Shown: positions 1 through 64,000 of the stretch, in pieces
Position numbering within the stretch: the stretch's first letter is position 1
How the letters are laid out: each line of letters begins with the position of its first letter
IMG/VR virus record: IMGVR_UViG_3300029258_005088
Direction: 5' to 3' (one strand)
DNA from: a virus
DNA: 64,000 nucleotides
Notes under the pieces: generated by a model
Told to the model about the DNA's origin: nothing
The model's input: only the letters and a program-made list of their open reading frames with translations
The model's database searches: none
Program-made: the position numbers and the translations under genes

Positions 1-316
1 GGAAACCGTGGCCGAGAGCCGAGAGTCCTTCCTGCTGCAGAGCGGCGATCCAGTTGTCCATGGAAGGTACGAAGAGATCCTGTTGCTTGATCCACAACAG
101 ATCGAATCCCTTGATCTCCCCTTTAAGGAAGAATACCGGGATGTACAACCACACGCCGTTCATGACGAAAGCCGCCACGCCGACTGCCTGTGTATCATCC
201 TCGTTCTTGTCGATTATCTGAAAACCGACTCGGTAATCCACCAACGACGGCAACCGTTCATTGATCTGCGCATCAACGAGCTGCCCAAACTTTTGTTCGA
301 AAGTAATCTCAGCCAT
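1..316 (-). CDS. Partial hypothetical protein, runs off the left end (MAEITFEQKFGQLVDAQINERLPSLVDYRVGFQIIDKNEDDTQAVGVAAFVMNGVWLYIPVFFLKGEIKGFDLLWIKQQDLFVP...)
   Basis: Manual translation of the minus strand from ATG at 316, open to the window edge. It follows the beta' gene in the same orientation and is absent from the ORF track because it has no stop. Confidence 0.8.
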   Translation of the reverse strand, partial: MAEITFEQKFGQLVDAQINERLPSLVDYRVGFQIIDKNEDDTQAVGVAAFVMNGVWLYIPVFFLKGEIKGFDLLWIKQQDLFVPSMDNWIAALQQEGLSALGHGF

Positions 317-378
317 TTCGCTTCCTCTTCTCGCTTCTCGGCTACTTTATACGATTTTCTGCCTCAAACAACCTCGAC

Positions 379-2211
379 CTACAATCTCGATGGGTCCATT
401 AGCTTCGGAATCATCGATGTCTGCTCGTGCTTGCTGCTGGAGCCATGCCGAACTGCCTCCAACATCGAGCGCTTGACACCGAACCCGGCCAGACGCACTT
501 TCCAGTCCGGGTCCTCCGCAGGAATCCCCATCGCTCTTGTGACGTGAGGTTCGAATGCGGGCTCTCGTTTGTTTGCAACGATAGTCTCCACACCTTCATT
601 AGCAAGAAACTTAGCCACCTTGGGAGTGATTTTCGTTCCTATGCTATAGTGTAAAACTGGTTTCTCGAGATACTGGCCGACGCCTCTCTTCGGATTCATC
701 GAAGCCGATCCTTGACGGGGTTCGTAGTTTCTCTGGAGGGTTCCGTAAGGAACCACGTCCCCTATGACGTACCCCTGCAGGCCGTCGGGATCCGTTACCT
801 TTACCCTGTCGAAGAAAGCCCTGGAAAGGACCTCGACGTTCCGTCTGTGGGTCGGTACGGAGTTCTTCTTGAGTAACTCGTAGAACTTGTTCTGGAAATA
901 CATGCGTCCCTCGCCCAAGCCCTTGTACTTGGCTATCTCCGCTGGGTTTGGCGTGCCCGAGGTAAGTACGTCTCCGGCATCGACTTCCTGGCCGGGGCTT
1001 ACCTGTATCTTTCTGCCCTCCGGTACGTGAAGCTGCTGATCGTCGACGAACATGTAATGGCCGCCCTGCGGTGCTTTGACTATCTGGCGCACCTTCCCGG
1101 ACTTGGGAGCGAGTACGGCGGCGCCTCGGAACATCTTGGGCACCTGCACGAATTGATTGATCTCGTCGAATCCCTCGACGTTGTCGGAGTTGACGCCCAC
1201 GACTCCTCCGGTATGTTTGGCCGACAGAGCCATGCCCTGGGTCATCGGCTCCGATACCACGCGTCCCACCTCGATGCCTATCTGGGTGCCTATCGCCGGG
1301 AACGTTCCCTTCTCCCGCTTTCCAGAACATTTCTGGCAGACGCCTTCTTCCTGCTGGCACGTCAACAAGCTGCGTACAAGTGGCTTCTTCCCCCTCAGTT
1401 TCGGCAGGTGCCTCTTGTCGATAACCGTCCCCGCCGGTATGCCGTTCACGGTGCGGGAAAGGACGGCTCCGAGGATCTCGGGGTCGTCCCCGTCCACGAG
1501 TATTCCGACGTCATCGGCTCCACAGTCTTCTCCCATCACTCGGACGTGCTGGGACATGGCGGTTAGCTGCTTTCCCAGGAAGCCTGTCTTGGCGGTTGCG
1601 AACTGGACGTCGGCATATCCCTTTCTCGAGGCATAGGATCCGGCCCAGTATTCGGCGGGGGTGACGCCCTCTCCGTAACCATGCAGTCCGGGAATCGGAA
1701 CTGGACGACCCTTGTGGTCTGCGACCAGCATGTCGCCGAACATAAGCTGTATGACCTGCGTCGGGGATCCGCGAAAGCCCTGGGACAGTGCAAGCCCGTA
1801 GGCGTTGTCCCTGCCTTCGAGCTCTTTCATCAGCATGCTCTGGATGGTGGGCATCGCCTTCTTCATGGTGTCTACGATGCGCTTCTGCTTGGTATCCGCG
1901 GACATGCTGGGATTCTGTGCTATCTCCCGTATCCTGCCGCGCAGCTCCTTCCTATAGGCCTTGGTTCTCGGAGGCAGCTCTAGATCTTCCAGACGAAGGC
2001 TGGCGGGGCCCCCGTATTCGGTTCCGGCCACTCTGCTTACGTTGTTGAGGTTCTGCAGAACGTCGACGTACTTTTCGGGATGCTTGTCGGCGAGCTCCTG
2101 AAAGAACTGGGAACTGGACTTCATGTTGAATACTCGATCGCGATCCCGCATATCATCCGGGATCGCTCTCTCGACTAAAAGTCGTCCTATTGTCGTCGCG
2201 TTCTGTGGCAT
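379..2211 (-). CDS. rpoC: DNA-directed RNA polymerase beta' subunit, C-terminal half (bridge helix, Zn site, trigger loop)
   Basis: [12 protein letters not shown] ~ GARGSxxQxRQL; [22 protein letters not shown] ~ [37 protein letters not shown] ~ VRSxxxC..GVCxxCYG; [17 protein letters not shown] ~ GEPGTQLTMRTFHxGG. Confidence 0.93.
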   Translation of the reverse strand: [610 protein letters not shown]

Positions 2212-2212
2212 G

Positions 2213-2791
2213 TCAGTTCTTGCTGAATATTGACGCTAGGGAGCGGTAGGTCGAATCAAGAGGACTCATGAACGGGTTCAGGCTCACACGTCCCTCGAGC
2301 TCGTCCGCGGCTACGGCACTCCTCTCCGCCAGGTCCAGGAACACCTTCTTGTTACGCTCGTGCTTGGCGTGATTGGCGAGGTACCTGTAGCCCTGCTCTC
2401 TGGCTCTATAGGTCTTCGCCGTCTGGTACTCGGCGGCCACCGGCCGTATCGATCTCCTCGCCAACCTGTTTGCTACGTTGCCTCCTCGGGCCGGGATGTC
2501 TCCGTACATGCCCTTCGGAAGCAGCTTGTCGGTTGCCAGGATCTCCTGCTTGGAGGGATCTCCCGTGGGTTTGTGCGTCTCGAGGTAACGAAGATGACCC
2601 TCGGGAGTGGAGATGTCTCCGGGCTCTCCCTTCAAGTACTGCCCCGTCAACAGTCCGGCACCGGCTCCGAGGCCACCGCCTATGAGCATGTTCTTGGCGG
2701 TATGGTCTTTCTTGTCCAGGATGCGTCTGGCGACAAGAACTCCGATAGCCGCCCCGATGGGGGTCGTAACTAGACGAGGGTCGATATTCAT
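2213..2791 (-). CDS. Hypothetical protein with N-terminal glycine-rich hydrophobic segments
   Basis: 192-aa ORF with PIGAAIGVLVA and LIGGGLGAGAGLLTG segments; coupled to its neighbours. Confidence 0.7.
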   Translation of the reverse strand: MNIDPRLVTTPIGAAIGVLVARRILDKKDHTAKNMLIGGGLGAGAGLLTGQYLKGEPGDISTPEGHLRYLETHKPTGDPSKQEILATDKLLPKGMYGDIPARGGNVANRLARRSIRPVAAEYQTAKTYRAREQGYRYLANHAKHERNKKVFLDLAERSAVAADELEGRVSLNPFMSPLDSTYRSLASIFSKN

Positions 2792-2795
2792 GGCA

Positions 2796-3611
2796 CTACC
2801 TCAATTCGTTCATCTGGGAAAGGATGTGGGCCAGTTGATCCTTGTTGTCGGAAGCCATCTTCTCCGGCCCCATTTCCATGGGAACGGTTCCCATATCCAT
2901 CATCTCCGGGGGAGGCATTCCGCCACCTTCTCCGCCAGGTGCTTCGCCCATTGCCGCCATTACCTCCGGAGGAAGTGCGGGCATCCCGCCCTCGGCAGGC
3001 ATACCCATGTCCAGGGGAGGCATTCCAGCCTCTTCCATTGGAAGTTCTTCGGCACCCATTCCGGGAATTTCTCCGGCAGGCTTCAGGTTGAAATGGGACA
3101 TGAGCTGACCGACCATGGTCGAAAGCTCGTCCACCTGCTCGGCGAGTTCTCTGTTGGTGACGCGCCCGGAAGGCTTCTCGTCTTCATCTTCCTGGGCTCC
3201 TCCGATCTGCTGGAACAACGCCATGAGATCGTCTGAGTTCAGCATGATAGGCATGCCTCCTCCCATGGGATCCTCGGCACCTGCTTCGGGAGGCATCCCT
3301 CCAGCCATGGGATCGCCCTGAGGAGGAAGACCACCGACCATGGAAGGATCCATAGGAGGAGCGCCTCCGGCCATTGCGGGATCGGGCATTCCGGGAACGG
3401 GAGGCATTCCGCCGGCCATGGCCATCGGATCCATAGGAGCGCCTCCTCCCATCGGCATGGGAGGTGCAGGCGGAGCCTGTCCACCGGCCGCCATCATTGT
3501 GGGATCCATCATCGTGGGATCCATTCCGGGCTGTCCCGGCATCGGCCCCGGAGGGGCGTACGCCTGCTTGCCCATGAGAACTGTGTTCAGCAAATTCTTG
3601 TCTAAAGGCAT
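2796..3611 (-). CDS. Pro/Met/Gly-rich low-complexity protein
   Basis: 271-aa ORF with PPMDP/GGMPP repeats, AAGGAG RBS, and KQA and KMAS motifs. Confidence 0.75.
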   Translation of the reverse strand: MPLDKNLLNTVLMGKQAYAPPGPMPGQPGMDPTMMDPTMMAAGGQAPPAPPMPMGGGAPMDPMAMAGGMPPVPGMPDPAMAGGAPPMDPSMVGGLPPQGDPMAGGMPPEAGAEDPMGGGMPIMLNSDDLMALFQQIGGAQEDEDEKPSGRVTNRELAEQVDELSTMVGQLMSHFNLKPAGEIPGMGAEELPMEEAGMPPLDMGMPAEGGMPALPPEVMAAMGEAPGGEGGGMPPPEMMDMGTVPMEMGPEKMASDNKDQLAHILSQMNELR

Positions 3612-3654
3612 CGGTGTTACTCCTTATGTTGAAAACCGGCATGCATCTCAAGAG

Positions 3655-3686
3655 ATTATAATACGAGTTTCTGGTTAGTTTTACAA
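3655..3686 (-). promoter_or_regulatory. sigma70-like promoter candidate (TTGTAA-N17-TATTAT, overlapping TATAAT)
   Basis: AT-rich intergenic stretch upstream of the 271-aa gene; same TTGTAA -35 as the promoter at 48875-48903. Confidence 0.55.
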
Positions 3687-3692
3687 GTTAAT

Positions 3693-3926
3693 TCATGGTA
3701 AGCCCGCGTTCTTGTGCATGTACCCGTCCATGTAGCCTTGATCGAATACGGATGCTTTCTTCGACATCTTCTTGGACTTCTTCTTTTTCTTTTTGTCCTT
3801 GGGATTCATCTTGCGCTTGTTGGCGGTGGCATAGAACACGCGCTTGCCTTCTTCCTCGCCGTAACGCTCCTGCATCTCTTTCATGACCTTGTCGCCACTG
3901 CCTTTGTAATATTCCTTGACCGGCAT
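3693..3926 (-). CDS. Small basic phage protein
   Basis: 77-aa ORF (MKEMQERYGEEEGKRVFYATANK) with a poly-Lys tract and a C-terminal GYMDGYMHKNA motif. Confidence 0.7.
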   Translation of the reverse strand: MPVKEYYKGSGDKVMKEMQERYGEEEGKRVFYATANKRKMNPKDKKKKKKSKKMSKKASVFDQGYMDGYMHKNAGLP

Positions 3927-5173
3927 TACACAACTCCCTCTCTAAGTTTGTTATCTTTATTTGCAATGGTCATTCCACTGGATAATGCCTTAAGCACCAG
4001 TTTAAACGCATTTCTATCTGTCAGGTACAGATACCTCATAGCGTCCGTCTTGGAGTGCTTCTTTCTAAGAGAATCATACTTATCCAGTGCCTTTCCGACC
4101 GCTGCGTATTCTTTCTTGTCAAAAGGTGACGGGATGCCCATGGATTTTGCTCTCTCATTGGACCTATGGAAAAGCCTTGCTCTACTCTGAGTCTTCCCTG
4201 GTTTTTCAGATTCCTGTAACCAAATCTTAGACGGACCTCCTAGACGGCTGAAATTTTCCGATCTGGTCATATTAGCGAAGTCTCCAACGAACTTCTTCCA
4301 GTTATCGTCTCCTTCCACCTTGGAGGCTATGTACTGTTTGTATTTATCTACCATATTGCCCCATTCCTCATTCAAAGAAGAGTCTGGGTATAGTGACTGT
4401 TTCACAGGACTGTCATTAGTTATTAAGGCAGTGTTCTTCTTAGGATCGGCCCAATAATTCATTATGCTCCTAAGTTCTTGATACGGCTGTGCCTTGTTCT
4501 TCATATCACTCTCTAACCAAGCCCTCTCTTTATCCGACGGCTCGGTCTTCCATGTCCGTCCATGGAATCGGGCGGCCCTTCTATAGTCTTCGTCTCCTAC
4601 CGGAAGCCCTTTCGCAAGATCGAACGCTGGATACTTGACGTCTGGTCCATCTATATCCGGATTGTGTCCTACAGTATAGGCAGGTGCGCGGCTAACATAC
4701 TTTGGAGGCCTTGTGTCTATCCAATGTCCGGTTCTTCCCTTCCAATTCAGATGACCAAAGTCTTTCATTGCTTTCAGCAGTGCCGGATGACAACCTCCTC
4801 CAAGGTTGCAGGCGTCAATATTCAAAGCATAGTCACCCTTCGAGGGCACTGCCCTGCTGACGTGATTCATGATTGTTGAATTTACTAAGTCCTTGTTGTC
4901 TACAGAGTAGGACGACCTTCCGCCACCATGCCCGTGTATACCTACCGTGGGAAGGCCTTTTACCGACCTAAATTGAGATGGGTCATCCTTAAGTCTAGCG
5001 TCGAATGCGTTATCCGGTCTACTGGGAGAATATGCCGTCGTGTATTTCTCGTTAATAGGGGTTGGTCTCCTTATATTATACTTCCAGGCGCTTTTGGCTT
5101 TTGACTGGTTATCTCCGGCTCTCTTGTTCATATAGCCGTCCTGGTAGCCTGTTCTATAGGACTTATCGGTCAT
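3926..5173 (-). CDS. Hypothetical virion-type protein, possible clan CD (caspase/C80-like) cysteine peptidase
   Basis: 415 aa; N-terminal YRTGYQDGYMNKRA motif; VGIHGHG ... NIDACNLG resembles the His-Gly / Ala-Cys dyad of clan CD; visibly AT-richer than its neighbours. Confidence 0.55.
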   Translation of the reverse strand: MTDKSYRTGYQDGYMNKRAGDNQSKAKSAWKYNIRRPTPINEKYTTAYSPSRPDNAFDARLKDDPSQFRSVKGLPTVGIHGHGGGRSSYSVDNKDLVNSTIMNHVSRAVPSKGDYALNIDACNLGGGCHPALLKAMKDFGHLNWKGRTGHWIDTRPPKYVSRAPAYTVGHNPDIDGPDVKYPAFDLAKGLPVGDEDYRRAARFHGRTWKTEPSDKERAWLESDMKNKAQPYQELRSIMNYWADPKKNTALITNDSPVKQSLYPDSSLNEEWGNMVDKYKQYIASKVEGDDNWKKFVGDFANMTRSENFSRLGGPSKIWLQESEKPGKTQSRARLFHRSNERAKSMGIPSPFDKKEYAAVGKALDKYDSLRKKHSKTDAMRYLYLTDRNAFKLVLKALSSGMTIANKDNKLREGVV

Positions 5174-7222
5174 TCACAGCACTCCCTTGGTCGCTCTCTG
5201 CAGAGATATTCGTTTTCCGCTCTCGAAGAGGGGCTTGACCTTGTCCAGCCTGGTCCCTGTCTGGCGGGCATACTGGCTGTTTCTGAAAGATTGTCTGAGG
5301 CGCTCGGCGTTTTCCGCCGTGGGATTGACCATGAGAGCGTTCACGGCGTTATGGCCCTGTTGGAACTCCTTGAGATTGTCTCCCAGTGCATAGGCATGGA
5401 TCTTGAGCCAGTTCTGCATCATGGGGTTGAGTTTGCGCCAGTTCGGGTTCCAGGCATCGAGCTGTGTCGGGACGATTTTCTCGAGGTGGTGCTTGGTCGC
5501 CGCCCAATCCTCTTTGGTCTTGATGGTGCCTTTGCCGCTGCGGAGCTGTTTGAATCTGTTGTTCCCCCAGATCTTGGAAAGCTTGGAGGTGTTGGCCGGA
5601 CTCATGTAATGCCCGGTACCGATCGTGGGATAAGGCTCCTTGACGCCTTCGGCATTGGTGACGTGCTTGGCGGTAGGGCTGAAACCCTCGGCCTTGCTGA
5701 GCCACGGGTGTATGGCTTCATGGGCCTTGTCTCCGGCAGTCTTGGACGCCATTCTCGTAGAAGGATCTTTATTTACGAGCCCCAGGAAATCTTCTGCCAT
5801 ATCCCATAATAAGGCTTCCCATTCTTTACCCTTCCCTTCCCTCTCCATTATGCTGCGCAATGCCCGTAGATCAAAAGAATCATCAACCATAGGCTTCAGT
5901 TCACGTTTTATCTTTCTGTCCGGAGACGTCGCCCACTGGAGAAATGCAAAGGCTTTCTTCTTATCGCTGACGTCTACTCCCATGTGACTTGCGAGTGCCT
6001 TGAGATTACCTAATCTTGCTTCTCTTTCTATCTGCCGCATGGTGTAGGGAGCGGTGTGTCTCTTACTTCGAGCCTCTATGAACTTTCCTTTTTCATCCGT
6101 ATCCTGCACCATCTCGCTCATCTTATCGTGAGCCCACGTGTCCGCACTAAGGTGTCTCTTGTTTCTAGCCGCATTCTCCCTTACGACATCTTGTGCCGTT
6201 CCCTTTCCTTCGCCCTTAAGCGGGTACCATTTTCTGGCATGCTGAAGTACGTGTCGATACTCATGAGGAAGGAGTCGAGCCGTATGAGGCCTTATCCAAA
6301 TATCTGGGATGCGTTTACCAGGAGAGTATATGAACCCTCCTCCGCTTTTGTCGGGAGCGTCCTCATTTCTAAGAATCTTGTACGGAAAAGGCCTGTCCAA
6401 TGCCTTGTCATCCAGCCTCATGGCAAACCTATTCTTATACCCTTCTTTCTTCCTATACTCTCTGGCCTGCTCAAGGGACTTCTTGAAGGCTTCTGGACTA
6501 GGATACGTACTGCTTATTACTCTCCTAGGCGTATCCACTCCTGAGACAATAGGCTTTACGACAGGGACGGCTTTCTTAGAAATTTCTTTACTAGCATCTG
6601 CAGGTACCTCTCCCTTGTCTCCGGCAGTCTTCGCTATGATCTTGCCGTCCTTCAGCTCGTAAGGAGCCCATACCTGGCCTTCTACATAGTTGCCCGTCAG
6701 CCTGGGCAGCATGTCGAGCTTGCCTGCTTTCCTAAGCTCCACCAAGGTCATCAGCGTCTTGACCTCCTCACTGAGATTGCTCTTGTTGTGTCGCTCTCTA
6801 CGGAGATAATCGAAGGAGTCGCCGGGCGAAAACGTGGAAGCCTGCAGAAGCTCTTCGTCTATAGGATATACCTGGGTCGACTTGATATCGTGACCCCATG
6901 CCTTCTTCTGCTTGTCGGTACGGAAATACAAAGGATGCTTCAACTGTACCTTGTCGCCGAGTTTCTTGACGGCCTCCTCTCGTAGCGCCTTTTCAAGTCG
7001 AACACGGTCCTGCTTGTACCGATCGGTGTTCTTGTCTGGGGTATGCTCTTTATACCACTGCAGAACCTGCTCCTGCTCCTCTGGAGGCATATCGAGGAAA
7101 TTTCCGGGAAGCTTGCCTCCACGACCATAGTGATATCCCTCGACCTTGGCAGTCTTGTCCATATACCCGTCGAGATATCCCGAGGATCCAGACAACAGAA
7201 CTGCTGTGGTTACCGACATCAT
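5174..7222 (-). CDS. Polyvalent protein: unknown domain + HExxH metallopeptidase + lysozyme-like domain
   Basis: 682 aa; LLPHEYRHVLQH zincin motif; C-terminal KAEGFSPTA...PTIGTGHY resembles the GH24 lysozyme EG...TIGxGH signature; domains separated by KTAGD. Confidence 0.7.
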   Translation of the reverse strand: MMSVTTAVLLSGSSGYLDGYMDKTAKVEGYHYGRGGKLPGNFLDMPPEEQEQVLQWYKEHTPDKNTDRYKQDRVRLEKALREEAVKKLGDKVQLKHPLYFRTDKQKKAWGHDIKSTQVYPIDEELLQASTFSPGDSFDYLRRERHNKSNLSEEVKTLMTLVELRKAGKLDMLPRLTGNYVEGQVWAPYELKDGKIIAKTAGDKGEVPADASKEISKKAVPVVKPIVSGVDTPRRVISSTYPSPEAFKKSLEQAREYRKKEGYKNRFAMRLDDKALDRPFPYKILRNEDAPDKSGGGFIYSPGKRIPDIWIRPHTARLLPHEYRHVLQHARKWYPLKGEGKGTAQDVVRENAARNKRHLSADTWAHDKMSEMVQDTDEKGKFIEARSKRHTAPYTMRQIEREARLGNLKALASHMGVDVSDKKKAFAFLQWATSPDRKIKRELKPMVDDSFDLRALRSIMEREGKGKEWEALLWDMAEDFLGLVNKDPSTRMASKTAGDKAHEAIHPWLSKAEGFSPTAKHVTNAEGVKEPYPTIGTGHYMSPANTSKLSKIWGNNRFKQLRSGKGTIKTKEDWAATKHHLEKIVPTQLDAWNPNWRKLNPMMQNWLKIHAYALGDNLKEFQQGHNAVNALMVNPTAENAERLRQSFRNSQYARQTGTRLDKVKPLFESGKRISLQRATKGVL
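5725..5743. repeat. 19-bp direct repeat copy 1 (ccttgtctccggcagtctt; encodes KTAGDK on the minus strand)
   Basis: Exact match to 6613-6631. Confidence 0.9.
6613..6631. repeat. 19-bp direct repeat copy 2
   Basis: Exact match to 5725-5743; the pair brackets the metallopeptidase domain. Confidence 0.9.
7148..7222. repeat. 75-bp repeat copy 1 (encodes MMSVTTAVLLSGSSGYLDGYMDKTA)
   Basis: 70/75 identical to 8206-8280 by manual alignment. Confidence 0.9.
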
Positions 7223-8280
7223 ACCTTCCCTTTGTGTTTGCCGGGCTGCTGGTCCCTAGCCATAAGACTGCCCTCATCGATGAGGTCCTGCATCAGCTCA
7301 CGTTCCTCTGGCGCCAGGGCCTTGAGAGCCTTCTCTGCGTCCATGGTCTCACGCAGCTTGTCGTACTTCTTGATGAGTGGGTAGATCTTCTTGTAGTACT
7401 CGTCGTAGAACTTGAGGTAGCCGGCGTCATCTTCCTTGGCCTTGGACCTGCCGTACTCGTTGTCGCTGTATCCGTAGTTCCGCGCACGCTGGGCCTTGAG
7501 AAATTCGGCTGTGCGTGCAACCTGCGAAGCATTGAACTGCCCGGTACGCGTCTTTGCCTTGGCCGCATCCGTCTGGCGCTTTATGGAACTCTGTAGGTGG
7601 TCTGCTTTCGGAGCGTAGGGCATCATGCCCATGCTTATGAAGGTGCCTTCCCCACCCCGCATATTCTCTCGTCTGGTTTCTTCATGCTTCCTATCCGCAC
7701 CCTCGAAGGTGTTCGGATACTTGCGCAGTGCCGCACGCATCTTGGCATCGTTGAGCCTCCGATTAGCACTTCTGATGGCGGCCTCGGTTTCATACCTTTT
7801 GCCTGCTATTCCAGTGTGTATCGTCTTGGGGAACGTCTTGGGGTCCGGCAGTGCCGCACGCTCGGCTTCCAGCATCTTCAATCTCCTGGCATCGATCCGC
7901 CTCCCATGCGCACCTTGCTCCCTATTGGTCCACTCTATCATCTTTCGGAGACGTGCCTGATCTGCAGGGTTCTTCGCAGCCTTGAGCTGCTTCTCGTAGT
8001 CCTGGCGTATCTTATCGTAGCCCTGGTAATCCTTCTCCATGCCCTGCAACTGTTGATGAGTAACATTCTTTGGCTTTTCCGCCTTGATTGGCTTCGTCTT
8101 GGATGTAGTTGTCTGCGGAACCTTGATCTTACCGTAGTTCTTGGAGACTCCGCCTTCGACGGGCAGTGCTGCATGCTTGTTCAGCTCGCTCACGAATCTC
8201 ACGCCGGCAGTCTTGTCCATGTACCCGTCGAGATATCCCGAGGATCCAGACGACAAAAATGCTGTGGTCACCGACATCAT
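7219..8280 (-). CDS. Hypothetical basic, helical virion-type protein
   Basis: ORF 7219-8319; the start is placed at 8280 because the N-terminal 25 codons duplicate those of the next gene. Carries the GYLDGYMDKTA motif. Confidence 0.7.
   Translation of the reverse strand: MMSVTTAFLSSGSSGYLDGYMDKTAGVRFVSELNKHAALPVEGGVSKNYGKIKVPQTTTSKTKPIKAEKPKNVTHQQLQGMEKDYQGYDKIRQDYEKQLKAAKNPADQARLRKMIEWTNREQGAHGRRIDARRLKMLEAERAALPDPKTFPKTIHTGIAGKRYETEAAIRSANRRLNDAKMRAALRKYPNTFEGADRKHEETRRENMRGGEGTFISMGMMPYAPKADHLQSSIKRQTDAAKAKTRTGQFNASQVARTAEFLKAQRARNYGYSDNEYGRSKAKEDDAGYLKFYDEYYKKIYPLIKKYDKLRETMDAEKALKALAPEERELMQDLIDEGSLMARDQQPGKHKGKV
8206..8280. repeat. 75-bp repeat copy 2 (encodes MMSVTTAFLSSGSSGYLDGYMDKTA)
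   Basis: 70/75 identical to 7148-7222. Confidence 0.9.
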
Positions 8281-9887
8281 GCCTTCCCCATAAACTCCAG
8301 TGTTTTCTGAACCAGCCAAGACCGTCCGGAGGCTTCCTTCTTCATAGACGAGCCTTCTTCTTCGGGAGCTCCGTCCATTTCCTCGACCTCTTCCTCGCCT
8401 TCTTCGCGGAAGTCCTCATCGGTTGGATCCAGCTCCTCGAGCAGAGCTTCCAACTCCCCGACGTGTACCTTCTCCTCGTCGGCTATATCCTGAAGAATCT
8501 GTGCGGCACGCCTGTTCTCGGTGCTGTCGGCCACTGTTTCGTAGTGCTTGATCGCCTTCTGCTCTTCTATGATGGCGTCTCGAACGGCACGAGTCAGTTC
8601 ACGACGACCCAGCCTGGGAAGCTCCTTGACGTTCTCCATGCTACTCGCAGTCTTGGCTATATGTCTCGTCTCGAAAAGCACCTTGATCAGTGCCGCCCGT
8701 TTCTCCTGGCTTATCATAGGTGCCTCCAATTCTGAATACGCGTATTCACTTTTGCCTTCCTTACCTTCCATCTTCTCGAGGTCTGTGTAATAATCAGGCA
8801 TTTCTGTAAGATGATCCAACGCGATTTCTTCTGCAAGCTTCTGGTCTCTTGTATGTTCCTTTTCGACCTTCTTCCCCTTCTTGAGCTCTTCTTTGTCGAC
8901 ATCCTTCGGAGTTACGTTTTCTTTGTCGGCAAGGCCCGTAGTATCGGATCCGACTTTCTGCAGGGGCTTCAACACTTTCGAGGTATCCCCACGGGCGACC
9001 CACTTCTTGAACTGGTCCATGGTAAGTGCGGTGATGGAGCCGAGACCGTCCCAGCCTTTCTCGTAGTTGTCTAGATATCCCTTGCGGGCATCCTTCTCGT
9101 TGGTGAAGCCCAGCATGCACTTGTGCTCGTCGAAGCCTTTGCCTCCTTTGTTCGTCTGGTTGACGACGAACACCATCTCAGAGTCTACGTCCGGTCCGAT
9201 GAAGACGTCTACGTGATCGCCGTCGGCGTCGGACTTAGTCCGCTTGATGTAGCCGTAGTGATGCTTCATCAGGGTCTTCCATTCCGTACCGTCCGGGGAT
9301 TTGCCTTTACGATACTGGCCCTTTAGATTCTCGATGGTGATGTCCATACCATGCAGGCGGGTATGACCCTTGCGATAATTACCTGCTTCGGCCTGTTCCT
9401 TGGACTTCGGCTGAACCGGCGTGCCCTTGATCTTTAGGGAAGCTTCTTTTTCACCCGGCTCCTGCGAAGGGGCTCCATATATCTCGGCCAGTTGTAGCTT
9501 TCTCACCTCCTCGTTACTTAGATAGTTGCCCTCGTCATCGATGGGATGATATAAGTCCTCTCCGCTATTCAACTGCTCGGTCTCGAACTCGGTCAGATAA
9601 CCACGCCTCATTTCCCACAATTTCTTTTCTAGGTACTTACCCAGTGCGTCCTCTTCTTCCGTACCTCCTGTGCCATAAGACGAAGGTATCGCCGCATTTA
9701 TTTTTGTATACAGCCTCAGTCTTTGTCCTGGAGTGAGTTCTTCCCAGTGTGCTTCTTCCAGCTCATTCTGGGCTATTCCTGGTACTGTCTGTGTGGCTCC
9801 TTCGTCTACCACAGCGTCTCGGGCCTCCTTCTGCTGCTTCGCCTCCTTCCACGAAAGGATCATATTCGTAAAATCTGTTCTAGTCAT
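8277..9887 (-). CDS. Polyvalent protein: inorganic pyrophosphatase-type domain + DUF5661-like domain + ferritin/rubrerythrin-like domain
   Basis: GNYRKGH..LHGMDITIEN..HHYGYIKRT..DGDHVDVF..DEHKCMLGF (PPase domain of phage polyvalent proteins); EKEHT..AEEIALDHL..PDYY; EEQKAIKHY...DEEKVHVGEL di-iron ExxH. Start at 9887 chosen for the GAGG/AGGA RBS (ORF track start 9953). Confidence 0.8.
   Translation of the reverse strand: MTRTDFTNMILSWKEAKQQKEARDAVVDEGATQTVPGIAQNELEEAHWEELTPGQRLRLYTKINAAIPSSYGTGGTEEEDALGKYLEKKLWEMRRGYLTEFETEQLNSGEDLYHPIDDEGNYLSNEEVRKLQLAEIYGAPSQEPGEKEASLKIKGTPVQPKSKEQAEAGNYRKGHTRLHGMDITIENLKGQYRKGKSPDGTEWKTLMKHHYGYIKRTKSDADGDHVDVFIGPDVDSEMVFVVNQTNKGGKGFDEHKCMLGFTNEKDARKGYLDNYEKGWDGLGSITALTMDQFKKWVARGDTSKVLKPLQKVGSDTTGLADKENVTPKDVDKEELKKGKKVEKEHTRDQKLAEEIALDHLTEMPDYYTDLEKMEGKEGKSEYAYSELEAPMISQEKRAALIKVLFETRHIAKTASSMENVKELPRLGRRELTRAVRDAIIEEQKAIKHYETVADSTENRRAAQILQDIADEEKVHVGELEALLEELDPTDEDFREEGEEEVEEMDGAPEEEGSSMKKEASGRSWLVQKTLEFMGKA
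8733..8748. promoter_or_regulatory. Perfect 16-bp palindrome TGAATACGCGTATTCA (intragenic copy)
   Basis: Identical to the copies at 28400 and 51199. Confidence 0.55.
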
Positions 9888-12800
9888 TCGTATTCCTCTC
9901 TGACCTATGCGTGTAACCGTCCATATACCCGTGCGAGGCGTATTTCTGTCCACTAGGAAGTGATCGGTTGTCCACTACCAAAGGAAGCTCCTCTGAAAGC
10001 ATGTCAATGAACTTAATCTTCTTATCCGGAGTCAGTGTGTCGTAGTATTCAAGGAACTGCCTGGCACCGTGCTTATAAGGACGGTCTCCTTCGAAGAACT
10101 CCGTCAGTGCCTTTTTCGCCTCTGCCTTATTCCTGGCTCTACCTCCCTTGTTGTACCACCACGCTTTGATATCTCCTAGCCGTACCTCTCTCTCCTTATC
10201 GTCGATGAGGAAATATGCTACGTCGGACTGGCGGTCACTCCATTTGCTATCTACTATGAGTTTTCCATCGGCGTCTTTAACCCGCTCTTTCGTCTTGGGG
10301 TCCGTTTTAAATACGGTCCTTGTCGGGGTCATGTCAGGTTCGAACTCTTTCATATAGGCCATACTTCTCTTGAGTATATCCGGATGCCTTGCGTGTCCTA
10401 GGTTTTTGTTCAAACCAACCGTCTGATAAAAGCGAGGGTATTGTTTGTCCCCTACCTCGGGTATCTGGAAATTATGCCTGCTCTCGTGGATTATGGAATG
10501 ACCTAGGTCGGACACGTCTTTCTTTCCTCTAGCTCCTACGGTCATAGTAGGATGAACGCTCTCTACAGGACCGCTTTTCAAACCGCCCCCCTCCGGATAC
10601 ACGAAATCACTTTTGGTTCCTGCATTATGCTGGGCTCCGTACCACATCTTAGGGTCGAACTTCATCGGAATATACCTTTGAGGAAATCTAGTGGGCATGT
10701 CGATGCGCTCGACCCGCATGTTCGGAACCATGCCCGTGGCCTTCTGGTAGGCCAAGGCATCCTGAACGGACTTGTCTAGATTGCTGGGCTCTCCTGGCTT
10801 GTACACGCCTTGGTGATACCATCCACCGTACTGGTGGTGAAGAGGGAAGTACGTATCTACCTTTCCCTTGTTTTTACCCTTGTCCTCGCCCTTCCAGCCC
10901 CATTCGGCCATCTCCCAGGCTTTTTTATTTCTCTCGGCCCTTGCATTGAACTCCTTCTGCTTGGCTGCCTGAGCCGCCATCATCTGCTTCTTGATGGCCT
11001 CTATCTGCTTCTGATACGCACCTATCCTGTCTTGGTATCCCTTACCCATGTATTTCATCTGGTACTTATCCGTGGCAGGTGCCTTGGTGTCTACGTCAAC
11101 GGTCTTGACGGGAGGAGTTAATACAGGGTTGTTCACGGCCTTCTTGGCAGGTGTCTTGGAAGCTTGTTCGGCAATCGAAGGAACAGCGGGAGCCGCTCCG
11201 GAACTAGCCTCCTTCTGCTGTTTCTTCTTCTGACGTTCTTGCCATTCCTCGTACTTCTTCGGATTGTCCTTGAAGTACTGCAGCATATCGCCGCATGCAA
11301 CTTTCTGGACCTTGCCCGGAGGTCTTATCATCAGAGGGTACGGTCTATTGCGTTCCTCGTCCATAGGCATGATCCCGGACTTCTCGTCACCGGGAAGGAA
11401 CCCGTGCTTCCTGTAAAGGGATATCAGAGCTGCCAGACGGGCTTCGTATTCCTCGTCGTCGAAGTTCTCGTGCTCCTGCAGGTTCTCGTCCAGCTCGAAC
11501 GGCCCGGCTCTGAGAGCCAGGGTCTTCTTCTTGTTGTCTTTGACGATCTGTTTCAAAAGCTTGTCGGCAAAGCCCTTTCCTCGAAAATGAGGATCCGTGT
11601 GGATGTCTCCGACCACGCTGTAGTCGCCGTTGTCCTTCACGGTTGCATAGGATGCATCCACTCCCTTGTCGGTTACGAAATACTCCTTGACCGGTCCGTC
11701 CCCGTGAGTGGATACCTTGGCCTTCTTCTGCATGTCGCCACAGGCCACTTTCTCGTTGTCTATGAGATCCCAGGCGTCGTCCTTGGACATACCTTTCTCC
11801 TGAAGATCCCACGCTCTACGTATCCTGTCCTTTGCAGCGGAAGTCTTCACAGAGATGTCTACGTCCGGACTCGCCGCTGTAGCCGTATGCTCTCCCTCGT
11901 CTCTCTCCTTGAACCGAAACTCTTCGGATTCCGACAACTTCCTAAGTAGACGTACCAGACGAGCCCGCTTCTTGGGATCGTCCTCGAAGATGTGATAGTC
12001 CCAGTCCCTTCCTTCCGGATGAGGTCTTCCGTAAAAATCAGCTCTTCCCCTAGAGCCCGTCAGTTCTGCCTTACGGATCAGACGCTTCTTGAGGTCTGCC
12101 TTCTTCTGCATATTACCCGTATTCTTGTAGACCTTCTTCGCTATGTCATCCCAGATCTCTCTGCAGTGCTGGTCCTTGATGCACGTGATCTGCAGCTCCA
12201 TGCCCAGATGCTCTCTGCACCACTTCTTGATGGCGCGTCGGGCCACGCCGTCGTTGTCTCCGGCCACTCGAGCGGTGAATATCTTGATCTTCTTGCCCCG
12301 GCCGATATAACGCTTCACGCGGTCGACCATCTTCTGGATGGGCGCTCCGATGACGTCCGGACCCTTCCAGCCGTCGTATTTGGCCAGAGTACCGTCGAGA
12401 TCCACGCCGATCCACTCCTCGTCGGAAGCCTCCTTGTCCATCCCCAGAGGATCTCCGTAGTCCATCGTAAGCTCGGTATCTTCCGGAATGTCCCGCAATG
12501 CCTTGAAATAGCAACCATCGGGAGCGGGGTCGAATACGACGTTTGGATCCGATGCGTGGTTGGTGTAGCGTGCTCCGATCGTGCGATGCAGCTCCCTGTC
12601 CAGTGCGAGTGCGAACGACTCTCCCCGTTTTACGGGCTTGGTGACGAACGCGCCTTTTCCCTCTATGTCGGAATCCCTTATCTCTATGGGATCCTCGTCT
12701 GGCTGGGGAATGAGGTCGTCTGCATACTCCGAGTTTTGCCTATGCTCTTCCGCACTCGTTCCGCTCTCCTGCAGGTAGGTCTCGAAATCTGAACCCGTCT

Positions 12801-13026
12801 TCTGGAACAGAGGCGTTGCGACCTCTCTAGGAAGATGGAAGCGGAAACCGCTGGGACGATGGGTGACTCCGACGACGTCCCTCTCCCTGGAATCGATCTC
12901 GAAATCGCCGGGGTTCTTTCGTATGAGATCCGTTGCCAGCCTATGCTTCTCGGTATAGTTCCGTCTGTCCGACTCCTTCTTCAAAAGGAGAAGCGACTGT
13001 ATAAGCTGTCCTCGTCTTTGGTTCAT
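9880..13026 (-). CDS. Polyvalent protein: SET methyltransferase + HAD phosphatase + nucleotidyltransferase-like + GNAT acetyltransferase + HExxH metallopeptidase
   Basis: 1048 aa. SET: EGKGAF..RYTNHASDPN..ELTMDYG. HAD: GVDLDGTL..FTAR..IWDD. NTase: LTGSR..DWDY. GNAT: DPHFRGKGFADKLL..LYRKHGF. Peptidase: IIHESRHNFQ. Confidence 0.85.
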   Translation of the reverse strand: MNQRRGQLIQSLLLLKKESDRRNYTEKHRLATDLIRKNPGDFEIDSRERDVVGVTHRPSGFRFHLPREVATPLFQKTGSDFETYLQESGTSAEEHRQNSEYADDLIPQPDEDPIEIRDSDIEGKGAFVTKPVKRGESFALALDRELHRTIGARYTNHASDPNVVFDPAPDGCYFKALRDIPEDTELTMDYGDPLGMDKEASDEEWIGVDLDGTLAKYDGWKGPDVIGAPIQKMVDRVKRYIGRGKKIKIFTARVAGDNDGVARRAIKKWCREHLGMELQITCIKDQHCREIWDDIAKKVYKNTGNMQKKADLKKRLIRKAELTGSRGRADFYGRPHPEGRDWDYHIFEDDPKKRARLVRLLRKLSESEEFRFKERDEGEHTATAASPDVDISVKTSAAKDRIRRAWDLQEKGMSKDDAWDLIDNEKVACGDMQKKAKVSTHGDGPVKEYFVTDKGVDASYATVKDNGDYSVVGDIHTDPHFRGKGFADKLLKQIVKDNKKKTLALRAGPFELDENLQEHENFDDEEYEARLAALISLYRKHGFLPGDEKSGIMPMDEERNRPYPLMIRPPGKVQKVACGDMLQYFKDNPKKYEEWQERQKKKQQKEASSGAAPAVPSIAEQASKTPAKKAVNNPVLTPPVKTVDVDTKAPATDKYQMKYMGKGYQDRIGAYQKQIEAIKKQMMAAQAAKQKEFNARAERNKKAWEMAEWGWKGEDKGKNKGKVDTYFPLHHQYGGWYHQGVYKPGEPSNLDKSVQDALAYQKATGMVPNMRVERIDMPTRFPQRYIPMKFDPKMWYGAQHNAGTKSDFVYPEGGGLKSGPVESVHPTMTVGARGKKDVSDLGHSIIHESRHNFQIPEVGDKQYPRFYQTVGLNKNLGHARHPDILKRSMAYMKEFEPDMTPTRTVFKTDPKTKERVKDADGKLIVDSKWSDRQSDVAYFLIDDKEREVRLGDIKAWWYNKGGRARNKAEAKKALTEFFEGDRPYKHGARQFLEYYDTLTPDKKIKFIDMLSEELPLVVDNRSLPSGQKYASHGYMDGYTHRSERNTND

Positions 13027-13730
13027 TTCTTCGCACGTTCCGCCATCTTGGCAAGAGCCTCTTTCTTCTTTTTCTCCTCGTCCGCCTCTCCGGAGGCGAG
13101 TGCGAGTTCCTTTTTCTGCAGCTCGAGTTCCTTCTTCTGCAGAGCTTCCATGGCCTTGAGCCTGTTCTGGATCTTCTTCCGTTCGATGACGGTCATTATC
13201 GTGAGAACGAGGGGAAGGCCTATGGCAACTCCTCCCGCTGCGTAGGCATATGGCTTGATCTGGTTCCAGGTGTCCTGTCCCGCCGATGTTATGCCTCTGT
13301 TGATCTGTCCCTGGATATCCAAGTCGGAGTTTGTCTTATCGACTATCTCCTGAACTTTATCCCGGGCGCGGTTGAGACTGGCGTCCACTAGCTCTCGAGA
13401 ACGCCTATCAGCCAAGTCATAGCTCTTGTTTGTCTGCTCTCTCACTCTTTCCGCAGCGGCGTCGATTATGTCTTCATACTCCCTTTTATACAGTCTTCCT
13501 GTCTCTTCAGCCGTGCGGGCAAGCTCGTCTCGCCACTCTCGTCCCTGGTCTCGCCTGGTACGGCCCACTAGACCTTCCACGCCTTTGGAGACTGCCCAGC
13601 CAGGACCTTCCGTGACAACGGTCTTCGCCACGTTCCATGGCGAGAACTTCTCCTTGAGACTTTCATACAAGCGATCACCGAACCCGGATTCCTTGTGCAT
13701 GTAGCCAGCTATGTATGCTTCGTTGTTCAT
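13023..13730 (-). CDS. Membrane-anchored coiled-coil protein
   Basis: 235 aa; MNNEAYIAGYMHKES start; TM segment AYAAGGVAIGLPLVLTIMTVI. Confidence 0.7.
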   Translation of the reverse strand: MNNEAYIAGYMHKESGFGDRLYESLKEKFSPWNVAKTVVTEGPGWAVSKGVEGLVGRTRRDQGREWRDELARTAEETGRLYKREYEDIIDAAAERVREQTNKSYDLADRRSRELVDASLNRARDKVQEIVDKTNSDLDIQGQINRGITSAGQDTWNQIKPYAYAAGGVAIGLPLVLTIMTVIERKKIQNRLKAMEALQKKELELQKKELALASGEADEEKKKKEALAKMAERAKK

Positions 13731-13739
13731 ATTGATCCT

Positions 13740-14795
13740 CTACTGTGATTGGTACTCTTTGTCTATCTCCTCGTACCACTTCTCCTTGCTGCGCTCGTCC
13801 TGCCTGCCCTGGGCACGCTGGCTCATGTAGGTCAGTATGGCGGCAGGGATCGAGAGAGAAGCCGCGCCTATGCCGGCACCCACCACCGGCGCGTTCTTGG
13901 AATCGGGCATCGCGAGATCGCCTATCGCACCACCCGCTATCGATCCGGGTATTGCCGCCAGTACGGCGACGAGCGCGGCCCTTGCGGTTGGCGACATCTT
14001 GGATATGACCTCCGGCTCTCCGAGAACCTCCAGCGGCATGGAAGGATCGTCGGTAAGCGCCTTGTCGGCTCTCTTCTTGACGTCCTCCACGCGGGGCCCG
14101 ACGAACTTGTTGCCAATGGTGCCGACCACGGTCTGCGGACCTTTCTTCTTGGCATATTTGACGAGATAACCGTCCATATATCCTACGTTCATGATAGATC
14201 CTTCCTTTATGTTGAACAGCTCCGCGGGCAGTCTCATGCGCTTTCCGGGATCGACGCCTGGATGGTCCATCCGTCTTCCGTTGATTCCCGAACGGGAGGC
14301 CAGGCTCTGCGTGAAAGTGTTGGAGTTCTTGCCCCAGCCCAGAAGATTCTTTATTATTCCGGGATACCGAACGGGATCGTTCTTCGTGTTCCCTCTATAG
14401 GCTCTGCCTCTGGCCATGACCTCGTCGATCTTGTCGTCGAGAATATCCTCCTGAACCTCGGTACGGAACACGGTGGCATCCTCTCCCGGATCGTCGTTTA
14501 CGTACCGACGCACGCGCTCGAGATCCTTTGGATGGTTCCTGTGGTACTTCATCACGGCCCTGCCGAATATGTTCTTGATGATGCCGGCATCCGCGTAACC
14601 ACCGACGACCATTCCCTTGACCCCGTTTCCAAGATCCTGGAGCTTGCCCTTGAATCGCTCGACGTCACGAGGTACGAGAACCATGAACTGATGCCTGAAG
14701 TTACCCGGAGCCGGAACCTTTCGGGAACCGATGTATATGCCCGGAGCAAGCCTCTTTCCTCTGAACTCGTTTCCTGTTTGTCTTACGCCTGGCAT
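13740..14795 (-). CDS. Hypothetical protein with C-terminal glycine-zipper TM segments
   Basis: 351 aa; internal GYMDGYLVKYA motif precedes the domain containing AALVAVLAAIPGSIAGGAIG and VVGAGIGAASLSIPAAIL. Confidence 0.7.
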   Translation of the reverse strand: MPGVRQTGNEFRGKRLAPGIYIGSRKVPAPGNFRHQFMVLVPRDVERFKGKLQDLGNGVKGMVVGGYADAGIIKNIFGRAVMKYHRNHPKDLERVRRYVNDDPGEDATVFRTEVQEDILDDKIDEVMARGRAYRGNTKNDPVRYPGIIKNLLGWGKNSNTFTQSLASRSGINGRRMDHPGVDPGKRMRLPAELFNIKEGSIMNVGYMDGYLVKYAKKKGPQTVVGTIGNKFVGPRVEDVKKRADKALTDDPSMPLEVLGEPEVISKMSPTARAALVAVLAAIPGSIAGGAIGDLAMPDSKNAPVVGAGIGAASLSIPAAILTYMSQRAQGRQDERSKEKWYEEIDKEYQSQ

Positions 14796-14798
14796 GCT

Positions 14799-17700
14799 CT
14801 AATCCTCGACTACTCTTATGGGGTCGTCTATCGTTATCTCGCCTCTGCTGAACGCCATCATGGCCTCCTGCATCGACTTGAATATCCTGGTCTGCCCTTT
14901 CTTCGGCGGCTTCGTCGCGAAGTACAGGCCCTGAAGATACTCGTTCGACGGGGTATAAGCGGGCTTGCCGAATCTGGACGAGATCAGATTCTTCTCTGGC
15001 ATCATCAGCTCATTCGCCTGGTCCACTGCCTTCTGTGATACCGGTACAGTAAAACTAGCAGTATCGCCATCGAAATCCATAGCGAACGGACCAACTATGG
15101 TAGGACTTACCTGAATGGTCTTGCCCTTTGTGAGGACCGGCGTGAACGCCATGTTCGAGTACTTGTGCAGCGTAGGCGCTCTGTTGACCAATACAGGACG
15201 CTTCTTGATGACGGATTGCAAGGCTTTGTACGCCGGAGGGCTCTTGGCTTCCACGGCCTTTGCAGCCTGTGTCGCCGGATATCCCTTGCCTACCATCTCC
15301 CTTACCACGAAATCGCCGTATAGATTCCATGCCAGCTTCTCGGGCATGCCTATCTGGTTAAGCTTCAAGGAGGGGTTTGGAGCTACGACGCCCAGACCGG
15401 ACACGTCTATGTTGGTTCCTATGACGCGGCGCTGAACGAAGCCGAACTTGGGAGATCCCTTGCCGAAGATCTGCTTGAGCATACCGCCTACGTTCTTCTG
15501 CTGGAGCTGTTCCTGGTCCGGATCGGTCATGCCCACCAGAGTGTTGTAGGACTTCCACACGTTTCCCCATGCCTCGGACCGGATGTCCTTGGGCATGCCG
15601 TCGGTATCCTTGTAGTCCTGTATGTTCTCCAGAAGGGTCTTGTAGAGATAGTTCGGATCGGCAACCATCGTCATGTCGCTCTGTCTGGATATCGGGCGGA
15701 ACCTCGGAGGCAGTACGGGGACGCGGGTCATCAGGAAGTCTTCCGGCTTGACGTCGTGTTTCTCCATGGCGTCGATATACCGGAACAACTTCACGGCGTC
15801 GTCTCTCTTGGACTTGGCTCCGTGCTTGATCTGCTCCAGAGTGCGCTGCTTCAACGAAGGCATGTTCACCCTGCTCAGCATGTAGGACAACGCCTCGGAT
15901 CCACTCCTGCCCTCCACCTCGGTGTTTCCGGCGACCATGTCGTCGAATTCCTTCTGCTTCATGCCGAGTATGCGTCGGAGGGGTTCGGACATGATGGGGT
16001 TCGGCATCGGAGCCGGGAGCTTGATGTAAGACCACTTGTCTCCGTTGCCCATGCTCCCCGTGGCCTCTGGATCGAACAGGCCGCCGGGTATGGGTCGGAG
16101 GTTCTTGGCGTCGTAGGTCGACGGGTTCTTGATCTCACGGGCACCGGTCAGTGCCTCCGCCTGATTGTTGGTCATGGCGAATACGCTGTCCTTGTCCTTG
16201 TCCTCGTGCAGGTTGATGCCGGCCGCTCGTATAAGGCTCTTGAACTTCTGATAGACCAATGGAGTATCGGGCTGCGTCGGAGTCTCGCCCAGCTTGAGCT
16301 GTCTCCAGAAATTGCTGTTCTTCTGTCCCTTGATGATCTTGAGATCCTTGAGAACCTGGTCGGCGCCATGGGCCTGCAGAGCCTGTATCTCCATATCTCC
16401 GAGATGCTTGGCTCCTTCCTTTCCGCCGCGTGCCGGTTGATCCTCCGCGGTATACCTGGAAGTGCCTCTGGACTTGCCCTTTCCTTCCGCGGTATGCTGG
16501 AGCTTGTAGACGTAGGTCATGCCGGTCAGAATGCCCGGTATGGTCTTGCCCGTCTTCGGATCGTACAGATCTTCGTTGGCCTTGACGTTGTTCTTGTACG
16601 CCTCTCGGGCGGCGAACTTCTTCATGTCCTCGTCCAGGAACCCCGGCAGCACGTACGGCTTTCCGGTCTTTTCCGCTACCTTGCCCAGAACCACTTCCGA
16701 TTTCTGCGCTGGGTTGGTACGGCTGTGGATGCCGAGTGGCGAGAATATGACGTCGATCGGCCGTCCCTTGGAATCCCTAGGCATGTCTTCGTCCCTGATT
16801 ACCTCGGCGACCACGCCTTTGTTGCCGAAGCGCCCGGAAAGCTTGTCGCCCTCTTCCATGGGGACGTTGGCCCTGACGTTGATGTTGTAGCCTTTCTTGC
16901 TGGGCTCGGCATCGGTGACCACGGCCGGGAACTCGTGCTTCCATACGACGCTGTCGTCCGTACGGGTCTTGCGTCCCATCGACTGGGGCGTGGGCTCTCG
17001 CTCTTTCACGGCCAATACCATGGGATCGCCGTAGTTCACCACGGTACCGGTCTTCACGACCCCGTCGTCTCCTATGGTGCCGAGCTGGGACTTGCTGAAT
17101 CTGGATGGGTACAGGGCCTGGAACTTGGCTTTGTCCGTGAACACGTCTTTGTCCTTCTCGAACTTTGTCGTGTACATGTGCTCTGACGTCAGCTTTTCCT
17201 TTGCGGCGGACTGGGATATGACGACGGCGTCCTCGAACACCTTTCCGTCGTAGTTCAGATAGGCCACGCGAAGGTTCGTTCCCAGTGCGGATACGCCATC
17301 CGGATCCGTATAGTTCGAAGTCGCAAGTACTGCGCCTTTTCCCACCTTCTGGCCAGCCTTTACCTTGGGAGTGTTCCTGATGAAGGTCTTGCGGGCATAC
17401 GGGTGGTTGTCGTAAAGGTCTATGGTCTCTTCCGTTCCGTCGTCGTAGGACATCTTGAGGTGATCCTTGTAGACCGCCTTGACGACGCCCGGTTTGGAAG
17501 CTTTCACCGCGCCCATGTAAACGCCCATGCGCTCCTCCTCGGAACCTCCCTTGGGATTGGAAGTCCTTACGAGAGGGGCCTGACGACCAACCAGAGGAAG
17601 TGCCTGTCTGGCGAACTTGTTCCCCATCAGCAGGCGCATGCCTTTGACGCCCGACTTCAACGGAACCAGGTTGGCGGTATCCGAGAACATCTCGTCGCCG

Positions 17701-19205
17701 TCGGGAAGCAGGTAGTCCAGGTCTTTCTTGTGGACGTACTTCATGTCGCGTCCCTTGGACAGAGTCGGTACGTACGAGTCTCCGGGCTCCGACGATCCGG
17801 GCATGCCTATGTTGGCTTCCGTGGCGTCTCTCACGCCCACCCATTCCTTCTTGCCGGTCTTCGCATTGATGAGCTGGGTGTAAAGCTGCCTGTCGGGACC
17901 GCGTCTGACGTTTCTGGCCAGGCGCATGTCGAGACCTATGCGGAGCGACTCCGGGGCCACCACGGGATCGATGTAGCCGAGGTACGACGGTTGTACGTTT
18001 CTGGACTCCTTCGGCGCGGAGTCTATGCTGGGAAGGGCACCCTCTCCGAGGCGGCTGACTCGAACGTTCTGGTCGTAGATGTCGGAGGGATTGATCTCTT
18101 CGATTGCCTGAGCCACTCCCGTGGCAGTGAACAGATGGCTGACGTGCGCGTCCAGAAGGGAAGGCGGTATCTTCTTCATGTCCTGACCGCGGCCGGTAAG
18201 CTTCCACAGAACCTTGCGCAGGGCGCCGCCCTGATCGTTCTTGATCTTCTCCGCCAGGAAATCGGAGACGTCGTATATGTCCTGGTACGCAAGGCTGTCG
18301 CGGCTATCTGTATCGGCTTTGCCTTTGCCAACGTTCAGTATCTTGGTCGTAGCCGCCATGATGGCTTCCGGAGTGGCGTTCATGTACTCGGTTCCCAGCG
18401 TCCGCCGAGTTACCCTGGGACTGAGCTCGGTCCTCGAGAACTCGCCTATGACGTTGGCCTGGAATTCCGGATCGTAATCGGTCTCGGAAGCCTGCTTGTC
18501 CATGTTCTTGAACCCGACTGCCTTGATGAGTTCCTCTCTGGCCTCGTCCCTCTGGGGACGGAACTGCTTCAGGAAATTGACTGCGTAGGGGCTGTTCTGC
18601 AGAGCTTTGTTCTTCTCCGCGAGCTCCTTGCCCCACGTCTTCTCTATGCGTTCGTGAGGAATGCCCATGGCTCTGAGCACGGGGTACATCGGAACCTTGC
18701 GTCCCTTGTAGCGCATGAAGAAATGCCCGCTGCCCGGTTCCATGTATACTCTGAAGCTCGATCCGGTACGGGGTTTGGCATTGAACTGGGCCTCGATGTT
18801 TCCGTCGTCGGTAACCCTGGTGTATACACCGGGCACGAGACGAAACTGCTTCGCTATGGTGTATTCGACGCCCTTGCGGATGTAGGTCCCTCTGTCCGTA
18901 AGGTGAGGGACGTTCATCAGGCGCTTCTGGTTCGTCCTTCCTACTACGGTGCCCGTGGCGTTGTCCACGAGCTCGTAATTACCGACGAGCTTGTCCGATA
19001 GGGATTGTCCGGCCAGTATGGCCTTCTTCTGATCCTTGAGGGAGAAGCTGTCCTTGCCGGAGAACTTTGGATTTACCACGCGCAGAGTGAACTGCTCGTT
19101 AACTGCCGGGGGCGACTCCTGAACCGCTTTCAGGACTTTGTCCCGGAGGTCCTGGCGAACCCTGGGATAGTCCGTATAATCGAGAAGTTGTTGTTCGTTC
19201 ATCAC
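14799..19205 (-). CDS. rpoB: DNA-directed RNA polymerase beta subunit fused to the N-terminal (catalytic) half of beta'
   Basis: 1468 aa. beta motifs: PHLTDRGTYIRKGVEY, RLLMGNKFARQALPL, FEDAVVIS, GDKLSGRFGNKGVV, YVYKLQH, LGDMEIQAL. beta' motifs: GGLFD, PVLPPRFRP, NRAPTLHK, FAMDFDGDT (metal-binding DFDGD). Confidence 0.95.
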   Translation of the reverse strand: MMNEQQLLDYTDYPRVRQDLRDKVLKAVQESPPAVNEQFTLRVVNPKFSGKDSFSLKDQKKAILAGQSLSDKLVGNYELVDNATGTVVGRTNQKRLMNVPHLTDRGTYIRKGVEYTIAKQFRLVPGVYTRVTDDGNIEAQFNAKPRTGSSFRVYMEPGSGHFFMRYKGRKVPMYPVLRAMGIPHERIEKTWGKELAEKNKALQNSPYAVNFLKQFRPQRDEAREELIKAVGFKNMDKQASETDYDPEFQANVIGEFSRTELSPRVTRRTLGTEYMNATPEAIMAATTKILNVGKGKADTDSRDSLAYQDIYDVSDFLAEKIKNDQGGALRKVLWKLTGRGQDMKKIPPSLLDAHVSHLFTATGVAQAIEEINPSDIYDQNVRVSRLGEGALPSIDSAPKESRNVQPSYLGYIDPVVAPESLRIGLDMRLARNVRRGPDRQLYTQLINAKTGKKEWVGVRDATEANIGMPGSSEPGDSYVPTLSKGRDMKYVHKKDLDYLLPDGDEMFSDTANLVPLKSGVKGMRLLMGNKFARQALPLVGRQAPLVRTSNPKGGSEEERMGVYMGAVKASKPGVVKAVYKDHLKMSYDDGTEETIDLYDNHPYARKTFIRNTPKVKAGQKVGKGAVLATSNYTDPDGVSALGTNLRVAYLNYDGKVFEDAVVISQSAAKEKLTSEHMYTTKFEKDKDVFTDKAKFQALYPSRFSKSQLGTIGDDGVVKTGTVVNYGDPMVLAVKEREPTPQSMGRKTRTDDSVVWKHEFPAVVTDAEPSKKGYNINVRANVPMEEGDKLSGRFGNKGVVAEVIRDEDMPRDSKGRPIDVIFSPLGIHSRTNPAQKSEVVLGKVAEKTGKPYVLPGFLDEDMKKFAAREAYKNNVKANEDLYDPKTGKTIPGILTGMTYVYKLQHTAEGKGKSRGTSRYTAEDQPARGGKEGAKHLGDMEIQALQAHGADQVLKDLKIIKGQKNSNFWRQLKLGETPTQPDTPLVYQKFKSLIRAAGINLHEDKDKDSVFAMTNNQAEALTGAREIKNPSTYDAKNLRPIPGGLFDPEATGSMGNGDKWSYIKLPAPMPNPIMSEPLRRILGMKQKEFDDMVAGNTEVEGRSGSEALSYMLSRVNMPSLKQRTLEQIKHGAKSKRDDAVKLFRYIDAMEKHDVKPEDFLMTRVPVLPPRFRPISRQSDMTMVADPNYLYKTLLENIQDYKDTDGMPKDIRSEAWGNVWKSYNTLVGMTDPDQEQLQQKNVGGMLKQIFGKGSPKFGFVQRRVIGTNIDVSGLGVVAPNPSLKLNQIGMPEKLAWNLYGDFVVREMVGKGYPATQAAKAVEAKSPPAYKALQSVIKKRPVLVNRAPTLHKYSNMAFTPVLTKGKTIQVSPTIVGPFAMDFDGDTASFTVPVSQKAVDQANELMMPEKNLISSRFGKPAYTPSNEYLQGLYFATKPPKKGQTRIFKSMQEAMMAFSRGEITIDDPIRVVED

Positions 19206-19208
19206 TCA

Positions 19209-20318
19209 TCACGTTGTTAGCAGGTGTGCGTAAGGATCATCCTTGTCCACTGCGGGTTTCTTTCCCATGTCTTCGGCCAGCGACTGAGTCGGCTGCTTCG
19301 GAGTTACCACAGGCGGTTTGGGCAACGGCTTCGGCGCGGGGGCCGCTTGCACCTGCTCCGTCGAGATGTCTCTGGTCTTCGGAGGCGTAGGCATCTGGGA
19401 AACGTCCATAAGCACTGGCGCTTCCTTGGACTTGGCTCGTTCCTTCGCGATCTCCTTGAGCTGCTTGACGCGGCGTCTGTTCGGATCCTTCAGGTCGCCG
19501 TAGGTCTTTGCGGCTTTGTAGGTCAGCGCGAACGACGCAACCGCCCAGAGCCACCACAGGGTCTCGACGCCCTTGAACAGGCGGCCGGGATCCGTCAGAG
19601 TTTCCCACAGGCTAGGCTCTCCTGTCGGGGAGCTGCTGACGGAAGGAGTTCCTCTATACGGATTGGCTCCGATATTCGTGGGAGACAGTCGCTCGTTAGC
19701 CTCTTTTTGATTGGTATTCTTCTTCTGGAGCTCTTCGTATAGTAGCTTGTCGATATCGTCCTCTGCCTTGCCTACACGATCCGCGAGCTCCTGAGCACGC
19801 CTTTTGTCCTCTACGTAGTCTGCGAGCTTCCATCCAGCGGTGCCTCCGATTACGGCAGCCGCCGCGGCAAGAGCCAGATGGGCTGGATCCTGAGATCCCC
19901 ACAGCGTCTTCTTGACGAGGTTCTTGGCGGGCTTGGCCGCAGTGAACATACCGGAGGTAGCGGCCTTCTGCTGAAGCTCTCGGATCAATTCCGCATTGGA
20001 TACGCCCGGAGCGGCGTCTTCCTTCTCCTTCTCAGGATCCTCGTCGGGGTCCGCGCTAAGGGTCGGATATTTTGCGGCCGCATAGCTCTTGAGTTTGTCC
20101 TGGGTCTTCTCCGAGTCCAGCTGAGTCTTGTAGTGCATGAGCTTTCTCAAGACAACGGCCAGTCCGCCGTAGCCCAGAGCCAGTCCGCCTGCATGATGCA
20201 ATGCCCTGGACATGGGCGATGCATTCGGAGGCGTCAGGATGTCGTCGTACTCAAAAGGGTTGAACAAGGTATTCAACGTTCTCTTGAAATACTCAGCTTC
20301 CGCCGTCTTCTTCATCAT
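19209..20318 (-). CDS. Multi-pass membrane virion-type protein
   Basis: ORF 19209-20405; probable start MMKKTAEA at 20318; three hydrophobic segments, each region introduced by KTA/KAA/KEA. Confidence 0.7.
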   Translation of the reverse strand: MMKKTAEAEYFKRTLNTLFNPFEYDDILTPPNASPMSRALHHAGGLALGYGGLAVVLRKLMHYKTQLDSEKTQDKLKSYAAAKYPTLSADPDEDPEKEKEDAAPGVSNAELIRELQQKAATSGMFTAAKPAKNLVKKTLWGSQDPAHLALAAAAAVIGGTAGWKLADYVEDKRRAQELADRVGKAEDDIDKLLYEELQKKNTNQKEANERLSPTNIGANPYRGTPSVSSSPTGEPSLWETLTDPGRLFKGVETLWWLWAVASFALTYKAAKTYGDLKDPNRRRVKQLKEIAKERAKSKEAPVLMDVSQMPTPPKTRDISTEQVQAAPAPKPLPKPPVVTPKQPTQSLAEDMGKKPAVDKDDPYAHLLTT

Positions 20319-21081
20319 CTGCGAAGGGTGCCCCGAGTTCGGGGAGGAGGTCTCCGAAGGCTGAGATCGCCTCGTCGAAGGTCCCGTATCTGGATGGTAT
20401 GTCATCGTTCGACTCCACTTGGTTGGAATCCTTGTTCTCGTTCAAATCGTCTGCAGCCACTTTTGCGAGGTCCGCGGGCTGCTGTATCGGAGGATCGTCC
20501 TCGCGTAGCTTCTTCGGGGGAACTGGCTTGGGGAGCCTTCCTCCGCTGGCCTTCGCCTGCTCCCGCACGTTCCTGAGAGCCGTCGAAGGAGGTCCGTAAT
20601 AAGGCTCCATCCAACGAATGAGGATGCGCCAGCTCTTGATGTCGTCGTCGTAGACCTTTTCCTCGTAGGACACGATGGCCTGCTGTCTGCATATCTTCTC
20701 GCATAGCGCCCGGTACTGCTTCATGTCCTCTTCTTCGGCCAGGTTCCATTGAGCGACACAGGCATTGTTCCTGAGCTGAGGCCGTAGATGTTCGGGATCG
20801 TCCTCTTTGTAATCGAGCACGGGACCTATGTACGGGAGCTGTACCCCGTCGTCGGTCTCGTAGAAATGCTCTCCGGCGGCATCCGTTACCAGCGTGCCGT
20901 ATCTCTGAAGAGGATTTCTTCTGCTGTGAGGGTTAGATATGAAGCGTTCGTGCACTTGGGTTTTCCTTTTCGGCCAAAGCCTGCTGTCCTTCGATCTCTT
21001 CCTGTTTCCTGCGGCGCTCGAGTTCCGCGATGAACTCTTCGAGCTCGGCCGCCTCGAGGGCCTTCTGGACGGCTTCTTCAT
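20293..21081 (-). CDS. Hypothetical protein (true start probably GTG at 20955)
   Basis: Protein-like composition from VHERFISNP onward; the upstream part overlaps the 114-aa gene. Confidence 0.65.
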   Translation of the reverse strand: MKKPSRRPSRRPSSKSSSRNSSAAGNRKRSKDSRLWPKRKTQVHERFISNPHSRRNPLQRYGTLVTDAAGEHFYETDDGVQLPYIGPVLDYKEDDPEHLRPQLRNNACVAQWNLAEEEDMKQYRALCEKICRQQAIVSYEEKVYDDDIKSWRILIRWMEPYYGPPSTALRNVREQAKASGGRLPKPVPPKKLREDDPPIQQPADLAKVAADDLNENKDSNQVESNDDIPSRYGTFDEAISAFGDLLPELGAPFADDEEDGGS

Positions 21082-21277
21082 CCATCGGAGACGGACTCGT
21101 GATCTTCGAGTGAGTCAGGCCGGCACCCGCTCCGAGAAGGATGGGAGCGACCAGAAAGTAAGGAGCCAGGCTCTCTGCGACTTCCTTGCCCGTCCTTACC
21201 GTTTCGGCACCCCCTCTGAGGAGAGATGGGTATGCTTCCTTGTGCATGTATCCGTCTAGATATGCCTGTTTGTTCAT
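20933..21277 (-). CDS. Small membrane protein
   Basis: 114 aa; MNKQAYLDGYMHKEA start; TM APYFLVAPILLGAGAGL. Confidence 0.75.
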   Translation of the reverse strand: MNKQAYLDGYMHKEAYPSLLRGGAETVRTGKEVAESLAPYFLVAPILLGAGAGLTHSKITSPSPMDEEAVQKALEAAELEEFIAELERRRKQEEIEGQQALAEKENPSARTLHI

Positions 21278-22083
21278 CGTCCGATCTCCGAAAAAATTCC
21301 AGTGTTTATGATGCCGCCTGCGAGAGCGCCCACTCGGCTGAGTCTCTTGGTAACGGGACTTGGAAGCGCGAGCATCGTACTGGCGGCCCGCCCGAAGACG
21401 TAACCCGTGGCGGCGCCTACTCCAAGGCGTACGGCGGATCGCATGAGAGCCTTTCCGCTGGTGAGACCGCTGCTCGAGTTCTCCGCACCTTCTATTATTA
21501 TATCCGTTATTTCCTTTTGTGGTAGCGTAAGGAAAGGATCTTCGTTGATGAGATCCAGAGATTTGGATATGGGAACTCGAGACTGCTCGAAAGTCGACGG
21601 GATACCATCACTGTAGGACGCCGTCTTCTTGAACGATCTGCCGCTGGAGTATCGACGGGTAGGCGTGTACTGCACGCTCTCCTGGCGTTCCTTTATCCGC
21701 TTCTTGAGGTCTTCCTGGATCTCGGGCCGTTCCCAGTACTTGCGGCCTTCCACGAAACTGTCTTTGAGACCCTCGGCTCCATGTCGTACGTCGAGGTGCT
21801 TCTGGAGGCCATAGGTCGTTCCCGCGATTCCGCCCATACCCGCCATGAGCTTCTGCGCGAGCTCCAGCGTATCGGATGCGTTGTATTCCCGGAGGATGTC
21901 GGCTTTCTCCTGCTCGGTCTTGCCCATCATCATCATGTCTATGAGACGGGGGACGACGAGGCCGGCGCCCATATAGCCCGTGATGGCTCCCGCAGTGCCT
22001 AGAGCCGGAGCCTCTATCCAGGGCTTGGAGCCTATGGTGTTGCCGTAGGCCTTGGTGATCTTCTGTATGGCTTCTTTGTTCAT
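21274..22083 (-). CDS. Glycine-zipper membrane protein
   Basis: 269 aa; MNKEA start; four Gly-rich hydrophobic segments; internal KKTAS. Confidence 0.75.
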   Translation of the reverse strand: MNKEAIQKITKAYGNTIGSKPWIEAPALGTAGAITGYMGAGLVVPRLIDMMMMGKTEQEKADILREYNASDTLELAQKLMAGMGGIAGTTYGLQKHLDVRHGAEGLKDSFVEGRKYWERPEIQEDLKKRIKERQESVQYTPTRRYSSGRSFKKTASYSDGIPSTFEQSRVPISKSLDLINEDPFLTLPQKEITDIIIEGAENSSSGLTSGKALMRSAVRLGVGAATGYVFGRAASTMLALPSPVTKRLSRVGALAGGIINTGIFSEIGR

Positions 22084-22808
22084 CTGTTACCTACCATGTT
22101 CAACCGCATCGGCTTTTGCTGGGCCTGAAGTTGGTTTATCTGCGCCTGGAGCTTGGCTATCTCCGACTGTGACGCGCCCTGGTTCTTTCGTCTGAAAAGC
22201 GTGGCCAGCAGGAATACGAGAGCCCCTCCCCCGAGAAGCCACGGACCGTACTTGGTGACGTACCCGCCTATCTTCTTGTTCATCTCCGCCTTGATCTTCG
22301 GTATGGCCTCTTTCTGTATGATCTCGCGGGCCTTGGGACTGATGGAGTAATACTTCTTCGCCGTCGTGTAATCGCCTCTGGCAGCCTCTTCGCGTATCTT
22401 CTGCTCCACGCCTGCCTGCATGGTGTCGTACACCGACTGAGGCAGTCTCTTGGTGAGCTCGTCCATGGGCTCGGGCTTGTACGGATCCAGAAGCCATCCG
22501 TAGTCTTTGTTGTTCTTCAACGCCCACTTGGTCATCGTCCTGTCGAAGTACCCTTGATGCGGACTGACCCAGTTGGGATCCGGACCCTGACGGACTACCG
22601 GAGCCATTTCCTTGACCTTGTCGATTCCCCGGGAAGCCACGTCCATGGCTTTGTCCGCCCAGGACTGCTTGGCGGCGTTCCACTTGTCGATGTACTTTCC
22701 GAGATCTACCTCCGGAACGTCTCCCTCGGGAGGCTTCGGAGGCGTCGGAGCCGCAGGACCTGCCGCGCTCTTGCAGATATACCCTTGTATGAAAGCTGTC
22801 GTATTCAT
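22080..22808 (-). CDS. Membrane-anchored protein
   Basis: 242 aa; FIQGYICKSAA N-terminus; TM WLLGGGALVFLLATLF. Confidence 0.75.
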   Translation of the reverse strand: MNTTAFIQGYICKSAAGPAAPTPPKPPEGDVPEVDLGKYIDKWNAAKQSWADKAMDVASRGIDKVKEMAPVVRQGPDPNWVSPHQGYFDRTMTKWALKNNKDYGWLLDPYKPEPMDELTKRLPQSVYDTMQAGVEQKIREEAARGDYTTAKKYYSISPKAREIIQKEAIPKIKAEMNKKIGGYVTKYGPWLLGGGALVFLLATLFRRKNQGASQSEIAKLQAQINQLQAQQKPMRLNMVGNR

Positions 22809-25174
22809 CCTACCATGTTGTTCGGTGCTGGCATTGGAGTCGGGGACGCCATCGCCGGACCCGCCGCAGTGGGCTGCTGCAACGTAGCCGTTGGTTGTTG
22901 CGGGCTCTGATTCACGGCTGGGTTCTGTGCCGATGCCATCTGCTGAGCCTGTCCGACCTGTTCGTTCTGCATGTCCATGCGCTTGTTGTTCATGTCGATG
23001 CCTGCCTGTTGCCCGCTGAGATTCATCTCGGCTTGCTTCTTCTTGACGTCTGCATCTGCCTTGGACTGCTCTAGAGCGGCCTGCGCCTTCATCTCGGTGA
23101 CCTTGGCCTGATGCCTAAAAACTTCGGAGGGATCCGGTCCGGATTGTTGCTGAGGCTGTTCCGGAATCATGGCTCCGGGATCCTGTGGAAGGGCCGCATG
23201 CTTGTCGGTCAGGCACTCCCACCACATCGGAGTCTCGTTTCCGGAAAACTCTTTGAACATGTTGTTACTTTTCCTCGGAGCTTTCGGTGAAAATAGAGGG
23301 CTCGTTCGTGGCGAGGGAGTGGGAGTAGGATCTGGCTTGGAAAACTCCTGCCATTTCCTGTTCTCTTCCGGGGTCGACACAAGGCTGCGTGCCACGGCGT
23401 TTCCTTGTAGCGTGGCCCTATCCTGCAATGCCTTCGGAGCGGCGCCTGGATGGGCGGTTACCACGGGAGGTACCCCACCTGCCTTGGTCCTGGCCGCTGT
23501 TCGTTTTCTGAGCTTGTCGAGAACGCCTTGCGTGGTGTAGGGCTCGGAGGCATGCTTATCGGTCAAGCACTCCCACCACATCGGAGTATCGTCGCCGGCA
23601 AATTCTTTCCACTCATCGTTGTTGTCGGGTATAAGCTCTCTAACCATGGCCTCGCCTTCCTTTCTTGCTTTGTCCTGCACAGCCTTTGGAGCGGCTCCCT
23701 TATTCTTGGTCACCTTGGGAGGTTCGTATGTCCCCATACGACCATGCATCATGGCGTTTACACTGCCTGGTTGTTCCCTCTGTATCTTGTCCCGCATAAG
23801 TCTCTTTTTCGTCTGATCCGCGAGGAGAGCCTCCACACCGGGAAACGGCTTTCTGTCTTTCCACAGCTTTCTCAAACCAAGCTTGCGTGCGAGATTTCTC
23901 AACTCTTTCTCGTCTCGGTACTTCGGATGCCAGCCGGCGTATCTCTTGGAGAACGGCACTCTGGACTCATTGGGGTCATTACCGCTTGGAGTCTCGAACC
24001 ACCCCTCGTAAAACTTGTTCATCTCGTACGGATCCTGTCCGTAATAATACCGTCTGGCCCTCTCCATGGTGTCTCTGTATTCGTCGGACAACGCCACTAG
24101 ATCTTCCCATGAATTGGTGTTCCTGGCGGCTGTTTCGAAATCTGGAAGCTTACCTACCTTGGACTCTCCGAACAAGGAGAATCCCTCTCCGGTGAACGGC
24201 AGCCAGTTACGCTTGTCCCTGGAGTATTCGTATCCGGGAACGCCTCTTTCCGCATGCTCCACCGTATCGTTCAGGCGATTTTGTAGGAGCCTGAGCTTCT
24301 TGTCTACGGACTTGGTATTTCCCTTGCTTTTCCTGATCTTGGCCCTCTCAAGTTCCAATTCGGCCTTTCTCTTGACCAGGGCGGCTATGTCTTTCGTATA
24401 GGCGCCTTTGAGAGACGTGTTCATGTCGATTTCGTCCATGTCCTTACCAAAACCCGCCTTGGCGTTTTCAACCGTCTTGTCCACCCAGTTCTTCTCGGCT
24501 TCTCTGCGTGCCTTTCGAAGATATCCTCCGGCTTGTCTCTCCTCACCCTTTCTGTTGGTCGCGCTCGCGATCCGCTTCATCTCCGATACGGAGTTCATGT
24601 TGCCGATCTTCTGAGCTTCGGTCTCATTGGCGGAATTGTCGATATCCAAGACGTTTTGATAGTACATCTTCTTCTGCATGTCTATCCCTTTCGCCTCGCC
24701 TGCCGCCTTCGTGTTCTGGATGAACTCCTTGAACTTGCCCTTGGACCTGGCCTCGAACAGTGCTTCGTACGCCTTTGGGAGACCGATATCGAATACGTCC
24801 ATGACGAATGCCGCCAAACCACCGAGGAACGTTCCCATCAACGCTCCCTGAGCGCCACCCATGAGACCTCCGATCCCCGCTCCGAGAAGAGCGCCTGCAC
24901 CGCCGCTGAACCATTTTCTCTTGGTTTCGTCGGTCAGCATGCCGAGAAGCCAGTCCTTGTTGAGATCCGCGGCCGCCATGTCGAAATATTCCTGACGAAG
25001 CTGTGTGTACTGCTTCTTGAGCTCCGGGTGGTTCTGGGCGTAGACTCTGTACTCGTCGCCGACGAAGCCGGGAGATGCCGGAATGAACGCTCTCTGAAAC
25101 GCGTTTAGCTTCCCTGGAGCGGCAGTCTTGAAAAGGTATCCGTCTTCGTATGCTGTAAACCGTGATGCGTCCAT
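22805..25174 (-). CDS. Large virion-type protein with glycine zipper, coiled coil and internal repeat
   Basis: 789 aa; AYEDGYLFKTAA N-terminus; GGAGALLGAGIGGLMGGAQGALMG; duplicated AAPKAxQD...EFxGxxTPMWWECLTDKHA. Confidence 0.75.
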   Translation of the reverse strand: MDASRFTAYEDGYLFKTAAPGKLNAFQRAFIPASPGFVGDEYRVYAQNHPELKKQYTQLRQEYFDMAAADLNKDWLLGMLTDETKRKWFSGGAGALLGAGIGGLMGGAQGALMGTFLGGLAAFVMDVFDIGLPKAYEALFEARSKGKFKEFIQNTKAAGEAKGIDMQKKMYYQNVLDIDNSANETEAQKIGNMNSVSEMKRIASATNRKGEERQAGGYLRKARREAEKNWVDKTVENAKAGFGKDMDEIDMNTSLKGAYTKDIAALVKRKAELELERAKIRKSKGNTKSVDKKLRLLQNRLNDTVEHAERGVPGYEYSRDKRNWLPFTGEGFSLFGESKVGKLPDFETAARNTNSWEDLVALSDEYRDTMERARRYYYGQDPYEMNKFYEGWFETPSGNDPNESRVPFSKRYAGWHPKYRDEKELRNLARKLGLRKLWKDRKPFPGVEALLADQTKKRLMRDKIQREQPGSVNAMMHGRMGTYEPPKVTKNKGAAPKAVQDKARKEGEAMVRELIPDNNDEWKEFAGDDTPMWWECLTDKHASEPYTTQGVLDKLRKRTAARTKAGGVPPVVTAHPGAAPKALQDRATLQGNAVARSLVSTPEENRKWQEFSKPDPTPTPSPRTSPLFSPKAPRKSNNMFKEFSGNETPMWWECLTDKHAALPQDPGAMIPEQPQQQSGPDPSEVFRHQAKVTEMKAQAALEQSKADADVKKKQAEMNLSGQQAGIDMNNKRMDMQNEQVGQAQQMASAQNPAVNQSPQQPTATLQQPTAAGPAMASPTPMPAPNNMVG
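23196..23605. repeat. Intragenic duplication (units ~23196-23251 and ~23550-23605) encoding EFxGxxTPMWWECLTDKHA
   Basis: Near-identical DNA and peptide seen in both copies. Confidence 0.8.
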
Positions 25175-25183
25175 GGCTTTCTC

Positions 25184-27061
25184 CTATGCGGCTGGTAGTT
25201 GTCCCTGTCGGGCCATCTGCACGCCCTGGGTCTTCGCTTGCTGTTCAATCTGTGTAAGACGAGACTTTACCTGGGCATGGAGGGCCTCGTTCTGATTCTT
25301 TATGCTGACCAGCTGTCTTCTCCTGGTCAGCGGATCGGCGGTGACGAGCTGTTGCGCTATCTGATCCGCCTGTATCATAAGATCGTCGATGGTACCGCCC
25401 ATGGCTCCTCCTCCCACGGCCATGGGACCTCCCATAGGCATGCCGCCCGGAGGAGGTGCTGCGCCTACCGGAGCGCCGCCGGGCGTGGACGCATCTCCCT
25501 GCTGGGCCTGCATCTCCTGGTTCATGAGCATCTGCTCCCCAGGACCCGGAACGTTGGCCGCTTCCATGTTGGCCATGCGCTCGTTCATGCGCTTCTCGCG
25601 CTCCATCTGTTCCTCGAGCTTCTGCTCCTGCTCGTCGTCGTACTTCTTGCGTTCCTGTTCGGCGTTCATGCCGATCGGACGATACGCGGTGTCGTCGGAG
25701 ATCTTTCCGGCGGCGGCGAGTTCGAGCTTGATCTGGCGTACTTCCGGATCCTCGTACATCGAGACTTCCTTCAGCTTGGCATCGACGTCCTGCCAGTTCA
25801 GCAGATCACCCTGCTTGTTGACGAGCCAGGTAGCCCACTTGTTGAGCTGATTGGCGAACGTCTGCCAGGTGCGTTCGAACATCTTGAAGCCGATTACGGG
25901 ACCGGCCTTGGTGTTGAACTTGTCGAGGGAGGCTTTGTAGAATTCGGGCGGGATCCCCATGCTGTGAAGCAGGCGCAGCTCGAAGTGCTCGAGCACTTCC
26001 ACCGGGACGATGTCCTTGGCTTCGCCGCCCAGTACCTGGTACTCCAAGGGATTGGGCAGGAAGTTCCAGTCAGTGGGATTGGCACGATGGCGTCGAATCA
26101 TTCCCATGACCTGGCCAACGAATTGGCCCATGTTCAAGTTCATCATCGGATCGCCGGTACCCGTTGCCTGAGCAGGCGTCAGGACGCGGAACGGCATCAA
26201 GTACTCGACCAGGATGGTCTCCACGTACTTGTCCAGGAGCGTGACGAGAAGAGCGGTTTCGAAATCCGCCATGAACGGAGGAAGTCCCCAACCCTTGAGG
26301 TTCGGGAGACAACACGCCACGACGGGGAAAGCCATGTGGTAGAGCTCGTCCGGTGCGAACTCGAACTGCTTGTTCTGCTGAACCGCCGAGATGATTTCCC
26401 AGGGAGTGTCCTCGAGATAGAGTAGGTCGTTACCCATCACGCCGTCCCGCAAGGCATCGTACTGACTGAGATCGATGCTGTAGATGGTTCTCTGGCTGAG
26501 AGGGTGCTGCTTGATCATCATGAACTGCGGAGGCCAGCGAGTGATCTTCGGCTTCATGACTTCTTTCGGCAGGGGAATGTCCATGTGCTGCATCTGGCCG
26601 TTCCAGGCGCAAAGAGGACAGCTTCCGTTGAACACTCCCTGTTCAAGTCTAAAATGCCCGAGCCAATGCTTCAACGGCGCACGAAATCCGCAGCTACGGC
26701 ACACTAACTGGCGCTGGAACGGGCGATGCATGGAGGTAAAAGAGTTGCCGAAGGACATGTACTCGTCACCGACCGTGGCGAGATCCTCCAGCACGTCGAA
26801 ATTCTTGTTGATGGCGTCGATGTATTTCTTGCGATCGGAGAACTGCAGATCGTCCCCCTCGATATCCAGCTCCGTCATGAAGTATCTGACTGCCGTGGAG
26901 ATGGACTGAGAATACATCCCATGGTGCATCCAGAGCTCTTCCGCCCAGGCGAAGCATTCACGGATCGTACGTGGATAGACCCTCCTCGTAAGCTTTGAGA
27001 AGGGAGACGCCACTTCGCGATCCCAACGGACAAATGCATCTTGTATGCCTGATGCGGACAT
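25184..27061 (-). CDS. Probable portal protein with Zn-ribbon insertion
   Basis: 625 aa at the head of the virion module; helical N-terminus, beta-rich clip-like centre, low-complexity Q/M/P C-terminus; CRSCG...CPLCA insertion. Assigned from position and architecture only. Confidence 0.5.
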   Translation of the reverse strand: MSASGIQDAFVRWDREVASPFSKLTRRVYPRTIRECFAWAEELWMHHGMYSQSISTAVRYFMTELDIEGDDLQFSDRKKYIDAINKNFDVLEDLATVGDEYMSFGNSFTSMHRPFQRQLVCRSCGFRAPLKHWLGHFRLEQGVFNGSCPLCAWNGQMQHMDIPLPKEVMKPKITRWPPQFMMIKQHPLSQRTIYSIDLSQYDALRDGVMGNDLLYLEDTPWEIISAVQQNKQFEFAPDELYHMAFPVVACCLPNLKGWGLPPFMADFETALLVTLLDKYVETILVEYLMPFRVLTPAQATGTGDPMMNLNMGQFVGQVMGMIRRHRANPTDWNFLPNPLEYQVLGGEAKDIVPVEVLEHFELRLLHSMGIPPEFYKASLDKFNTKAGPVIGFKMFERTWQTFANQLNKWATWLVNKQGDLLNWQDVDAKLKEVSMYEDPEVRQIKLELAAAGKISDDTAYRPIGMNAEQERKKYDDEQEQKLEEQMEREKRMNERMANMEAANVPGPGEQMLMNQEMQAQQGDASTPGGAPVGAAPPPGGMPMGGPMAVGGGAMGGTIDDLMIQADQIAQQLVTADPLTRRRQLVSIKNQNEALHAQVKSRLTQIEQQAKTQGVQMARQGQLPAA

Positions 27062-27065
27062 AGGC

Positions 27066-28058
27066 TTAGCTCCTTACCATTACTTGGACACCGGTCTTGT
27101 AGAACGGAAGTTCGAATTCGACGCCAACAAAATATACGTCATACTCCTCTTTGTTACAACTCAGTTTGAAAGTCTCCTGCGAAGACGGGGGAGTGAATAT
27201 GTTGGAATCCTCTTCATAAATCAATATAACGAAATCATCGGTTATGTGCACGTATTTGTACATGCCGCGGGAAGTCCCGAACGATCCAGACAGTTTGACG
27301 CGTGTCGGCGGTACGTCGGAGGGGTCGTATCCGAGATCGTCGTCCGTATCCGCCGGCTCCGGTATGGATGGCCTAGCGGCTTCCTTTTCCTTGAACTGTT
27401 CCCACATCTGCATCATCTGACCGAACTGCTGCATATCCATGGCGCTGGGTCCTTGTGTCTGTGGAGGCGCCGCCTGTTGTACCGGAGACTGTGCGGCTTG
27501 CTGCGGGCTGTTCATCTGTTCCAGGATGTCTCCCAACTCGGCTTCCGCCTGAGCCTGTGCCTCGACGGCCGCTCTGGCCTGTTCCTTGTACTTCATGGCC
27601 TGTTCCTGTACGGCGAGATCCGCCGCTTCCTTCTCCTCTGCTGTACCTTCTCCGAGAAGATCGGGAAACGGGATCGCATCGTCTGCGAAGGCACTGGCCG
27701 GTGCCGAAGGCCTTTCGGTGGGTGGGGGTGGTGGTGCCATGGGCTGGGCTCCTCTTTTTTTCTTTACTGCGTCTCCAAGCCAGGTAGGTGTGAAGGGAAC
27801 TTCCTGAAGGCGTCCGTCGATAAGCTTCGTCTCGGTACCCATCACGATCTTGCCGAACGGGTTTCCGGATCCCTTGATTCCTCCGTTGGGAGAGGGTACC
27901 GGAACTAGCGTTCCTATGACGTCTCCCTGGTGATGGTTGAATCGATATGCCGCCGGGTCCTCGGCATCCATTATGGCGACCGCTTTGTGGGTGTCGTGCT
28001 TCAACATGCCGTTAGGCAGTTCGTTGGGAGCCGTCGTGAAGATCTGTTCACTGCTCAT
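27066..28058 (-). CDS. Hypothetical protein with Pro/Gln/Ala-rich linker
   Basis: 330-aa ORF coupled to its neighbours. Confidence 0.75.
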   Translation of the reverse strand: MSSEQIFTTAPNELPNGMLKHDTHKAVAIMDAEDPAAYRFNHHQGDVIGTLVPVPSPNGGIKGSGNPFGKIVMGTETKLIDGRLQEVPFTPTWLGDAVKKKRGAQPMAPPPPPTERPSAPASAFADDAIPFPDLLGEGTAEEKEAADLAVQEQAMKYKEQARAAVEAQAQAEAELGDILEQMNSPQQAAQSPVQQAAPPQTQGPSAMDMQQFGQMMQMWEQFKEKEAARPSIPEPADTDDDLGYDPSDVPPTRVKLSGSFGTSRGMYKYVHITDDFVILIYEEDSNIFTPPSSQETFKLSCNKEEYDVYFVGVEFELPFYKTGVQVMVRS

Positions 28059-28395
28059 CGGGTTCCTCCAAGCTGGTAGTCTGTGCTGCTACCTTCTGTT
28101 TCAACGCGGCGACCTCTTGCTCCTTTTCCGACAAGCCCTGCTGGAGTTCTTCCTCGGTGTACGCCTTGGGCGGGGGTACGGGCTTGAGGTAAGCGGCCAT
28201 TGCGAGTGCCTTGTCCTTGTAGAGATGCTGCAAGATGGCGGCCAGTACTGGGCGGGTGACTGGCTGCATGCTTTCGAGATTGCCTTCGCCGTCGAACAGA
28301 TAATGATACCTTCCGACGATTACCGACGCTCCGTCCGGACGCTTGTAGCAGATCGGATCTCCGGTCCACATGATTTTTGTTTCGGACATAATCAA
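28048..28395 (-). CDS. Hypothetical protein
   Basis: 115-aa ORF with a C-terminal coiled coil. Confidence 0.65.
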   Translation of the reverse strand: MIMSETKIMWTGDPICYKRPDGASVIVGRYHYLFDGEGNLESMQPVTRPVLAAILQHLYKDKALAMAAYLKPVPPPKAYTEEELQQGLSEKEQEVAALKQKVAAQTTSLEEPDEQ

Positions 28396-28397
28396 AT

Positions 28398-28417
28398 ACT
28401 GAATACGCGTATTCAGT
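28398..28417. promoter_or_regulatory. Perfect 20-bp palindrome ACTGAATACGCGTATTCAGT
   Basis: Lies at the junction between the glycosylation island and the virion module. Confidence 0.65.
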
Positions 28418-29537
28418 TTCCTAAGTTATGACTCCGGAACATCTCGACCGCGGCTTTCACCTTCAGGTAAGCTTCCTCGATGTCCTTCGTCGTGTTGTGT
28501 ACTGACAGGCTGAATCTGAGATTCCTGAAGGGTTCCTCGCCCAGCGCAGTCGTCAAGGGGGTCTGCATCGTGGTCATCGATACCGTGGCACAAGATTCCG
28601 ACACCCGAAGCCCTTGCTTGGCCAATACCATGCAGAGCATCCTGCTGTCTACGTCTCGTATACGATAGTTTGACGTGTTGCAGACCAGAGCCTTGTCTTC
28701 GAAATTAAGGCTTATTCCATCAATATTCAAGAGCATCTCATCCAACCGTGCCCTCATATCCGACAATTGCTCGAAGTCCATGTCTATTCTCTGCGTGCTC
28801 CTGCCGAGAGCGATTCCCATGGCCACGATGCCGACTTCGTTCAGGGAGCCTCCTCGTATGCCGCTCTGAGACCAGGTTCCGGGCATCAACGAATCCAGAC
28901 GACTTGGATCGCGTATCCACAGAGCGCCCGCTCCGGGCAGCGCACCGATCTTGGCTCCCGATATTCCCACGGCATCTACGTGCTCGGGGATGTCGTCCAG
29001 GCGCATGCGTGTACATGCCTGAGAGGCGTCGACGTACACGAACACGTCCTTGTCGATCATCTTTACGAGACGGGCCAACGCTCCCACCGGAGATATGATC
29101 CCGTACTCCCCGTTGACCAAGGTGAGATGCACGGCGGCTATCTCGGAGTCTGCCATCAGCAGTTGTCTAAGATCCTCCGCATGGACGTACGCATGATCGT
29201 CCAGTCCGAGGACCTCGACGTCGGGCTGCATGAGCATACACATCGGATCCAGAACGCTGGCGACTATCTTGCGCCTCTCCGCGTACCTGACACCCGCTGA
29301 TATCAGGAATGCGTTCTCCGTACCTCCGGACGTGAACACGATTTCTCCGTCCGAGCCAAGCACCGTACGAACGACGTCTCTGACGTTCTCCACGGCCTTG
29401 CAACAATCCCCTCCGGCCGCCATGGTCTCCGCTGCCTTGCGGCGGACTATGGGAAGAGGGGGCATTATCGAGTTGTTGTCCATCCAGATCTCTCCGCGAT
29501 GACAACCTCCGGAACAACTGTTTCCCTTACAAGCCAC
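28413..29537 (-). CDS. Cysteine desulfurase-like PLP enzyme (aminotransferase class V), divergent
   Basis: IVFTSGGTENA, VNGEYGII, YVDASQA, ISGAKIG..GAGALW, RGGSLNEVGI, VSESC, LRFSLSVHNT all parallel IscS/NifS motifs. Confidence 0.85.
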   Translation of the reverse strand: MACKGNSCSGGCHRGEIWMDNNSIMPPLPIVRRKAAETMAAGGDCCKAVENVRDVVRTVLGSDGEIVFTSGGTENAFLISAGVRYAERRKIVASVLDPMCMLMQPDVEVLGLDDHAYVHAEDLRQLLMADSEIAAVHLTLVNGEYGIISPVGALARLVKMIDKDVFVYVDASQACTRMRLDDIPEHVDAVGISGAKIGALPGAGALWIRDPSRLDSLMPGTWSQSGIRGGSLNEVGIVAMGIALGRSTQRIDMDFEQLSDMRARLDEMLLNIDGISLNFEDKALVCNTSNYRIRDVDSRMLCMVLAKQGLRVSESCATVSMTTMQTPLTTALGEEPFRNLRFSLSVHNTTKDIEEAYLKVKAAVEMFRSHNLGN

Positions 29538-29546
29538 TGGGAATAC

Positions 29547-31151
29547 CTATTTTGGGAGTTCCACCAGCTCGATCGGCATCTTCTCGAACTTGTTCCACGA
29601 TCCTCGCCAGACACCATCACGACCCAGCTCCAGAGCGCATACCGGATCGTCCAGAGTGGAGCCTATCTTGAGAAGGACCTTCTTGTCCTCGACGAATATT
29701 CCCCAGACCTTTTCCAATCCGGCGTTGCCGTCTCCGATCTGGTTGTTGGCGCGGAACTCGAGTACGCGCTTGTCGTAGCCGACTCGTATGTAGATGAACC
29801 GCTTGTTCTCCAGGGAGTGGTTGTAAGTCGTCGTGCTTCCAGGAGCCACGGGGACGGGCATCGAGGTGGTCGCTCCCTTGGCGGCGCCTACCGGGGTGAG
29901 AACGACGGGCATCTGCTCGAAATCGATCCATTTCCCTTTCAGGACTCCGCCATCCGGACTCTCGTAGTCGGCGTGGAACGTCGGCCTGCTGCCTCCCATA
30001 ACGGACAACCGCACGGGATCCTCCTCTATGCACCAGTGCGTCTCCATGGAGTCGCGGCCTCTGCCGATCTGCCCGTCCGGCAGGAACTCCAGCTCTCGCT
30101 TGTTCGGATCGCCGACGCGCTCGTACATGAACGTACCCTGCTGGACGATCTTCTTGAACATCTCCTTGCCGGCATCGGTCTTCGGAGCCTCGAGCTTGAC
30201 GACCGCATTCCACTTGGACCGTAGGTCCCTGACGTAGGTGAAGCACTCGTCCTCTCGCTCGAACCCACGGATCTTGGCGTTGCCCTCGAACTTGAACTTG
30301 TCCATGTTCCTGTGCTGGAATATCCGGCGGCCGTTGAAGTCGTGCTGACACATCGTGGCCCTGAGCCCGTGTATGGGCTTGGAAGGCATGGAGTAGGGCG
30401 TATTCAGCATGTGCCAAGCCATGTGGAACGTATCCTTGTCTCCGTGTATGTACTTGTAGTAGAACTCACTGTGTTCGTTGAGATGCATAGTCAGATTGAT
30501 CTCTCTCCAGCACTCTTCCTTGTCGATGATGATCTGCCCGGACTCGAACTCCGGCTCGTCTCTGTAGTCCAGACGACAGATCTCCCAGATCTTGCGATCG
30601 GCCTTGAGCCTGCCGTAGTCAGGCCAGAAGATGGACTTGGTTGCTTGGTACTGCGGAGTATCGAACAAGACCTCGGGATTGATCAGAGGTACGTTGTCGG
30701 CATCCAGGAAGATCACTTCCTTGAACCTGGAGTGGATGATGCTGTAGGGGTTGAGCTCCCATCCCCCGAGCTTCCTCACCGGATACTTCTTGTTTACCTC
30801 GTAGGCATCTATGCAGGTAACGCCCAGTGGCTCGACGAGGTTCCGCATGGTATCGTCCATCTCCCGAGGACCGAGGTGCCAGAACTCTATGGGCAGTTCG
30901 CATCCGTTCTTCCGTAGCATATGAACACATACCCAGGCAGGTATGAAATACTTGGGGCCCCCAGCGCATATCACCACGCCCCTGCCTTCGTATCTCTCCG
31001 CGGGATACTCCGGGATGTTTTCGATGTAGGTGTCCTGTAGCTTGTGGTATTGCTCCAGTTCCCCTTGCTGATAGGCTCTCTCCGCCATTTTCCGACCTCT
31101 TAGTATATGGTTGTTACTTGTTTCTGGTATAAATGTTGTCGGTCTCGCCAC
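29547..31151 (-). CDS. Alpha-mannosyltransferase-like glycosyltransferase (GT71/MNN-type) with duplicated C-terminal domain
   Basis: GRGVVICAGG, LRKNGCELPIEFWH, FKEVIFLDADN, FWPDY, EFESGQIIIDK, YIHGDKDTF. Confidence 0.8.
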   Translation of the reverse strand: MARPTTFIPETSNNHILRGRKMAERAYQQGELEQYHKLQDTYIENIPEYPAERYEGRGVVICAGGPKYFIPAWVCVHMLRKNGCELPIEFWHLGPREMDDTMRNLVEPLGVTCIDAYEVNKKYPVRKLGGWELNPYSIIHSRFKEVIFLDADNVPLINPEVLFDTPQYQATKSIFWPDYGRLKADRKIWEICRLDYRDEPEFESGQIIIDKEECWREINLTMHLNEHSEFYYKYIHGDKDTFHMAWHMLNTPYSMPSKPIHGLRATMCQHDFNGRRIFQHRNMDKFKFEGNAKIRGFEREDECFTYVRDLRSKWNAVVKLEAPKTDAGKEMFKKIVQQGTFMYERVGDPNKRELEFLPDGQIGRGRDSMETHWCIEEDPVRLSVMGGSRPTFHADYESPDGGVLKGKWIDFEQMPVVLTPVGAAKGATTSMPVPVAPGSTTTYNHSLENKRFIYIRVGYDKRVLEFRANNQIGDGNAGLEKVWGIFVEDKKVLLKIGSTLDDPVCALELGRDGVWRGSWNKFEKMPIELVELPK

Positions 31152-31752
31152 GGAAATACTCCACGTAACCGTTGTCCGCCATCCACTGCTCTATCGAGCT
31201 CGTGAACGGATTCTCGTATCCGAATTTTCCTCGCATCTCCAGTCCTATGACCTTTGGTCTGGACACCATTCCAAGGAGGACTCCCCACTCGCCGCCTTCC
31301 GTATCTACGGCAAGCACCTCTATGCCTCCGTCATCGAACTCGGACAAGGGAGCGATCTCTACGCGTATGTCGTCCATCTCCTCTTTGCGGCCGGCGGCCT
31401 CCCTTGCATGGTATGGGCTGCGGACTCCCTGCAGAAACGCCGAAGACCCCGCATTGGGGCAGTTTCTCCGGGCAACGGGGACCTGTAGAATGGCTTGGCC
31501 GTACTCCTCTCCTATGGCTACCTCGTTTATCTCTACGTTCTTGGCCTCTCGAAATGCCGCACGGAGCTTCGACACGCACTCGGGATTCGGCTCGAACAGC
31601 TGAACTCTGCACTTGTCGTCGAACAGGAACGGCAGCACCTGAAGATGCCCTGGATTGAACGTTCCGACTTCGGCTACGTGAGAGGGACGACCAAGTATCT
31701 CCATTGCCGCATAGGCCAAGTCCCTGTCTTCCGTGAAATTGATGTCTATCAT
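31114..31752 (-). CDS. FkbM-family SAM methyltransferase
   Basis: AEVGTFNPG, LFEPNP, NEVAIG, LAVDTEGGEW. Start MIDINF at 31752 overlaps the upstream stop (ATGA). Confidence 0.8.
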   Translation of the reverse strand: MIDINFTEDRDLAYAAMEILGRPSHVAEVGTFNPGHLQVLPFLFDDKCRVQLFEPNPECVSKLRAAFREAKNVEINEVAIGEEYGQAILQVPVARRNCPNAGSSAFLQGVRSPYHAREAAGRKEEMDDIRVEIAPLSEFDDGGIEVLAVDTEGGEWGVLLGMVSRPKVIGLEMRGKFGYENPFTSSIEQWMADNGYVEYFRGETDNIYTRNK

Positions 31753-32663
31753 TTGTCCTTCCTCAAGAAGAATGTCTCGTAATCTCTTTTCTTCCAGCCG
31801 GGATCCCAACAGAACTGAGGATCTCCGAAGCTCGCACACGTCCAGTATGAACCGCTGGACGTACCTGCGGAAACACCGCCTACGTGCTGCACCAAGCAGC
31901 CATTGGAAGCATACCTGGTCCACTCCTTGTCGCTCCACTCCGCATAAAGAAGATCGGCCGGCAGACGCTTCTCGTTCTCCTCTAGATACTGCAGGAGACC
32001 CTCCAGAACGCCTCTATCGTAGTACACGCTACACAAACCTTCGAAGCCGCCTCCGGCGCTGCAGAAGTAAGCGCCTCTGTACAAGGAAGCGGCTCCTATG
32101 TATCGCTTCCTGTGATACAACGCCATCGTGTTGTGTTCCTTGGGCAGCGACGTGCACCGCATCTCGTTTATGGAGTCCATGGCGTAATCTAGGAAACAGT
32201 CCAGGAAGACGACGTCGTCCTCGCATATGATGAATCCCTTGGCATCCGTCTCGAGAGCGTACTTCAGCGTTCTTATGTAATTCCTGGTGAGACGGGCATG
32301 AGGCGTTCCCATGCACTTCATCTCCTGGCCCTCCGTGGGAAGTCCCTCCATCAGATCGGGCTCCGCCGCATGGATGGTTACCTTCGACGTATGTCTGAAG
32401 AACCACCACAGGTAATTGATGTCGTCGGAGTCCACCATGAGATCGACTCCGGCCAGTCTGTGCACGAGAGGATCCGACATCCAAAAGCTGGCGAGCATGG
32501 GATGTACGTAGTGCTCTCCTTTGTCCGACTTGTTCTTTCCTTGATAGCCTGCTCTTCCCCGCCTATTGCAGGTGAAGACCATCAAGCGTATGTCCTCCGG
32601 GCCTATCACTCTGCTCTCCGCATCGTCTCTGAGCTTCCCCAGCAGCTCTTCCGGGTATTTCAT
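31749..32663 (-). CDS. Glycosyltransferase (GT-A fold)
   Basis: LMVFTCNR, FIICEDDVVF, LVQHVGGVS. Confidence 0.7.
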   Translation of the reverse strand: MKYPEELLGKLRDDAESRVIGPEDIRLMVFTCNRRGRAGYQGKNKSDKGEHYVHPMLASFWMSDPLVHRLAGVDLMVDSDDINYLWWFFRHTSKVTIHAAEPDLMEGLPTEGQEMKCMGTPHARLTRNYIRTLKYALETDAKGFIICEDDVVFLDCFLDYAMDSINEMRCTSLPKEHNTMALYHRKRYIGAASLYRGAYFCSAGGGFEGLCSVYYDRGVLEGLLQYLEENEKRLPADLLYAEWSDKEWTRYASNGCLVQHVGGVSAGTSSGSYWTCASFGDPQFCWDPGWKKRDYETFFLRKDK

Positions 32664-32672
32664 GTAACTCTC

Positions 32673-33362
32673 CTAAAGCATGTTCTTGTTGCCGCCGCCT
32701 GCCCATAGATGAAACATCATGGGAACGCCGTACTTTCCGAATTTAGCGGACGCTCTCTCATAGGTCAGGCCCTCCCTGACAAGCTCCCGGAAGAAATCGA
32801 TGGCTCCGGTATGACCGCCGAGAGGCCATACGTAGAAATCTCTGTTGACCGCAACGGTGCACTTCTCTTTGTATTCTCTGACGAGACGGGTCATCATGGA
32901 TGGTCCGAACATGGTACGGATCGGCTTCTTGGAGGAAGCCTCTTTCAGATACCTCTCTATGACTTCCCACGCGGGAGAGTCCTGGTGGATACCTATGGCG
33001 CCGTTGGCTATCACCTTCGACTGATCCCATCTTGGATCCTCGGTCTGGCGGGTGAGGAATATCCATTTCGACATGTCGTACTTATCAGTGAGATCGCTCA
33101 TCGGGCGCAACGGCACGAAGTCGCAATCGAAGTAGAAGCCTCCGTACTTCTTGAGAACGGACAGCCGAAGGATATCCGACTTGGAGCACAGCTGTGGAGC
33201 TACCTCGTAGTACCTCTCGTACTCTGGAAGAAGCACTTCCTCTCCGTGAAGCCTTACGTCGTAGTCCGGGTTCAGCTGCTTGAACCACTCCAGACAGTGC
33301 CTGCCATAATCCGGCAAGGGGCTTTCGCCAACCCATATGAAATGTATGATCTTCGGAATCAC
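32673..33362 (-). CDS. GT32-type glycosyltransferase (DxD)
   Basis: MIPKIIHFIWVG, KSDILRLSVLKKYGGFYFDCD, FGP. Confidence 0.88.
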   Translation of the reverse strand: MIPKIIHFIWVGESPLPDYGRHCLEWFKQLNPDYDVRLHGEEVLLPEYERYYEVAPQLCSKSDILRLSVLKKYGGFYFDCDFVPLRPMSDLTDKYDMSKWIFLTRQTEDPRWDQSKVIANGAIGIHQDSPAWEVIERYLKEASSKKPIRTMFGPSMMTRLVREYKEKCTVAVNRDFYVWPLGGHTGAIDFFRELVREGLTYERASAKFGKYGVPMMFHLWAGGGNKNML

Positions 33363-33964
33363 GGCATCCTCTCGAACACTAAACCGTTGAGTCGCGTATT
33401 CTTGGTTGACGACTGCGAAGCATACCTCTTGTACACCCTCTGCTTGGCGTGCGTCAGGTGGAAGCCTTTGGACAGGAACAGCTGCAGGTAGTCCTCCAGA
33501 TCCCTATTGTATACCGGGGGCAGTCCGGATCGTCGCCACTCTCTTCCGAGGATCTCGGCGACCACTATGCAGGAGACGCCGGCATCCACTATGAGATGGT
33601 CGAGTATCTTGACCAGAGATGCATCATCCATGTGCAGGAACACGGTGTAGGCCATGCACAGATCCGTCCTCGGATAGGGCTGGTCCACGACAACCTCCTC
33701 GAATCGATATTCCGGATACCGCTGCCTGGCCAGTGCCAGAGCGTTGGGATTCAGGTCTGCTCCGAGATAGGTGTCCGGATCGAACACTCGGCACAGACGG
33801 CCATAACCACAACCTAGATCGAGAACCTTGATGTTTTCCGTCAGTACGGGAGCTACGAGGTCCCGGACGAACTCCAATACGTCGAAACCCTCCGGATTGG
33901 TGTCCTTTCCTCCGGCCACTATGTTACTGAGCTTGTCGCTCTTCCAGTAAGCTTTATGGTCCAT
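33359..33964 (-). CDS. Class I SAM-dependent methyltransferase
   Basis: VLDLGCGYGRL, GADLNP, AYTVFLHM. Confidence 0.88.
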   Translation of the reverse strand: MDHKAYWKSDKLSNIVAGGKDTNPEGFDVLEFVRDLVAPVLTENIKVLDLGCGYGRLCRVFDPDTYLGADLNPNALALARQRYPEYRFEEVVVDQPYPRTDLCMAYTVFLHMDDASLVKILDHLIVDAGVSCIVVAEILGREWRRSGLPPVYNRDLEDYLQLFLSKGFHLTHAKQRVYKRYASQSSTKNTRLNGLVFERMP

Positions 33965-34770
33965 TACTTGGCCCTCTCTTCAAACGCCTTTAGCGTGAAC
34001 TTCCACAGATCGAACATCGCCTGGCAAGTGTCCTTCGGTCTCGACTTATAGAAGGATCCTTCCGGAAGGACCTTTCTCCAGCTTCCTTTGTAGTGAACTA
34101 CGTGCGTGTCCAAACCCATCGGAACGCACCGGGCCTCGTTCAACAACCTGCAGGGGACTCCTTTTACGCTGTGGCCGTCCACGACGACGGGATCGAATGA
34201 CGCGGCTCCATGCTTGAATCCCACTATGGCTCCGAGAGCGGCCTGATCGGCGGCTCCCCACCCGCGTACTGCGGCATCCAGGGAACTCTTGCTTACCAGG
34301 CACTTCAGCGTCTGCAGATGCCATTTGCGGAAAAACTCCTCGGAACCTCCTCGGAAAAGCACTACGCCGGTGTTCAAGGGCCACTTCAGATTCTCCGACT
34401 TCTCCGTCTTGTAGGTAAACGTCACGTCGAAAGGCTCTTCGAAGAAGTGGCCTAGGTTACGAAGAACGAGAGTGTCGACGTCCAATAGAACGTGCTCCTC
34501 ATCCTTCTCCGCGAGCTCCGCCAGCTCCAGCCACTTGCCCATCTTCAGAGGAACTGTCCTTCTGATGTCGGTGACGCCGGGAGGGATGCAGTGGGCGGAA
34601 GGCACCAGCTCGATGCAGGACAGATTCCTGAAAGGCTTCAGGGACTTCTCGCTGATCTGGGAATGGCTGATCCGTATCCTGGGGGAGCCGTGCGTGTGCA
34701 GTATGCTCTCCACGCACACCTTCAGGTATGGTAGGTACTTCTCTCCGTACGTCGCTATGTTGAATATCAC
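33964..34770 (-). CDS. Glycosyltransferase (GT8/GT77-like)
   Basis: VLLDVDTLV, LNTGVVLF, ADQAAL, VVHYKG. Confidence 0.8.
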   Translation of the reverse strand: MIFNIATYGEKYLPYLKVCVESILHTHGSPRIRISHSQISEKSLKPFRNLSCIELVPSAHCIPPGVTDIRRTVPLKMGKWLELAELAEKDEEHVLLDVDTLVLRNLGHFFEEPFDVTFTYKTEKSENLKWPLNTGVVLFRGGSEEFFRKWHLQTLKCLVSKSSLDAAVRGWGAADQAALGAIVGFKHGAASFDPVVVDGHSVKGVPCRLLNEARCVPMGLDTHVVHYKGSWRKVLPEGSFYKSRPKDTCQAMFDLWKFTLKAFEERAK

Positions 34771-35477
34771 TGTATGTCCTCCTTTAACAAGAATCCGATC
34801 GTAGGTCCGTAACTGCCCAGACGACGCTCTCCGTTGTTTCTGGGAGTCACCAGTTCATAGGGAATCCAACGTATACTCTGTTCCGAGTCCCAGCCCGTAT
34901 CGCCGAGATCCATATGGCAGTAAGCCTTTACGAACCAGTCCTCGTCGGTGCAGAACTTATGGTACCCCACCGAATCGAAATACTCTCTCGTACTGTTCGT
35001 CTTTCCTCTGGATATCTTGTGTACGTCGTGTATTCCGACCATCTTCACGTTCGGCCGCTCCAGTAGGCGCAGCCCGAGATCTATGGCCTGCCTGCCCTTG
35101 GGACCGTCTATGAACACGGCTATGGTCTTGTCCTTGTTTCCGTCGACGTACTGTGGCAAAAGGCTCACTCCGTCTCCGGATCGCAGAGTCAGATCGCATC
35201 CTATCGATTCCAACCTGGTGGACACGGACTGAGGAATGCTCCTGTCTATGGCTACGACCCTGCCATTCCCTTTGAAGAACTTGCACCACGCCTCCGTGGA
35301 CTGGCCCTGCCATATACCGGACTCCAGAACGAGGTCGACCTCATGCATGTGCGCCAGTATGCAGAACGCGAACGCTTCGCTGGTAAGGAGCCCTCGGGCC
35401 TGACTGCCCAGAGGTAGTACCCTCTTCTCGAATTCCGGCGCCCATGACGCCATATACGATTTCATGAGACCTCTCAT
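34767..35477 (-). CDS. Class I SAM-dependent methyltransferase
   Basis: VLESGIWQGQST, VAIDR, VFIDGPK, IHD. Start at 35477 overlaps the upstream stop. Confidence 0.75.
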   Translation of the reverse strand: MRGLMKSYMASWAPEFEKRVLPLGSQARGLLTSEAFAFCILAHMHEVDLVLESGIWQGQSTEAWCKFFKGNGRVVAIDRSIPQSVSTRLESIGCDLTLRSGDGVSLLPQYVDGNKDKTIAVFIDGPKGRQAIDLGLRLLERPNVKMVGIHDVHKISRGKTNSTREYFDSVGYHKFCTDEDWFVKAYCHMDLGDTGWDSEQSIRWIPYELVTPRNNGERRLGSYGPTIGFLLKEDIQ

Positions 35478-36226
35478 AGGTAACCCATCTCCTTCAATAC
35501 AGGCACGGCCAGTGCCGGGTGATCGTTGTGCCGGCAAGGCTCCAGCTTGGACTCCCTGCCTGCCTGTTTCGGAGTCTTCCTGTCTCCTATGTTGTACTTG
35601 TCCTCGTGCCTTTTCGGAAGACGCATGCGCTCGTAGTGATAGGCGTTGCACCAAGGAAGATGCATGGCCTTGGTATCGTGCCTGTTGCAGTACCAGTCTA
35701 CTCTTATGCTCAGGTGATTGGTCGGTCTCCAGTTGAACCGTGGTTTGAGCCTGTAAGGGATCTTGGTTCCTACCTTGTCCACGGTATACTGGCACGTGGA
35801 AAGGTCTACTAGGAAGCCGAGAGTGGGCATCGTGAAATAGTCGACGTCTTTCTCCTTCTCCATGAGCTCGCGGACGGCCTTTATGTCCTTCTCGTGGTAG
35901 AAGTGATCGCAGTCCACGACCAGTACCCAGTCACCGACGTCGGCATCGACCAGGGTCATCGCGAGGTTCGACGTATTGGCCTGATTGACTCTGTAGTTCT
36001 TGTCCGCTCTGACGTTGTCGATTACCTGTACGTGGTCCTTTCCGGAGGCCCAGTCCTCGAGGATGTTGCGGGTACCGTCGGTGGACCTCGGAGACCACTG
36101 CTGATCCCAGTTGCCCTCGCTTAGCACGACTGCCTGTGGATCCCACATTTCGATATGCTTCAAGGATGCCTCGACCCACTCTATGTCGTTCCAGTAACGA
36201 GCTATGACTATAAGACGCTGATTCAC
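35474..36226 (-). CDS. GT2-like glycosyltransferase
   Basis: GTG start overlapping the upstream stop; STDGT, DWVLVVDCDHF, HY. Confidence 0.75.
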   Translation of the reverse strand: MNQRLIVIARYWNDIEWVEASLKHIEMWDPQAVVLSEGNWDQQWSPRSTDGTRNILEDWASGKDHVQVIDNVRADKNYRVNQANTSNLAMTLVDADVGDWVLVVDCDHFYHEKDIKAVRELMEKEKDVDYFTMPTLGFLVDLSTCQYTVDKVGTKIPYRLKPRFNWRPTNHLSIRVDWYCNRHDTKAMHLPWCNAYHYERMRLPKRHEDKYNIGDRKTPKQAGRESKLEPCRHNDHPALAVPVLKEMGYL

Positions 36227-37713
36227 GAGCCACCTCCCGGCTTTTCCAATACGAACGCCACTACGTGCCACTTGCCATGGATCTCCTCCATGGACGGTAC
36301 GGTGAAATCCGATCCTCCCATGAGAGAAAGCCCGGACCACTCGATGATCTTCCGGAACTGGCCTATGCACCACGGCGCGACGTGTCCCTGGTACGAGGTA
36401 TGGTCCATGGTTATCAACAGACGACCTCCGGGCTTCAGCACACGAACCATCTCTTCTATGGCCTTCTTTCCCTGGGCCTCCGTCGGTATATGCTCTATGA
36501 CACTGATGCAGAATACGTGGTCGAAGGAGTCGTCGGCATACGCTATGTCCGTCATGTCTCCCTTCTCGATATGGAACCTTGGGTCGGTTACCCGACAGGC
36601 TCCGACCATGTATCCCCATAGGCTTACTAGCGGGCTGTCGGATCCGAGGAGATCGTGAGGCTTGGTGGACATGTTCCGGCCATGGCCTCTGTCTATGCCA
36701 ACCCCGCAGCAATTCGTCTTGGTAACCAGGTACGGCAATAAAGGGCTCCCTCCGCACCCGCAATCGAGCGCGACGTCACCCGGCTTGAGATCGCTGTTCT
36801 CCACGGCCCACGGGTATTCCCATTCCCTGCTCCAATGGATCTTCACCGATTCGGGATCGTCCGCGCCTCCCGGATGGGCTTTTCCCCGCATGCGGTTTAC
36901 CCATAGATCTTCTATCTCCGACAACGCACTGGACATGGCTTCTCTTCTCATGTCGGCATTTCTGAGAAACCTGTTCGGTACCTGGTCCATTACATCCTCC
37001 TTTATGATCGTGTGCGTTTTGGCCCTGCTCTGGGCCATCGAAAGCTTCTTCGAATACGGCCATGACTTGCGTCTCGTATGGCTTACCTTACGGCCGTGTT
37101 CCCTCAATGCATACAGCTCCTCTCGGACTATGGCGCACTTGAAGAACTCCGTCAGCCGAAGCCAGTAGTTATAGTCCTGTGCGAGCTCCATGACCTCGTC
37201 GTAGTATCCTATCTTGTCGAACACCTCTCTGGAGAACATCGCAGACGGACCCAGTATGCAGTTCCTGCTACGCAGTATTCTTTTGACGTTGCTCTCCTTG
37301 ATCCTGATCTGAGTCCACAGATAATCGCCGTGATGTACCTTGTTGCCTTCCGCATCGATCTGGATCCCGTAAGTGGCTACGAGGCCTACTTCTCCGCCGA
37401 TCCTCTCGAGCTGTTTCTCGAACCTGGTGGGAAGACTGTAGTCATCGGCGTCCTGCCTCGCGAATACGTCCCCAGTGGATATGTCCAGGGCCTTGTTCAG
37501 AGACTTGGTAAGGCCTATGTTCTCGTCGTTTTCGACATACACGATCCTGGGATCGTCGAAGGATTCGACAACCGAACCGACATCCTCTTCGGAGCCGTCG
37601 TTGACGATGATGAACTCGAAATCATCGAAAGTCTGACCGAGCACACTCTCGATGGCTCCTACCAGGTACTGGGTACTGTTGTACACAGGCATCAACACGG
37701 ATATCCTAGGCAT
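36223..37713 (-). CDS. GT2 glycosyltransferase fused to a SAM methyltransferase
   Basis: ISVLMPVYN..IIVNDGS..ARQDADD..QDYNYWLR, followed by ALDCGCGG..DMTDIAYADDSFDHVFCISVIEH..RVLKPGGRL. Confidence 0.9.
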   Translation of the reverse strand: MPRISVLMPVYNSTQYLVGAIESVLGQTFDDFEFIIVNDGSEEDVGSVVESFDDPRIVYVENDENIGLTKSLNKALDISTGDVFARQDADDYSLPTRFEKQLERIGGEVGLVATYGIQIDAEGNKVHHGDYLWTQIRIKESNVKRILRSRNCILGPSAMFSREVFDKIGYYDEVMELAQDYNYWLRLTEFFKCAIVREELYALREHGRKVSHTRRKSWPYSKKLSMAQSRAKTHTIIKEDVMDQVPNRFLRNADMRREAMSSALSEIEDLWVNRMRGKAHPGGADDPESVKIHWSREWEYPWAVENSDLKPGDVALDCGCGGSPLLPYLVTKTNCCGVGIDRGHGRNMSTKPHDLLGSDSPLVSLWGYMVGACRVTDPRFHIEKGDMTDIAYADDSFDHVFCISVIEHIPTEAQGKKAIEEMVRVLKPGGRLLITMDHTSYQGHVAPWCIGQFRKIIEWSGLSLMGGSDFTVPSMEEIHGKWHVVAFVLEKPGGGS

Positions 37714-37826
37714 TATCTACCTCCCATGGCCTTATCACGCCATGGCCTTATGTCACTCTCGGATACTCCGGTAGGAAGGAAAACGACCTTGGTATTGTCC
37801 CAGGAAGATAGCAGAAGGCATCTCAT
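37713..37826 (-). CDS. 37-aa hypothetical peptide
   Basis: Fills the gap between two GT genes with coupled start and stop. Confidence 0.4.
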   Translation of the reverse strand: MRCLLLSSWDNTKVVFLPTGVSESDIRPWRDKAMGGR

Positions 37827-38443
37827 CACGCACCTCCCGGGTCGTTGTAGGTTATGCGCCCTGCCTTGGCAAGGTGCTCTACGTAAAGCCTCTCGGCAGT
37901 GGATGGATGGCATGACCGCGACCATCCTCGGAAAAAATCGAATCCGAACACGTCGACGTCCCATCCCTTGAACCTGGGGATGGACATGGCCCATTGTATT
38001 CCGACAAGGCCCGTGCTCGGTATGAACTCGTCTCCGATATCCTCCCGTCTGACGTTCATATGGGCTTCCCAGATTGATTTCCGAAGCTCCTTGTAGAACT
38101 TGACCGGGACGTTGGACCACGGCCCCTCCCACTCGAGGTTGTCTCGTATGCGCTTTCCTTCCTCTCGCATACCTCCGGTTCCAGGTATCACGATATCCGC
38201 CGGAGATCCGAACAATATCTCGGATATGCCTTTGACCTTTGGAAGCAGCTTGCTGACGTGAGGCTTGACGAAATCCACCACGGGAGCTCCGTGGGTACAC
38301 AGGCACCAGATATCGAACTTGGATCCGACAAGGCCCGTGTCAAGGTTATACAGGCGGTTGAACCGTATCACCACGTCGGCGGAGTCTATGGCCTTTCCGA
38401 AGTCCTTCTTCGGAGGTGCATTTCCTACGACTGCCACTCTCAT
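37826..38443 (-). CDS. GT29 (sialyltransferase)-like protein
   Basis: VAVVGNA..IDSADVVIRFN (sialylmotif L-like), PSTGLVGI, VFGFDF, H..AE. Confidence 0.75.
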   Translation of the reverse strand: MRVAVVGNAPPKKDFGKAIDSADVVIRFNRLYNLDTGLVGSKFDIWCLCTHGAPVVDFVKPHVSKLLPKVKGISEILFGSPADIVIPGTGGMREEGKRIRDNLEWEGPWSNVPVKFYKELRKSIWEAHMNVRREDIGDEFIPSTGLVGIQWAMSIPRFKGWDVDVFGFDFFRGWSRSCHPSTAERLYVEHLAKAGRITYNDPGGA

Positions 38444-38697
38444 AACTTTACCCCGTCAGACCTCAAAGCCTCTGCTTGAGAATGGTTCTTGTACATCTCC
38501 CAGACGAAATTGTCCTTGCTCTTGGGAGTTCCTACGAAAAGCTTCTTGTCCGGCCAGCATCTACGACCGAGAGGGCTGTCCGGAGTTATGGTCAGCATCT
38601 GTATGATGTCTTCCAAGATCTCCTGGTAGAACTCGTGGTATTCCTGTACTCTCTCCAGAGCCTGTTCCTTGGTCAGGGGCTGTATCTCGTTCTTCAC
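38440..38697 (-). CDS. Hypothetical protein (85 aa)
   Basis: GTG start overlapping the upstream stop; C-terminal part of ORF-track entry 38440-39228. Confidence 0.6.
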   Translation of the reverse strand: MKNEIQPLTKEQALERVQEYHEFYQEILEDIIQMLTITPDSPLGRRCWPDKKLFVGTPKSKDNFVWEMYKNHSQAEALRSDGVKL

Positions 38698-39416
38698 TGC
38701 GCCTTCTCCGTTCTTTTGAGGAATACCGCTTCCCCGTTCTCCGACAATAGCCTGGCCATGTCTTCGAAGGTTACGTAGCACCTGCCTGTCATTCCCCATC
38801 GGGGGCCCCAGCTGTTGTGGAGCTCGAACCTGTTCCTGACGGTATCCACGCCTACGCACGCGATGGCGTGACCGCCCATGACGGATCCGGTCGGTCTGAT
38901 ATACCCCTGGAGGTCGGTGTTGAACATGCCTTGGTACCAGCGGATCCCGAGAACGGCGGGACCTTTGTATCCGACGCCTAGCTTGAGATCGTCCAGACCG
39001 AACGCCCACTCGTAGGTATCGAGCATGCCAAGGTTCTTGGCAGCCTTCACTCCGGCCAGTATGGACGTGCCCTCGTAGAAAGGCTCCGCTCCCGGATAGG
39101 CGCCGCCTGCCCATGGATCGATCTTCTGGGCTTCCCAGTAGATCTTCTCCCTTGCGTAGGAGTGGTCTATGCCTTTGCTCAGCAGGGGATCGGACGTCAG
39201 GCAGTGCGCCACGGCATGGCCCACGCAACTACCCTCTCGTCCCTGATCCAGCCTGGGATAACACTTCCAGCCATGCGTACGGGCGGTAGCCTGCAGGCGT
39301 TGCGGCGCGGTGTATATGGGGTATTCCCTGCTACGTTCGTCGAACTGTTCGATCCGGTCCAACCTGAGATCGCTGGTCGTTCGTTTGTCCTTCAGCTGTA
39401 TCAATCCCTGCGGCAT
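38694..39416 (-). CDS. Papain-like (C1) cysteine peptidase
   Basis: DQGREGSCVG (Gln/Cys), GGHAI (His), NSWG..WG (Asn). Confidence 0.9.
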   Translation of the reverse strand: MPQGLIQLKDKRTTSDLRLDRIEQFDERSREYPIYTAPQRLQATARTHGWKCYPRLDQGREGSCVGHAVAHCLTSDPLLSKGIDHSYAREKIYWEAQKIDPWAGGAYPGAEPFYEGTSILAGVKAAKNLGMLDTYEWAFGLDDLKLGVGYKGPAVLGIRWYQGMFNTDLQGYIRPTGSVMGGHAIACVGVDTVRNRFELHNSWGPRWGMTGRCYVTFEDMARLLSENGEAVFLKRTEKAQ

Positions 39417-39425
39417 CTTCCACTC

Positions 39426-39815
39426 CTAATCGGTATCGGGCATGACGTTGAATATTCTTGCTAAGAGACCGCGCTTGACCAATGCCTCGTTCTCCTTCTC
39501 CAACTGCTCGGACTTCTTCCTGAGACAGTTGTAATCTTCCCAGCTCGGCGGCTTGGCCTGCAGAGCCGATATGTCTTCCTGGTTCTTCTTCGCCCTCGTC
39601 ATCGGACGGCTCAACTCCTTGGAGGTGAACGCCAGAGGAACGGGTTCCCCTTCGAGCACCACCCAGCACACGTAATACTCCTTGGACTCGAGGTGCTCCT
39701 TTATGTCGGTGTTCTCGACCTTTCGGACCTCGCCCATCATCAGAGGCTCTTCACGGAAGGCTTCCTCCAGAGTCTGAAGGATCTGTTTTGCGGTTTCGGG
39801 GCATTGCTCAGGCAT
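39426..39815 (-). CDS. Hypothetical protein
   Basis: 129-aa coupled ORF with AGGAG RBS. Confidence 0.7.
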   Translation of the reverse strand: MPEQCPETAKQILQTLEEAFREEPLMMGEVRKVENTDIKEHLESKEYYVCWVVLEGEPVPLAFTSKELSRPMTRAKKNQEDISALQAKPPSWEDYNCLRKKSEQLEKENEALVKRGLLARIFNVMPDTD

Positions 39816-40293
39816 CGTGTACCTCCAGTTTGTGTAGAATGTTCATATGTATCTCGATACGATAGGCAACCTTGGCGACGAATTCCACCGAAGACAGGTA
39901 TAGGGTCTTCTTAGCGGACTTGTCTTCCGAGACGACCCTCTTTATCTCCTTCACCAGTCCGTCTCTGGCCTCTCTCAGATATTTGATGGTCTCGTCAGTA
40001 TGGTACTCGATGTCTTCCCATCCGAATACGTACCGCATGGTGGACGACAGGCTGACGCCGAGCTGTGCGAGCCAGTGCTTGTCTCCGTGCAGCTCCACGC
40101 CTTCGCAATTCTCCTTAAGGTAGCCCTCGAGCATCTTGACCTCGACGCCTTCGGGAACGCCCATGCATATCTCGTGGAACACCTGATCGACCTCGAGGAT
40201 CTGCTTCAACGGCTCCCACGGGCCTTGCTCCTGCTCTCTGAGCGCCGCCATCTGACGCATATGCTTCTCTTTCAACTCCGTGATATCCATCAC
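39808..40293 (-). CDS. Hypothetical protein
   Basis: 161-aa coupled ORF. Confidence 0.7.
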   Translation of the reverse strand: MMDITELKEKHMRQMAALREQEQGPWEPLKQILEVDQVFHEICMGVPEGVEVKMLEGYLKENCEGVELHGDKHWLAQLGVSLSSTMRYVFGWEDIEYHTDETIKYLREARDGLVKEIKRVVSEDKSAKKTLYLSSVEFVAKVAYRIEIHMNILHKLEVHDA

Positions 40294-40964
40294 TCCAGCT
40301 CCTGTAGTTCTCTATCTATGTTTCCCCATGCCCGCTGATGCCATGCATGGTAGTTGGGCTCATTGCCGAAAAAGGTCGGGTAAACGATATACGGCCTGTT
40401 CCTCAGCTTGTTCAGCAGCTCCGTGCGGTACCGGTTCCACTGAGCGTCGGTAAGATGACCGAACTCCTCCCGAAGCAGTATAGCGGAGCTCTCGTAAGAG
40501 CATCTGTCTCCGAAGCCGTAGAGATCGAGTCCGACGATCATCCACTGCTCCTGGTCGATGTCCGGGATCCTGTCTCCGAGGACGTAGGCCGTGGCCCGTA
40601 TCATCCGCTGGGCTCTGGCGACCTCCTCGTTGGACAGTCCGGCCTCTTCCATGTAATAGGCGCAGAACTCCGCACTCTCGTCCTCGTTGTCTCCGGGACT
40701 TGCCGGGATCTTGTATACCACGTCGTGGCACCAGATGGCCCATAGCTGTGCGTCGTCCAGTTCCATTCCGAGGAATGCCGCCGTATCGAACATCTTCATT
40801 ACGTGCCTCATGGTATGGTATCGCCTGTGCGGCTCCATGTATCTTCTGGTCAGCTCATGTAGCACGCGCACCTTCCTCTGCCCGTTACCTGCGGGCGAAA
40901 ACGACTTTTCATAGTATCCTCCTAGATAGTTTGTCCCCACGACCAGCGCGGGGTCATGTAGCAA
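40290..40964 (-). CDS. HD-superfamily metal-dependent phosphohydrolase
   Basis: RRYHTMRHV, AIWCHDVVY, NEDESA, LDL, LREEF. Confidence 0.85.
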   Translation of the reverse strand: MLHDPALVVGTNYLGGYYEKSFSPAGNGQRKVRVLHELTRRYMEPHRRYHTMRHVMKMFDTAAFLGMELDDAQLWAIWCHDVVYKIPASPGDNEDESAEFCAYYMEEAGLSNEEVARAQRMIRATAYVLGDRIPDIDQEQWMIVGLDLYGFGDRCSYESSAILLREEFGHLTDAQWNRYRTELLNKLRNRPYIVYPTFFGNEPNYHAWHQRAWGNIDRELQELE

Positions 40965-41128
40965 CTGCAGTACCTCTTGCCGTCATCAGCGTCTTCGTAG
41001 CGTATCGGGCGTACCTCCAGATTGCACTTGTCACATCGATTGCTGCTCCCGCTTCCTCCACAAGTCGGGCATAGCCGGGTTCGTTTCTTGGGATCGACCT
41101 TCTTACCCCTGCAGTTGGTGCATGGCAT
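40922..41128 (-). CDS. Small Cys-rich Zn-finger protein (DnaJ-like CxxCxGxG)
   Basis: CTNCRG..CPTCGGSG..CDKC..CSC; start uncertain (41128 or 41197). Confidence 0.6.
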   Translation of the reverse strand: MPCTNCRGKKVDPKKRTRLCPTCGGSGSSNRCDKCNLEVRPIRYEDADDGKRYCSCYMTPRWSWGQTI

Positions 41129-41166
41129 GTAAGACCTCGCAGGTCGATCGTCTACGTTGGCGAAGG

Positions 41167-41517
41167 TCAAAGTTCTATGTCCTTGGCTACTTTCCACCTA
41201 ATCGTCTCTTGGTCGATGGCTTTTTCCATCGTGGTGTAGACCCTAAGCGGCATGTGATTCCAGGGACTCGTCACGACGACGTAGTCTCCCGTTCTGTCCC
41301 CTCTCGGCACCGACCATATGTGAACGATCACGCCGGCGGACTGGAACGAGCCAAGCTCTCGCTGCATGGAGTTGTCCACGTGGGCTCCCCATAGCTGGAG
41401 TTCTCCGTTCCTGCCTTTCTGCGTCCATACCGAACCTGGTGGCTGCATAAGGGGGTTCTTTGGTACGTTCCTGTCGATCTTCTTCATCAGGGAACGGCCG
41501 GCTCTCTTTCTGGGCAT
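41167..41517 (-). CDS. Hypothetical protein
   Basis: 116-aa ORF with AGGAGG RBS. Confidence 0.65.
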   Translation of the reverse strand: MPRKRAGRSLMKKIDRNVPKNPLMQPPGSVWTQKGRNGELQLWGAHVDNSMQRELGSFQSAGVIVHIWSVPRGDRTGDYVVVTSPWNHMPLRVYTTMEKAIDQETIRWKVAKDIEL

Positions 41518-41525
41518 GTGGCCTC

Positions 41526-43433
41526 CTATTCCTCTTCTTTCTCTTCGACGGTTTCTTCGGGAACCTCCGCAGGCTCCTGATCCTCTTCTTCCTTGGCCTC
41601 CGGAGCGGGAGCGTGGTCTTTCTCCTCGGGCGTCGGCTCCGGCAGCTCTTCCTTGGCTTCCTCCTGTGGAGTGGCCGCGGAATTTCCTTTGACGCTCTTA
41701 CGGGTGATCTCGCCCTTTTCGGTGCGCTCGAGGACGTCGTCTATGATCTTCTGAGCTTCCTCGGGCTTGTCGTAGGGCCACTTGGCGCTCCACTTCAGAT
41801 CGTCGTCGTCCGAGTAGTCGTAGTCCTGCAGATAACCTCTAACGGCCTTCTCCACCATGTCCACGGTTATCATGTCGAGGCACTTCGGGATGATCTGGCC
41901 CGACTCGCTGACCACGGGCATCTCGCACAGCCTGGTGATCTTGTGCTTCTGTCCGCTGGGCGTCTGGTGCTCGTCGTCGTAGTCCTTGTCGTCACCATCT
42001 CCAAGAGGCATTACCCTGGACTTCCAGCAACCGCCATGAGAGCAGCAGGGAAGCATTCCGCAGGTATGCAGGAACTGATGGGTGCTGTAGGCTTCCCACA
42101 TGACGGGCTCCCTGCCACCGGCTATCACGACGCACGGCCTCGTATTCCTCCTGTATCGGGGATGCATGGGAACGGCCGTGGCCAGGTGCATGGGAAAGGA
42201 CACCGGAGTGACGATGCCTGCGCTATGATAAACCAGACGGATCAGCTGCCTGATCGTAGTCTTGCCGATGAGGTTGATGACGTTGTCGCCTTTCAGCTCC
42301 GGGTGGAAGTGGGGGTTCTTCTTGTCCGTATTCGCACCGATCTGCACCCAGGTGATGTCCGGCGTACGGTCCACGAGCTCCTGAAAGCGAGCCACTTCCC
42401 AGTGCTTCGCGGTATAATCCGATTTGCGGCCGGCATCTATGATCCAGTACGGCAGGTTCTTTCCCTCGAGCTCCCATATCTGCGAGTACCACGACTTCTC
42501 CTGGTCGGAGATGTAGATGGCGCCTGCGGGAGTGGTCTGGTCGATGGGCATTCCGAGCTTGGCCTCGAGGTCCTTGCGAAACCCGTGGCAGAAGTGGTGA
42601 GCGCCTTTGTTGGCCGTATTGATGAGCTTGTACTCGGCCTGGATCCACATCACCTCGGGATCGTCGTCCTGGATGTCGACGTCGTTGTTCGGGTTGTTCA
42701 TCCAGATATCGGCGGCCGGAGTTCGCATACGGGTCTTGAACAATCCCGGATAGCTCTTGTGAAGATCGTCCACAGCCCTCGACAGCATGAGGATGTCTCC
42801 GGGGCTCTGATGCTGGGAGATCATGAGCTTGATCGGCGTCTTGCACTCTTCTATGATGTTGGGTGCTCCCGGAGGACGCTCGGCCAGAACCATGCGTACC
42901 TTGGAAGGACTCCCTATGGCTCTCTTGCTCTGCTCCAGAAACGCCGAGATCGTCGGCTTCCCGTCGTTAACCGTCCTGGTGACGTCCACTGGGTTCACGG
43001 CACGACCAGTCGTGGATGACGGAAGCTTCTGGGTCTTGCGCATGGCCATGGAACGCTTGAGGATGCCGGCATAGCGTTGTTCTATGCTGTTCCTCGGAGT
43101 GGGAGCACGGAAACCGTTCGGAGCGGGCTGTGCGGGTGTATCGCGCTGTGGCTGGAACTTCACCTTTCCTTGCTTCATCTGTTCGATGAACTGTGGCGAC
43201 ATCTTGATGACCTTGCCTGCAAGCTGTTCACGGGGAACGCCCATCTGCTCCGCCATGATGCCGATCTCTTCCTCGGTCAGCTCGCGGTTGCCGTCGGCAT
43301 CGGACACGGGTGTCGGGACGGGCTCGCGCTCACCCATAGTCAGTGCCTTGCTGGGATCCGGTGGAGGCGTAGGTTGCTTGACGCCCAGTACCTCGCTCAT
43401 CGGAATGGGTTCGTTCTTCTTCTTGTCACTCAC
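41526..43433 (-). CDS. GT9 (heptosyltransferase-like) glycosyltransferase with long N- and C-terminal extensions
   Basis: QSPGDILMLSRAVDDLH, KHWEVARFQ, WVQIG, INLIGKTTIRQLIRLVYHSAGIVTPVSFPMHLATA. Confidence 0.8.
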   Translation of the reverse strand: MSDKKKNEPIPMSEVLGVKQPTPPPDPSKALTMGEREPVPTPVSDADGNRELTEEEIGIMAEQMGVPREQLAGKVIKMSPQFIEQMKQGKVKFQPQRDTPAQPAPNGFRAPTPRNSIEQRYAGILKRSMAMRKTQKLPSSTTGRAVNPVDVTRTVNDGKPTISAFLEQSKRAIGSPSKVRMVLAERPPGAPNIIEECKTPIKLMISQHQSPGDILMLSRAVDDLHKSYPGLFKTRMRTPAADIWMNNPNNDVDIQDDDPEVMWIQAEYKLINTANKGAHHFCHGFRKDLEAKLGMPIDQTTPAGAIYISDQEKSWYSQIWELEGKNLPYWIIDAGRKSDYTAKHWEVARFQELVDRTPDITWVQIGANTDKKNPHFHPELKGDNVINLIGKTTIRQLIRLVYHSAGIVTPVSFPMHLATAVPMHPRYRRNTRPCVVIAGGREPVMWEAYSTHQFLHTCGMLPCCSHGGCWKSRVMPLGDGDDKDYDDEHQTPSGQKHKITRLCEMPVVSESGQIIPKCLDMITVDMVEKAVRGYLQDYDYSDDDDLKWSAKWPYDKPEEAQKIIDDVLERTEKGEITRKSVKGNSAATPQEEAKEELPEPTPEEKDHAPAPEAKEEEDQEPAEVPEETVEEKEEE

Positions 43434-44121
43434 TGTCTTTCTCCTGCTGTTCCTTGAGCCTTAGCTGCTGTCCCTCGATAACAACGTTGACGAAGTCGTC
43501 CAGTCTGCGGATAAGCTTCGAATAGGAGACGTTCGACGGCCATACGCCACGATCCTCCAGCTGCTTGACGACCTGCTTCTTCAGATCGTCGTCCAGGGAG
43601 TTGACGATCGTCAACATCGAGTTGTACTCTCCGACGTCCTCCAGCCACCCCGTGTTCAGACCATTGGCCATCTTCTTGACGGTGAACAGGTAGCAGAAGT
43701 AGGTCTGGACGAAGTAATGGGACCATACGGCATACGCCTCGCGTCCCTTGGGGATCTCGTCCAGTCTCTCGTACAGACTGCGGAACTGGCACAGGCCGTT
43801 GAGGTTGTCCTGAAGAGACTCGTTCCAGATCTTGGCCATGAACTGCCCGATGGTGTCAAGAGCCAGGCGGCCCTCGGCATCTTCCGGGTAGAAGATCTCG
43901 GTGGCGGCGGTAAGCGACTCCTTCATGAAGAAGCCGAGACAATGACCGATGTCCCGGAACTCCGGATCGCTTACGAGGCCGCTCTCCTTCGAGACGACCC
44001 CTGCCCAGTGCTTGTTCTCCTTCCCGTCTCGTCCGACGAGCTGGGTGTTTCTAAGGTACTTGGCTCCACTGAAGCTGCCTTTCGGCTGTGGCTTTCTGGG
44101 CTTTTTGTTCTTCTTGGGCAT
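43426..44121 (-). CDS. Hypothetical protein
   Basis: 231-aa helical ORF with AGGAGG RBS. Confidence 0.7.
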   Translation of the reverse strand: MPKKNKKPRKPQPKGSFSGAKYLRNTQLVGRDGKENKHWAGVVSKESGLVSDPEFRDIGHCLGFFMKESLTAATEIFYPEDAEGRLALDTIGQFMAKIWNESLQDNLNGLCQFRSLYERLDEIPKGREAYAVWSHYFVQTYFCYLFTVKKMANGLNTGWLEDVGEYNSMLTIVNSLDDDLKKQVVKQLEDRGVWPSNVSYSKLIRRLDDFVNVVIEGQQLRLKEQQEKDSE

Positions 44122-44139
44122 GATTCCTCCTGCAGGTCT

Positions 44140-45519
44140 CTATATCTGTGCTTGTTTCCATTTGATCTCTTCGTCCTTCCTGTCCTCGCGGAACACCATC
44201 TCGCTCATCACCGTTCCCTGCATGAGCTGGGTCTTGAGCACGTAATGATCCGGAAGGATCTCGGCCCATGCCTGGAGCAACACCGGGTCATTGTCCTTGA
44301 CTCCTTGCTCGAACGCGGTATACAACGGTCTTCCGACCTTTCCCTTCATGCAACCCGTACATCCGCCCGGCTGTCTCTTGGCCTTCTCGTACTCGTCCAT
44401 GGCGTGCTTCACCTCGCCGGAGCCGAACCTCGCAGGAACCTTCTCGATGAATGCCGATGCCTTGTCCAGTATGACGGTGGGAGTGACCATGTGTTGCTGT
44501 ATGTCTCGAGCTGCCTTCAGGTAACTGCGCTTGCTGTCCGCGGGCAAAGTGACCTTGACCCTCTTCGGGTCTATGCGTTTGGTGAGAGCGAGAACTCCGT
44601 GGAGCGCTCTGTTGAGATAATCCGTAGGCAACCTGGGTATGCGAGCGTTTATTATGCCCGTACTGACCGTGCGTATACCGTAACTCGCAAGCGCGTTGTA
44701 GATTCTCATGGAGCCCGATCTGATGTCGTCGTAGACGCTCTCCTTCCTCTTGATCGAATCGGCGTGCGGAACCTCGTCGTATACGAAGAAATCGTCTACC
44801 TGGCCGCCGAGGACGACGCCAGTCAGTATGATATTGTGACAGCCCATGAGAACTGCCAGGGAAAGAGCGGTGGTGAACGAAGAGTCGTGGCCGGCATCGG
44901 TCACTCCCCTAGGATCCTTGAGCCACTCGTCGAAGGGCGTGTGCGACACCGAGTAGGACAAGGTATTGGCACAGGTCGCCGGAGTGAGCTTCGCCTGTTT
45001 CTTGGTCATCGGATCCCACAGCCCGTTGCCATAGCTGTCCTCATTGACGAACGCCTGTATGCGTTGAGACTCCATGGGCTTCGGCAGATAGTTCAATATG
45101 TCCTGCCTCCCCAGCCAGAAGTCCATCTCCACGTCTGTATAGCTGATGTTTCCGAGACCTATGATCGGCAGGCCGTATCCTCGAGCGACCTTGATGAACT
45201 CCTTGTCCAGAGTCGGGGCAGTTCCGGCTATGACGCACGTACCCCTGGAGAACAGGCCGCAGGGACCTTGTACGGCCTGTCCGTCGACCTTGAAAGGGTG
45301 AAGGGTCCTGAGAGTCTTCTGCAGGTTGTTGTAGCGACCCAGTGCGTCCATGTTGTAGGTGATCGTGGGTCTCTTTCCCTCTCGTATACCAAGGAGATCG
45401 TCCATCTTTCGGACTCTCTCGAACAACCTGTTGTCGTCCGTGCCGTTTGGAGTGACGGCAAGCATTATCCTCAAGTCACCGGACTCAATCGCTTCCTTGG
45501 TCAGACCGTACTGTGGCAT
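44140..45519 (-). CDS. MptE/Maf (DUF115)-like nucleotide-binding domain protein
   Basis: CVIAGTAPTL..IIGLGN..SSFTTALSLAVLMGCHNIILTGV matches the GxGPSL..N..AL.LA..MG...I.L.G pattern. Confidence 0.6.
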   Translation of the reverse strand: MPQYGLTKEAIESGDLRIMLAVTPNGTDDNRLFERVRKMDDLLGIREGKRPTITYNMDALGRYNNLQKTLRTLHPFKVDGQAVQGPCGLFSRGTCVIAGTAPTLDKEFIKVARGYGLPIIGLGNISYTDVEMDFWLGRQDILNYLPKPMESQRIQAFVNEDSYGNGLWDPMTKKQAKLTPATCANTLSYSVSHTPFDEWLKDPRGVTDAGHDSSFTTALSLAVLMGCHNIILTGVVLGGQVDDFFVYDEVPHADSIKRKESVYDDIRSGSMRIYNALASYGIRTVSTGIINARIPRLPTDYLNRALHGVLALTKRIDPKRVKVTLPADSKRSYLKAARDIQQHMVTPTVILDKASAFIEKVPARFGSGEVKHAMDEYEKAKRQPGGCTGCMKGKVGRPLYTAFEQGVKDNDPVLLQAWAEILPDHYVLKTQLMQGTVMSEMVFREDRKDEEIKWKQAQI

Positions 45520-45670
45520 CTTCCTGCTCCGCTGGGGTTTCTATGGTTCTGAATTTATGATTACAGGCATCGCACCTGCGCTCCCTTAGTACCTTCGGAC
45601 GACCGTCCTCGGAGAAAGGTACCGTGAGCTTTACCTGCGTCTTCTCGTTTCCGCACTTGGTGCATTGCAT
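45485..45670 (-). CDS. NrdR-like Zn-ribbon microprotein
   Basis: MQCTKCG...RERRCDACNHKFRTIE. Confidence 0.7.
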   Translation of the reverse strand: MQCTKCGNEKTQVKLTVPFSEDGRPKVLRERRCDACNHKFRTIETPAEQEDATVRSDQGSD

Positions 45671-45671
45671 A

Positions 45672-45875
45672 TCACTTCTCTGGTTTCTTGTGAAGATCCG
45701 GATCTATCTCGTCGGTGAGATTCCTGACCTGGTTCTGAGCGTCCACGGGCTTGTCTATGCCTATGTGGAGAGGCTTTGATCCCGTGTTCTTGAAAGTCTT
45801 GCAGGACTCGCAGTACTTGGCCTCGACGTCTCCGGTAACGGTCATCATAGTCTTTCCGCAATTGGGACACTTCAT
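45672..45875 (-). CDS. Zn-ribbon microprotein
   Basis: MKCPNCG...YCESCK. Confidence 0.7.
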   Translation of the reverse strand: MKCPNCGKTMMTVTGDVEAKYCESCKTFKNTGSKPLHIGIDKPVDAQNQVRNLTDEIDPDLHKKPEK

Positions 45876-45877
45876 AG

Positions 45878-46045
45878 CTATCTCCTGTTATTTTCCACAC
45901 AGCCGTCGCAGACTACAGAGCCGTCAACCTGCCTATTGGACTTCATCATGGGAACGACCTTGCGGCATCTGTGGCATTGGACGCCCGGCTTTTCGATAAC
46001 GGCTTTCTGCTTTGCGAAGAACTCCTTTGTCTTGTTCTTGGTCAT
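45878..46045 (-). CDS. 55-aa Zn-finger microprotein (not in ORF track)
   Basis: Manual translation MTKNKTKEFF...QCHRCRK...VCDGCVENNRR; ATGA overlap with the upstream gene. Confidence 0.65.
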   Translation of the reverse strand: MTKNKTKEFFAKQKAVIEKPGVQCHRCRKVVPMMKSNRQVDGSVVCDGCVENNRR

Positions 46046-46266
46046 GAATCGTCTCCATGCATCTTACGCAACCACTCCTGAAGGCAGTGGAAGTCGCAGA
46101 AGTCCTGACGAACCGTTCGTACGCTGGGTCCCATGTCCTGGCTATGGTGCAGGATCACCCATCGCAGGAACGGTGTCGGGGCGCCCATCACTCCGGGTTT
46201 CAGATCGTATTCGGCTCTGTGTCCACACTGGTCGCACGTCCGTACTTCCATTTCTCTCTTACTCAT
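46042..46266 (-). CDS. Zn-finger microprotein
   Basis: TCDQCG...DFCDFHCL. Confidence 0.7.
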   Translation of the reverse strand: MSKREMEVRTCDQCGHRAEYDLKPGVMGAPTPFLRWVILHHSQDMGPSVRTVRQDFCDFHCLQEWLRKMHGDDS

Positions 46267-47017
46267 CCGGTATCTCCGCTTTGGCTTCCTTCAGGAAATA
46301 TTCGTAAGACTCCGGATGCACGACGTCCGGTCTCTTGCTGTGCGGTCCCAGAGTCTCTCTCAGAGCGAGCTCGTACATATGCAAACGGCCGACCTTCTCC
46401 TTGAACAGGAGCCACTGATCCTTTGCGTCCCAGCGGTCGATGAAGATCTTGAAATCGCATCCTATCTCTTTCGCATCCTTCGAGGAAACCACTCCACGGG
46501 CTTCTGCACGAGCAAGCAATCGCAAAGCACATTGCTTCCACTGCGTCAACTGCGTCGGAGACTTCGCACCGGCTTCCACCTTCGGAACGACGTCCGGAAG
46601 CCACTCCGGCTGATCCGGTTGCCAGTCGTAATCCGACTGGTGCGTGGACCCTTGCTCGAGAAGATGCCAGCCGAAGCGGTCCTCGGTCATAACCCATATG
46701 CCAAGGGCCTGGCATACGTCGCAGAGATCTTTCTTCGTGCCATGGGCCGTCTTCTGAGGGACGAGAACCACTCTGAAGTTCGGTCCCTTCTGCACGATCT
46801 TTCTCCGCACGCTCGGCGAGAGCCTTCGCCCGAACCAGTGCATCGGGGGCAAACACTGGGCCACCACCTTTATGTTGGCGCTGGTCTTGGCTTGCACACC
46901 AATCTGCGTACCATCTCGCACGAGCAGGATGTCCCACCCGCTTGTCTCCGGATAGCACGTCCAGCCATAACTCTCGGCTGCTCTCATGAACGTCTGGCAT
47001 AGTTCAGTTTCCTTCAT
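46259..47017 (-). CDS. PD-(D/E)xK-like nuclease-fold protein
   Basis: YPE..WDILLV..IGVQAK; start MKETEL at 47017. Confidence 0.55.
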   Translation of the reverse strand: MKETELCQTFMRAAESYGWTCYPETSGWDILLVRDGTQIGVQAKTSANIKVVAQCLPPMHWFGRRLSPSVRRKIVQKGPNFRVVLVPQKTAHGTKKDLCDVCQALGIWVMTEDRFGWHLLEQGSTHQSDYDWQPDQPEWLPDVVPKVEAGAKSPTQLTQWKQCALRLLARAEARGVVSSKDAKEIGCDFKIFIDRWDAKDQWLLFKEKVGRLHMYELALRETLGPHSKRPDVVHPESYEYFLKEAKAEIPDE

Positions 47018-47234
47018 TGACCGTGTCGTCCCACTTCTTGAATCTCTCGGCAAGGCACGTGGAACATACCACCGGGTGCTCCGCATCGGCGAAGTCCTTG
47101 AGACTCGTACAATCGACTTCCACTGAGATGGATACCTTCTTGTCCGGAAACTCCAAGGTGACTTCCTTCATCTTGATGACTCCGTTCTCCTCGGTGACTT
47201 CCTTGCCACATCCATCGCAGTGAAACTTGATCAT
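47004..47234 (-). CDS. Zn-ribbon microprotein
   Basis: FHCDGCG...VCSTCL. Confidence 0.7.
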   Translation of the reverse strand: MIKFHCDGCGKEVTEENGVIKMKEVTLEFPDKKVSISVEVDCTSLKDFADAEHPVVCSTCLAERFKKWDDTVNEGN

Positions 47235-47476
47235 GACTCTTCCTCCGGGTCCCTTACCTTGAGCATGAACTCGGATTGGTCTATATCGACCTCGACGCTC
47301 TCCAGAGGCACCTCGAAGGCGACCTGGCAGCTATCGTGCGTAAGCCTGAGCTCCAGGGCCTGGATCATGAAGCCGAGCTCCTCTCCGTCTATCGCTATGG
47401 AATACTTGTCCGCTTCCTTGAATATGGATAGCCTACCCAGCGTCTTCTTCATCTTGACTTTCTTTTCTGCGTTCAT
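47231..47476 (-). CDS. Hypothetical protein (81 aa)
   Basis: Start MNAEKK at 47476 overlaps the upstream stop. Confidence 0.6.
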   Translation of the reverse strand: MNAEKKVKMKKTLGRLSIFKEADKYSIAIDGEELGFMIQALELRLTHDSCQVAFEVPLESVEVDIDQSEFMLKVRDPEEES

Positions 47477-47622
47477 GTTATCTTGATAACCTCTTGTTCT
47501 TCCTTCTCCTGGAGCCATTCCTCGATGACGTCCTGGATTCCGTTGGCATAGGCCATGTCGTTGTCGCATCCCTTCTTGATCGCCGCAGTACGGAGATCTC
47601 TCCACTCATCGGCCAGTGCCAT
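47473..47622 (-). CDS. Hypothetical protein (49 aa)
   Basis: MALADEWRDL... with AAGGAG upstream. Confidence 0.55.
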   Translation of the reverse strand: MALADEWRDLRTAAIKKGCDNDMAYANGIQDVIEEWLQEKEEQEVIKIT

Positions 47623-47644
47623 CACGATAGTGCCTTCTTCCTTT

Positions 47645-47980
47645 TCACCTGCCTCCGAGATCCGTTGGCCTGCGTACTTTCGGCCTTTCTTTCGGTGGTC
47701 CCTCGGGGTGCCTCTCCCTAGGAACATTCTTATTGCTGCGAACACTCTCGTCTTCCTCTTCGTAATAGGGTTCGTTCTGATATTCGTGATGGAACTTACA
47801 CATGACCGCCTCGCCTGTCTTGTATGGTCCGATCTTTTTCCAACCAAGTTCGTAAAGCCCATAGCTGGTATGGCACTTCTTGCAGGTCAGCTGCTTCACC
47901 GCATCCTGCAGGTTATAATGGATAAGCTCTCCGCACTCGCAAGGTATATGGGCCATCTGCATCTCCGGCTGTGTCATCAC
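47645..47980 (-). CDS. Zn-binding hypothetical protein
   Basis: IPCECG...TCKKC. Confidence 0.6.
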   Translation of the reverse strand: MMTQPEMQMAHIPCECGELIHYNLQDAVKQLTCKKCHTSYGLYELGWKKIGPYKTGEAVMCKFHHEYQNEPYYEEEDESVRSNKNVPRERHPEGPPKERPKVRRPTDLGGR

Positions 47981-48315
47981 ATACCTCTCGGCCTGAGGAG
48001 CTCTCCGATGGAGCCTTCATCCCAGTGTTTGTTCTGCTTGTGATAAACATAGGCCCCGGCGGTATCGTCCACGATCACTCGGCCGGGTTGAACGCCGAAC
48101 GCAATGGGGAGGTGGCCGAAGCCCATGTCCTGGAAGAACCTCTTAGTGTTCTCCACGCTCCATTCCTGTCCGGCGTCCTGAGGCCCCCGTTGAGTGATCA
48201 ATACTACCATGTGTCCTCGCCGTTGCAGCGTTTTAAGGAGGACTTTTGCTCCGGCGCAGAACTTGTTCTTATGGTAGTACAGGATCGTACCGTCGAGGTC
48301 TATGAAATAGGTCAT
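47977..48315 (-). CDS. HAD-family phosphatase
   Basis: YFIDLDGTI, LITQR, VIVDD; start at 48315 overlaps the upstream stop. Confidence 0.75.
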   Translation of the reverse strand: MTYFIDLDGTILYYHKNKFCAGAKVLLKTLQRRGHMVVLITQRGPQDAGQEWSVENTKRFFQDMGFGHLPIAFGVQPGRVIVDDTAGAYVYHKQNKHWDEGSIGELLRPRGM

Positions 48316-48782
48316 AAGTCTTCCGGATCCTCGGAGTCGGCCACCAACGCACAAGGAGCGGAGGAACTCCGCATCTCTATACAATGGCAGGATGGATCGG
48401 GAGACCCGTCGGGTCTGTCGTGCTGGCAGTCGCAGGAAGGTTCGCTGGACTGTTCCTCGTATACCGCGGAATCGAAGAGCTCCTGCGGCTCTTCTTGACT
48501 CTGCGGCGATTCTTCCGCCTCCTCGGCGGCGTTTTGCGCAAGCTCCTGCTGATACTTGTCGATGCAGGCCTCGCACCGTATCTCGTCTTCGTCGGATTCG
48601 GAGTAGGGTTCGTTGGAAAGGATCACGGCATTGCATCCGTCGCACGTGCCTACGAACCCCTTGCCGTCGATGGTTTCGGGGTCAATTCCGTACTCCTCGT
48701 AGAACTCCTCTATGGCGTCTTCCACCTCTACTCCGTCGTAGCTCTTCTCGACGAAGATAGTGCCTGTGATAACAACGGGCAT
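48312..48782 (-). CDS. Acidic Cys-containing hypothetical protein
   Basis: Start MPVVITG at 48782 after GGAGG; CDGC..CEAC; Glu-rich. Confidence 0.7.
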   Translation of the reverse strand: MPVVITGTIFVEKSYDGVEVEDAIEEFYEEYGIDPETIDGKGFVGTCDGCNAVILSNEPYSESDEDEIRCEACIDKYQQELAQNAAEEAEESPQSQEEPQELFDSAVYEEQSSEPSCDCQHDRPDGSPDPSCHCIEMRSSSAPCALVADSEDPEDL

Positions 48783-48874
48783 GCTTCCTCCTAGAGTTAA
48801 ATTAAGGGACGGGGCTCCTGGGCTTCCTGGGCTAGGTCCCCGTCCCGGGACCTCCAAGCCGGTCTCCACCGCCT

Positions 48875-48903
48875 ATTATAGATATACCGCATATCTATTA
48901 CAA
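48875..48903 (-). promoter_or_regulatory. sigma70-type promoter TTGTAA-N17-TATAAT with an inverted repeat in the spacer
   Basis: Consensus -10, exact 17-bp spacer, and ATAGATAT-N5-ATATCTAT at 48878-48898. Confidence 0.8.
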
Positions 48904-48925
48904 ACGATTTTATGAAAATGGCAAT

Positions 48926-48957
48926 AAAAAAGCGGTCCGGGGGTAAGTCCGGACCGC
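48926..48957 (-). terminator. Rho-independent terminator
   Basis: 9-bp stem GCGGTCCGG/CCGGACCGC followed by T6 on the minus strand, after the 180-aa gene. Confidence 0.85.
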
Positions 48958-49006
48958 TGTTCCCTTGAAATCTAGGAGGATTTCATGCGCGGGTTGGAAA
49001 TGTCTT

Positions 49007-49549
49007 CTAAGTTGCCGGAGCCTGTTTCTTGGCGCCGCCGGCAAGTATGCTCTTCAGGCCCTGGTACGAGGACGAGGCGGCATCCGCCACGTTTCCGCCG
49101 AGATCCTTGAATCCCTGTGTGCCTTCGGTGATTCCGAGCTGGCCGGCCATTCCGAGGGGAACGCCCAGAAGCATGGAAAGGATGATGGCTCTCTTGACGT
49201 TCAGAGGTTTGCCCCTCAACGCGTCGATTCCGAGACTACCCGCTCCGGTGGCGACTGCTCCGGTGGCGGCACCTGGCCAGAGCTGACCAAGCTGAGAGCC
49301 CAAAGCGGAGTAAGGACCCGGTTCTGGCGGAAGAGCGGGACCGCCTTCCTGCTGGGCATCGTACTGACGCTCCTGCTCTTCCTTCGACAGAGGCTTGTTT
49401 CCTCTGTTTTCGCCTCTAGGCGCGAAGGCACCATGGCGATTTTCCGAATCAGTGTCTCCCGGCTGTGCTTCTCCGGGGTCTCTGGCTTCCTTGCTGATGT
49501 AACCGAGCATGAAACCCTTGAAGGCGATTGGTGATACTGCTATCGACAT
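49007..49549 (-). CDS. Glycine-zipper virion-type protein
   Basis: 180 aa; FKGFMLGYISKEA N-terminus; GAATGAVATGAG and ILSMLLGVPLGMAG. Confidence 0.7.
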   Translation of the reverse strand: MSIAVSPIAFKGFMLGYISKEARDPGEAQPGDTDSENRHGAFAPRGENRGNKPLSKEEQERQYDAQQEGGPALPPEPGPYSALGSQLGQLWPGAATGAVATGAGSLGIDALRGKPLNVKRAIILSMLLGVPLGMAGQLGITEGTQGFKDLGGNVADAASSSYQGLKSILAGGAKKQAPAT

Positions 49550-49634
49550 GATGATCTCCTGTTTTTTGTCTAGTATCGTTTACTTACAATCTACAAAGCA
49601 TTCAACCCTTTGACAAGGTATTTGCGAGCTTTTC

Positions 49635-50069
49635 TCAACGAGCGCGTCCCAGACAGAACCTCCCGGAATCGCTCAACTGCTTCTTCTGACTCTTCATATA
49701 GCTGTGATAATGGTCCGATATCTTGGTCACCAGATCCATTCGTACGTGACCTACGTTCTCCCATACCGGGGCCTCCTCGGAAACCACCTTGTCGGGATCC
49801 TCTGCATAGAACGCATGGGGTATGGACAGCTCCTCCAGAAGAGGAAGGAGCATCTCCGCTTCGAGGTTGCCGCTTATGTTGACGTCTATGAGGACGAACT
49901 CGTACCCTCGCTCCACGATCTGCTTCCGAGCCTGCTCCACGGTCTCCGCGGTTTCGACCTCGAACGTAATCGGAAGTACGCACCGCGGACAAGGTCCCTT
50001 GGCTCTCCCCAGCGTCCTCTGGAGATCCTCCCGGTGTTTTCGATCATCTTCGACGAGTAGTATTCTCAT
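49635..50069 (-). CDS. Stand-alone response-regulator receiver domain
   Basis: MRILLVEDD, AETVEQAR, YEFVLIDV (phospho-acceptor Asp); the canonical KP is not evident. Confidence 0.8.
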   Translation of the reverse strand: MRILLVEDDRKHREDLQRTLGRAKGPCPRCVLPITFEVETAETVEQARKQIVERGYEFVLIDVNISGNLEAEMLLPLLEELSIPHAFYAEDPDKVVSEEAPVWENVGHVRMDLVTKISDHYHSYMKSQKKQLSDSGRFCLGRAR

Positions 50070-50070
50070 C

Positions 50071-50727
50071 CTACTTACCTCCTAGGATTTTCGCGAGAAA
50101 GCGTTTGAACCCTTTCCTGCGGCTACTGTTTACGTGTAGCTCTACCTGGCTGGCTTTTTCCTTGATGATCTTTATCTTGTCTTTTGCAGGCCCCTCGGTC
50201 TGGACGAAATCGGCGCTTATGAATCCGATTATGTCGTTGCCTTTCCGTATCGGGTATTTGGCGACTGATCGCACTCCCTGAGATATCAACACTGCCTGGT
50301 AGTAGCATTCCTCGAGCTCTTCCACCTTGTCGAACTGGACTTTCTCGAACGGATCATTCACTAGGAAGCTCACGGCTTCCGGTACGGTACTGACCAAAAT
50401 GTTCTGGGAGCTCTCCTTATGAGAACCTATTCCATTCGCAAGACACTCGTAAGCCCCACTGAGTCTCAGAATGGAATTCCCGTTGATGTACCGTTCCCCA
50501 TTGTGGAACAGGAACAGACTTACTCTGTCCGCGTTCACCTCTACACGAATCTCTACTAGGATTTCTTTGATCTTGACGTCGTTTTCCAAAGTCTCCTTCA
50601 CGAAATGGTTCTTGAACCACTTCGATATCCTGGCGCGGACGATAAGTATCAGCACCAGGATAACCGCACCCGTGGCGAATATAGCCAGGTTGAGGAGACC
50701 TTCGTAAACCCTTTCTGTAATGTCCAT
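50071..50727 (-). CDS. Single-pass membrane protein with GAF-like domain
   Basis: TM LAIFATGAVILVLILIV; VNADRVSLFLFHNG..GVRSVAKYPIRKGNDIIGFISADF GAF pattern. Confidence 0.7.
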   Translation of the reverse strand: MDITERVYEGLLNLAIFATGAVILVLILIVRARISKWFKNHFVKETLENDVKIKEILVEIRVEVNADRVSLFLFHNGERYINGNSILRLSGAYECLANGIGSHKESSQNILVSTVPEAVSFLVNDPFEKVQFDKVEELEECYYQAVLISQGVRSVAKYPIRKGNDIIGFISADFVQTEGPAKDKIKIIKEKASQVELHVNSSRRKGFKRFLAKILGGK

Positions 50728-50751
50728 CCGGAACCTCCCGGGAGGTTCCTA

Positions 50752-51174
50752 TCAGCCGCTATAGGCTTTGAGCATCGTGGACAGAACGCGGGCGTTCGAA
50801 GAGGACGCCTTCTTCGGAAGACTCAAGTCGGGCATGCCGGATCCGGTCTCCGTGGTAATGTTCTTACCACTGGTCGAGATCTCGGTGGCTCCGGTTTCCT
50901 GAGCGGACTTGCCCTTGGTGGGATCGTCGTCGAGCTTCTGCTCGCCCTTGCCGTAGCCCTTGTTCTTGTTCTCCATCTTCTTGCCCGTGGCGGACGACGG
51001 AGTGGTATTGACGGAGGCTCTCACCTGCTCGACTCCCTGGTCCTCGGCTTTCTTGTTCAAGCCAGCGGCGGCAAGCTTCTGGTTGAGTGCGCCTGCGAGC
51101 TCTCCTACACCGGCTTCTTCCGCGGCGGTCTTCTCCAGAATGAGTTCGACTCCTGCCTGTAGTCTGGGTTGCAT
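50752..51174 (-). CDS. Hypothetical virion-type protein
   Basis: 140 aa; ILEKTAA; CAACCAAGGAG RBS. Confidence 0.7.
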   Translation of the reverse strand: MQPRLQAGVELILEKTAAEEAGVGELAGALNQKLAAAGLNKKAEDQGVEQVRASVNTTPSSATGKKMENKNKGYGKGEQKLDDDPTKGKSAQETGATEISTSGKNITTETGSGMPDLSLPKKASSSNARVLSTMLKAYSG

Positions 51175-51197
51175 GTCTTATCTCCTTGGTTGAGATT

Positions 51198-51215
51198 CTG
51201 AATACGCGTATTCAG
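51198..51215. promoter_or_regulatory. Perfect 18-bp palindrome CTGAATACGCGTATTCAG
   Basis: Intergenic, just upstream of the RBS of the 140-aa gene. Confidence 0.65.
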
Positions 51216-51222
51216 TTTTCAG

Positions 51223-52410
51223 TTATACGTGATTGAACCACCAGTCGCCGGAGGCCGTCTTGACCATGTCGGCTTTCTTCTTTTTCTTGTGCGGCTTGTT
51301 GGTGCCGCAGCCGCAGGAAGAACAGGCTTCCTTCTCGTTGCCTTCCATCTTCGGATCGGTGGTGATCTTCTGTTCCTTGATCGCGATGCCCAGCTCCTGG
51401 CCGTCCTGCTTGAGGTCTTCGTGCTGGGTCTGGTGGAGATCCGGACTAAGCTCTTCGGCACGCTTCTGCTGGCCGTAGAGATAGTCCCGGGTGGAGGGAT
51501 CCATCTTGAAAGCGTTCTCGAAACCTTGCTTGGCCTCTTCGCTGAAATCACCTGTGAAGCGGAAACGCATGCCTCGGTTCTCGTCCATGCCCGGGAACAT
51601 GCCGGGACGGAGGGAACGGGCGAAAGCGACGTTGTTCGGATGGCCGCAGCGGGCTGTCTTCTGGTAGCCGTCTGCATAGCCCTCGAGAGCGCCGGCCTTG
51701 TTCATCGGAGCCACGGGTGCGGGCTTCTTTTCGCGTCCGCCTGGAGCGTCCTTGTTTCCGAACCACTTCTTCAGAGCATGCTGAGGAAGCCACTCCCAAC
51801 CGGGCTTGACGTTGCTGTTGGAGTCATCCGTCCCTAGCTGGTCCATTATCCCTTTGGCCCCGAGTGCACCGGCACCTAGGCCAAGGCCCTTGTGGACACC
51901 CATGCTACGAAGCCTGTCGTGCATGGACTCTCTTGATCCTGCAGCAGTAGGGCCTACCTTCGGAGAGCCATCTGCATTGAAGTAGGGACTGGCAGCCGTA
52001 ACTCCGGCCGATCCTCCGACAGGCTTGTCGACACCTAGGCCACGGAGCTTGTCGACCAGACTCGAGGACGGTGCCGCCATGGCCTGCTTCTGTCCCAGAT
52101 CGTACGTCGGGACGTCTTCGGATGCTTCGTCCATCTCGGACATCAGGGAGGGGGCGCCTCCGGGAGTGTCTGGCTGGCGCTGCGTGACTGGATGCATTTG
52201 ATCGGCCGGAGGCATCTGCTCGACCGGAGGCAGTTGTCCGGGAGCCGCTCCCACGGCCTGGGCAAGTCCAGCGAGCTTGCTCTTCCATAATCTGACGTCG
52301 AAATCGTGTTGTATAGCTGCCTGTTTCTCGAGCGTACTCGGATGCAGCCTGGGGTCGTTGGTCAATAGATAGGCTTTGAAAAGATCCACTTCTGATGTGC
52401 TCATGAACAC
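51223..52410 (-). CDS. Hypothetical virion-type protein
   Basis: 395 aa; LEKQAA, EGYADGYQKTA and MVKTAS motifs; Gly-rich hydrophobic segment. Confidence 0.7.
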   Translation of the reverse strand: MFMSTSEVDLFKAYLLTNDPRLHPSTLEKQAAIQHDFDVRLWKSKLAGLAQAVGAAPGQLPPVEQMPPADQMHPVTQRQPDTPGGAPSLMSEMDEASEDVPTYDLGQKQAMAAPSSSLVDKLRGLGVDKPVGGSAGVTAASPYFNADGSPKVGPTAAGSRESMHDRLRSMGVHKGLGLGAGALGAKGIMDQLGTDDSNSNVKPGWEWLPQHALKKWFGNKDAPGGREKKPAPVAPMNKAGALEGYADGYQKTARCGHPNNVAFARSLRPGMFPGMDENRGMRFRFTGDFSEEAKQGFENAFKMDPSTRDYLYGQQKRAEELSPDLHQTQHEDLKQDGQELGIAIKEQKITTDPKMEGNEKEACSSCGCGTNKPHKKKKKADMVKTASGDWWFNHV

Positions 52411-52494
52411 TTCCTCCTGTTTAAGATAAGATAGTCAACTAGGAAAAATATACAAAGGGAAATGTTTATAGACAAGGATTTTCAAGTGATAGCT

Positions 52495-52530
52495 AAAAAA
52501 AGGAACGGTACCTCCGAAGAGGTCCGTTCC
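52495..52530 (-). terminator. Rho-independent terminator ending the ribozyme-punctuated array
   Basis: GGAACGG-ACCTC-TTCG-GAGGT-A-CCGTTCC followed by T7. Confidence 0.85.
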
Positions 52531-52534
52531 GAGT

Positions 52535-52939
52535 TTATTTGCCTTGAGCAAGCCTCCGTATCCTTGCGGAATGTTCGGCGGCAGACAACAGATGCGCCCA
52601 TAGGATCGTCATCTGTCGCTTGCTCGGGTATCCCATTACGTCATGGAAGTCCAGGTGTTCAGGCGCGTCTGCGATATCCTGCAGAGCGTCGACCAGCCAG
52701 ACCTGCTCATGATCGGTCATTGGCTCGAGGGCCAACGAGGTCTTGGCTACCTCGTGGAGGAATCGTGCTTCCTCCTTGAGGGTCATTCCCTTCGGAATGA
52801 TATCAGCCTCGACCGGGGCCTTAGAGACCTCCGATACCTCGACCGGGGCCTTCTCGGCCTCTTCCGTGGTATTGACGATTACTACGATGCCCGTGATGAC
52901 GAGCAAGACAACGATGATAGCGGTTAGCTTTTTCATCAT
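52535..52939 (-). CDS. Secreted or membrane-anchored hypothetical protein
   Basis: Start MMKKLTAIIVVLLVITGIVVIV at 52939 after AAGGAG. Confidence 0.75.
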   Translation of the reverse strand: MMKKLTAIIVVLLVITGIVVIVNTTEEAEKAPVEVSEVSKAPVEADIIPKGMTLKEEARFLHEVAKTSLALEPMTDHEQVWLVDALQDIADAPEHLDFHDVMGYPSKRQMTILWAHLLSAAEHSARIRRLAQGK

Positions 52940-52941
52940 TT

Positions 52942-53046
52942 CTCCTTGGTTGGGGGTTTGAGCACTATTAGCCGGACTCACGCAGGGAAGGAGCCCTGCG
53001 CTACACCGGACCTCCCGGGCCTATTCCCGGGAGGCAGCCTTGCACC
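52942..53046 (-). ncRNA. Twister-sister-like ribozyme, copy A (predicted cleavage between 52960 and 52959)
   Basis: GGU-GCAAG-GCU-[P3]-CCGG-UGUA-[hairpin, CUCCUU loop]-GAGU-CCGG-CUAAU-AGU-GCUCA-AACC. Confidence 0.7.
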
Positions 53047-59332: not shown

Positions 59333-59574
59333 GGGAGCTTCTCCAGTCTGTGGATAAGGTCTGTGAGTTCGAGGATCTCCCGGTCGACGAACAGGCTGCG
59401 GTCCGTATCGTCTATATCCTCAGACTTCCTTTCCTTCTCCGCTTCGTAAGCCGCCAGCAGCGACTTCAAAGCGGTGATGATCCTGGGCTTGTCCTCTGGG
59501 TATACCGGATAGATCGCATTTTTCATCGGACGGTTCAAAGACCTGTTCCTCTTTCCTCGCATCTTCTCACCCAT
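59329..59574 (-). CDS. Hypothetical protein
   Basis: C-terminal part of ORF 59329-59646; start uncertain. Confidence 0.6.
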   Translation of the reverse strand: MGEKMRGKRNRSLNRPMKNAIYPVYPEDKPRIITALKSLLAAYEAEKERKSEDIDDTDRSLFVDREILELTDLIHRLEKLP

Positions 59575-59947
59575 CGATCCACGCTCCCAGATAGGCATAC
59601 CCATACGAAGCGTTCGGGGATCCGATGATAGCGAACTTGCCCTCACGGAGAAGGATGTAGTCCGAGGTCTTCGTCCTGAAGTTGTGTTGCATGAACGCGG
59701 CCCGGAGAAGCTCCAGCCCGGTCTCGTTCAGCCACTTGACCAGTTCCTTGCGCTTGTCCTCCGGACCCGTGCAGCTCTGCCGGTTGTACAGGATGTCGAA
59801 CGGGTATCCGCTGTTCTGCCAGATCGCCCTGGCAGACCACGCGGTGTCCGCTTTCTTGTCGACGAAGCCATATCCCTTATGCTCGAGGAACCCGAGCGAG
59901 TCTCTGTCCTCACGCTTGATCAGCGTGATCTCCAGTTCTTCTACCAT
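59567..59947 (-). CDS. Hypothetical protein
   Basis: 126-aa coupled ORF. Confidence 0.7.
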   Translation of the reverse strand: MVEELEITLIKREDRDSLGFLEHKGYGFVDKKADTAWSARAIWQNSGYPFDILYNRQSCTGPEDKRKELVKWLNETGLELLRAAFMQHNFRTKTSDYILLREGKFAIIGSPNASYGYAYLGAWIDG

Positions 59948-59948
59948 G

Positions 59949-60251
59949 TTACGTGACCTTTAGTTTTAGACATTCTCTTACCATATCGACACAGCCCTCG
60001 CACCAGAGTTCTCCGCACAGCTCTATGGAATCATCGATGTCGAAGATCCTGTCGCAGTGCACGCACTCGAATTCGTCGTCGGAGCCGGCTCGCTTCTCGA
60101 ACTGCAGAGGATCGGTACCGAACAACGCCGGATTACCCTCCTGCTTCGCGAGAGCGAGGTTGGCGGCCTGTAATACCGCCTTCGCTTCTTCCAGATCTCC
60201 TTTGCCGGTTACGTCGACGTGGAGCTCCAGGTTTCTGATCTCAAGAATCAT
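59949..60251 (-). CDS. Hypothetical protein with Zn finger
   Basis: ECVHCD...WCEGC. Confidence 0.7.
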   Translation of the reverse strand: MILEIRNLELHVDVTGKGDLEEAKAVLQAANLALAKQEGNPALFGTDPLQFEKRAGSDDEFECVHCDRIFDIDDSIELCGELWCEGCVDMVRECLKLKVT

Positions 60252-61050
60252 CTTCTTCCTCCATGGGGAATACGAGGAAGCCGCACTCGGCGCATTCGCC
60301 TGCAGGCACTGTTCCTCCGGGCTCTATCCTCTCGGTCAGATCCGGGATGTTCGGAAACACTCTCTCGAGGTCGTCCTCGTGGAACCGAGCACCGCAGTTG
60401 TGGCACTCCAGATCCTTTTCCTTAGGCATGCGATAGAGCATCTGCTCCTTCAGCGTGTCGCCCAGGAACGGGAACTCCTCGATGGCCTGCTTCATGGTGT
60501 ATGTACCATGGCCCTTTCCGTTCTGGTGATAGATGTTCTCCAGATCGGTATGCTCCAGATACGTCTCCATCAGGCCGGAGATCATGTTCATCTGGTCCTC
60601 CGACATGACACAGGCGCGAGGAATCTTCGACAACTCCTCTTTGGAAGGGAGGCCTTCACGTACCTGATCGCTTTTGGCAACCTCTTCGAAGTACTCCCTG
60701 TCTACGTCGAAAGAATCTTCGACGTAGGTACCCGGCACAGGCAGGTCTCCGTTCACCGCCTGCTCCAAGGCGTCTTTCCAGCTACTGGCCTCGCACTCGA
60801 AGAAGCCGCACATCCGCCAAATGCAGGGAACTCTGTAGGTCTCCTTCTTGCTCGTTGATTCGGGCTCGCTCACCGGTATGGTCTCCGGAAGGATCGGTAC
60901 TTCCAGATGCCTGACCTCGGTGGACTCGAAGGTCTCTTCCAGAAACCTCCTGATCCTCTCCGTGGCCTCGGCGTCCGAACCATCCTCGTAAATCACCGCG
61001 TCAAGCATGAGCTGGTCGTTCTCGTCTCTCACTCTTATTCTAAGATCCAT
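60241..61050 (-). CDS. Composite acidic hypothetical protein with C-terminal Zn ribbon
   Basis: 269 aa; ECHNCG...ECAECG. Confidence 0.7.
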   Translation of the reverse strand: MDLRIRVRDENDQLMLDAVIYEDGSDAEATERIRRFLEETFESTEVRHLEVPILPETIPVSEPESTSKKETYRVPCIWRMCGFFECEASSWKDALEQAVNGDLPVPGTYVEDSFDVDREYFEEVAKSDQVREGLPSKEELSKIPRACVMSEDQMNMISGLMETYLEHTDLENIYHQNGKGHGTYTMKQAIEEFPFLGDTLKEQMLYRMPKEKDLECHNCGARFHEDDLERVFPNIPDLTERIEPGGTVPAGECAECGFLVFPMEEEDDS

Positions 61051-61062
61051 AAGATCCTCCTA

Positions 61063-61323
61063 TCATTCGCTATCTCCTCTGAACATCGTTCCGAAGATAC
61101 GCTCTCCGTACTTGGCCTGAAGTATCTCGTTTTCGGGGATGGTCTTGAGGTAGTCGTACAGGGGCTTCCACCGTTTGGCCTGCTCCTCCGTGAGTATGTT
61201 GAAGGTTAGCTCTTCGCCGCTCTCCACGTGGACGTAGGTCAGATGCCTGCCCCAGGAAAGCCCCTTGGTCTTTATCTTGAATCCAAGGGGCTTGATCTTC
61301 TCTCGCAGCTCCTTAAGAAACAT
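61063..61323 (-). CDS. Hypothetical protein
   Basis: 86-aa coupled ORF. Confidence 0.65.
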   Translation of the reverse strand: MFLKELREKIKPLGFKIKTKGLSWGRHLTYVHVESGEELTFNILTEEQAKRWKPLYDYLKTIPENEILQAKYGERIFGTMFRGDSE

Positions 61324-61534
61324 TGTCGGCGCCTTCCACCTTCACTTCGACTAGGTCCTCGATATCTCCCACGGTCTCCCTGAAGTCAAATTCCCGGAGA
61401 TCATCCACGATGGCTTCCTTGATCGCTTCTTCGGACATCTCTCCGAACTCGTCTTCCATGTTCGTTATGAGCTCGGTGAAGTCATACGAGAAGGTGACTT
61501 TCGCAGTTACCTTTCTGCTTTCCTTATGCGGCAT
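61313..61534 (-). CDS. Acidic hypothetical protein (73 aa)
   Basis: Start MPHKESRK. Confidence 0.6.
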   Translation of the reverse strand: MPHKESRKVTAKVTFSYDFTELITNMEDEFGEMSEEAIKEAIVDDLREFDFRETVGDIEDLVEVKVEGADNVS

Positions 61535-62012
61535 CGATGACGTTCTCCAGCTTCTGTAGAGCGTGTTCGTAGCCTTCGCGTACGCACTTCTCCAGCTCGG
61601 GTTCTTCGAGATAGCTCTTGAACGCACAGATCCTGTCCCGGATCCTCGACTTCACGGTCTCCGCCAGGTCCATGACCTGGTCGATGGCGAGGTCGAAGTT
61701 CTGGCAGATGCAGTCGTCCTCGTCGTTCTCTTCCTGTCGGCAGTCCTTGAGGTCTACGAGTTTTTCTCGGATCTCTTCCAGCTCCTTCAGGATCTCGACG
61801 TCTCCGGTGACCGGACCCTGCTTTCCGGACTTGCGAGCGTTGGCGTAGGCCACGCACTTGTCGAGCTCGTCCTGCGTGAACACCTCTCCGTTCTCGTCCT
61901 CATGAATGCGTCCGCACTCACAGGCCCAGTAGTCTTTCTCCCCGTTCAGAGGAATGAGTTCCAAAGCTGATTCCTCCTTGCATTCCGGGCAGTATGCTGT
62001 CGGTTTAGTCAT
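61524..62012 (-). CDS. Zn-ribbon plus coiled-coil hypothetical protein
   Basis: Start MTKPTAYCPECKEE (TAATG overlap); WACECG. Confidence 0.7.
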   Translation of the reverse strand: MTKPTAYCPECKEESALELIPLNGEKDYWACECGRIHEDENGEVFTQDELDKCVAYANARKSGKQGPVTGDVEILKELEEIREKLVDLKDCRQEENDEDDCICQNFDLAIDQVMDLAETVKSRIRDRICAFKSYLEEPELEKCVREGYEHALQKLENVIDAA

Positions 62013-62824
62013 TATAGATCCTCCATGTAGTTGTCTTTCCATACTTCTACGGCCATGTCGATCAGCTCGTGTACCTCGTTGATCTCCATGTCCAGTTGCC
62101 CGGACAGCTTGTTTACCATCTCGGGCTTCAACCCTCCGACCGACTGAATCCCCGACAACAGCCGGGAGAGATTCATCTCGGGGGAGAGCCCGTCCTTGGG
62201 AGGATAGCGTAAATGCACCTTCTGCAGGCGCTCCTCGCGCTCTCTCCACTCCTCGTCGTCGTCGTCCTGCCAGCCTGCGCAATGGTCGAGAGCCAGGCGC
62301 TGTGCCTCGATCAACGACTCTATGGCATCGGTCTCGTCCATGTCCTTCTCGACGAACACCGATATGCCTATGCGCTTGTAGTAGGTCTCCTCGACCTCGA
62401 CGGGGGACTTGCCCATGGGATCCTCGAGATCGTCGAAGATATCCGGGGTGACGATCAGTAGGTAGAAGTGCTCCACGTCCAAGGAGGAGGTGGAGCGCCT
62501 GTCCCACGTCAATACGCCGTACTCCTTCCCGTCGTACACCCGAATACCGGTATGCATACCTGGGAACTCCTTGAGTATCGGCTGGGCTATTCCGATCTGC
62601 TCTTCGGTGAGATCCCCGTTCCTGGTGGCATCCGGCTCGTCGGGCATGAAGATGAAGCGAGGGAAGATGCGATAGACGTCTTCCCCTTGCTCCACCTGAC
62701 AGACGATGGTCACGGAAACGCCTCTGTACCCTCCGGAGAGCGCCACCAGGTTGGGGAACTCGTCCAGTATATGCTTCAGCGCACGCTTGTGCTCTTCGGG
62801 CACTGCTCCGTACTTATAGTCCAT
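62012..62824 (-). CDS. Hypothetical protein
   Basis: 270-aa coupled ORF. Confidence 0.7.
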   Translation of the reverse strand: MDYKYGAVPEEHKRALKHILDEFPNLVALSGGYRGVSVTIVCQVEQGEDVYRIFPRFIFMPDEPDATRNGDLTEEQIGIAQPILKEFPGMHTGIRVYDGKEYGVLTWDRRSTSSLDVEHFYLLIVTPDIFDDLEDPMGKSPVEVEETYYKRIGISVFVEKDMDETDAIESLIEAQRLALDHCAGWQDDDDEEWREREERLQKVHLRYPPKDGLSPEMNLSRLLSGIQSVGGLKPEMVNKLSGQLDMEINEVHELIDMAVEVWKDNYMEDL

Positions 62825-63657
62825 TACTCATCCTCCAGGCCCAGTCGGGCCTTGTCGCTATCGGTCATGTCCCAGTCGTCCTGGTCCAGATCGTTGTGTG
62901 TTTGATAGGCCGAATCGATGTTGAACACCAAGTCAGCCACTGTCTTGGGCAGGTCGATGCCTCTCTTCAGCGCATAGCCGTCCAGCGCCTCGGAGATAAG
63001 CTTGAGATAAGCCGGATGTCCTTCCACGGACATGCTCTTCTCGAACACCCTGATGTGGTCGTCGTCGACGTTCTTCATGTTCTTCTCCTCCGGCGGTACG
63101 TTGACGTTGCCGGAGAGGTGCTTGAAGAACTCCTCGATCGCGAACAGATCGGATCCTCCGAAGGACCATGCCTTGTAGCTGTCGTCCAGGAGGATGCGGT
63201 CGTCCTTCTTCACGATGAAATAGGTCTTGTCCTCGTGAGTGGGCTCTACCACGATGTTGGTGAAGTCCACTTCGATGCCCATGACCTTGAAGACCCCTAG
63301 CAATGCATAGGAGAACTTCCTGATGATGGACTGATCCAGTTCGGTCGTGTCCCAGACGGCGTCGTTGACACATCCGTGCCCGGACTGGTAAGCGGCAAGG
63401 ACCAGACCCAGATGGCCTTCGTACTCGTCCGGATCTATGTAGGTTCTCTCGAGAATTACCTTCTGCACCGCTTCGCAGAACGGGAAGTGAACTTCCTCGA
63501 TCTCTATGCAGGTGCCTGCCAGATCCTCTTCGGTCATCTCCAGCAGCTCCAAAGCATCCGATCTGTGGGCGAACAGACGTATGTTACGGTCATCGTCCAA
63601 TACGTACTCGTTGCCATTCAGGGGGATGTTGTTTATGGGTCGCGCTATTCTGTACAT
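62824..63657 (-). CDS. Composite hypothetical protein
   Basis: 277-aa coupled ORF. Confidence 0.7.
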   Translation of the reverse strand: MYRIARPINNIPLNGNEYVLDDDRNIRLFAHRSDALELLEMTEEDLAGTCIEIEEVHFPFCEAVQKVILERTYIDPDEYEGHLGLVLAAYQSGHGCVNDAVWDTTELDQSIIRKFSYALLGVFKVMGIEVDFTNIVVEPTHEDKTYFIVKKDDRILLDDSYKAWSFGGSDLFAIEEFFKHLSGNVNVPPEEKNMKNVDDDHIRVFEKSMSVEGHPAYLKLISEALDGYALKRGIDLPKTVADLVFNIDSAYQTHNDLDQDDWDMTDSDKARLGLEDE

Positions 63658-63876
63658 CTATCCTCCTATGACAAGGATTTTGCTCAGACCCTTCTCGATG
63701 CGGGCCTCCAGTTCGTCTCTGTACCGCTCGGGGAACGGCATTGCGTCCACGGGCATCTCTACCTCCACCAGCATGTCTCCGCTATCGGAGGTCAGCGAAG
63801 GTCCCGCATATTCCAAGACCTTGTCCCTCTCGGCACAGGACATGTCCACGATGATGACGATTTCCTCATTGATCAT
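63658..63876 (-). CDS. Hypothetical protein
   Basis: 72-aa ORF with GAGGAG RBS. Confidence 0.65.
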   Translation of the reverse strand: MINEEIVIIVDMSCAERDKVLEYAGPSLTSDSGDMLVEVEMPVDAMPFPERYRDELEARIEKGLSKILVIGG

Positions 63877-64000
63877 CGTCCAACTCCTCTATGATCTTGA
63901 ACAGGTCATGGTTCGTACCTCTGACCGATTCGGTTACCTCCATCCTGTGCTCGTCGGCCAGTGCCTCAAGGGCCGGGAGACAGGCTTGATATATCTCTTC
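63873..64000 (-). CDS. Partial CDS entering from the right edge (...EEIYQACLPALEALADEHRMEVTESVRGTNHDLFKIIEELDD)
   Basis: Manual translation; its stop overlaps the next ATG. Confidence 0.6.

Follow-up and report, generated by a model that had tools for sequence, protein, structure and literature searches.

The locus analysed here raises the question of what kind of RNA polymerase a phage possesses when its genes for the two large subunits are found fused, divided and set far apart, and which further subunits such an enzyme has at its disposal. The window (64,000 nucleotides of the IMG/VR virus record IMGVR_UViG_3300029258_005088) derives from an uncultured phage with a genome of ~200 kb, whose bacterial-type RNA polymerase consists of two chains together with its own sigma-like factor: chain 1 is the whole of beta continued into the first part of beta-prime, whilst chain 2 is the remaining beta-prime. 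In the literature we found no published description of this two-chain beta::beta-prime(N) plus beta-prime(C) layout. Both polymerase ORFs are intact at the coordinates listed in Table 1, and the distance between them, given as about 12.6 kb in the original prediction, was measured as 12,588 nt.

Table 1. Features of the polymerase locus and its surroundings (positions within the window).
Feature	Position	Strand	Evidence
beta-prime(C) gene, 610 aa	379..2211	-	Pfam Rpb1_5; alignment to bacterial beta-prime
Block of 10 co-oriented genes between the polymerase genes, 12.6 kb	2213..14795	-	ORFs, Pfam
Gene for 271-aa Pro/Ala/Gly/Met-rich protein	2796..3611	-	family profile
beta::beta-prime(N) fusion gene	14799..19205	-	Pfam, solved-structure matches
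beta-prime N-part of fusion	residues ~1011-1468, nt 14802-16175	-	
Catalytic Mg-binding motif MDFDGD, residues 1376-1381	15063..15080	-	read directly
Fusion junction: beta end ...INLHEDK directly into beta-prime start DKDSVFAM...	16173..16196	-	
beta part of fusion	residues ~1-1010, nt 16176-19205	-	
Flexible beta-lobe loop GFKNMDKQAS, residues 231-240	18486..18515	-	pLDDT, motif
Portal protein, 625 aa, marking the head module upstream of the polymerase genes	25184..27061	-	homology

Pfam domains and matches to solved structures agree with the original assignment of all of beta, and of beta-prime to just past the DFDGD motif, to the 1468-aa ORF: Rpb2 domains 2, 3, 6 and 7 were found at residues 125-959 and Rpb1 domains 1 and 2 plus the start of domain 3 at residues 1131-1464, and the best solved-structure matches are a bacterial beta (Thermus, 4.6e-61) for the beta part and residues 166-562 of a bacterial beta-prime (8i23_D, 8.7e-52) for the beta-prime part. 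Read from a GTG, the protein comprises 1468 aa; the public gene call uses the ATG at 19202 instead, which gives 1467 aa, and a contig of 201,176 bp is recorded as carrying an identical protein of that length. The beta catalytic barrel region is present with its conserved lysine segment (Rpb2 domain 6; PF00562, 4.3e-46, residues 606-927), with GDKLSGRFGNKGV at residues 786-798 and K788, K796 and G797 invariant across the family, as is the beta-prime barrel with its DFDGD metal triad (PF00623, 7.1e-21), in which D1377, D1379, G1380 and D1381 do not vary among 29 family members. Alignment of the junction of the phage forms with 23 bacterial rpoB and rpoC pairs revealed that the N-terminal Zn ribbon of beta-prime has been deleted at this point, the CxC...CxxC segment being absent from every phage form. 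Sigma docks in bacteria chiefly on the beta-prime clamp helices, and these are kept, as seen from the contiguous alignment of this region to bacterial beta-prime; the flap-tip helix, the bacterial docking point for sigma region 4, is reduced in length in the phage analysed here and in its nearest relative.

Chain 2 was expected to supply the bridge helix, the beta-prime Zn site and the trigger loop, and the alignment to bacterial beta-prime agrees: residues 6-477 correspond to bacterial residues 579-1083 (6.7e-44), with the bridge helix at 186-216, the Zn cysteines at 230, 285, 292 and 295 and the trigger loop at 312-357. In the public call this protein begins at Met30 (581 aa); since residues 6-29 also align to bacterial beta-prime, the 610-aa start is the better one. 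The description of the split point as unusual was overstated: the break lies in the same post-barrel region as the cyanobacterial and phiKZ-type splits. In the rpoC1/rpoC2 arrangement of cyanobacteria and plastids (gamma / beta-prime), the cut in beta-prime likewise falls between the DFDGD barrel and the bridge helix, although the phage break precedes the cyanobacterial one by ~70 residues (chain 1 stops near residue 552 of the 625 of gamma, whose end is covered by residues 1-69 of beta-prime(C)) and beta is not fused in cyanobacteria. It is the joining of beta to beta-prime, and not the place of the split, that is unusual.

This layout is a family trait and not a one-off. It is found in the cultured Salmonella phage Arash (gp206 and gp216) and in the Vibrio phages D69, D148 and D181, in all of which the beta::beta-prime(N) chain measures ~1,525-1,545 aa and beta-prime(C), encoded on its own, ~606-628 aa. 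Among uncultured relatives it is represented by at least 406 contigs in IMG/VR and by at least 595 proteins from metagenomes; in relatives farther removed, a single ORF of ~2,000-2,300 aa holds the fully fused beta::beta-prime. Among 85 loci, 40 are split, 24 are full fusions and 12 have the fusion with no beta-prime(C) inside the fetched flank. Like the phage from which the window derives, Arash and the Vibrio phages carry both genes downstream of the portal gene in the head module, belong to the same tree clade, have one polymerase set per genome and encode a sigma of the gp10 family; with Arash, however, the fusion shares no more than 30% identity and beta-prime(C) 26%, and the intergene gap of 12.6 kb compares with 4.7 kb in Arash, 0.6 kb in D69 and 0.9-7.4 kb in 40 relatives. 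The window is one more member of this polymerase lineage, with the widest intergene gap so far, and no new kind of system. In the accessible text of the Arash paper (OQ632216; PMC10585845) the genes are annotated as plain beta and beta-prime, and the fusion is not mentioned there.

The portal protein has homologues in Arash (gp204, 1e-51) and D69 (0259, 2e-59), and in all three phages the gene order portal, fusion, beta-prime(C) is retained, the polymerase genes being located between the portal and other head genes. The surroundings had been described as proteins with putative packaging motifs, and seven neighbouring proteins indeed share an N-terminal leader, YxDGYMxKxA, five of them within the intervening block; both polymerase chains and the sigma described below are without it. 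The products of the block are of 351, 235, 1048 (SET and GNAT), 558 (InPase, DUF5661 and rubrerythrin), 366, 682, 415, 92, 271 and 192 aa. Throughout the split clade, the gene for the 271-aa protein is the single one to be conserved between the two polymerase genes: its family profile gave matches immediately downstream of the fusion gene in 46 loci, and in 0 full-fusion loci, with the reservation that the protein is mostly of low complexity and its composition may inflate profile scores.

Trees were computed with FastTree and IQ-TREE from 41 rows and ~1950 columns, including 23 bacteria. A long branch separates all phage forms from the bacteria (phage clade support 100), and the split forms, including the window, Arash and D69, group together with a support of 95 (FastTree) and 89 (IQ-TREE); next to this split clade stand the full fusions, whose own monophyly is weak. 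The all-phage clade and the position downstream of the portal gene uphold the view that this is a phage polymerase and not host rpoBC. The likeliest history is fusion first, followed by fission inside beta-prime, an order that rests on parsimony, since the trees are unrooted and the bacterial sample is small and biased. According to this history, rpoB and rpoC would have fused end to start in the phage lineage, a later break would have divided the fused gene within a variable loop directly ahead of the TTxGR element, and the resulting gap would have filled with head cargo genes. The natural rpoB-rpoC fusions of Helicobacter, Wolbachia and relatives are cellular and full-length and keep alpha2, omega and the beta-prime Zn ribbon; there too the beta C-terminus sits directly on the beta-prime N-terminus, as in the full-fusion phages and chain 1, whereas the phage forms are without the Zn ribbon and the clade of the window is broken again inside beta-prime.

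Concerning further subunits, Pfam is in accord with the original prediction that no alpha, omega or sigma is recognisable among the ORFs of the window, yet a sigma gene exists outside it. Neither the window nor the other examined parts of the contig yielded alpha or omega, and a profile search with PF01000, PF01193 and PF01192 found no match in 20 large relatives (14 of 14 control genomes were positive). The same genome does encode a protein of 235 aa (L103:19122-19829), ~33 kb outside the window and ~47.5 kb downstream of the fusion gene, that belongs to the sigma-70 family, with regions 2, 3 and 4 in order and a sigma fold. Pfam detects Sigma70_r3 above the cut-off (3.9e-9, 36.9 bits) and region 4 only weakly, whilst region 2 is not significant for the 235-aa protein itself; it matches the profile of the phage sigma family at 2.7e-99 and Arash gp10 in BLASTP at 2.6e-16, and this profile in turn matches sigma F (2.2e-10, residues 67-242, from region 2.2 to region 4) and also aligns to SigA regions 2.2-3. 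All top Foldseek matches of the structural model (pLDDT 81) are sigma factors with probability 1.0, at the low TM-scores (~0.3) expected of a flexible multi-domain model. The gene adjoins a Baseplate_J-like gene. Thus, the suggestion that neighbouring small proteins may replace sigma is not upheld: exactly one copy of the gp10-family sigma occurs in each of the 20 large relatives (18 of which are at least 90% complete), where it accompanies one polymerase set per genome, and the family is also present in Arash, D69 and three full-fusion records. In Arash and D69 there is also a second sigma, whose region 2 is clear; the examined part of the genome from which the window derives showed no counterpart. 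Judged by co-occurrence only, we infer that the sigma would bind the phage core rather than that of the host.

Reviews describe the multisubunit polymerases of phages as fragmented and sigma-less, of the phiKZ/AR9 type. These share with the window phage-encoded beta and beta-prime homologues, no alpha or omega and a beta-prime split just after the catalytic barrel, and one of their sets is packaged and injected. However, their beta and beta-prime are separate, with beta cut into 2-3 pieces, instead of beta being fused to beta-prime(N); they have two sets per genome instead of one; gp68 or gp226 is found in place of a sigma-70 homologue; and their sequences are very far from bacterial ones, whereas bacterial polymerases are by far the best solved-structure matches of the chains described here, with no phiKZ or AR9 chain among the best 60 for either ORF. 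We therefore rejected an assignment to this type on account of the fused beta, the single set and the sigma-70-family gene.

Given the observed architecture, its conservation across the family, the sigma that accompanies it and the failure to detect alpha or omega, the best explanation, which we regard as moderately probable, is an alpha- and omega-free core of fusion-then-fission origin that operates with its own sigma and is made late, packaged and injected. Chain 1 would contribute beta, the beta-prime clamp and the catalytic barrel, chain 2 the bridge helix, trigger loop and jaw, and both would assemble into a core that works without alpha or omega and takes its promoter specificity from the 235-aa factor. 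Polymerase and sigma would be produced late together with the head module, packaged in the capsid and, following injection, transcribe early genes in the next host. In the original prediction of an alpha-less virion polymerase, the first part stands in view of the 20 large relatives, whilst packaging in the virion is plausible by homology only, to Arash gp206 and gp216.

The beta lobe provides a further aspect: in a model of fusion residues 1-340, the flexible loop is the sole internal stretch with a pLDDT below 50, and it bears an xKxA/S motif that recurs in close relatives. At the equivalent site, relatives exhibit insertions of InPase, SET, DUF5661, 2H-SAK/Acb1-like and 2'-5' RNA ligase domains flanked by xKxA motifs, and this lineage shows a polymerase loop serving as an insertion site for effector domains. 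We tentatively put forward, as a possibility of limited probability, a self-contained minimal bacterial-type machine that is packaged and injected and whose xKxA loop acts as a head-maturation protease site and as a docking slot for counter-defence enzymes; relatives may in that case deliver an Acb1-like 2H phosphoesterase, InPase or SET on the polymerase.

The packaging step is where the strongest alternative applies, one we consider improbable though deserving of some weight: the polymerase could stay unpackaged and be made during infection for middle and late genes, with the host polymerase reading the early ones and the detection in Arash virions reflecting carry-over. By mass spectrometry of Arash virions, gp206 gave 3516 spectra, gp216 1210 and the sigma gp10 467 according to the accessible text, gp206 thereby exceeding even the major capsid protein, which argues against this alternative; the same preparation nevertheless held many enzymes, including ribonucleotide reductases, RNA ligases and helicases, and the authors themselves raise carry-over for abundant non-structural proteins (PMC10585845). 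The missing N-terminal leader on the polymerase chains and the single polymerase set per genome would also suit an unpackaged enzyme, and with one set the enzyme must act beyond the early phase in any case. On the other hand, the late head module is a poor place for an enzyme needed before late genes (window, Arash and D69), and domains of an injected-effector type are found within the beta loop of relatives.

Less credible still is the reading that the sigma-like protein redirects the host polymerase, with the phage core using an unrecognised factor, perhaps a conserved neighbour, comparable to phiKZ gp68 or AR9 gp226. Reviews call sigma homologues of jumbo phages typical of those without their own polymerase, and the shortened flap-tip helix and missing beta-prime Zn ribbon would agree with this, as would the 271-aa gene that is always between the polymerase genes; the product of that gene is, however, mostly of low complexity. 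The clamp-helix region is kept, the Arash homologue of the sigma was found in virions together with the core (accessible text of PMC10585845), and sigma and polymerase occur one-to-one in the 20 large relatives, both cultured lineages and the three full-fusion records, with large contigs of four identical sizes (165,647, 185,416, 199,448 and 93,705 bp) common to the polymerase and sigma match lists. Finally, although inteins and homing endonucleases interrupt the polymerase genes in many relatives, an artefact (a host rpoBC fragment, misassembly, an insertion-broken pseudogene or split-intein halves) is highly improbable: this contig has turned up several times (7-8 contigs on record), both ORFs are intact, at least 40 loci share the break at 30-60% identity, the neighbours are phage head genes, and the chain ends align to contiguous bacterial sequence with no gap or surplus and so leave no room for intein halves.

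Compared with the phiKZ/AR9 type, this lineage stands apart: its core is fused, its sequence is much nearer to the bacterial enzymes, and a sigma-family gene is always present. Alpha and omega are the subunits that bacteria use for core assembly, and with neither detectable, these phages are a natural case in which to test the minimum that a bacterial-type polymerase requires; the lineage could likewise test how a covalent beta-beta-prime link may replace the alpha platform. Since cultured members exist (Arash and D69), biochemistry and cryo-EM are feasible now, on a family of phages in which fusion and then fission of the polymerase genes are probably recorded within one lineage.

The window forms part of the metagenome contig ERZ27256770 k141_1722295 (201,176 bp; window position 1 corresponds to contig position ~64,011), and almost all of its genes lie on the minus strand. 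According to Pfam, the fusion comprises Rpb2 domains 2, 3, 6 and 7 (residues 125–959), after which come Rpb1 domains 1 and 2 plus the first third of domain 3 (residues 1131–1464), with the metal-binding motif MDFDGD at residues 1376–1381. The separate β′(C) chain contains Rpb1_5: its residues 6–477 align with residues 579–1083 of bacterial β′ (6.7e-44), a stretch that spans the bridge helix, the four-cysteine Zn site and the trigger loop. The closest solved structures for both chains were bacterial polymerases (Thermus β at 4.6e-61), and no phiKZ or AR9 chain was present in the best 60 solved-structure matches of either. Taken together, the domains, the motif, the β′ alignment and the structural relatives of both chains show that the original prediction was correct in assigning a fused and split polymerase to these two ORFs, and the two-chain architecture is firm. 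The residues of β′(C) dropped by the public gene call include TTIGRLL, which is conserved and aligns to bacterial β′. In the equivalent of rifampicin cluster I, the fusion reads E and Q at the positions that we take to be D516 and H526 in E. coli numbering, and these differences suggest that it may be insensitive to rifampicin.

Features of the window and of its contig (window coordinates unless prefixed; L101 and L103 are pieces of the same contig outside the window)
Feature	Position	Strand	Remark
β′(C), 610 aa	379-2211	-	
β′(C) start region	2124-2211	-	public gene call begins at Met30, 29 residues later
271-aa Pro/Ala/Gly/Met-rich protein	2796-3611	-	MDPxM/GGAPP-like repeats, xKxA motif near start
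Leader-bearing proteins (four of seven)	3926-5173, 5174-7222, 7219-8319, 13023-13730	-	
InPase + DUF5661 + rubrerythrin/ferritin-like protein, 558 aa	8277-9953	-	
SET + GNAT protein, 1048 aa	9880-13026	-	
351-aa protein	13740-14795	-	leader motif internal, at residue 206
Fusion, 1468 aa	14799-19205	-	
Rifampicin-cluster-I equivalent, fusion residues 358-387	18045-18134	-	differs from proteobacterial β
Leader-bearing proteins (further three of seven)	20933-21277, 22080-22808, 22805-25174	-	
Portal	25184-27061	-	homologous to Arash portal
Glycosyltransferase, methyltransferase, class-V aminotransferase island	~28400-45500	-	directly upstream of portal
483-aa head-module protein	L101:8529-9980		~6 kb beyond window start; head-maturation protease family 3e-4, weak
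Sigma-family gene, 235 aa	L103:19122-19829		contig ~30.6-31.3 kb; ~33 kb beyond window start

The joins were mapped by aligning the phage chains with 23 bacterial rpoB and rpoC pairs. In this alignment, the end of β passes straight into β′ from approximately the tenth β′ residue, and the N-terminal Zn ribbon of β′ (CxC...CxxC) is deleted in all phage forms aligned. The region matching bacterial β′ 166–562, clamp helices included, aligned without large gaps, and the β flap tip is shortened in the window phage and its nearest relative. The break between the chains falls within a variable loop flanked by a conserved strand and the TTxGR element, where bacteria and the fully fused relatives have continuous sequence. 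Measured on the cyanobacterial γ/β′ chains, this break precedes the cyanobacterial split by ~70 residues, and it lies in the same region as that of phiKZ-type enzymes, which are split "after the catalytic barrel" according to a review. Given this nearness to both, the split point is not very unusual, contrary to the original prediction; the unusual feature is the β::β′ fusion itself. Host rpoBC genes and misassembly were weighed as explanations and both rejected, as was a split intein: neither chain end has room for intein halves.

The same two-gene layout is found in cultured phages, namely Salmonella phage Arash (gp206, 1525 aa, and gp216) and Vibrio phages D69, D148 and D181, at 26–30% identity to the window chains. 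At least 595 metagenome proteins, from contigs as long as 214 kb, match the fusion, many of them being 1,445–1,490 aa long, and a relative occurs on at least 406 IMG/VR contigs. We sorted 85 fetched loci by polymerase gene layout: 40 are split with β′(C) 0.9–7.4 kb downstream, 24 hold a single full β::β′ ORF (2,007–2,301 aa), 12 a fusion without β′(C) inside the fetched flank and two a β separated from β′(N), with seven not classifiable. The 12.6-kb gap of the window is the widest measured, and the order portal, fusion, β′(C), further head genes is conserved. A three-gene form, with β and β′(N) as separate ORFs, was seen in the genomes L064 and L069. In many relatives (L064, L069, L003, L013, L038, L020 and D181/D148) the polymerase genes are broken up by inteins, homing endonucleases or other inserts. 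Three polymerase-bearing phage contigs (L105, L106 and L107; 162–204 kb) are binned in metagenome-assembled genomes labelled Thermoguttaceae, Leptolyngbyaceae and Bacteroidales, which may hint at hosts or else reflect mis-binning. The island upstream of the portal gene includes GT2, GT9, GT29-like and GT32-like enzymes, a mannosyltransferase and FkbM.

The original prediction had named a phylogeny with cellular and phage polymerases as one of its checks. In a tree of concatenated β and β′ (18 phage and 23 bacterial rows, ~1,950 columns; FastTree and IQ-TREE LG+G4), a long branch sets every phage form apart from the 23 bacteria, with support 100; the tree is unrooted, the models are site-homogeneous (LG+G4), and the bacterial rows are few and were picked by similarity. 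Arash, D69, the window and the other split forms make up one group (support 95 with FastTree, 89 with IQ-TREE LG+G4), and the full fusions branch beside it, their own monophyly being weakly supported. Taking bacteria as the reference, the most parsimonious course would be one in which rpoB and rpoC fused once, end to start, and the fused gene later underwent a single fission inside β′. One gene always lies between the polymerase genes in the split clade, that of the 271-aa protein: its family (~230–270 aa) was found by profile between both genes in 46 loci and in no full-fusion locus, scores that its low-complexity composition may inflate, and a gene of this type appears to accompany the fission. 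A further small gene (80–90 aa) precedes β′(C) in relatives at ~40% identity; the window holds no counterpart of it.

Subunits were surveyed in 20 large genomes of relatives, each with one polymerase set; completeness is at least 90% for 18 of these genomes. Profiles for alpha (PF01000, PF01193) and omega (PF01192) gave no match in any of the 20, all control genomes being positive, which is in line with the expectation of an alpha-less polymerase. For sigma, Sigma70_r2 alone was misleading, with a sigma recognised in only 2 of the 20; weak Sigma70_r4 matches on ORFs of 240–300 aa led to a conserved sigma family that includes Arash gp10. The family profile matches exactly one gene in each of the 20 large relatives; Arash, D69 and three full-fusion records likewise have one apiece. 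BLASTP and profile searches of the contig, which covered ~27.8–128 kb, found no member in the window or between 37.5 and 128 kb, and located a 235-aa member two genes upstream of a Baseplate_J-like gene. This protein matches the phage family profile at 2.7e-99 and Pfam Sigma70_r3 at 3.9e-9; a family profile aligns with regions 2.2 to 4 of sigma F (2.2e-10), and the top Foldseek matches of the 235-aa model (pLDDT 81) are sigma factors only. The co-occurrence is firm: a true sigma-family factor travels with the fused polymerase, so there is no need to invoke small neighbouring proteins as substitutes for sigma.

Direct evidence of packaging comes solely from Arash virions, and the window and its relatives give indirect evidence. 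In Arash virion mass spectrometry, gp206 is the most-detected protein (3516 spectra), with 1210 spectra for gp216 and 467 for the sigma gp10, and the authors warn that abundant enzymes in the virion sample were possibly carried over (PMC10585845). In the window, both polymerase genes sit within the late head module, and a near-identical leader, YxDGYMxKxA, occurs at residues 6–40 of seven neighbouring proteins. The internal position of the motif in the 351-aa protein resembles the outcome of a join between two cargo proteins. The block separating β′(C) from the fusion encodes InPase+DUF5661+rubrerythrin and SET+GNAT, typical of injected polyvalent proteins, which the 558-aa and 1048-aa products look like from their domains. 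PHROGs gave the neighbours no function, bar the weak protease match on the 483-aa gene outside the window; this protein is homologous to the Arash structural protein gp222 and is a candidate enzyme for cutting xKxA sites.

Several relatives (P0038, P0066, P0069, P0064, P0077, P0047 and P0071) carry domains inserted in the β lobe at a single spot, equivalent to residues 200–256 of the window's fusion: InPase, SET, DUF5661, HAD-like, 2H-SAK/Acb1-like phosphoesterase (anti-CBASS-type) and 2'-5' RNA ligase, each flanked by xKxA(A/G/S) motifs. The polymerase of these relatives seems to incorporate counter-defence enzymes. At this spot, where bacteria bear lineage-specific β insertions, the window phage has a short loop, GFKNMDKQAS, the one internal stretch that scores low in a confident model of residues 1–340 (overall pLDDT 88.6). 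The loop may be an exposed site cut by a head-maturation protease; the tripeptide by itself is expected by chance.

From these observations we infer packaging and use of the phage sigma by the core: a core of two chains without alpha or omega would be directed by the phage's own sigma, and the polymerase would be made late, packaged and then injected, a chain of events that we consider somewhat more probable than its opposite. In the parts available, reviews portray the multisubunit polymerases of phages as split enzymes without sigma, alpha and omega, and do not mention a fused β::β′ lineage; the available text of the Arash paper labels the genes plain β and β′ (PMC10585845), and full-text literature searches turned up no account of the fusion. 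The window polymerase is best placed among the "phage multisubunit RNA polymerases", a known kind; within it stands a large phage polymerase lineage, a published description of which was not found in the literature searched, and of this lineage the window polymerase is one real and ordinary member.

Follow-up and report, generated by a model that had tools for sequence, protein, structure and literature searches.

The window analysed here is a 64-kb stretch of viral DNA from a ~200-kb phage, and its minus strand carries a block of virion-type genes anchored by a portal gene and two RNA polymerase genes. The portal protein (625 aa; 25184-27061, minus strand) is a conserved anchor upstream of the genes described below. 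It matches portal protein gp204 of Salmonella phage Arash (tblastn E 4e-50) and is 47-64% identical in three related viral contigs (G001-G003) and 31% identical in a fourth (G004). The multisubunit-type RNA polymerase is encoded as a fused beta/N-terminal beta' protein (1468 aa; 14799-19205, minus strand; Pfam Rpb2_6 at 4e-46 and Rpb1_2 at 7e-21), which is 30% identical to Arash gp206, and as the remainder of beta' (610 aa; 379-2211, minus strand; tblastn E 1.5e-54 to Arash gp216). Arash is the nearest cultured relative, and its portal protein and polymerase subunits are abundant in virion mass spectrometry, with gp206 giving the most spectra and gp216, annotated as a beta' subunit, also found in virions (PMC10585845). 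A conserved Pro/Met-repeat (PMDPxMM) protein (2796-3611, minus strand) was recognized by comparison of five genomes; in all five its N-terminus has a K-x-A end followed by YAPP (FEPP in G004).

Within this block, and all on the minus strand, lie genes whose products carry versions of one short peptide, which we refer to as the leader. Directly downstream of the portal gene, the 789-aa protein (22805-25174), which has no homologue in the relatives, starts with MDASRFTAYEDGYLFKTA (25121-25174; 26.8 bits). It is followed by a 242-aa protein (22080-22808) that starts with MNTTAFIQGYICKSA (22764-22808; 28.6 bits) and continues into an Ala/Pro-rich linker, and by a 114-aa protein (20933-21277) that starts with the canonical leader MNKQAYLDGYMHKEA (21233-21277), at 35.0 bits the best copy in the window and row one of our profile alignment A2. 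Beyond the 1468-aa polymerase gene, the copy MNVGYMDGYLVKYA (14151-14192; 29.1 bits) lies within a 351-aa ORF (13740-14795) and had been described as internal. It is indeed present within the ORF, but AAGGAAGGA, an in-frame ATG (14190-14192) and a good ribosome-binding site precede it, so a nested protein, possibly of 146 aa, may really begin at this copy. The G001 homologue of this ORF covers residues 1-195 only.

The 235-aa protein (13023-13730) has the N-terminal leader MNNEAYIAGYMHKES (13686-13718; 30.8 bits) and was found again as P0087 in the profile search of 1.84 billion proteins described below. The adjoining 1048-aa protein (9880-13026) combines SET and GNAT domains, types known from phage "polyvalent" proteins, and ends in a degenerate copy, GYMDGYTHRSE (9898-9930; 24.2 bits). 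Its stop codon is overlapped by the probable start (ATG, 9885-9887) of a second multi-domain gene, for a 558-aa protein (8277-9887, minus strand) with InPase (PF18823, 2e-55), DUF5661 (PF18905) and rubrerythrin (PF02915) domains. Both proteins thus have the multi-domain make-up of polyvalent proteins, with a putative association with the virion. An identical N-terminal leader, GYLDGYMDKTA (29.4 bits in each case), is carried by a 366-aa ORF (7219-8319; leader 8206-8238), which probably starts with MMSV at 8280, and by a 682-aa protein (5174-7222; leader 7148-7180). The 415-aa protein (3926-5173), with the N-terminal leader MTDKSYRTGYQDGYMNKRA (5117-5149; 26.9 bits), has no homologue in the relatives and no Pfam or PHROG family. 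Finally, a 77-aa ORF (3693-3926) carries GYMDGYMHKNA at its C-terminus, three residues ahead of the stop (3705-3737; 33.7 bits), and a C-terminal copy occupies the equivalent syntenic spot in G001 and G002, directly upstream of the PMDP-repeat gene.

Two further tagged genes at 49-52 kb adjoin GAF-like and receiver-like genes rather than virion genes. One encodes a 180-aa protein (49007-49549) with the N-terminal leader GFMLGYISKEA (49484-49516; 28.5 bits); a G001 ORF (140573-141169) in that contig's own remote leader cluster has a similar N-terminal copy, GFQLGYLHKQA. The other encodes a 395-aa protein (51223-52410), in which a sequence match located the internal variant GYADGYQKTA (51652-51681). 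This copy is present as listed but is one residue shorter than the motif, and no ribosome-binding site lies ahead of the in-frame Met near it.

All 12 peptides listed in the initial annotation were found at the named genes, each in the coding frame of the gene strand. The pattern [YF]xxGYxx[KR]x[AS] has 10 matches in the 64-kb window, every one in a minus-strand coding frame and none in the three plus-strand frames, against 0.05 expected from residue shuffles of the window's proteins (at most 2 in 3000 shuffles). Similarly, GYxDGY has seven matches in coding frames and none on the opposite strand, and in a position matrix the true copies score at least 24 bits and the background at most 16.6 bits. 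The motif is thus far above chance in the window. Other parts of the initial description need adjustment. Its range, 3693-25174, holds 10 of the 12 copies, but those at 49484-49513 and 51652-51681 lie outside. Its statement that the bearers are otherwise unrelated holds except for one pair, since residues 1-27 of the 682-aa protein are 89% identical to those of the 366-aa protein (by BLAST the two have nothing else in common); no other pair was found at E<1e-4 in a pairwise set that comprised the bearers other than the 77-aa and 114-aa ORFs. Its phrase "about a dozen virion-module proteins" is inferred from where the genes lie, which suits the genes around the portal and polymerase but not the two tagged genes outside the virion block.

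The motif as first noticed is one version of a 15-residue consensus, M-N-K-x-A-[Y/F]-[L/I/M]-x-G-Y-[L/M]-x-K-x-[A/S]. The leader also occurs in the four related contigs (three to four copies in G001, nine in G002, two in G003 and five in G004) and, by a DNA pattern, in 33 metagenome stretches, and a Met stands exactly four residues upstream in 62 of 85 distinct copies. A 32-column profile, searched without positional bias against 1.84 billion proteins, gave 103 matches at E<=1e-3, 92 of them N-terminal and 84 with the leader starting at residue 1. The parts that follow the leader in 90 of these proteins fall into 78 mutually unrelated BLAST clusters; tagged proteins outside the window include NUDIX, LigT/Acb1-like, lysozyme, LysM and Gly-zipper domains. 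This is a short N-terminal peptide on otherwise unrelated proteins, as in T4-type capsid targeting. The bearers belong to a clade of uncultured 160-200-kb phages: no GenBank phage matches the leader and no cultured phage bears it, and the GY leader is absent from Arash and from 16 more distant relatives. We found no description in the literature of such tags or of a Lys-x-Ala rule; the definition of the A-[YF]-x-x-G-Y leader, its census and its division into two parts come from the present analysis.

The leader is conserved as a peptide, not as DNA. Its invariant Gly uses all four codons (39/20/17/9), its Tyr is encoded almost equally by TAC (43) and TAT (42), and it is kept over genomes of 39-55% G+C. 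These data bear on the proposal that the shared sequence serves expression or recombination, either by enhancing translation initiation (AUG AAC AAA ...) or by providing homology for the exchange of gene cassettes. Tagged genes do act as swappable cassettes, and two pairs of copies are near-identical in DNA, upstream ribosome-binding site included (7177/8235 in the window and 27822/28500 in G004). However, most copies have fixed amino acids but unconstrained synonymous positions, copies also occur inside proteins and at C-termini, and the motif persists across this range of G+C content, all of which makes this proposal very improbable.

The tagged genes are inserts unique to the window, lying between a portal gene and virion-type RNA polymerase genes that are conserved. 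G001-G004 encode no homologue of the window's tagged proteins, while the flanking portal, RNA polymerase beta/beta' and other neighbours are 31-65% identical there. Thus the bearers are hypervariable among related phages and the tag alone is conserved. T4 internal proteins are described likewise, as a diverse set in which conservation is confined to the targeting sequence (PMC3012670). Neither the RNA polymerase subunits nor the portal protein has a leader, and since the Arash homologues of those subunits are packaged, the tag is not the sole route into the head.

This neighbourhood could also fit a docking or localization tag that acts outside the capsid interior, at the portal or tail ejection apparatus, on the virion RNA polymerase or, as an amphipathic anchor, at the host inner membrane after ejection. 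The portal and polymerase genes have tagged genes on their flanks, hydrophobic or Gly-zipper segments occur in several tagged proteins, and the tag is found at either terminus and in tandem, as would be expected of a generic docking peptide. However, hydrophobic segments are only modestly commoner in tagged proteins (5/25 versus 60/615 others), the hydrophobic moment is modest (0.7), and the protease-type ending together with the T4 parallel favours the prohead over other docking places. We consider a site of action outside the capsid interior unlikely.

The phage also encodes what, by its predicted structure, is a head protease of the T4 gp21 fold. The model of P0133 (483 residues; pLDDT 86) aligns to T4 gp21 (5jbl_A) with Z 10.8 and an rmsd of 3.1 Å over 145 of 165 residues, and the next structural matches are the HSV-1 and KSHV proteases (Z 4.8-4.9). 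The Foldseek E-value against gp21 is weak (0.14), and the fold call rests on the VIA Z of 10.8. H123 and S175 are invariant in 75 P0133 homologues, while Pfam PF03420 has no match in the relatives. P0133 is encoded on a 201,176 bp contig, and the contig with the window's 114-aa protein is also 201,176 bp.

The leader consists of two separable parts, an aromatic element, A-[Y/F]-x-x-G-Y, and an ending, [L/M]-x-K-x-A. The aromatic element is retained and K-x-A is missing in C-terminal copies (those of G001 and G002), in the first copies of tandems and in MNKQAYMQGYLSTP of G001. Conversely, the 1048-aa protein has [L/M]-x-K-x-A without GY at residues 198, 308 and 434, adjoining its matched domains. 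The 558-aa protein (numbered from the GTG at 9953) has two K-x-A at its N-terminus (WKEA and QKEA) and further ones that fall between domains, with K-x-A at 169, 418, 434 and 539 and domains at 186-319, 341-397 and 458-523. Across the virion block, [LM]-x-K-x-A occurs 20 times versus 7.1 expected (z 4.7), about nine of these sites being the leaders themselves, and is not enriched elsewhere; plain K-x-A is not enriched in the block (72 versus 66.5). In G001 and G002, the strongest over-representation of K-x-A is in proteins of the head module. The leader's K-x-A is followed by G, A or S in 48 of 92 cases (52%). Among 120 homologues of the major capsid protein, [LIV]-x-K-x-A lies at residues ~26-28 in all 97 that could be anchored, which is no proof of cutting because the N-terminal 28 residues are conserved as a whole.

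Given an encoded gp21-fold protease, the leader might be nothing but an extended recognition site or propeptide for that enzyme, perhaps one that keeps proteins inactive or unfolded until maturation, with entry into the head achieved by other means. This agrees with the recurrence of [LM]-x-K-x-A in the capsid protein and at internal joints between domains, and with the partial resemblance of internal sites such as G-x-M-x-K-x-A to G-Y-M-x-K-x-A. This idea does not account for the copies that keep A-[YF]-x-x-G-Y with no K-x-A behind it, and known gp21- or herpesvirus-type sites need less than the eleven conserved residues that lie upstream of P5 at a constant spacing from Met1. The T4 gp21 site is L/I-x-E. 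The SPN3US head protease site is A-x-E (PMC10052503). On balance, a pure protease site seems improbable to us.

The reading we favour, with modest confidence, takes the motif to be a portable propeptide for capsid targeting, of the kind known in T4, with a docking part and a cut-site ending. The aromatic, probably helical A-[Y/F]-[L/I/M]-x-G-Y-[L/M] would dock its bearer on the core of the head during assembly or on the inner face of the capsid. The gp21-fold head protease would then cut after the Ala of [L/M]-x-K-x-A, which is mostly followed by Gly, Ala or Ser, leaving the mature protein free inside the capsid to be delivered with the DNA to the next host. The initial annotation had proposed a T4-like capsid-targeting signal, and this is borne out in part. 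The short N-terminal peptide, its conservation at the peptide level, its unrelated bearers that differ between relatives, its gene context and the gp21-fold protease gene all speak for it, and the cut-site ending is consistent with it; the polymerase subunits without a leader and the two genes away from the block count against it.

The invariant Tyr and Lys could instead mark the leader as a substrate for a modifying enzyme or as a chaperone site with no part in packaging. For the chaperone version we count that the T4 capsid protein N-terminus directs proteins to GroEL, according to the work cited as reference 29 in PMC10052503. Tagged genes have no consistent modifying-enzyme neighbour, however, and the glycosylation cluster at 28-45 kb is separate, with tagged genes in the relatives occurring away from it; we find this reading hard to credit.

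A bolder version of the capsid-targeting propeptide, which we put forward tentatively as possible, is that A-[YF]-x-x-G-Y is a position-independent capsid cargo tag, functional at either terminus, internally or in tandem. By mimicking the major capsid protein's own N-terminal propeptide helix (N-E-A-V-I-N-G-L), it would bind the same core or scaffold partner, and K-x-A would act separately as the switch for release, with the gp21-fold protease cutting behind the alanine. If this holds, sequence data could reveal the whole set of injected proteins in hundreds of uncultured phages, and foreign proteins could be loaded by means of the 15-mer.

Several known systems offer partial parallels. Encapsulin targeting peptides load cargo into an HK97-fold shell and are, like the leader, short terminal peptides with a flexible linker on unrelated cargo (PMC10960027). 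The first 15 residues past the leader are likewise linker-like, enriched in G (1.7x), A (1.4x) and P (1.3x), some copies here are C-terminal, and a rubrerythrin/EncFtn-like domain lies in the same gene block. Encapsulin tags, however, are mostly C-terminal, are retained and bind the shell protein directly (PMC10960027), whereas the leader is mostly at residue 1 and has a probable cut-site ending, which disfavours retention of the N-terminal copies. In the giant phages SPN3US, phiKZ and 201phi2-1, head and ejection proteins are packaged with a virion RNA polymerase and cut by a gp21-related protease at a three-residue motif, as predicted here, and a role in prohead targeting is suspected for their propeptides (PMC5694885, PMC10052503). 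Those propeptides differ in being mostly 110-250 residues long, with no single shared short motif, and in being cut after A-x-E; ~80% of SPN3US head proteins are uncut (PMC5694885, PMC10052503).

The herpesvirus assemblin protease has the same fold class (Z 4.8-4.9 for HSV-1 and KSHV), and it cuts its maturation and release sites after Ala, which the proposed site here resembles in having Ala at P1 with a small residue behind it. The substrates of assemblin are the scaffold and the protease itself and, unlike here, no shared leader is known on unrelated cargo.

The closest comparison is with the capsid targeting sequence of T4, which is carried by the internal proteins IPI-III, Alt and gp24 (Mullaney & Black 1996, as reviewed in PMC3012670 and PMC5694885). 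Both are N-terminal peptides of 10-20 residues common to diverse, fast-evolving proteins, both end at a gp21-type head-protease site (predicted here), and a gp21-fold protease (Z 10.8) is encoded. The sequences are unrelated, and the proposed cut is after the Ala of K-x-A, whereas that of T4 is after the Glu of L/I-x-E; the leader also occurs at C-termini, internally and in tandem; and its phages are not T4-like in the compared genes and carry a virion-type multisubunit RNA polymerase. For T4, it has been shown that the bearers are packaged, that the sequence suffices for this and that it is removed, properties that are putative in the leader. By this analogy, the leader is most likely a capsid-loading tag that is removed afterwards, as happens in T4.

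All real genes of the window lie on its minus strand. The block from ~380 to 27,060 (the virion block) contains portal, polymerase and multi-domain protein genes together with many genes that have no family match. The portal gene (25184-27061, minus strand) matches the annotated portal gp204 of the Salmonella phage Arash, the nearest cultured relative (tblastn E 4e-50). The RNA polymerase is encoded on the same strand in two pieces: (i) a 1468-aa fusion of β with the N-terminal part of β′ (14799-19205; Pfam Rpb2_6 and Rpb1_2) and (ii) the C-terminal remainder of β′ (610 aa; 379-2211), which matches Arash gp216. Polymerase identity to the nearest deposited phages is only 28-30%. Pfam further identifies an InPase-DUF5661-rubrerythrin protein and a 1048-aa SET+GNAT protein, both on the minus strand of the block. 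In virion mass spectrometry of Arash, its portal and its homologues of the polymerase subunits ranked with the most abundant proteins (PMC10585845). Upstream of the portal lies a sugar-modification cluster (28413-45519) with class-V aminotransferase, mannosyltransferase-like, GT9-like and other genes.

The shared 15-residue peptide (the leader) consists of an aromatic A-[Y/F]-x-x-G-Y part and an [L/M]-x-K-x-A ending. All 12 peptides listed in the initial annotation are present; ten lie in the range 3693-25174 to which it had assigned them, and two lie outside, at ~49.5 and ~51.7 kb. Eight copies are N-terminal; the 77-aa and 1048-aa proteins each have one at the C-terminus, and the other two are internal. 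The internal copy of the 351-aa ORF may start a nested protein, because it is preceded by an in-frame ATG that has a good ribosome-binding site. The pattern [YF]xxGYxx[KR]x[AS] matched ten times, each time in a coding frame on the gene strand, and not once in the three plus-strand frames; GYxDGY matched seven times on the gene strand versus zero. When residues were shuffled within proteins, 0.05 strict matches were expected, with a maximum of two in 3000 trials. A near-miss, Y-L-G-G-Y-Y-E-K-S-F, lies within the N-terminus of 40290-40964, far from the virion block, and was left uncounted since it scored below the threshold of the position matrix (see below).

The leader-bearing (tagged) proteins had been described as otherwise unrelated. 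A protein-versus-protein comparison of all but the 77-aa and 114-aa ORFs bore this out. The one exception is the pair of 682 and 366 aa, which have their first 27 residues in common. Most tagged proteins have no match in PHROGs or Pfam. Between the window and four related viral contigs (G001-G004; G001, IMGVR_UViG_3300028829_006090, is complete), the portal, both polymerase genes and several small neighbors are 31-65% identical, and for the tagged 415-, 682-, 366-, 1048-, 235-, 242- and 789-aa proteins no homologue was detectable in these contigs. Conserved anchor genes flank the tagged genes, which are variable cassettes: ~10 kb of them separate the two halves of the multisubunit-type polymerase in the window, and none of these genes occurs in the interval of G001, where almost nothing lies between the halves. 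The internal proteins of T4 are likewise described as diverse, their capsid targeting sequence alone being conserved (PMC3012670; PMC5694885).

The polymerase open frames of G002, G003 and G004 span 1904-2102 aa, compared with 1468 aa in the window. The large insertions that interrupt the fused β/β′ in these three contigs are probably inteins, and the G004 frame is additionally broken by stop codons. Two viral contigs with 41-42% polymerase identity (L014 and L018) gave many short ORFs and a fragmented polymerase match under table 11, pointing to stop-codon reassignment or to numerous frameshifts.

In a relative with 48% polymerase identity, the peptide stands at the very start of polymerase-adjacent genes. 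A search with a back-translated DNA pattern recovered three further viral contigs of 159-165 kb (one complete) and 33 metagenome stretches. Scored with a position matrix that separates true copies (at least 24 bits) from background (at most 16.6 bits), the window has 11 copies, G001 3-4, G002 nine, G003 two and G004 five, all in coding-strand genes. In 62 of 85 distinct copies the initiator Met precedes the motif by exactly four residues, giving the consensus M-N-K-x-A-[Y/F]-[L/I/M]-x-G-Y-[L/M]-x-K-x-[A/S]. Across the same 85 copies, from genomes of 39-55% G+C, all four codons are used for the invariant Gly and both codons equally for Tyr. Therefore, selection acts on the peptide and not on the DNA. 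This synonymous variation, together with the C-terminal copies, contradicts a DNA- or translation-level element, which we regard as very improbable. A DNA-level repeat was rejected because synonymous sites vary, and a secretion signal because the hydrophobic core is absent.

A 32-column profile, built from 51 leaders and run against 1.84 billion protein representatives, provided the least biased test. It returned 103 matches at E≤1e-3, of which 92 were N-terminal and 84 aligned their residue 1 with profile position 1. The matched proteins are 29-479 aa long and, with the leader stripped, 90 of them fell into 78 BLAST clusters. Pfam finds no domain in most of them; in the remaining few it finds Gly-zipper, LigT/2′-5′ RNA ligase/Acb1-like, LysM, lysozyme, alpha/beta-hydrolase, DUF6496 or DUF5661 domains. 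The leader had no tblastn match in deposited (GenBank) phage genomes, and a word-based protein search with the leader region returned the query itself as its sole match. The GY leader was not found in Arash or in 16 more distant polymerase-bearing loci, and it is therefore specific to the window's clade. Some of these distant loci have Y-x-M-x-K-x-A-like N-termini.

The two parts of the leader are separable. The A-[Y/F]-x-x-G-Y part is retained in copies that are not followed by K-x-A, as in the first copy of tandem leaders and in the C-terminal copies at one syntenic site, directly upstream of a conserved Pro/Met-repeat gene. There, a C-terminal copy ends the 77-aa protein of the window, a NUDIX protein in G002 and a protein ending in AFISGYTSN in G001, so that three of five genomes have it at this site. 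The ending, in turn, occurs without GY: in the 1048-aa protein, [L/M]-x-K-x-A stands at residues 198, 308 and 434, adjoining the SET, PNK-like and GNAT matches, and in the InPase protein K-x-A stands between the three domains, at residues 169, 418, 434 and 539. Four untagged neighbors also have short N-termini that close in K-x-A (2796-3611, in all five genomes; 19209-20405; 21274-22083; 50752-51174). The virion block has more [LM]-x-K-x-A sites than expected (20 versus 7.1, z 4.7); the remainder of the window shows no such excess, and plain K-x-A shows none in the virion block. Directly after the leader's K-x-A, G, A or S follows in 48 of 92 cases, and the next 15 residues are G-, A- and P-rich and linker-like. 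The leader could be an extended protease site or propeptide and nothing more, a reading weakened by the copies without K-x-A and one that we consider unlikely.

The product of 2796-3611 is conserved and consists largely of P-M-D-P-x-M-M repeats; in each of the five genomes its N-terminus closes with [L/M]-x-K-x-A, and the residues that come next are Y-A-P-P (G004: F-E-P-P). ORF-finder calls overlap between neighbors (20293-21081 with 20933-21277 and with 19209-20405). Homology to G001 suggests later true starts, at ~20955 for the 262-aa ORF and at MMKKTA (~20318) for the 398-aa ORF, which from there would open with a mini-leader ending in K-x-A.

The head module was read in the related viral contigs, downstream of β′. 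It encodes an 863-aa protein with an intein directly after a conserved S-M-G-C, which contains the invariant serine. Intein-bearing genes of this kind are L035:14489-17080 (G001), L047:7211-9805 (G002) and L057:6192-8780 (G004); the protein is intein-free in G003 and in P0133, a 483-aa homologue assigned to the window's phage. P0133 is encoded on a 201,176-bp contig, equal in length to the contig of the window's 114-aa protein. A model of P0133 built from 75 homologues reached pLDDT 86, compared with 44 for an earlier four-sequence protease model that was too poor for use. Residues 1-233 of the model align with T4 gp21 (5jbl_A) at Z 10.8 and rmsd 3.1 Å over 145 of 165 residues. This is far above all other chains, the HSV-1 and KSHV proteases following at Z 4.8-4.9; the Foldseek E-value for gp21 is weak on its own (0.14). 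His123 and Ser175 are invariant among the 75 homologues. A Pfam S77 (PF03420) search of the relatives found no protease, and PDB sequence searches with three head-module proteins returned nothing useful. As judged from the model, the phage encodes a protease of the T4 gp21 fold.

Over-representation of K-x-A is strongest in head-module proteins (G001 and G002). Among the best 120 of 970 major capsid protein homologues, 97 could be anchored on a conserved N-arm, and all 97 have [L/I/V]-x-K-x-A at residues ~26-28, the arm following 14 or 15 residues later; this invariance does not prove a cut, since the N-terminus is conserved throughout and not at K-x-A alone. Head proteins of Arash have the same motif, its capsid protein included (L-V-K-E-A-G at 25-30). 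In the capsid protein (G001 L035:11319-12299 and 120 homologues) the conserved first ~28 residues read M-I-D-P-x-V-R-A-x-N-E-x-V-I-N-G-L-T-S-x-D-P-x-L-Q-K-E-A. The N-E-A-V-I-N-G-L in this propeptide (A-F-I-N-S-M in G002) follows the leader's own pattern, A-hydrophobic-hydrophobic-polar-G-hydrophobic. Because of this common pattern, the leader may imitate a scaffold-binding helix of the capsid protein, which would be a lead on its docking partner.

The initial annotation had proposed a T4-like capsid-targeting signal. We favor, as somewhat better than an even bet, a capsid-docking leader that is cut after the Ala of K-x-A by the gp21-fold protease, leaving cargo that is retained and injected. 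Docking, by the aromatic element, would be to the core of the assembling head or to the inner shell; the protease would cut next, and the mature proteins, still inside the capsid, would pass into the next host together with the DNA. Counting against this reading, the leader is absent from the polymerase subunits and the portal, two tagged genes adjoin GAF-like and receiver-like genes, and the leader-bearing clade has no cultured member. Docking could also be to the portal or tail, the polymerase or the host membrane; hydrophobic or membrane segments are only weakly enriched in tagged proteins, which speaks against such a tag, and we think it improbable. A leader recognized by a modifying enzyme or chaperone seems to us a distant prospect.

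If the capsid-docking reading is correct, a 15-residue sequence marks packaged, probably injected, proteins across a clade of uncultured large phages. These proteins, mostly unknown and different from phage to phage, would be the first to act in the host, where anti-defense functions are expected. The T4 targeting-sequence principle would extend to a distant lineage with another tag and another protease rule (after Ala), and the leader would be a compact tag for loading foreign proteins into capsids. We found no paper on this leader or on a K-x-A rule in a literature search. Of known systems, the T4 capsid targeting sequence comes closest, with the same logic and the same protease fold; the leader differs from it in sequence, proposed cutting rule and positional flexibility. 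Encapsulin targeting peptides are a second analogue; there, a terminal tag on a flexible linker goes with a shell of the HK97 type. Unlike the leader, the propeptides of the giant phages SPN3US and phiKZ are long, have no single common motif and are cut after A-x-E (PMC10052503).

What the first reader, a model, noticed from the sequence alone, without database searches (positions are those of the whole stretch)
9880..13026. Five-enzyme polyvalent protein including a SET lysine methyltransferase
Seen: SET (aa ~114-191), HAD phosphatase, Pol-beta-type NTase motif (GS..DxD), GNAT and HExxH peptidase in one chain. Established: phage polyvalent proteins combine such domains and are thought to be injected early; SET domains are unusual in phages. 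Inference: a kit for methylating, acetylating, nucleotidylating, dephosphorylating and cleaving host (defence or transcription) proteins right after entry.
Basis: partly seen in the sequence, partly recalled or inferred. Interest (0 to 1): 0.75.

Follow-up and report, generated by a model that had tools for sequence, protein, structure and literature searches.

The report
Tagged multi-enzyme phage cargo polyprotein
An uncultured ~200-kb phage encodes a 1048-residue chain of small enzymes, including a rare SET lysine methyltransferase. It carries this phage's head-cargo tag and has probable head-protease cutting sites at the module joints, so it is most likely packed into the capsid, cut into separate enzymes and delivered with the DNA.

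Summary
The ORF (9880-13026, minus strand, 1048 aa) is real and is found letter for letter on 8 contigs from separate assemblies.

Of the five claimed enzymes:
- SET is solid: it passes Pfam's cut-off and keeps the GxG, NHxxxPN and ELxxDY motifs.
- HAD is solid: all four catalytic motifs are invariant across 50 relatives. Its nearest solved relative is the 3'-phosphatase domain of T4 polynucleotide kinase, which points to nucleic-acid or nucleotide substrates.
- GNAT is probable: it scores just under Pfam's cut-off and has the acetyl-CoA motif.
- HExxH is a plausible zincin: HExRHxxQ and ERExRLG are invariant in three diverged paralogues, but no fold or family match was obtained.
- The Pol-beta NTase is unsupported. 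The loose motif appears in 75% of shuffles, and no profile or fold hit was found.

The polyvalent-protein reading holds. Relatives shuffle the same modules, and the gene lies in a block bracketed by split RNA-polymerase genes whose orthologues are virion proteins in phage Arash.

Earlier notes of this scan on the same genome proposed a GYxDGYxxKxA tag and a K-x-A protease motif. I tested both. P0001 carries the tag at its C-terminus, and K-x-A sits at its module junctions. The protein is therefore probably a capsid-targeted polyprotein. No cleavage, packaging or enzyme activity has been measured.

The parts
9880..13026 (-). Whole ORF P0001, 1048 aa plus stop
   Evidence: exact protein on 8 contigs
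12772..12993 (-). N-module, aa 12-85, unknown function; a mobile module shared with P0002, P0003, P0006, P0007 and P0009, followed by K76-T-G (K-x-A in the relatives)
   Evidence: no PDB or Pfam match
12445..12687 (-). Minimal SET lysine-methyltransferase domain, aa 114-194
   Evidence: Pfam PF00856 above cut-off; phrog_34170; motifs
12427..12435 (-). K198-E-A200, junction SET|HAD (GMDKEA|SDEEW)
12097..12426 (-). Capless HAD phosphatase, aa 201-310, ending in K308-K-A310
11728..12096 (-). Module X, aa 311-433, the claimed Pol-beta NTase; no relatives and fold undetermined
11719..11727 (-). K434-K-A436, junction X|GNAT (GDMQKKA|KVST)
11305..11718 (-). GNAT acetyltransferase-like domain, aa 437-574
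11206..11304 (-). Conserved ~30-aa peptide, aa 575-607 (KVA-CGDMLQYFKDNPKKYEEW...QQKEA), bounded by K-x-A on both sides
10843..11205 (-). Linker and helical stretch, aa 608-728, with K628-K-A630 and a degenerate tag-like GYQDRIGAYQKQIEA at aa 662-677
   Evidence: sequence reading
9967..10842 (-). C-domain, aa 729-1020, HExRH family (putative zincin)
10465..10488 (-). H847-E-S-R-H-N-F-Q854, invariant HExRHxxQ
10174..10194 (-). E945-R-E-V-R-L-G951, invariant ERExRLG (candidate third metal ligand)
9898..9945 (-). K1028-Y-A1030 followed by the C-terminal tag G1033YMDGYTHRSE1043
8277..9887 (-). Downstream neighbour, 536 aa: InPase + DUF5661 + rubrerythrin. In the close relative L007 it is fused with the P0001-like N-terminal modules in one protein
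5174..7222 (-). 682-aa paralogue of the C-domain, with an N-terminal tag GYLDGYMDKTA
14799..19205 (-). Fused RNAP beta + beta' N-part, 1468 aa, bounding the block upstream
379..2211 (-). RNAP beta' C-part, bounding the block downstream

Best explanation
P0001 is a phage polyvalent protein built as a string of small modules: N-module, SET lysine methyltransferase, capless HAD phosphatase of the polynucleotide-kinase-phosphatase type, unknown module X, GNAT acyltransferase, a conserved 30-residue peptide, and a putative HExRH zincin domain. It is made late, together with the virion RNA polymerase and other proteins that carry the GYxDGYxxKxA tag, and is directed into the prohead. The head maturation protease then probably cuts it at the K-x-A sites at the module joints, which also removes the C-terminal tag. 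The resulting 8-45 kDa pieces would leave the capsid with the DNA and act at the start of the next infection. Shown: the domain identities above, the module shuffling, the shared tag, and the position of K-x-A at the junctions. Inferred: packaging, cleavage, ejection and all substrates.
For: Domains. Module shuffling: P0002 (N-module, HAD, GNAT, InPase, rubrerythrin), P0003, P0009 (with MazG), and P0004/P0005 (SET-HAD with LigD and ligase modules). Context: all genes are co-directional; the block is bounded by the fused RNAP beta/beta'N gene and the beta'C gene, and the same synteny holds in L001, L007 and near L008. In Arash, the nearest cultured relative, the orthologous RNAP Gp206 and Gp216 are among the most-detected virion proteins by mass spectrometry (PMC10585845). 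Tag: 8 full matches in the window against 0 in 200 shuffles. N-terminal tags are followed by K-x-A, and both C-terminal tags (P0001 and a 77-aa protein) are preceded by K-x-A. Related phages use the same tag, and so does the stand-alone C-domain relative P0008. K-x-A: 10 lie outside independently defined modules against 4.9 expected, and 3 lie inside against 3.7 expected. K-x-A sits 7-8 residues before the HAD core in 4 of 4 proteins of this clade, whatever module precedes it, and in 0 of 12 embedded HADs from other lineages. Cutting there gives the N-terminus that stand-alone HADs have. Three head-module proteins next to the block have K-x-A z-scores of 4.3-5.3, with a recurrent KEA|S as at the SET|HAD joint. 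The linkers (G-x-M-x-K-x-A) resemble the tag's end (GYMxKxA).
Against: There is no proteomic or biochemical evidence for packaging, cleavage or any activity. K-x-A enrichment in P0001 as a whole is modest (13 against 8.3 expected, P 0.056), and linkers are Lys/Ala-rich. The four clade members are related, so the 4/4 count is not four independent events. The N-module/SET joint has K-T-G, not K-x-A. The tag in P0001 is a variant (R and E in place of K and A). The protease gene is identified only weakly (phrog_18299, E 3.4e-4; no PDB hit). The RNAP subunits themselves carry no tag. The Arash virion preparation listed 116 proteins, and its authors note possible carry-over.
Confidence: 0.5

Rival explanations
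1. P0001 is packaged and ejected as one intact 118-kDa polyvalent protein. The K-x-A triplets at the joints reflect only Lys/Ala-rich linker composition, and only the terminal tag, if anything, is removed.
For: Some polyvalent proteins are transferred uncut (N4 vRNAP, ArdC and TraC1, as reviewed in PMC5512222). Whole-protein K-x-A enrichment is marginal.
Against: A composition-aware expectation outside modules is 4.9 against 10 observed. The K-x-A before HAD is fixed in position in 4 of 4 clade members and absent in 12 other lineages. The linkers mimic the tag's end.
Confidence: 0.2
2. The protein processes itself. The C-terminal HExRH zincin cuts the chain at the junctions, in the capsid or after entry, as proposed for MPTase domains of polyvalent proteins.
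For: The MPTase model of PMC5512222. HExRHxxQ and ERExRLG are invariant in three paralogues. Atlas leads to LPD23 and SprT-like clusters, and a weak DUF6782 hit on P0008.
Against: Close relatives P0002, P0003 and P0009 keep the K-x-A joints and tags but have no HExRH domain in the same protein or in the fetched flanks. Head scaffold-like proteins are the most K-x-A-rich, which fits a head protease. No zincin fold or family match was obtained.
Confidence: 0.12
3. It is not cargo. It is a late cytoplasmic multi-enzyme protein that modifies the phage's own virion proteins, RNAP or nucleic acids during assembly (methylation, acetylation, end-healing), and the shared tag is an assembly-site or chaperone signal.
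For: The gene lies in a late-type structural operon. HAD partners in other phages are repair-type modules.
Against: The tag logic (a removable peptide at either end, bounded by K-x-A) matches capsid-targeting propeptides. InPase-type neighbours match PHROGs annotated as minor head or virion proteins.
Confidence: 0.1

Closest known systems
Phage-type polyvalent proteins (Iyer, Burroughs, Anand, de Souza, Aravind 2017, PMC5512222)
   Same: Several unrelated small enzyme domains in one phage polypeptide, strong domain shuffling between relatives, GNAT and a putative HExxH peptidase module, and an InPase-bearing neighbour that is a fusion partner in relatives.
   Different: SET and HAD are not mentioned in that paper's text. 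No Pfam MPTase-type or LPD model matches. The joints carry the phage's own propeptide-type K-x-A motif and a portable GY tag, which suggests processing by the head protease, not by a built-in peptidase.
T4 internal proteins and Alt, with their capsid-targeting sequence cut by prohead protease gp21 (own knowledge; role of propeptides noted in PMC10052503)
   Same: A short removable peptide ending at the protease site on unrelated cargo proteins, one of them an enzyme that modifies host proteins after ejection.
   Different: Here the tag can sit at either end or internally, the site is K-x-A and not L/I-x-E, and the cargo is a multi-enzyme chain with sites between modules.
Ejection proteins and virion RNAP of phiKZ-like giant phages such as SPN3US (PMC10052503, PMC7411985)
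   Same: A multisubunit RNAP and many ejection proteins are packed in the head, and the head protease makes multiple cuts in head proteins.
   Different: The phage lineage is different: the fused beta/beta'N RNAP is Arash-like. In SPN3US all mapped cuts but one (the protease's own C-terminal propeptide) remove N-terminal propeptides and do not separate enzyme modules.
Minimal viral and bacterial SET methyltransferases (PBCV-1 vSET type; own knowledge)
   Same: A small SET core with the GxG, NHxxxPN and ELxxDY motifs. One weak phage hit is annotated after PBCV-1 vSET.
   Different: It is embedded in a polyprotein, has a very short insert region and no post-SET segment, and its substrate is unknown.
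T4 polynucleotide kinase 3'-phosphatase domain (PDB 5uj0, 1ltq)
   Same: Best solved match of the HAD profile (E 0.025 and 0.08). The Pfam HAD_PNKP and PHROG 'polynucleotide kinase' hints agree.
   Different: The match is weak. There is no kinase domain, and the family is a ~115-aa capless stand-alone or fused module with more than 1000 metagenomic relatives.

Membership tests
Polyvalent proteins (PMC5512222) | Two or more unrelated effector-type domains in one polypeptide of a phage or conjugative element | tested here: met
   SET, HAD and GNAT in one ORF of a ~201-kb phage contig
Polyvalent proteins (PMC5512222) | The same domains recombined in different architectures in related elements | tested here: met
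   P0002 to P0009 architectures
Polyvalent proteins (PMC5512222) | Delivered with the DNA (packaged in the virion) | not testable with these tools
   Indirect evidence only: the shared tag, the structural block, and virion RNAP orthologues in Arash
SET domain (PF00856) | Profile score above Pfam's gathering cut-off | tested here: met
   34.2 bits against 22.4, E 3.5e-8
SET domain (PF00856) | GxG, NHxxxPN and ELxxDY motifs with the catalytic Tyr | tested here: met
   G123KG125, N156HASDPN162, E185LTMDY190
SET domain (PF00856) | Lysine methyltransferase activity | not testable with these tools
   Needs an enzyme assay
HAD superfamily phosphatase | Four catalytic motifs (DxDxT, S/T, K, DD) | tested here: met
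   D209, D211, T213, T251, K284 and D293/D294 are invariant in 50 sequences
HAD superfamily phosphatase | Curated profile score above cut-off | tested here: not met
   HAD_PNKP 13.8 bits against 27.6; TIGR01662 13.4 bits against 44.6. PHROG 1238 and 415 match at E 7e-6 and 2e-5
GNAT acetyltransferase | Profile score above Pfam's cut-off | tested here: not met
   Acetyltransf_7 scores 25.9 bits against 27, a near miss, and five more GNAT models hit the same stretch
GNAT acetyltransferase | Acetyl-CoA motif A, R/Q-x-x-G-x-G/A | tested here: met
   R482GKGFA487, conserved in P0002; weak PDB acetyltransferase hits at this motif
Pol-beta-fold nucleotidyltransferase | hG[GS] ... DxD motif plus a third carboxylate | tested here: inconclusive
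   G324S, D341WD343 and D388VD are present, but the loose motif arises in 75% of shuffles. A stricter pattern defined after the fact arises in 0.5%
Pol-beta-fold nucleotidyltransferase | Profile or fold similarity to known NTases | tested here: inconclusive
   No Pfam, NCBIfam, PADLOC or PDB hit. The model has pLDDT 53, and Foldseek and VIA list no NTase. The Atlas gives NTP_transf_2 clusters only at 0.83
Zincin metallopeptidase | Conserved HExxH on a helix | tested here: met
   HExRHxxQ is invariant in 3 paralogues and lies in a predicted helix of very low confidence
Zincin metallopeptidase | Third ligand on a following helix, and the zincin fold | tested here: inconclusive
   The invariant ERExRLG at the start of a helix with pLDDT 65-84 is a candidate. 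The model overall has pLDDT 43.5 and gives no fold match. No Pfam family matches P0001; P0008 hits DUF6782 weakly at E 0.045
Prohead-protease substrates with a capsid-targeting propeptide (T4 type) | A short shared terminal peptide bounded by a shared cleavage-type motif on unrelated proteins | tested here: met
   8 full tags against 0 in shuffles. K-x-A follows N-terminal tags and precedes C-terminal tags
Prohead-protease substrates with a capsid-targeting propeptide (T4 type) | Cleavage by an identified head maturation protease | not testable with these tools
   The candidate L005:16499-17950 has only phrog_18299 at E 3.4e-4. Its homologue in Arash is a virion 'structural protein'

The most novel reading that the evidence does not exclude
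This phage clade uses a plug-and-play cargo system. A portable GYxDGYxxKxA address works at either end of a protein, and K-x-A head-protease sites sit at every module joint, so any small enzyme gene can be spliced into a polyprotein, packed, cut free in the capsid and injected. P0001 would then be the first virion-delivered SET lysine methyltransferase of a phage, delivered together with a nucleic-acid-end phosphatase, an acyltransferase and a new HExRH metalloenzyme family.
Probability: 0.3. Interest if true: 0.75.

Novelty: new variant of a known kind. Interest (0 to 1): 0.55.

Why it matters
Polyvalent proteins are thought to be first-strike toolkits of phages, but how their domains are separated and loaded is largely conjecture. 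This locus gives a concrete, testable rule: a short address tag plus a three-residue cutting motif at every joint, tied to the head protease. It also adds SET lysine methylation, and a PNK-type phosphatase with over a thousand metagenomic relatives, to the list of activities a phage may deliver. If the rule holds, it would help predict ejected proteins in uncultured jumbo phages, and it could serve as a way to load foreign proteins into capsids in laboratory phage systems.

Tried and rejected
- **Genome access.** Megablast of the gene against 50,697 phage records found no match. IMG/VR holds no relative. No whole genome or contig handle is held. A look-up of the 610-aa beta'C ORF failed because the gene call is 581 aa.
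- **Module X as an NTase.**
  - Sequence: the word-indexed search found no relatives. Pfam at E up to 10, NCBIfam and PADLOC gave nothing. phmmer against PDB gave only noise. The Atlas gave NTP_transf_2 clusters at 0.83, below the lead threshold.
  - Fold: the single-sequence AF2 model has pLDDT 53.4. Foldseek's best E is 0.05, to de novo designs and Rpb11. VIA-wide's best Z is 6.0, at background level, with no NTase among the 50 rows.
- **C-domain.**
  - Sequence: the exhaustive search of 1.84 billion representatives found only P0008. The A1 profile against PDB gave nothing relevant.
  - Fold: AF2 with 3 sequences gave pLDDT 43.5, with the HExxH helix at about 23. Foldseek gave E of 1.5 or worse.
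  - Leads only: Atlas LPD23 0.89, LPD1 0.83 and SprT-like 0.83; DUF6782 at E 0.045 on P0008.
  - From memory, HExxHxxQ recalls the DUF4157 zincin signature. This was not tested and no Pfam hit supports it.
- **N-module.** The profile against PDB found nothing.
- **Protease candidate.** phmmer against PDB found no hit.
- **Expression.** No RNA holder is listed among public runs.
- **Not spent.** Limits come from homology breakpoints and profiles.
Full report
**1. The observation**

The minus-strand ORF at 9880-13026 encodes 1048 residues (P0001). The identical protein is on 8 contigs from ENA, JGI and Logan assemblies, the longest 201,176 bp. Public runs of sediment and seawater metagenomes from three studies hold the stretch in full. 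It is therefore a real gene of a recurrent, uncultured, roughly 200-kb phage. No cultured phage has similar DNA, and IMG/VR holds no relative.

**2. The five claimed domains**

- **SET (supported).** Pfam PF00856 matches aa 139-191 at E 3.5e-8, 34.2 bits against a cut-off of 22.4, and phrog_34170 covers aa 79-194. The sequence shows G123KG125, N156HASDPN162 and E185LTMDY190, the AdoMet and catalytic-Tyr motifs of SET enzymes. It is a minimal SET of about 80 residues. Among 50,697 phage records, only 7 records (5 distinct phages) match it, weakly (E 5e-5 to 4e-2). The annotated ones are single hypothetical genes, and one is labelled after PBCV-1 vSET. SET is rare in phages but has precedent.
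- **HAD (supported, with a different likely substrate).**
  - Domain evidence: PHROGs 1238 and 415 hit aa 199-276, and more than 1000 shorter proteins match, mostly ~115-aa stand-alone forms with no Pfam family. In a 50-sequence alignment, D209, D211, T213, T251, K284 and D293/D294 (HAD motifs I-IV) are invariant.
  - Nearest relatives: the profile's only PDB matches are the T4 polynucleotide kinase phosphatase domain (5uj0 at E 0.025, 1ltq at E 0.08). This agrees with sub-threshold HAD_PNKP and HAD-IIIA hits.
  - Fusion partners elsewhere are MazG, NUDIX, InPase, LigD_N, ligase OB and 2H phosphoesterase. A nucleotide or nucleic-acid-end phosphatase is more likely than a protein phosphatase.
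- **GNAT (probable).** Acetyltransf_7 scores 25.9 bits against a cut-off of 27, and five further GNAT models hit the same stretch. The motif R482GKGFA487 is conserved in P0002. There are weak PDB acetyltransferase hits at that motif.
- **Pol-beta NTase (not supported).**
  - Sequence: aa 311-433 has no relatives and no Pfam, NCBIfam, PADLOC or PDB signal.
  - Motif: the loose GS..DxD pattern occurs in 75% of shuffles of this protein. A stricter pattern that I defined after the fact occurs in 0.5%.
  - Fold: the single-sequence model has pLDDT 53. Foldseek (best E 0.05) and VIA (best Z 6.0, at background) list no NTase.
  - The claim is neither supported nor excluded. I put it at about one in four.
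- **HExxH (plausible zincin, fold unverified).**
  - Rarity: the C-terminal 449 residues have a single relative among 1.84 billion representatives, P0008 (383 aa, 27% identity).
  - Conservation: a second, weaker paralogue lies in the window at 5174-7222. All three share invariant HExRHxxQ and, 60-100 residues later, ERExRLG. A lone HExxH arises in 5.5% of shuffles, so the conservation is what gives it weight.
  - Fold: the model is poor (pLDDT 43.5, with the motif helix at about 23) and fold searches are empty. Only weak leads point to metallopeptidase-like or polyvalent-associated families.

**3. Modular build and relatives**

Homology breakpoints give this map:

| Residues | Module |
|---|---|
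| 12-85 | N-module |
| 114-194 | SET |
| 201-310 | HAD |
| 311-433 | X |
| 437-574 | GNAT |
| 575-607 | conserved peptide |
| 608-728 | linker |
| 729-1020 | C-domain |
| 1033-1043 | tag |

Relatives recombine these modules:

- P0002, from a close relative with 63-81% identical neighbours, has the N-module, HAD, GNAT, an SH3-like piece, the peptide, InPase and rubrerythrin in one chain.
- P0003 has the N-module, HAD, a MazG-like part, InPase, DUF5661 and rubrerythrin.
- P0009 has the N-module, an SH3-like piece, HAD, MazG and the peptide.
- P0004 and P0005, from another ~206-kb phage, carry SET-HAD at 38-40% identity with LigD_N, ligase OB, acylphosphatase or GNAT modules. Their SET-like part has diverged (NYQPKGN).

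This shuffling is the hallmark of the polyvalent proteins described in PMC5512222. That paper's text mentions neither SET nor HAD domains, and it lists Pol-beta NTase only for conjugative elements.

**4. Context**

All genes in the block run on the minus strand. The block is bounded upstream by a fused RNAP beta plus beta' N-part (14799-19205) and downstream by the beta' C-part (379-2211). The next gene after P0001 carries InPase, DUF5661 and rubrerythrin, and matches PHROGs annotated as minor head protein, virion structural protein and DarB-like. The same order is seen in L001 and L007, and P0005 lies 4 kb from an intein-bearing fused RNAP gene.

Head-module genes follow just beyond the window start. 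One of them has a weak head-maturation-protease hit. The nearest cultured relatives are Salmonella phage Arash and Vibrio phages D69, D148 and D181. In Arash, virion mass spectrometry found the fused RNAP Gp206 to be the most-detected protein, with Gp216 among the top five. The authors caution about possible carry-over (PMC10585845).

**5. Tag and K-x-A**

Earlier notes of this scan on the same genome proposed a GYxDGYxxKxA capsid-targeting tag and a K-x-A protease motif. I tested both.

- **Tag.**
  - Frequency: the full tag occurs 8 times in the window and never in 200 shuffles.
  - Position: it sits within about 30 residues of the N-terminus of six proteins of the 3.9-25 kb block (a seventh, at 13023-13730, has a K-E-S variant), internally in one, and at the C-terminus of a 77-aa protein. 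P0001 has the variant GYMDGYTHRSE 16 residues from its end.
  - Boundaries: N-terminal tags end in K-x-A. Both C-terminal tags are preceded by K-x-A (QKYA-SH-GYMDGY and SKKA-SVFDQ-GYMDGY).
  - Spread: related phages use the same tag. P0008, the stand-alone C-domain relative, begins with AYISGYMSKEA.
- **K-x-A inside P0001.**
  - Positions: it lies at 198, 308, 426/434, 575, 605, 628 and 1028, which are the joints. Ten lie outside independently defined modules against 4.9 expected from local composition, and three lie inside against 3.7.
  - Resemblance to the tag: the joints read GMDKEA, GNMQKKA and GDMQKKA, like the tag's GYMxKxA.
- **Before the HAD core.**
  - Clade pattern: all four proteins of this clade have K-x-A at -7/-8, although the preceding module differs. 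None of 12 embedded HADs from other lineages does.
  - Product: cutting after the Ala leaves 4-5 residues before the core, where stand-alone HADs begin.
  - Downstream: three of the four also have K-x-A 4-6 residues after the HAD end.
- **Head-module proteins.** Three have K-x-A z-scores of 4.3-5.3, with the same KEA|S.

**6. Mechanism proposed**

P0001 is made late and directed to the prohead. The address is the GY tag and possibly the conserved N-module or the ACGDM peptide. It is cut at K-x-A by the head protease into the N-module, SET, HAD, X, GNAT, small peptides and the C-domain, and these are ejected with the DNA alongside the virion RNAP. The closest precedents are the T4 internal proteins and Alt, with their capsid-targeting sequence (own knowledge), and the processed ejection proteins and packaged RNAP of SPN3US and phiKZ-like phages (PMC10052503).

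Substrates are guesses. SET and GNAT may act on host nucleoid or transcription proteins, or on co-packaged phage proteins. HAD may act on 3'-phosphate ends or nucleotide signals.

**7. Rivals**

- Intact delivery without cutting.
- Self-processing by the HExRH domain, following the MPTase model of PMC5512222. Against this, close relatives keep the tags and joints without that domain in the fetched DNA.
- A non-packaged, assembly-time modifier.

None of these is excluded.

**8. Verdict**

The polyvalent protein is real. The tag and the joint motif turn the locus into a testable polyprotein-cargo model. This is a new variant of a known kind, and all functional steps are still inferred.

Noticed in passing
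window 5174-7222 (-): A 682-aa protein with the N-terminal tag GYLDGYMDKTA is a diverged paralogue of P0001's C-domain, sharing invariant HExRHxxQ and ERExRLG. With P0008 it defines a small HExRH family that has no match above noise in Pfam.
   Followed up: partly
window 11206-11304 (-), P0001 aa 575-607: A ~30-residue peptide (ACGDMLQYFKDNPKKYEEW...QQKEA) is 64-72% identical in P0002 and P0009, where it forms the C-terminus. In P0001 and P0002 it is bounded by K-x-A on both sides. It is too conserved for a plain linker and may be a second targeting or binding element.
   Followed up: no
L007:10001-13219, L001:8340-10001, P0009 aa ~95-140: A small module (GDILLGGRFKN...VKEIGTDDLGQPT...GRKLLSYR) recurs in the polyvalent proteins of related phages but is absent from P0001. 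No family was assigned.
   Followed up: no
window 14799-19205 versus L001:759-7265, L007:2148-7448, L008:17405-23012: The fused RNAP beta/beta'N gene is 1468 aa here, 1766 aa in L007, 2168 aa in L001 (faint LAGLIDADG hit) and over 2800 aa in L008 (intein and homing-endonuclease hits). This suggests intein-type insertions in L001 and L008; L007's extra length was not examined.
   Followed up: no
window 11728-12096 (-), module X: The low-confidence model of X drew several background-level matches to the alpha-like assembly subunits of multisubunit RNAPs (Rpb11 chains in Foldseek; archaeal subunit L, E. coli alpha and an ASFV RNAP subunit in VIA, Z 5-6). This is intriguing next to RNAP genes that have no known alpha, but it is not distinguishable from chance.
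   Followed up: partly
window 10996-11043 (-), P0001 aa 662-677: GYQDRIGAYQKQIEA resembles a degenerate GYQDGYMNKRA tag just ahead of the C-domain, as if a once stand-alone tagged HExRH protein had been fused onto the chain.
   Followed up: no
window 8277-9887 and 9880-13026 versus L007:10001-13219: The P0001 gene and the InPase gene overlap by 8 bases here, while in the close relative L007 their shared modules form one 1072-aa protein. This is a recent gene fusion or fission at that boundary, with SET, X and the C-domain present only here.
   Followed up: partly
L005:11809-19675 (just beyond window start): Head-module proteins of 715, 529, 413 and 146 aa are strongly enriched in K-x-A (z 3.2-5.3). 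The 483-aa candidate protease has homologues in Arash (a virion 'structural protein') and in Vibrio phages D69, D148 and D181.
   Followed up: partly
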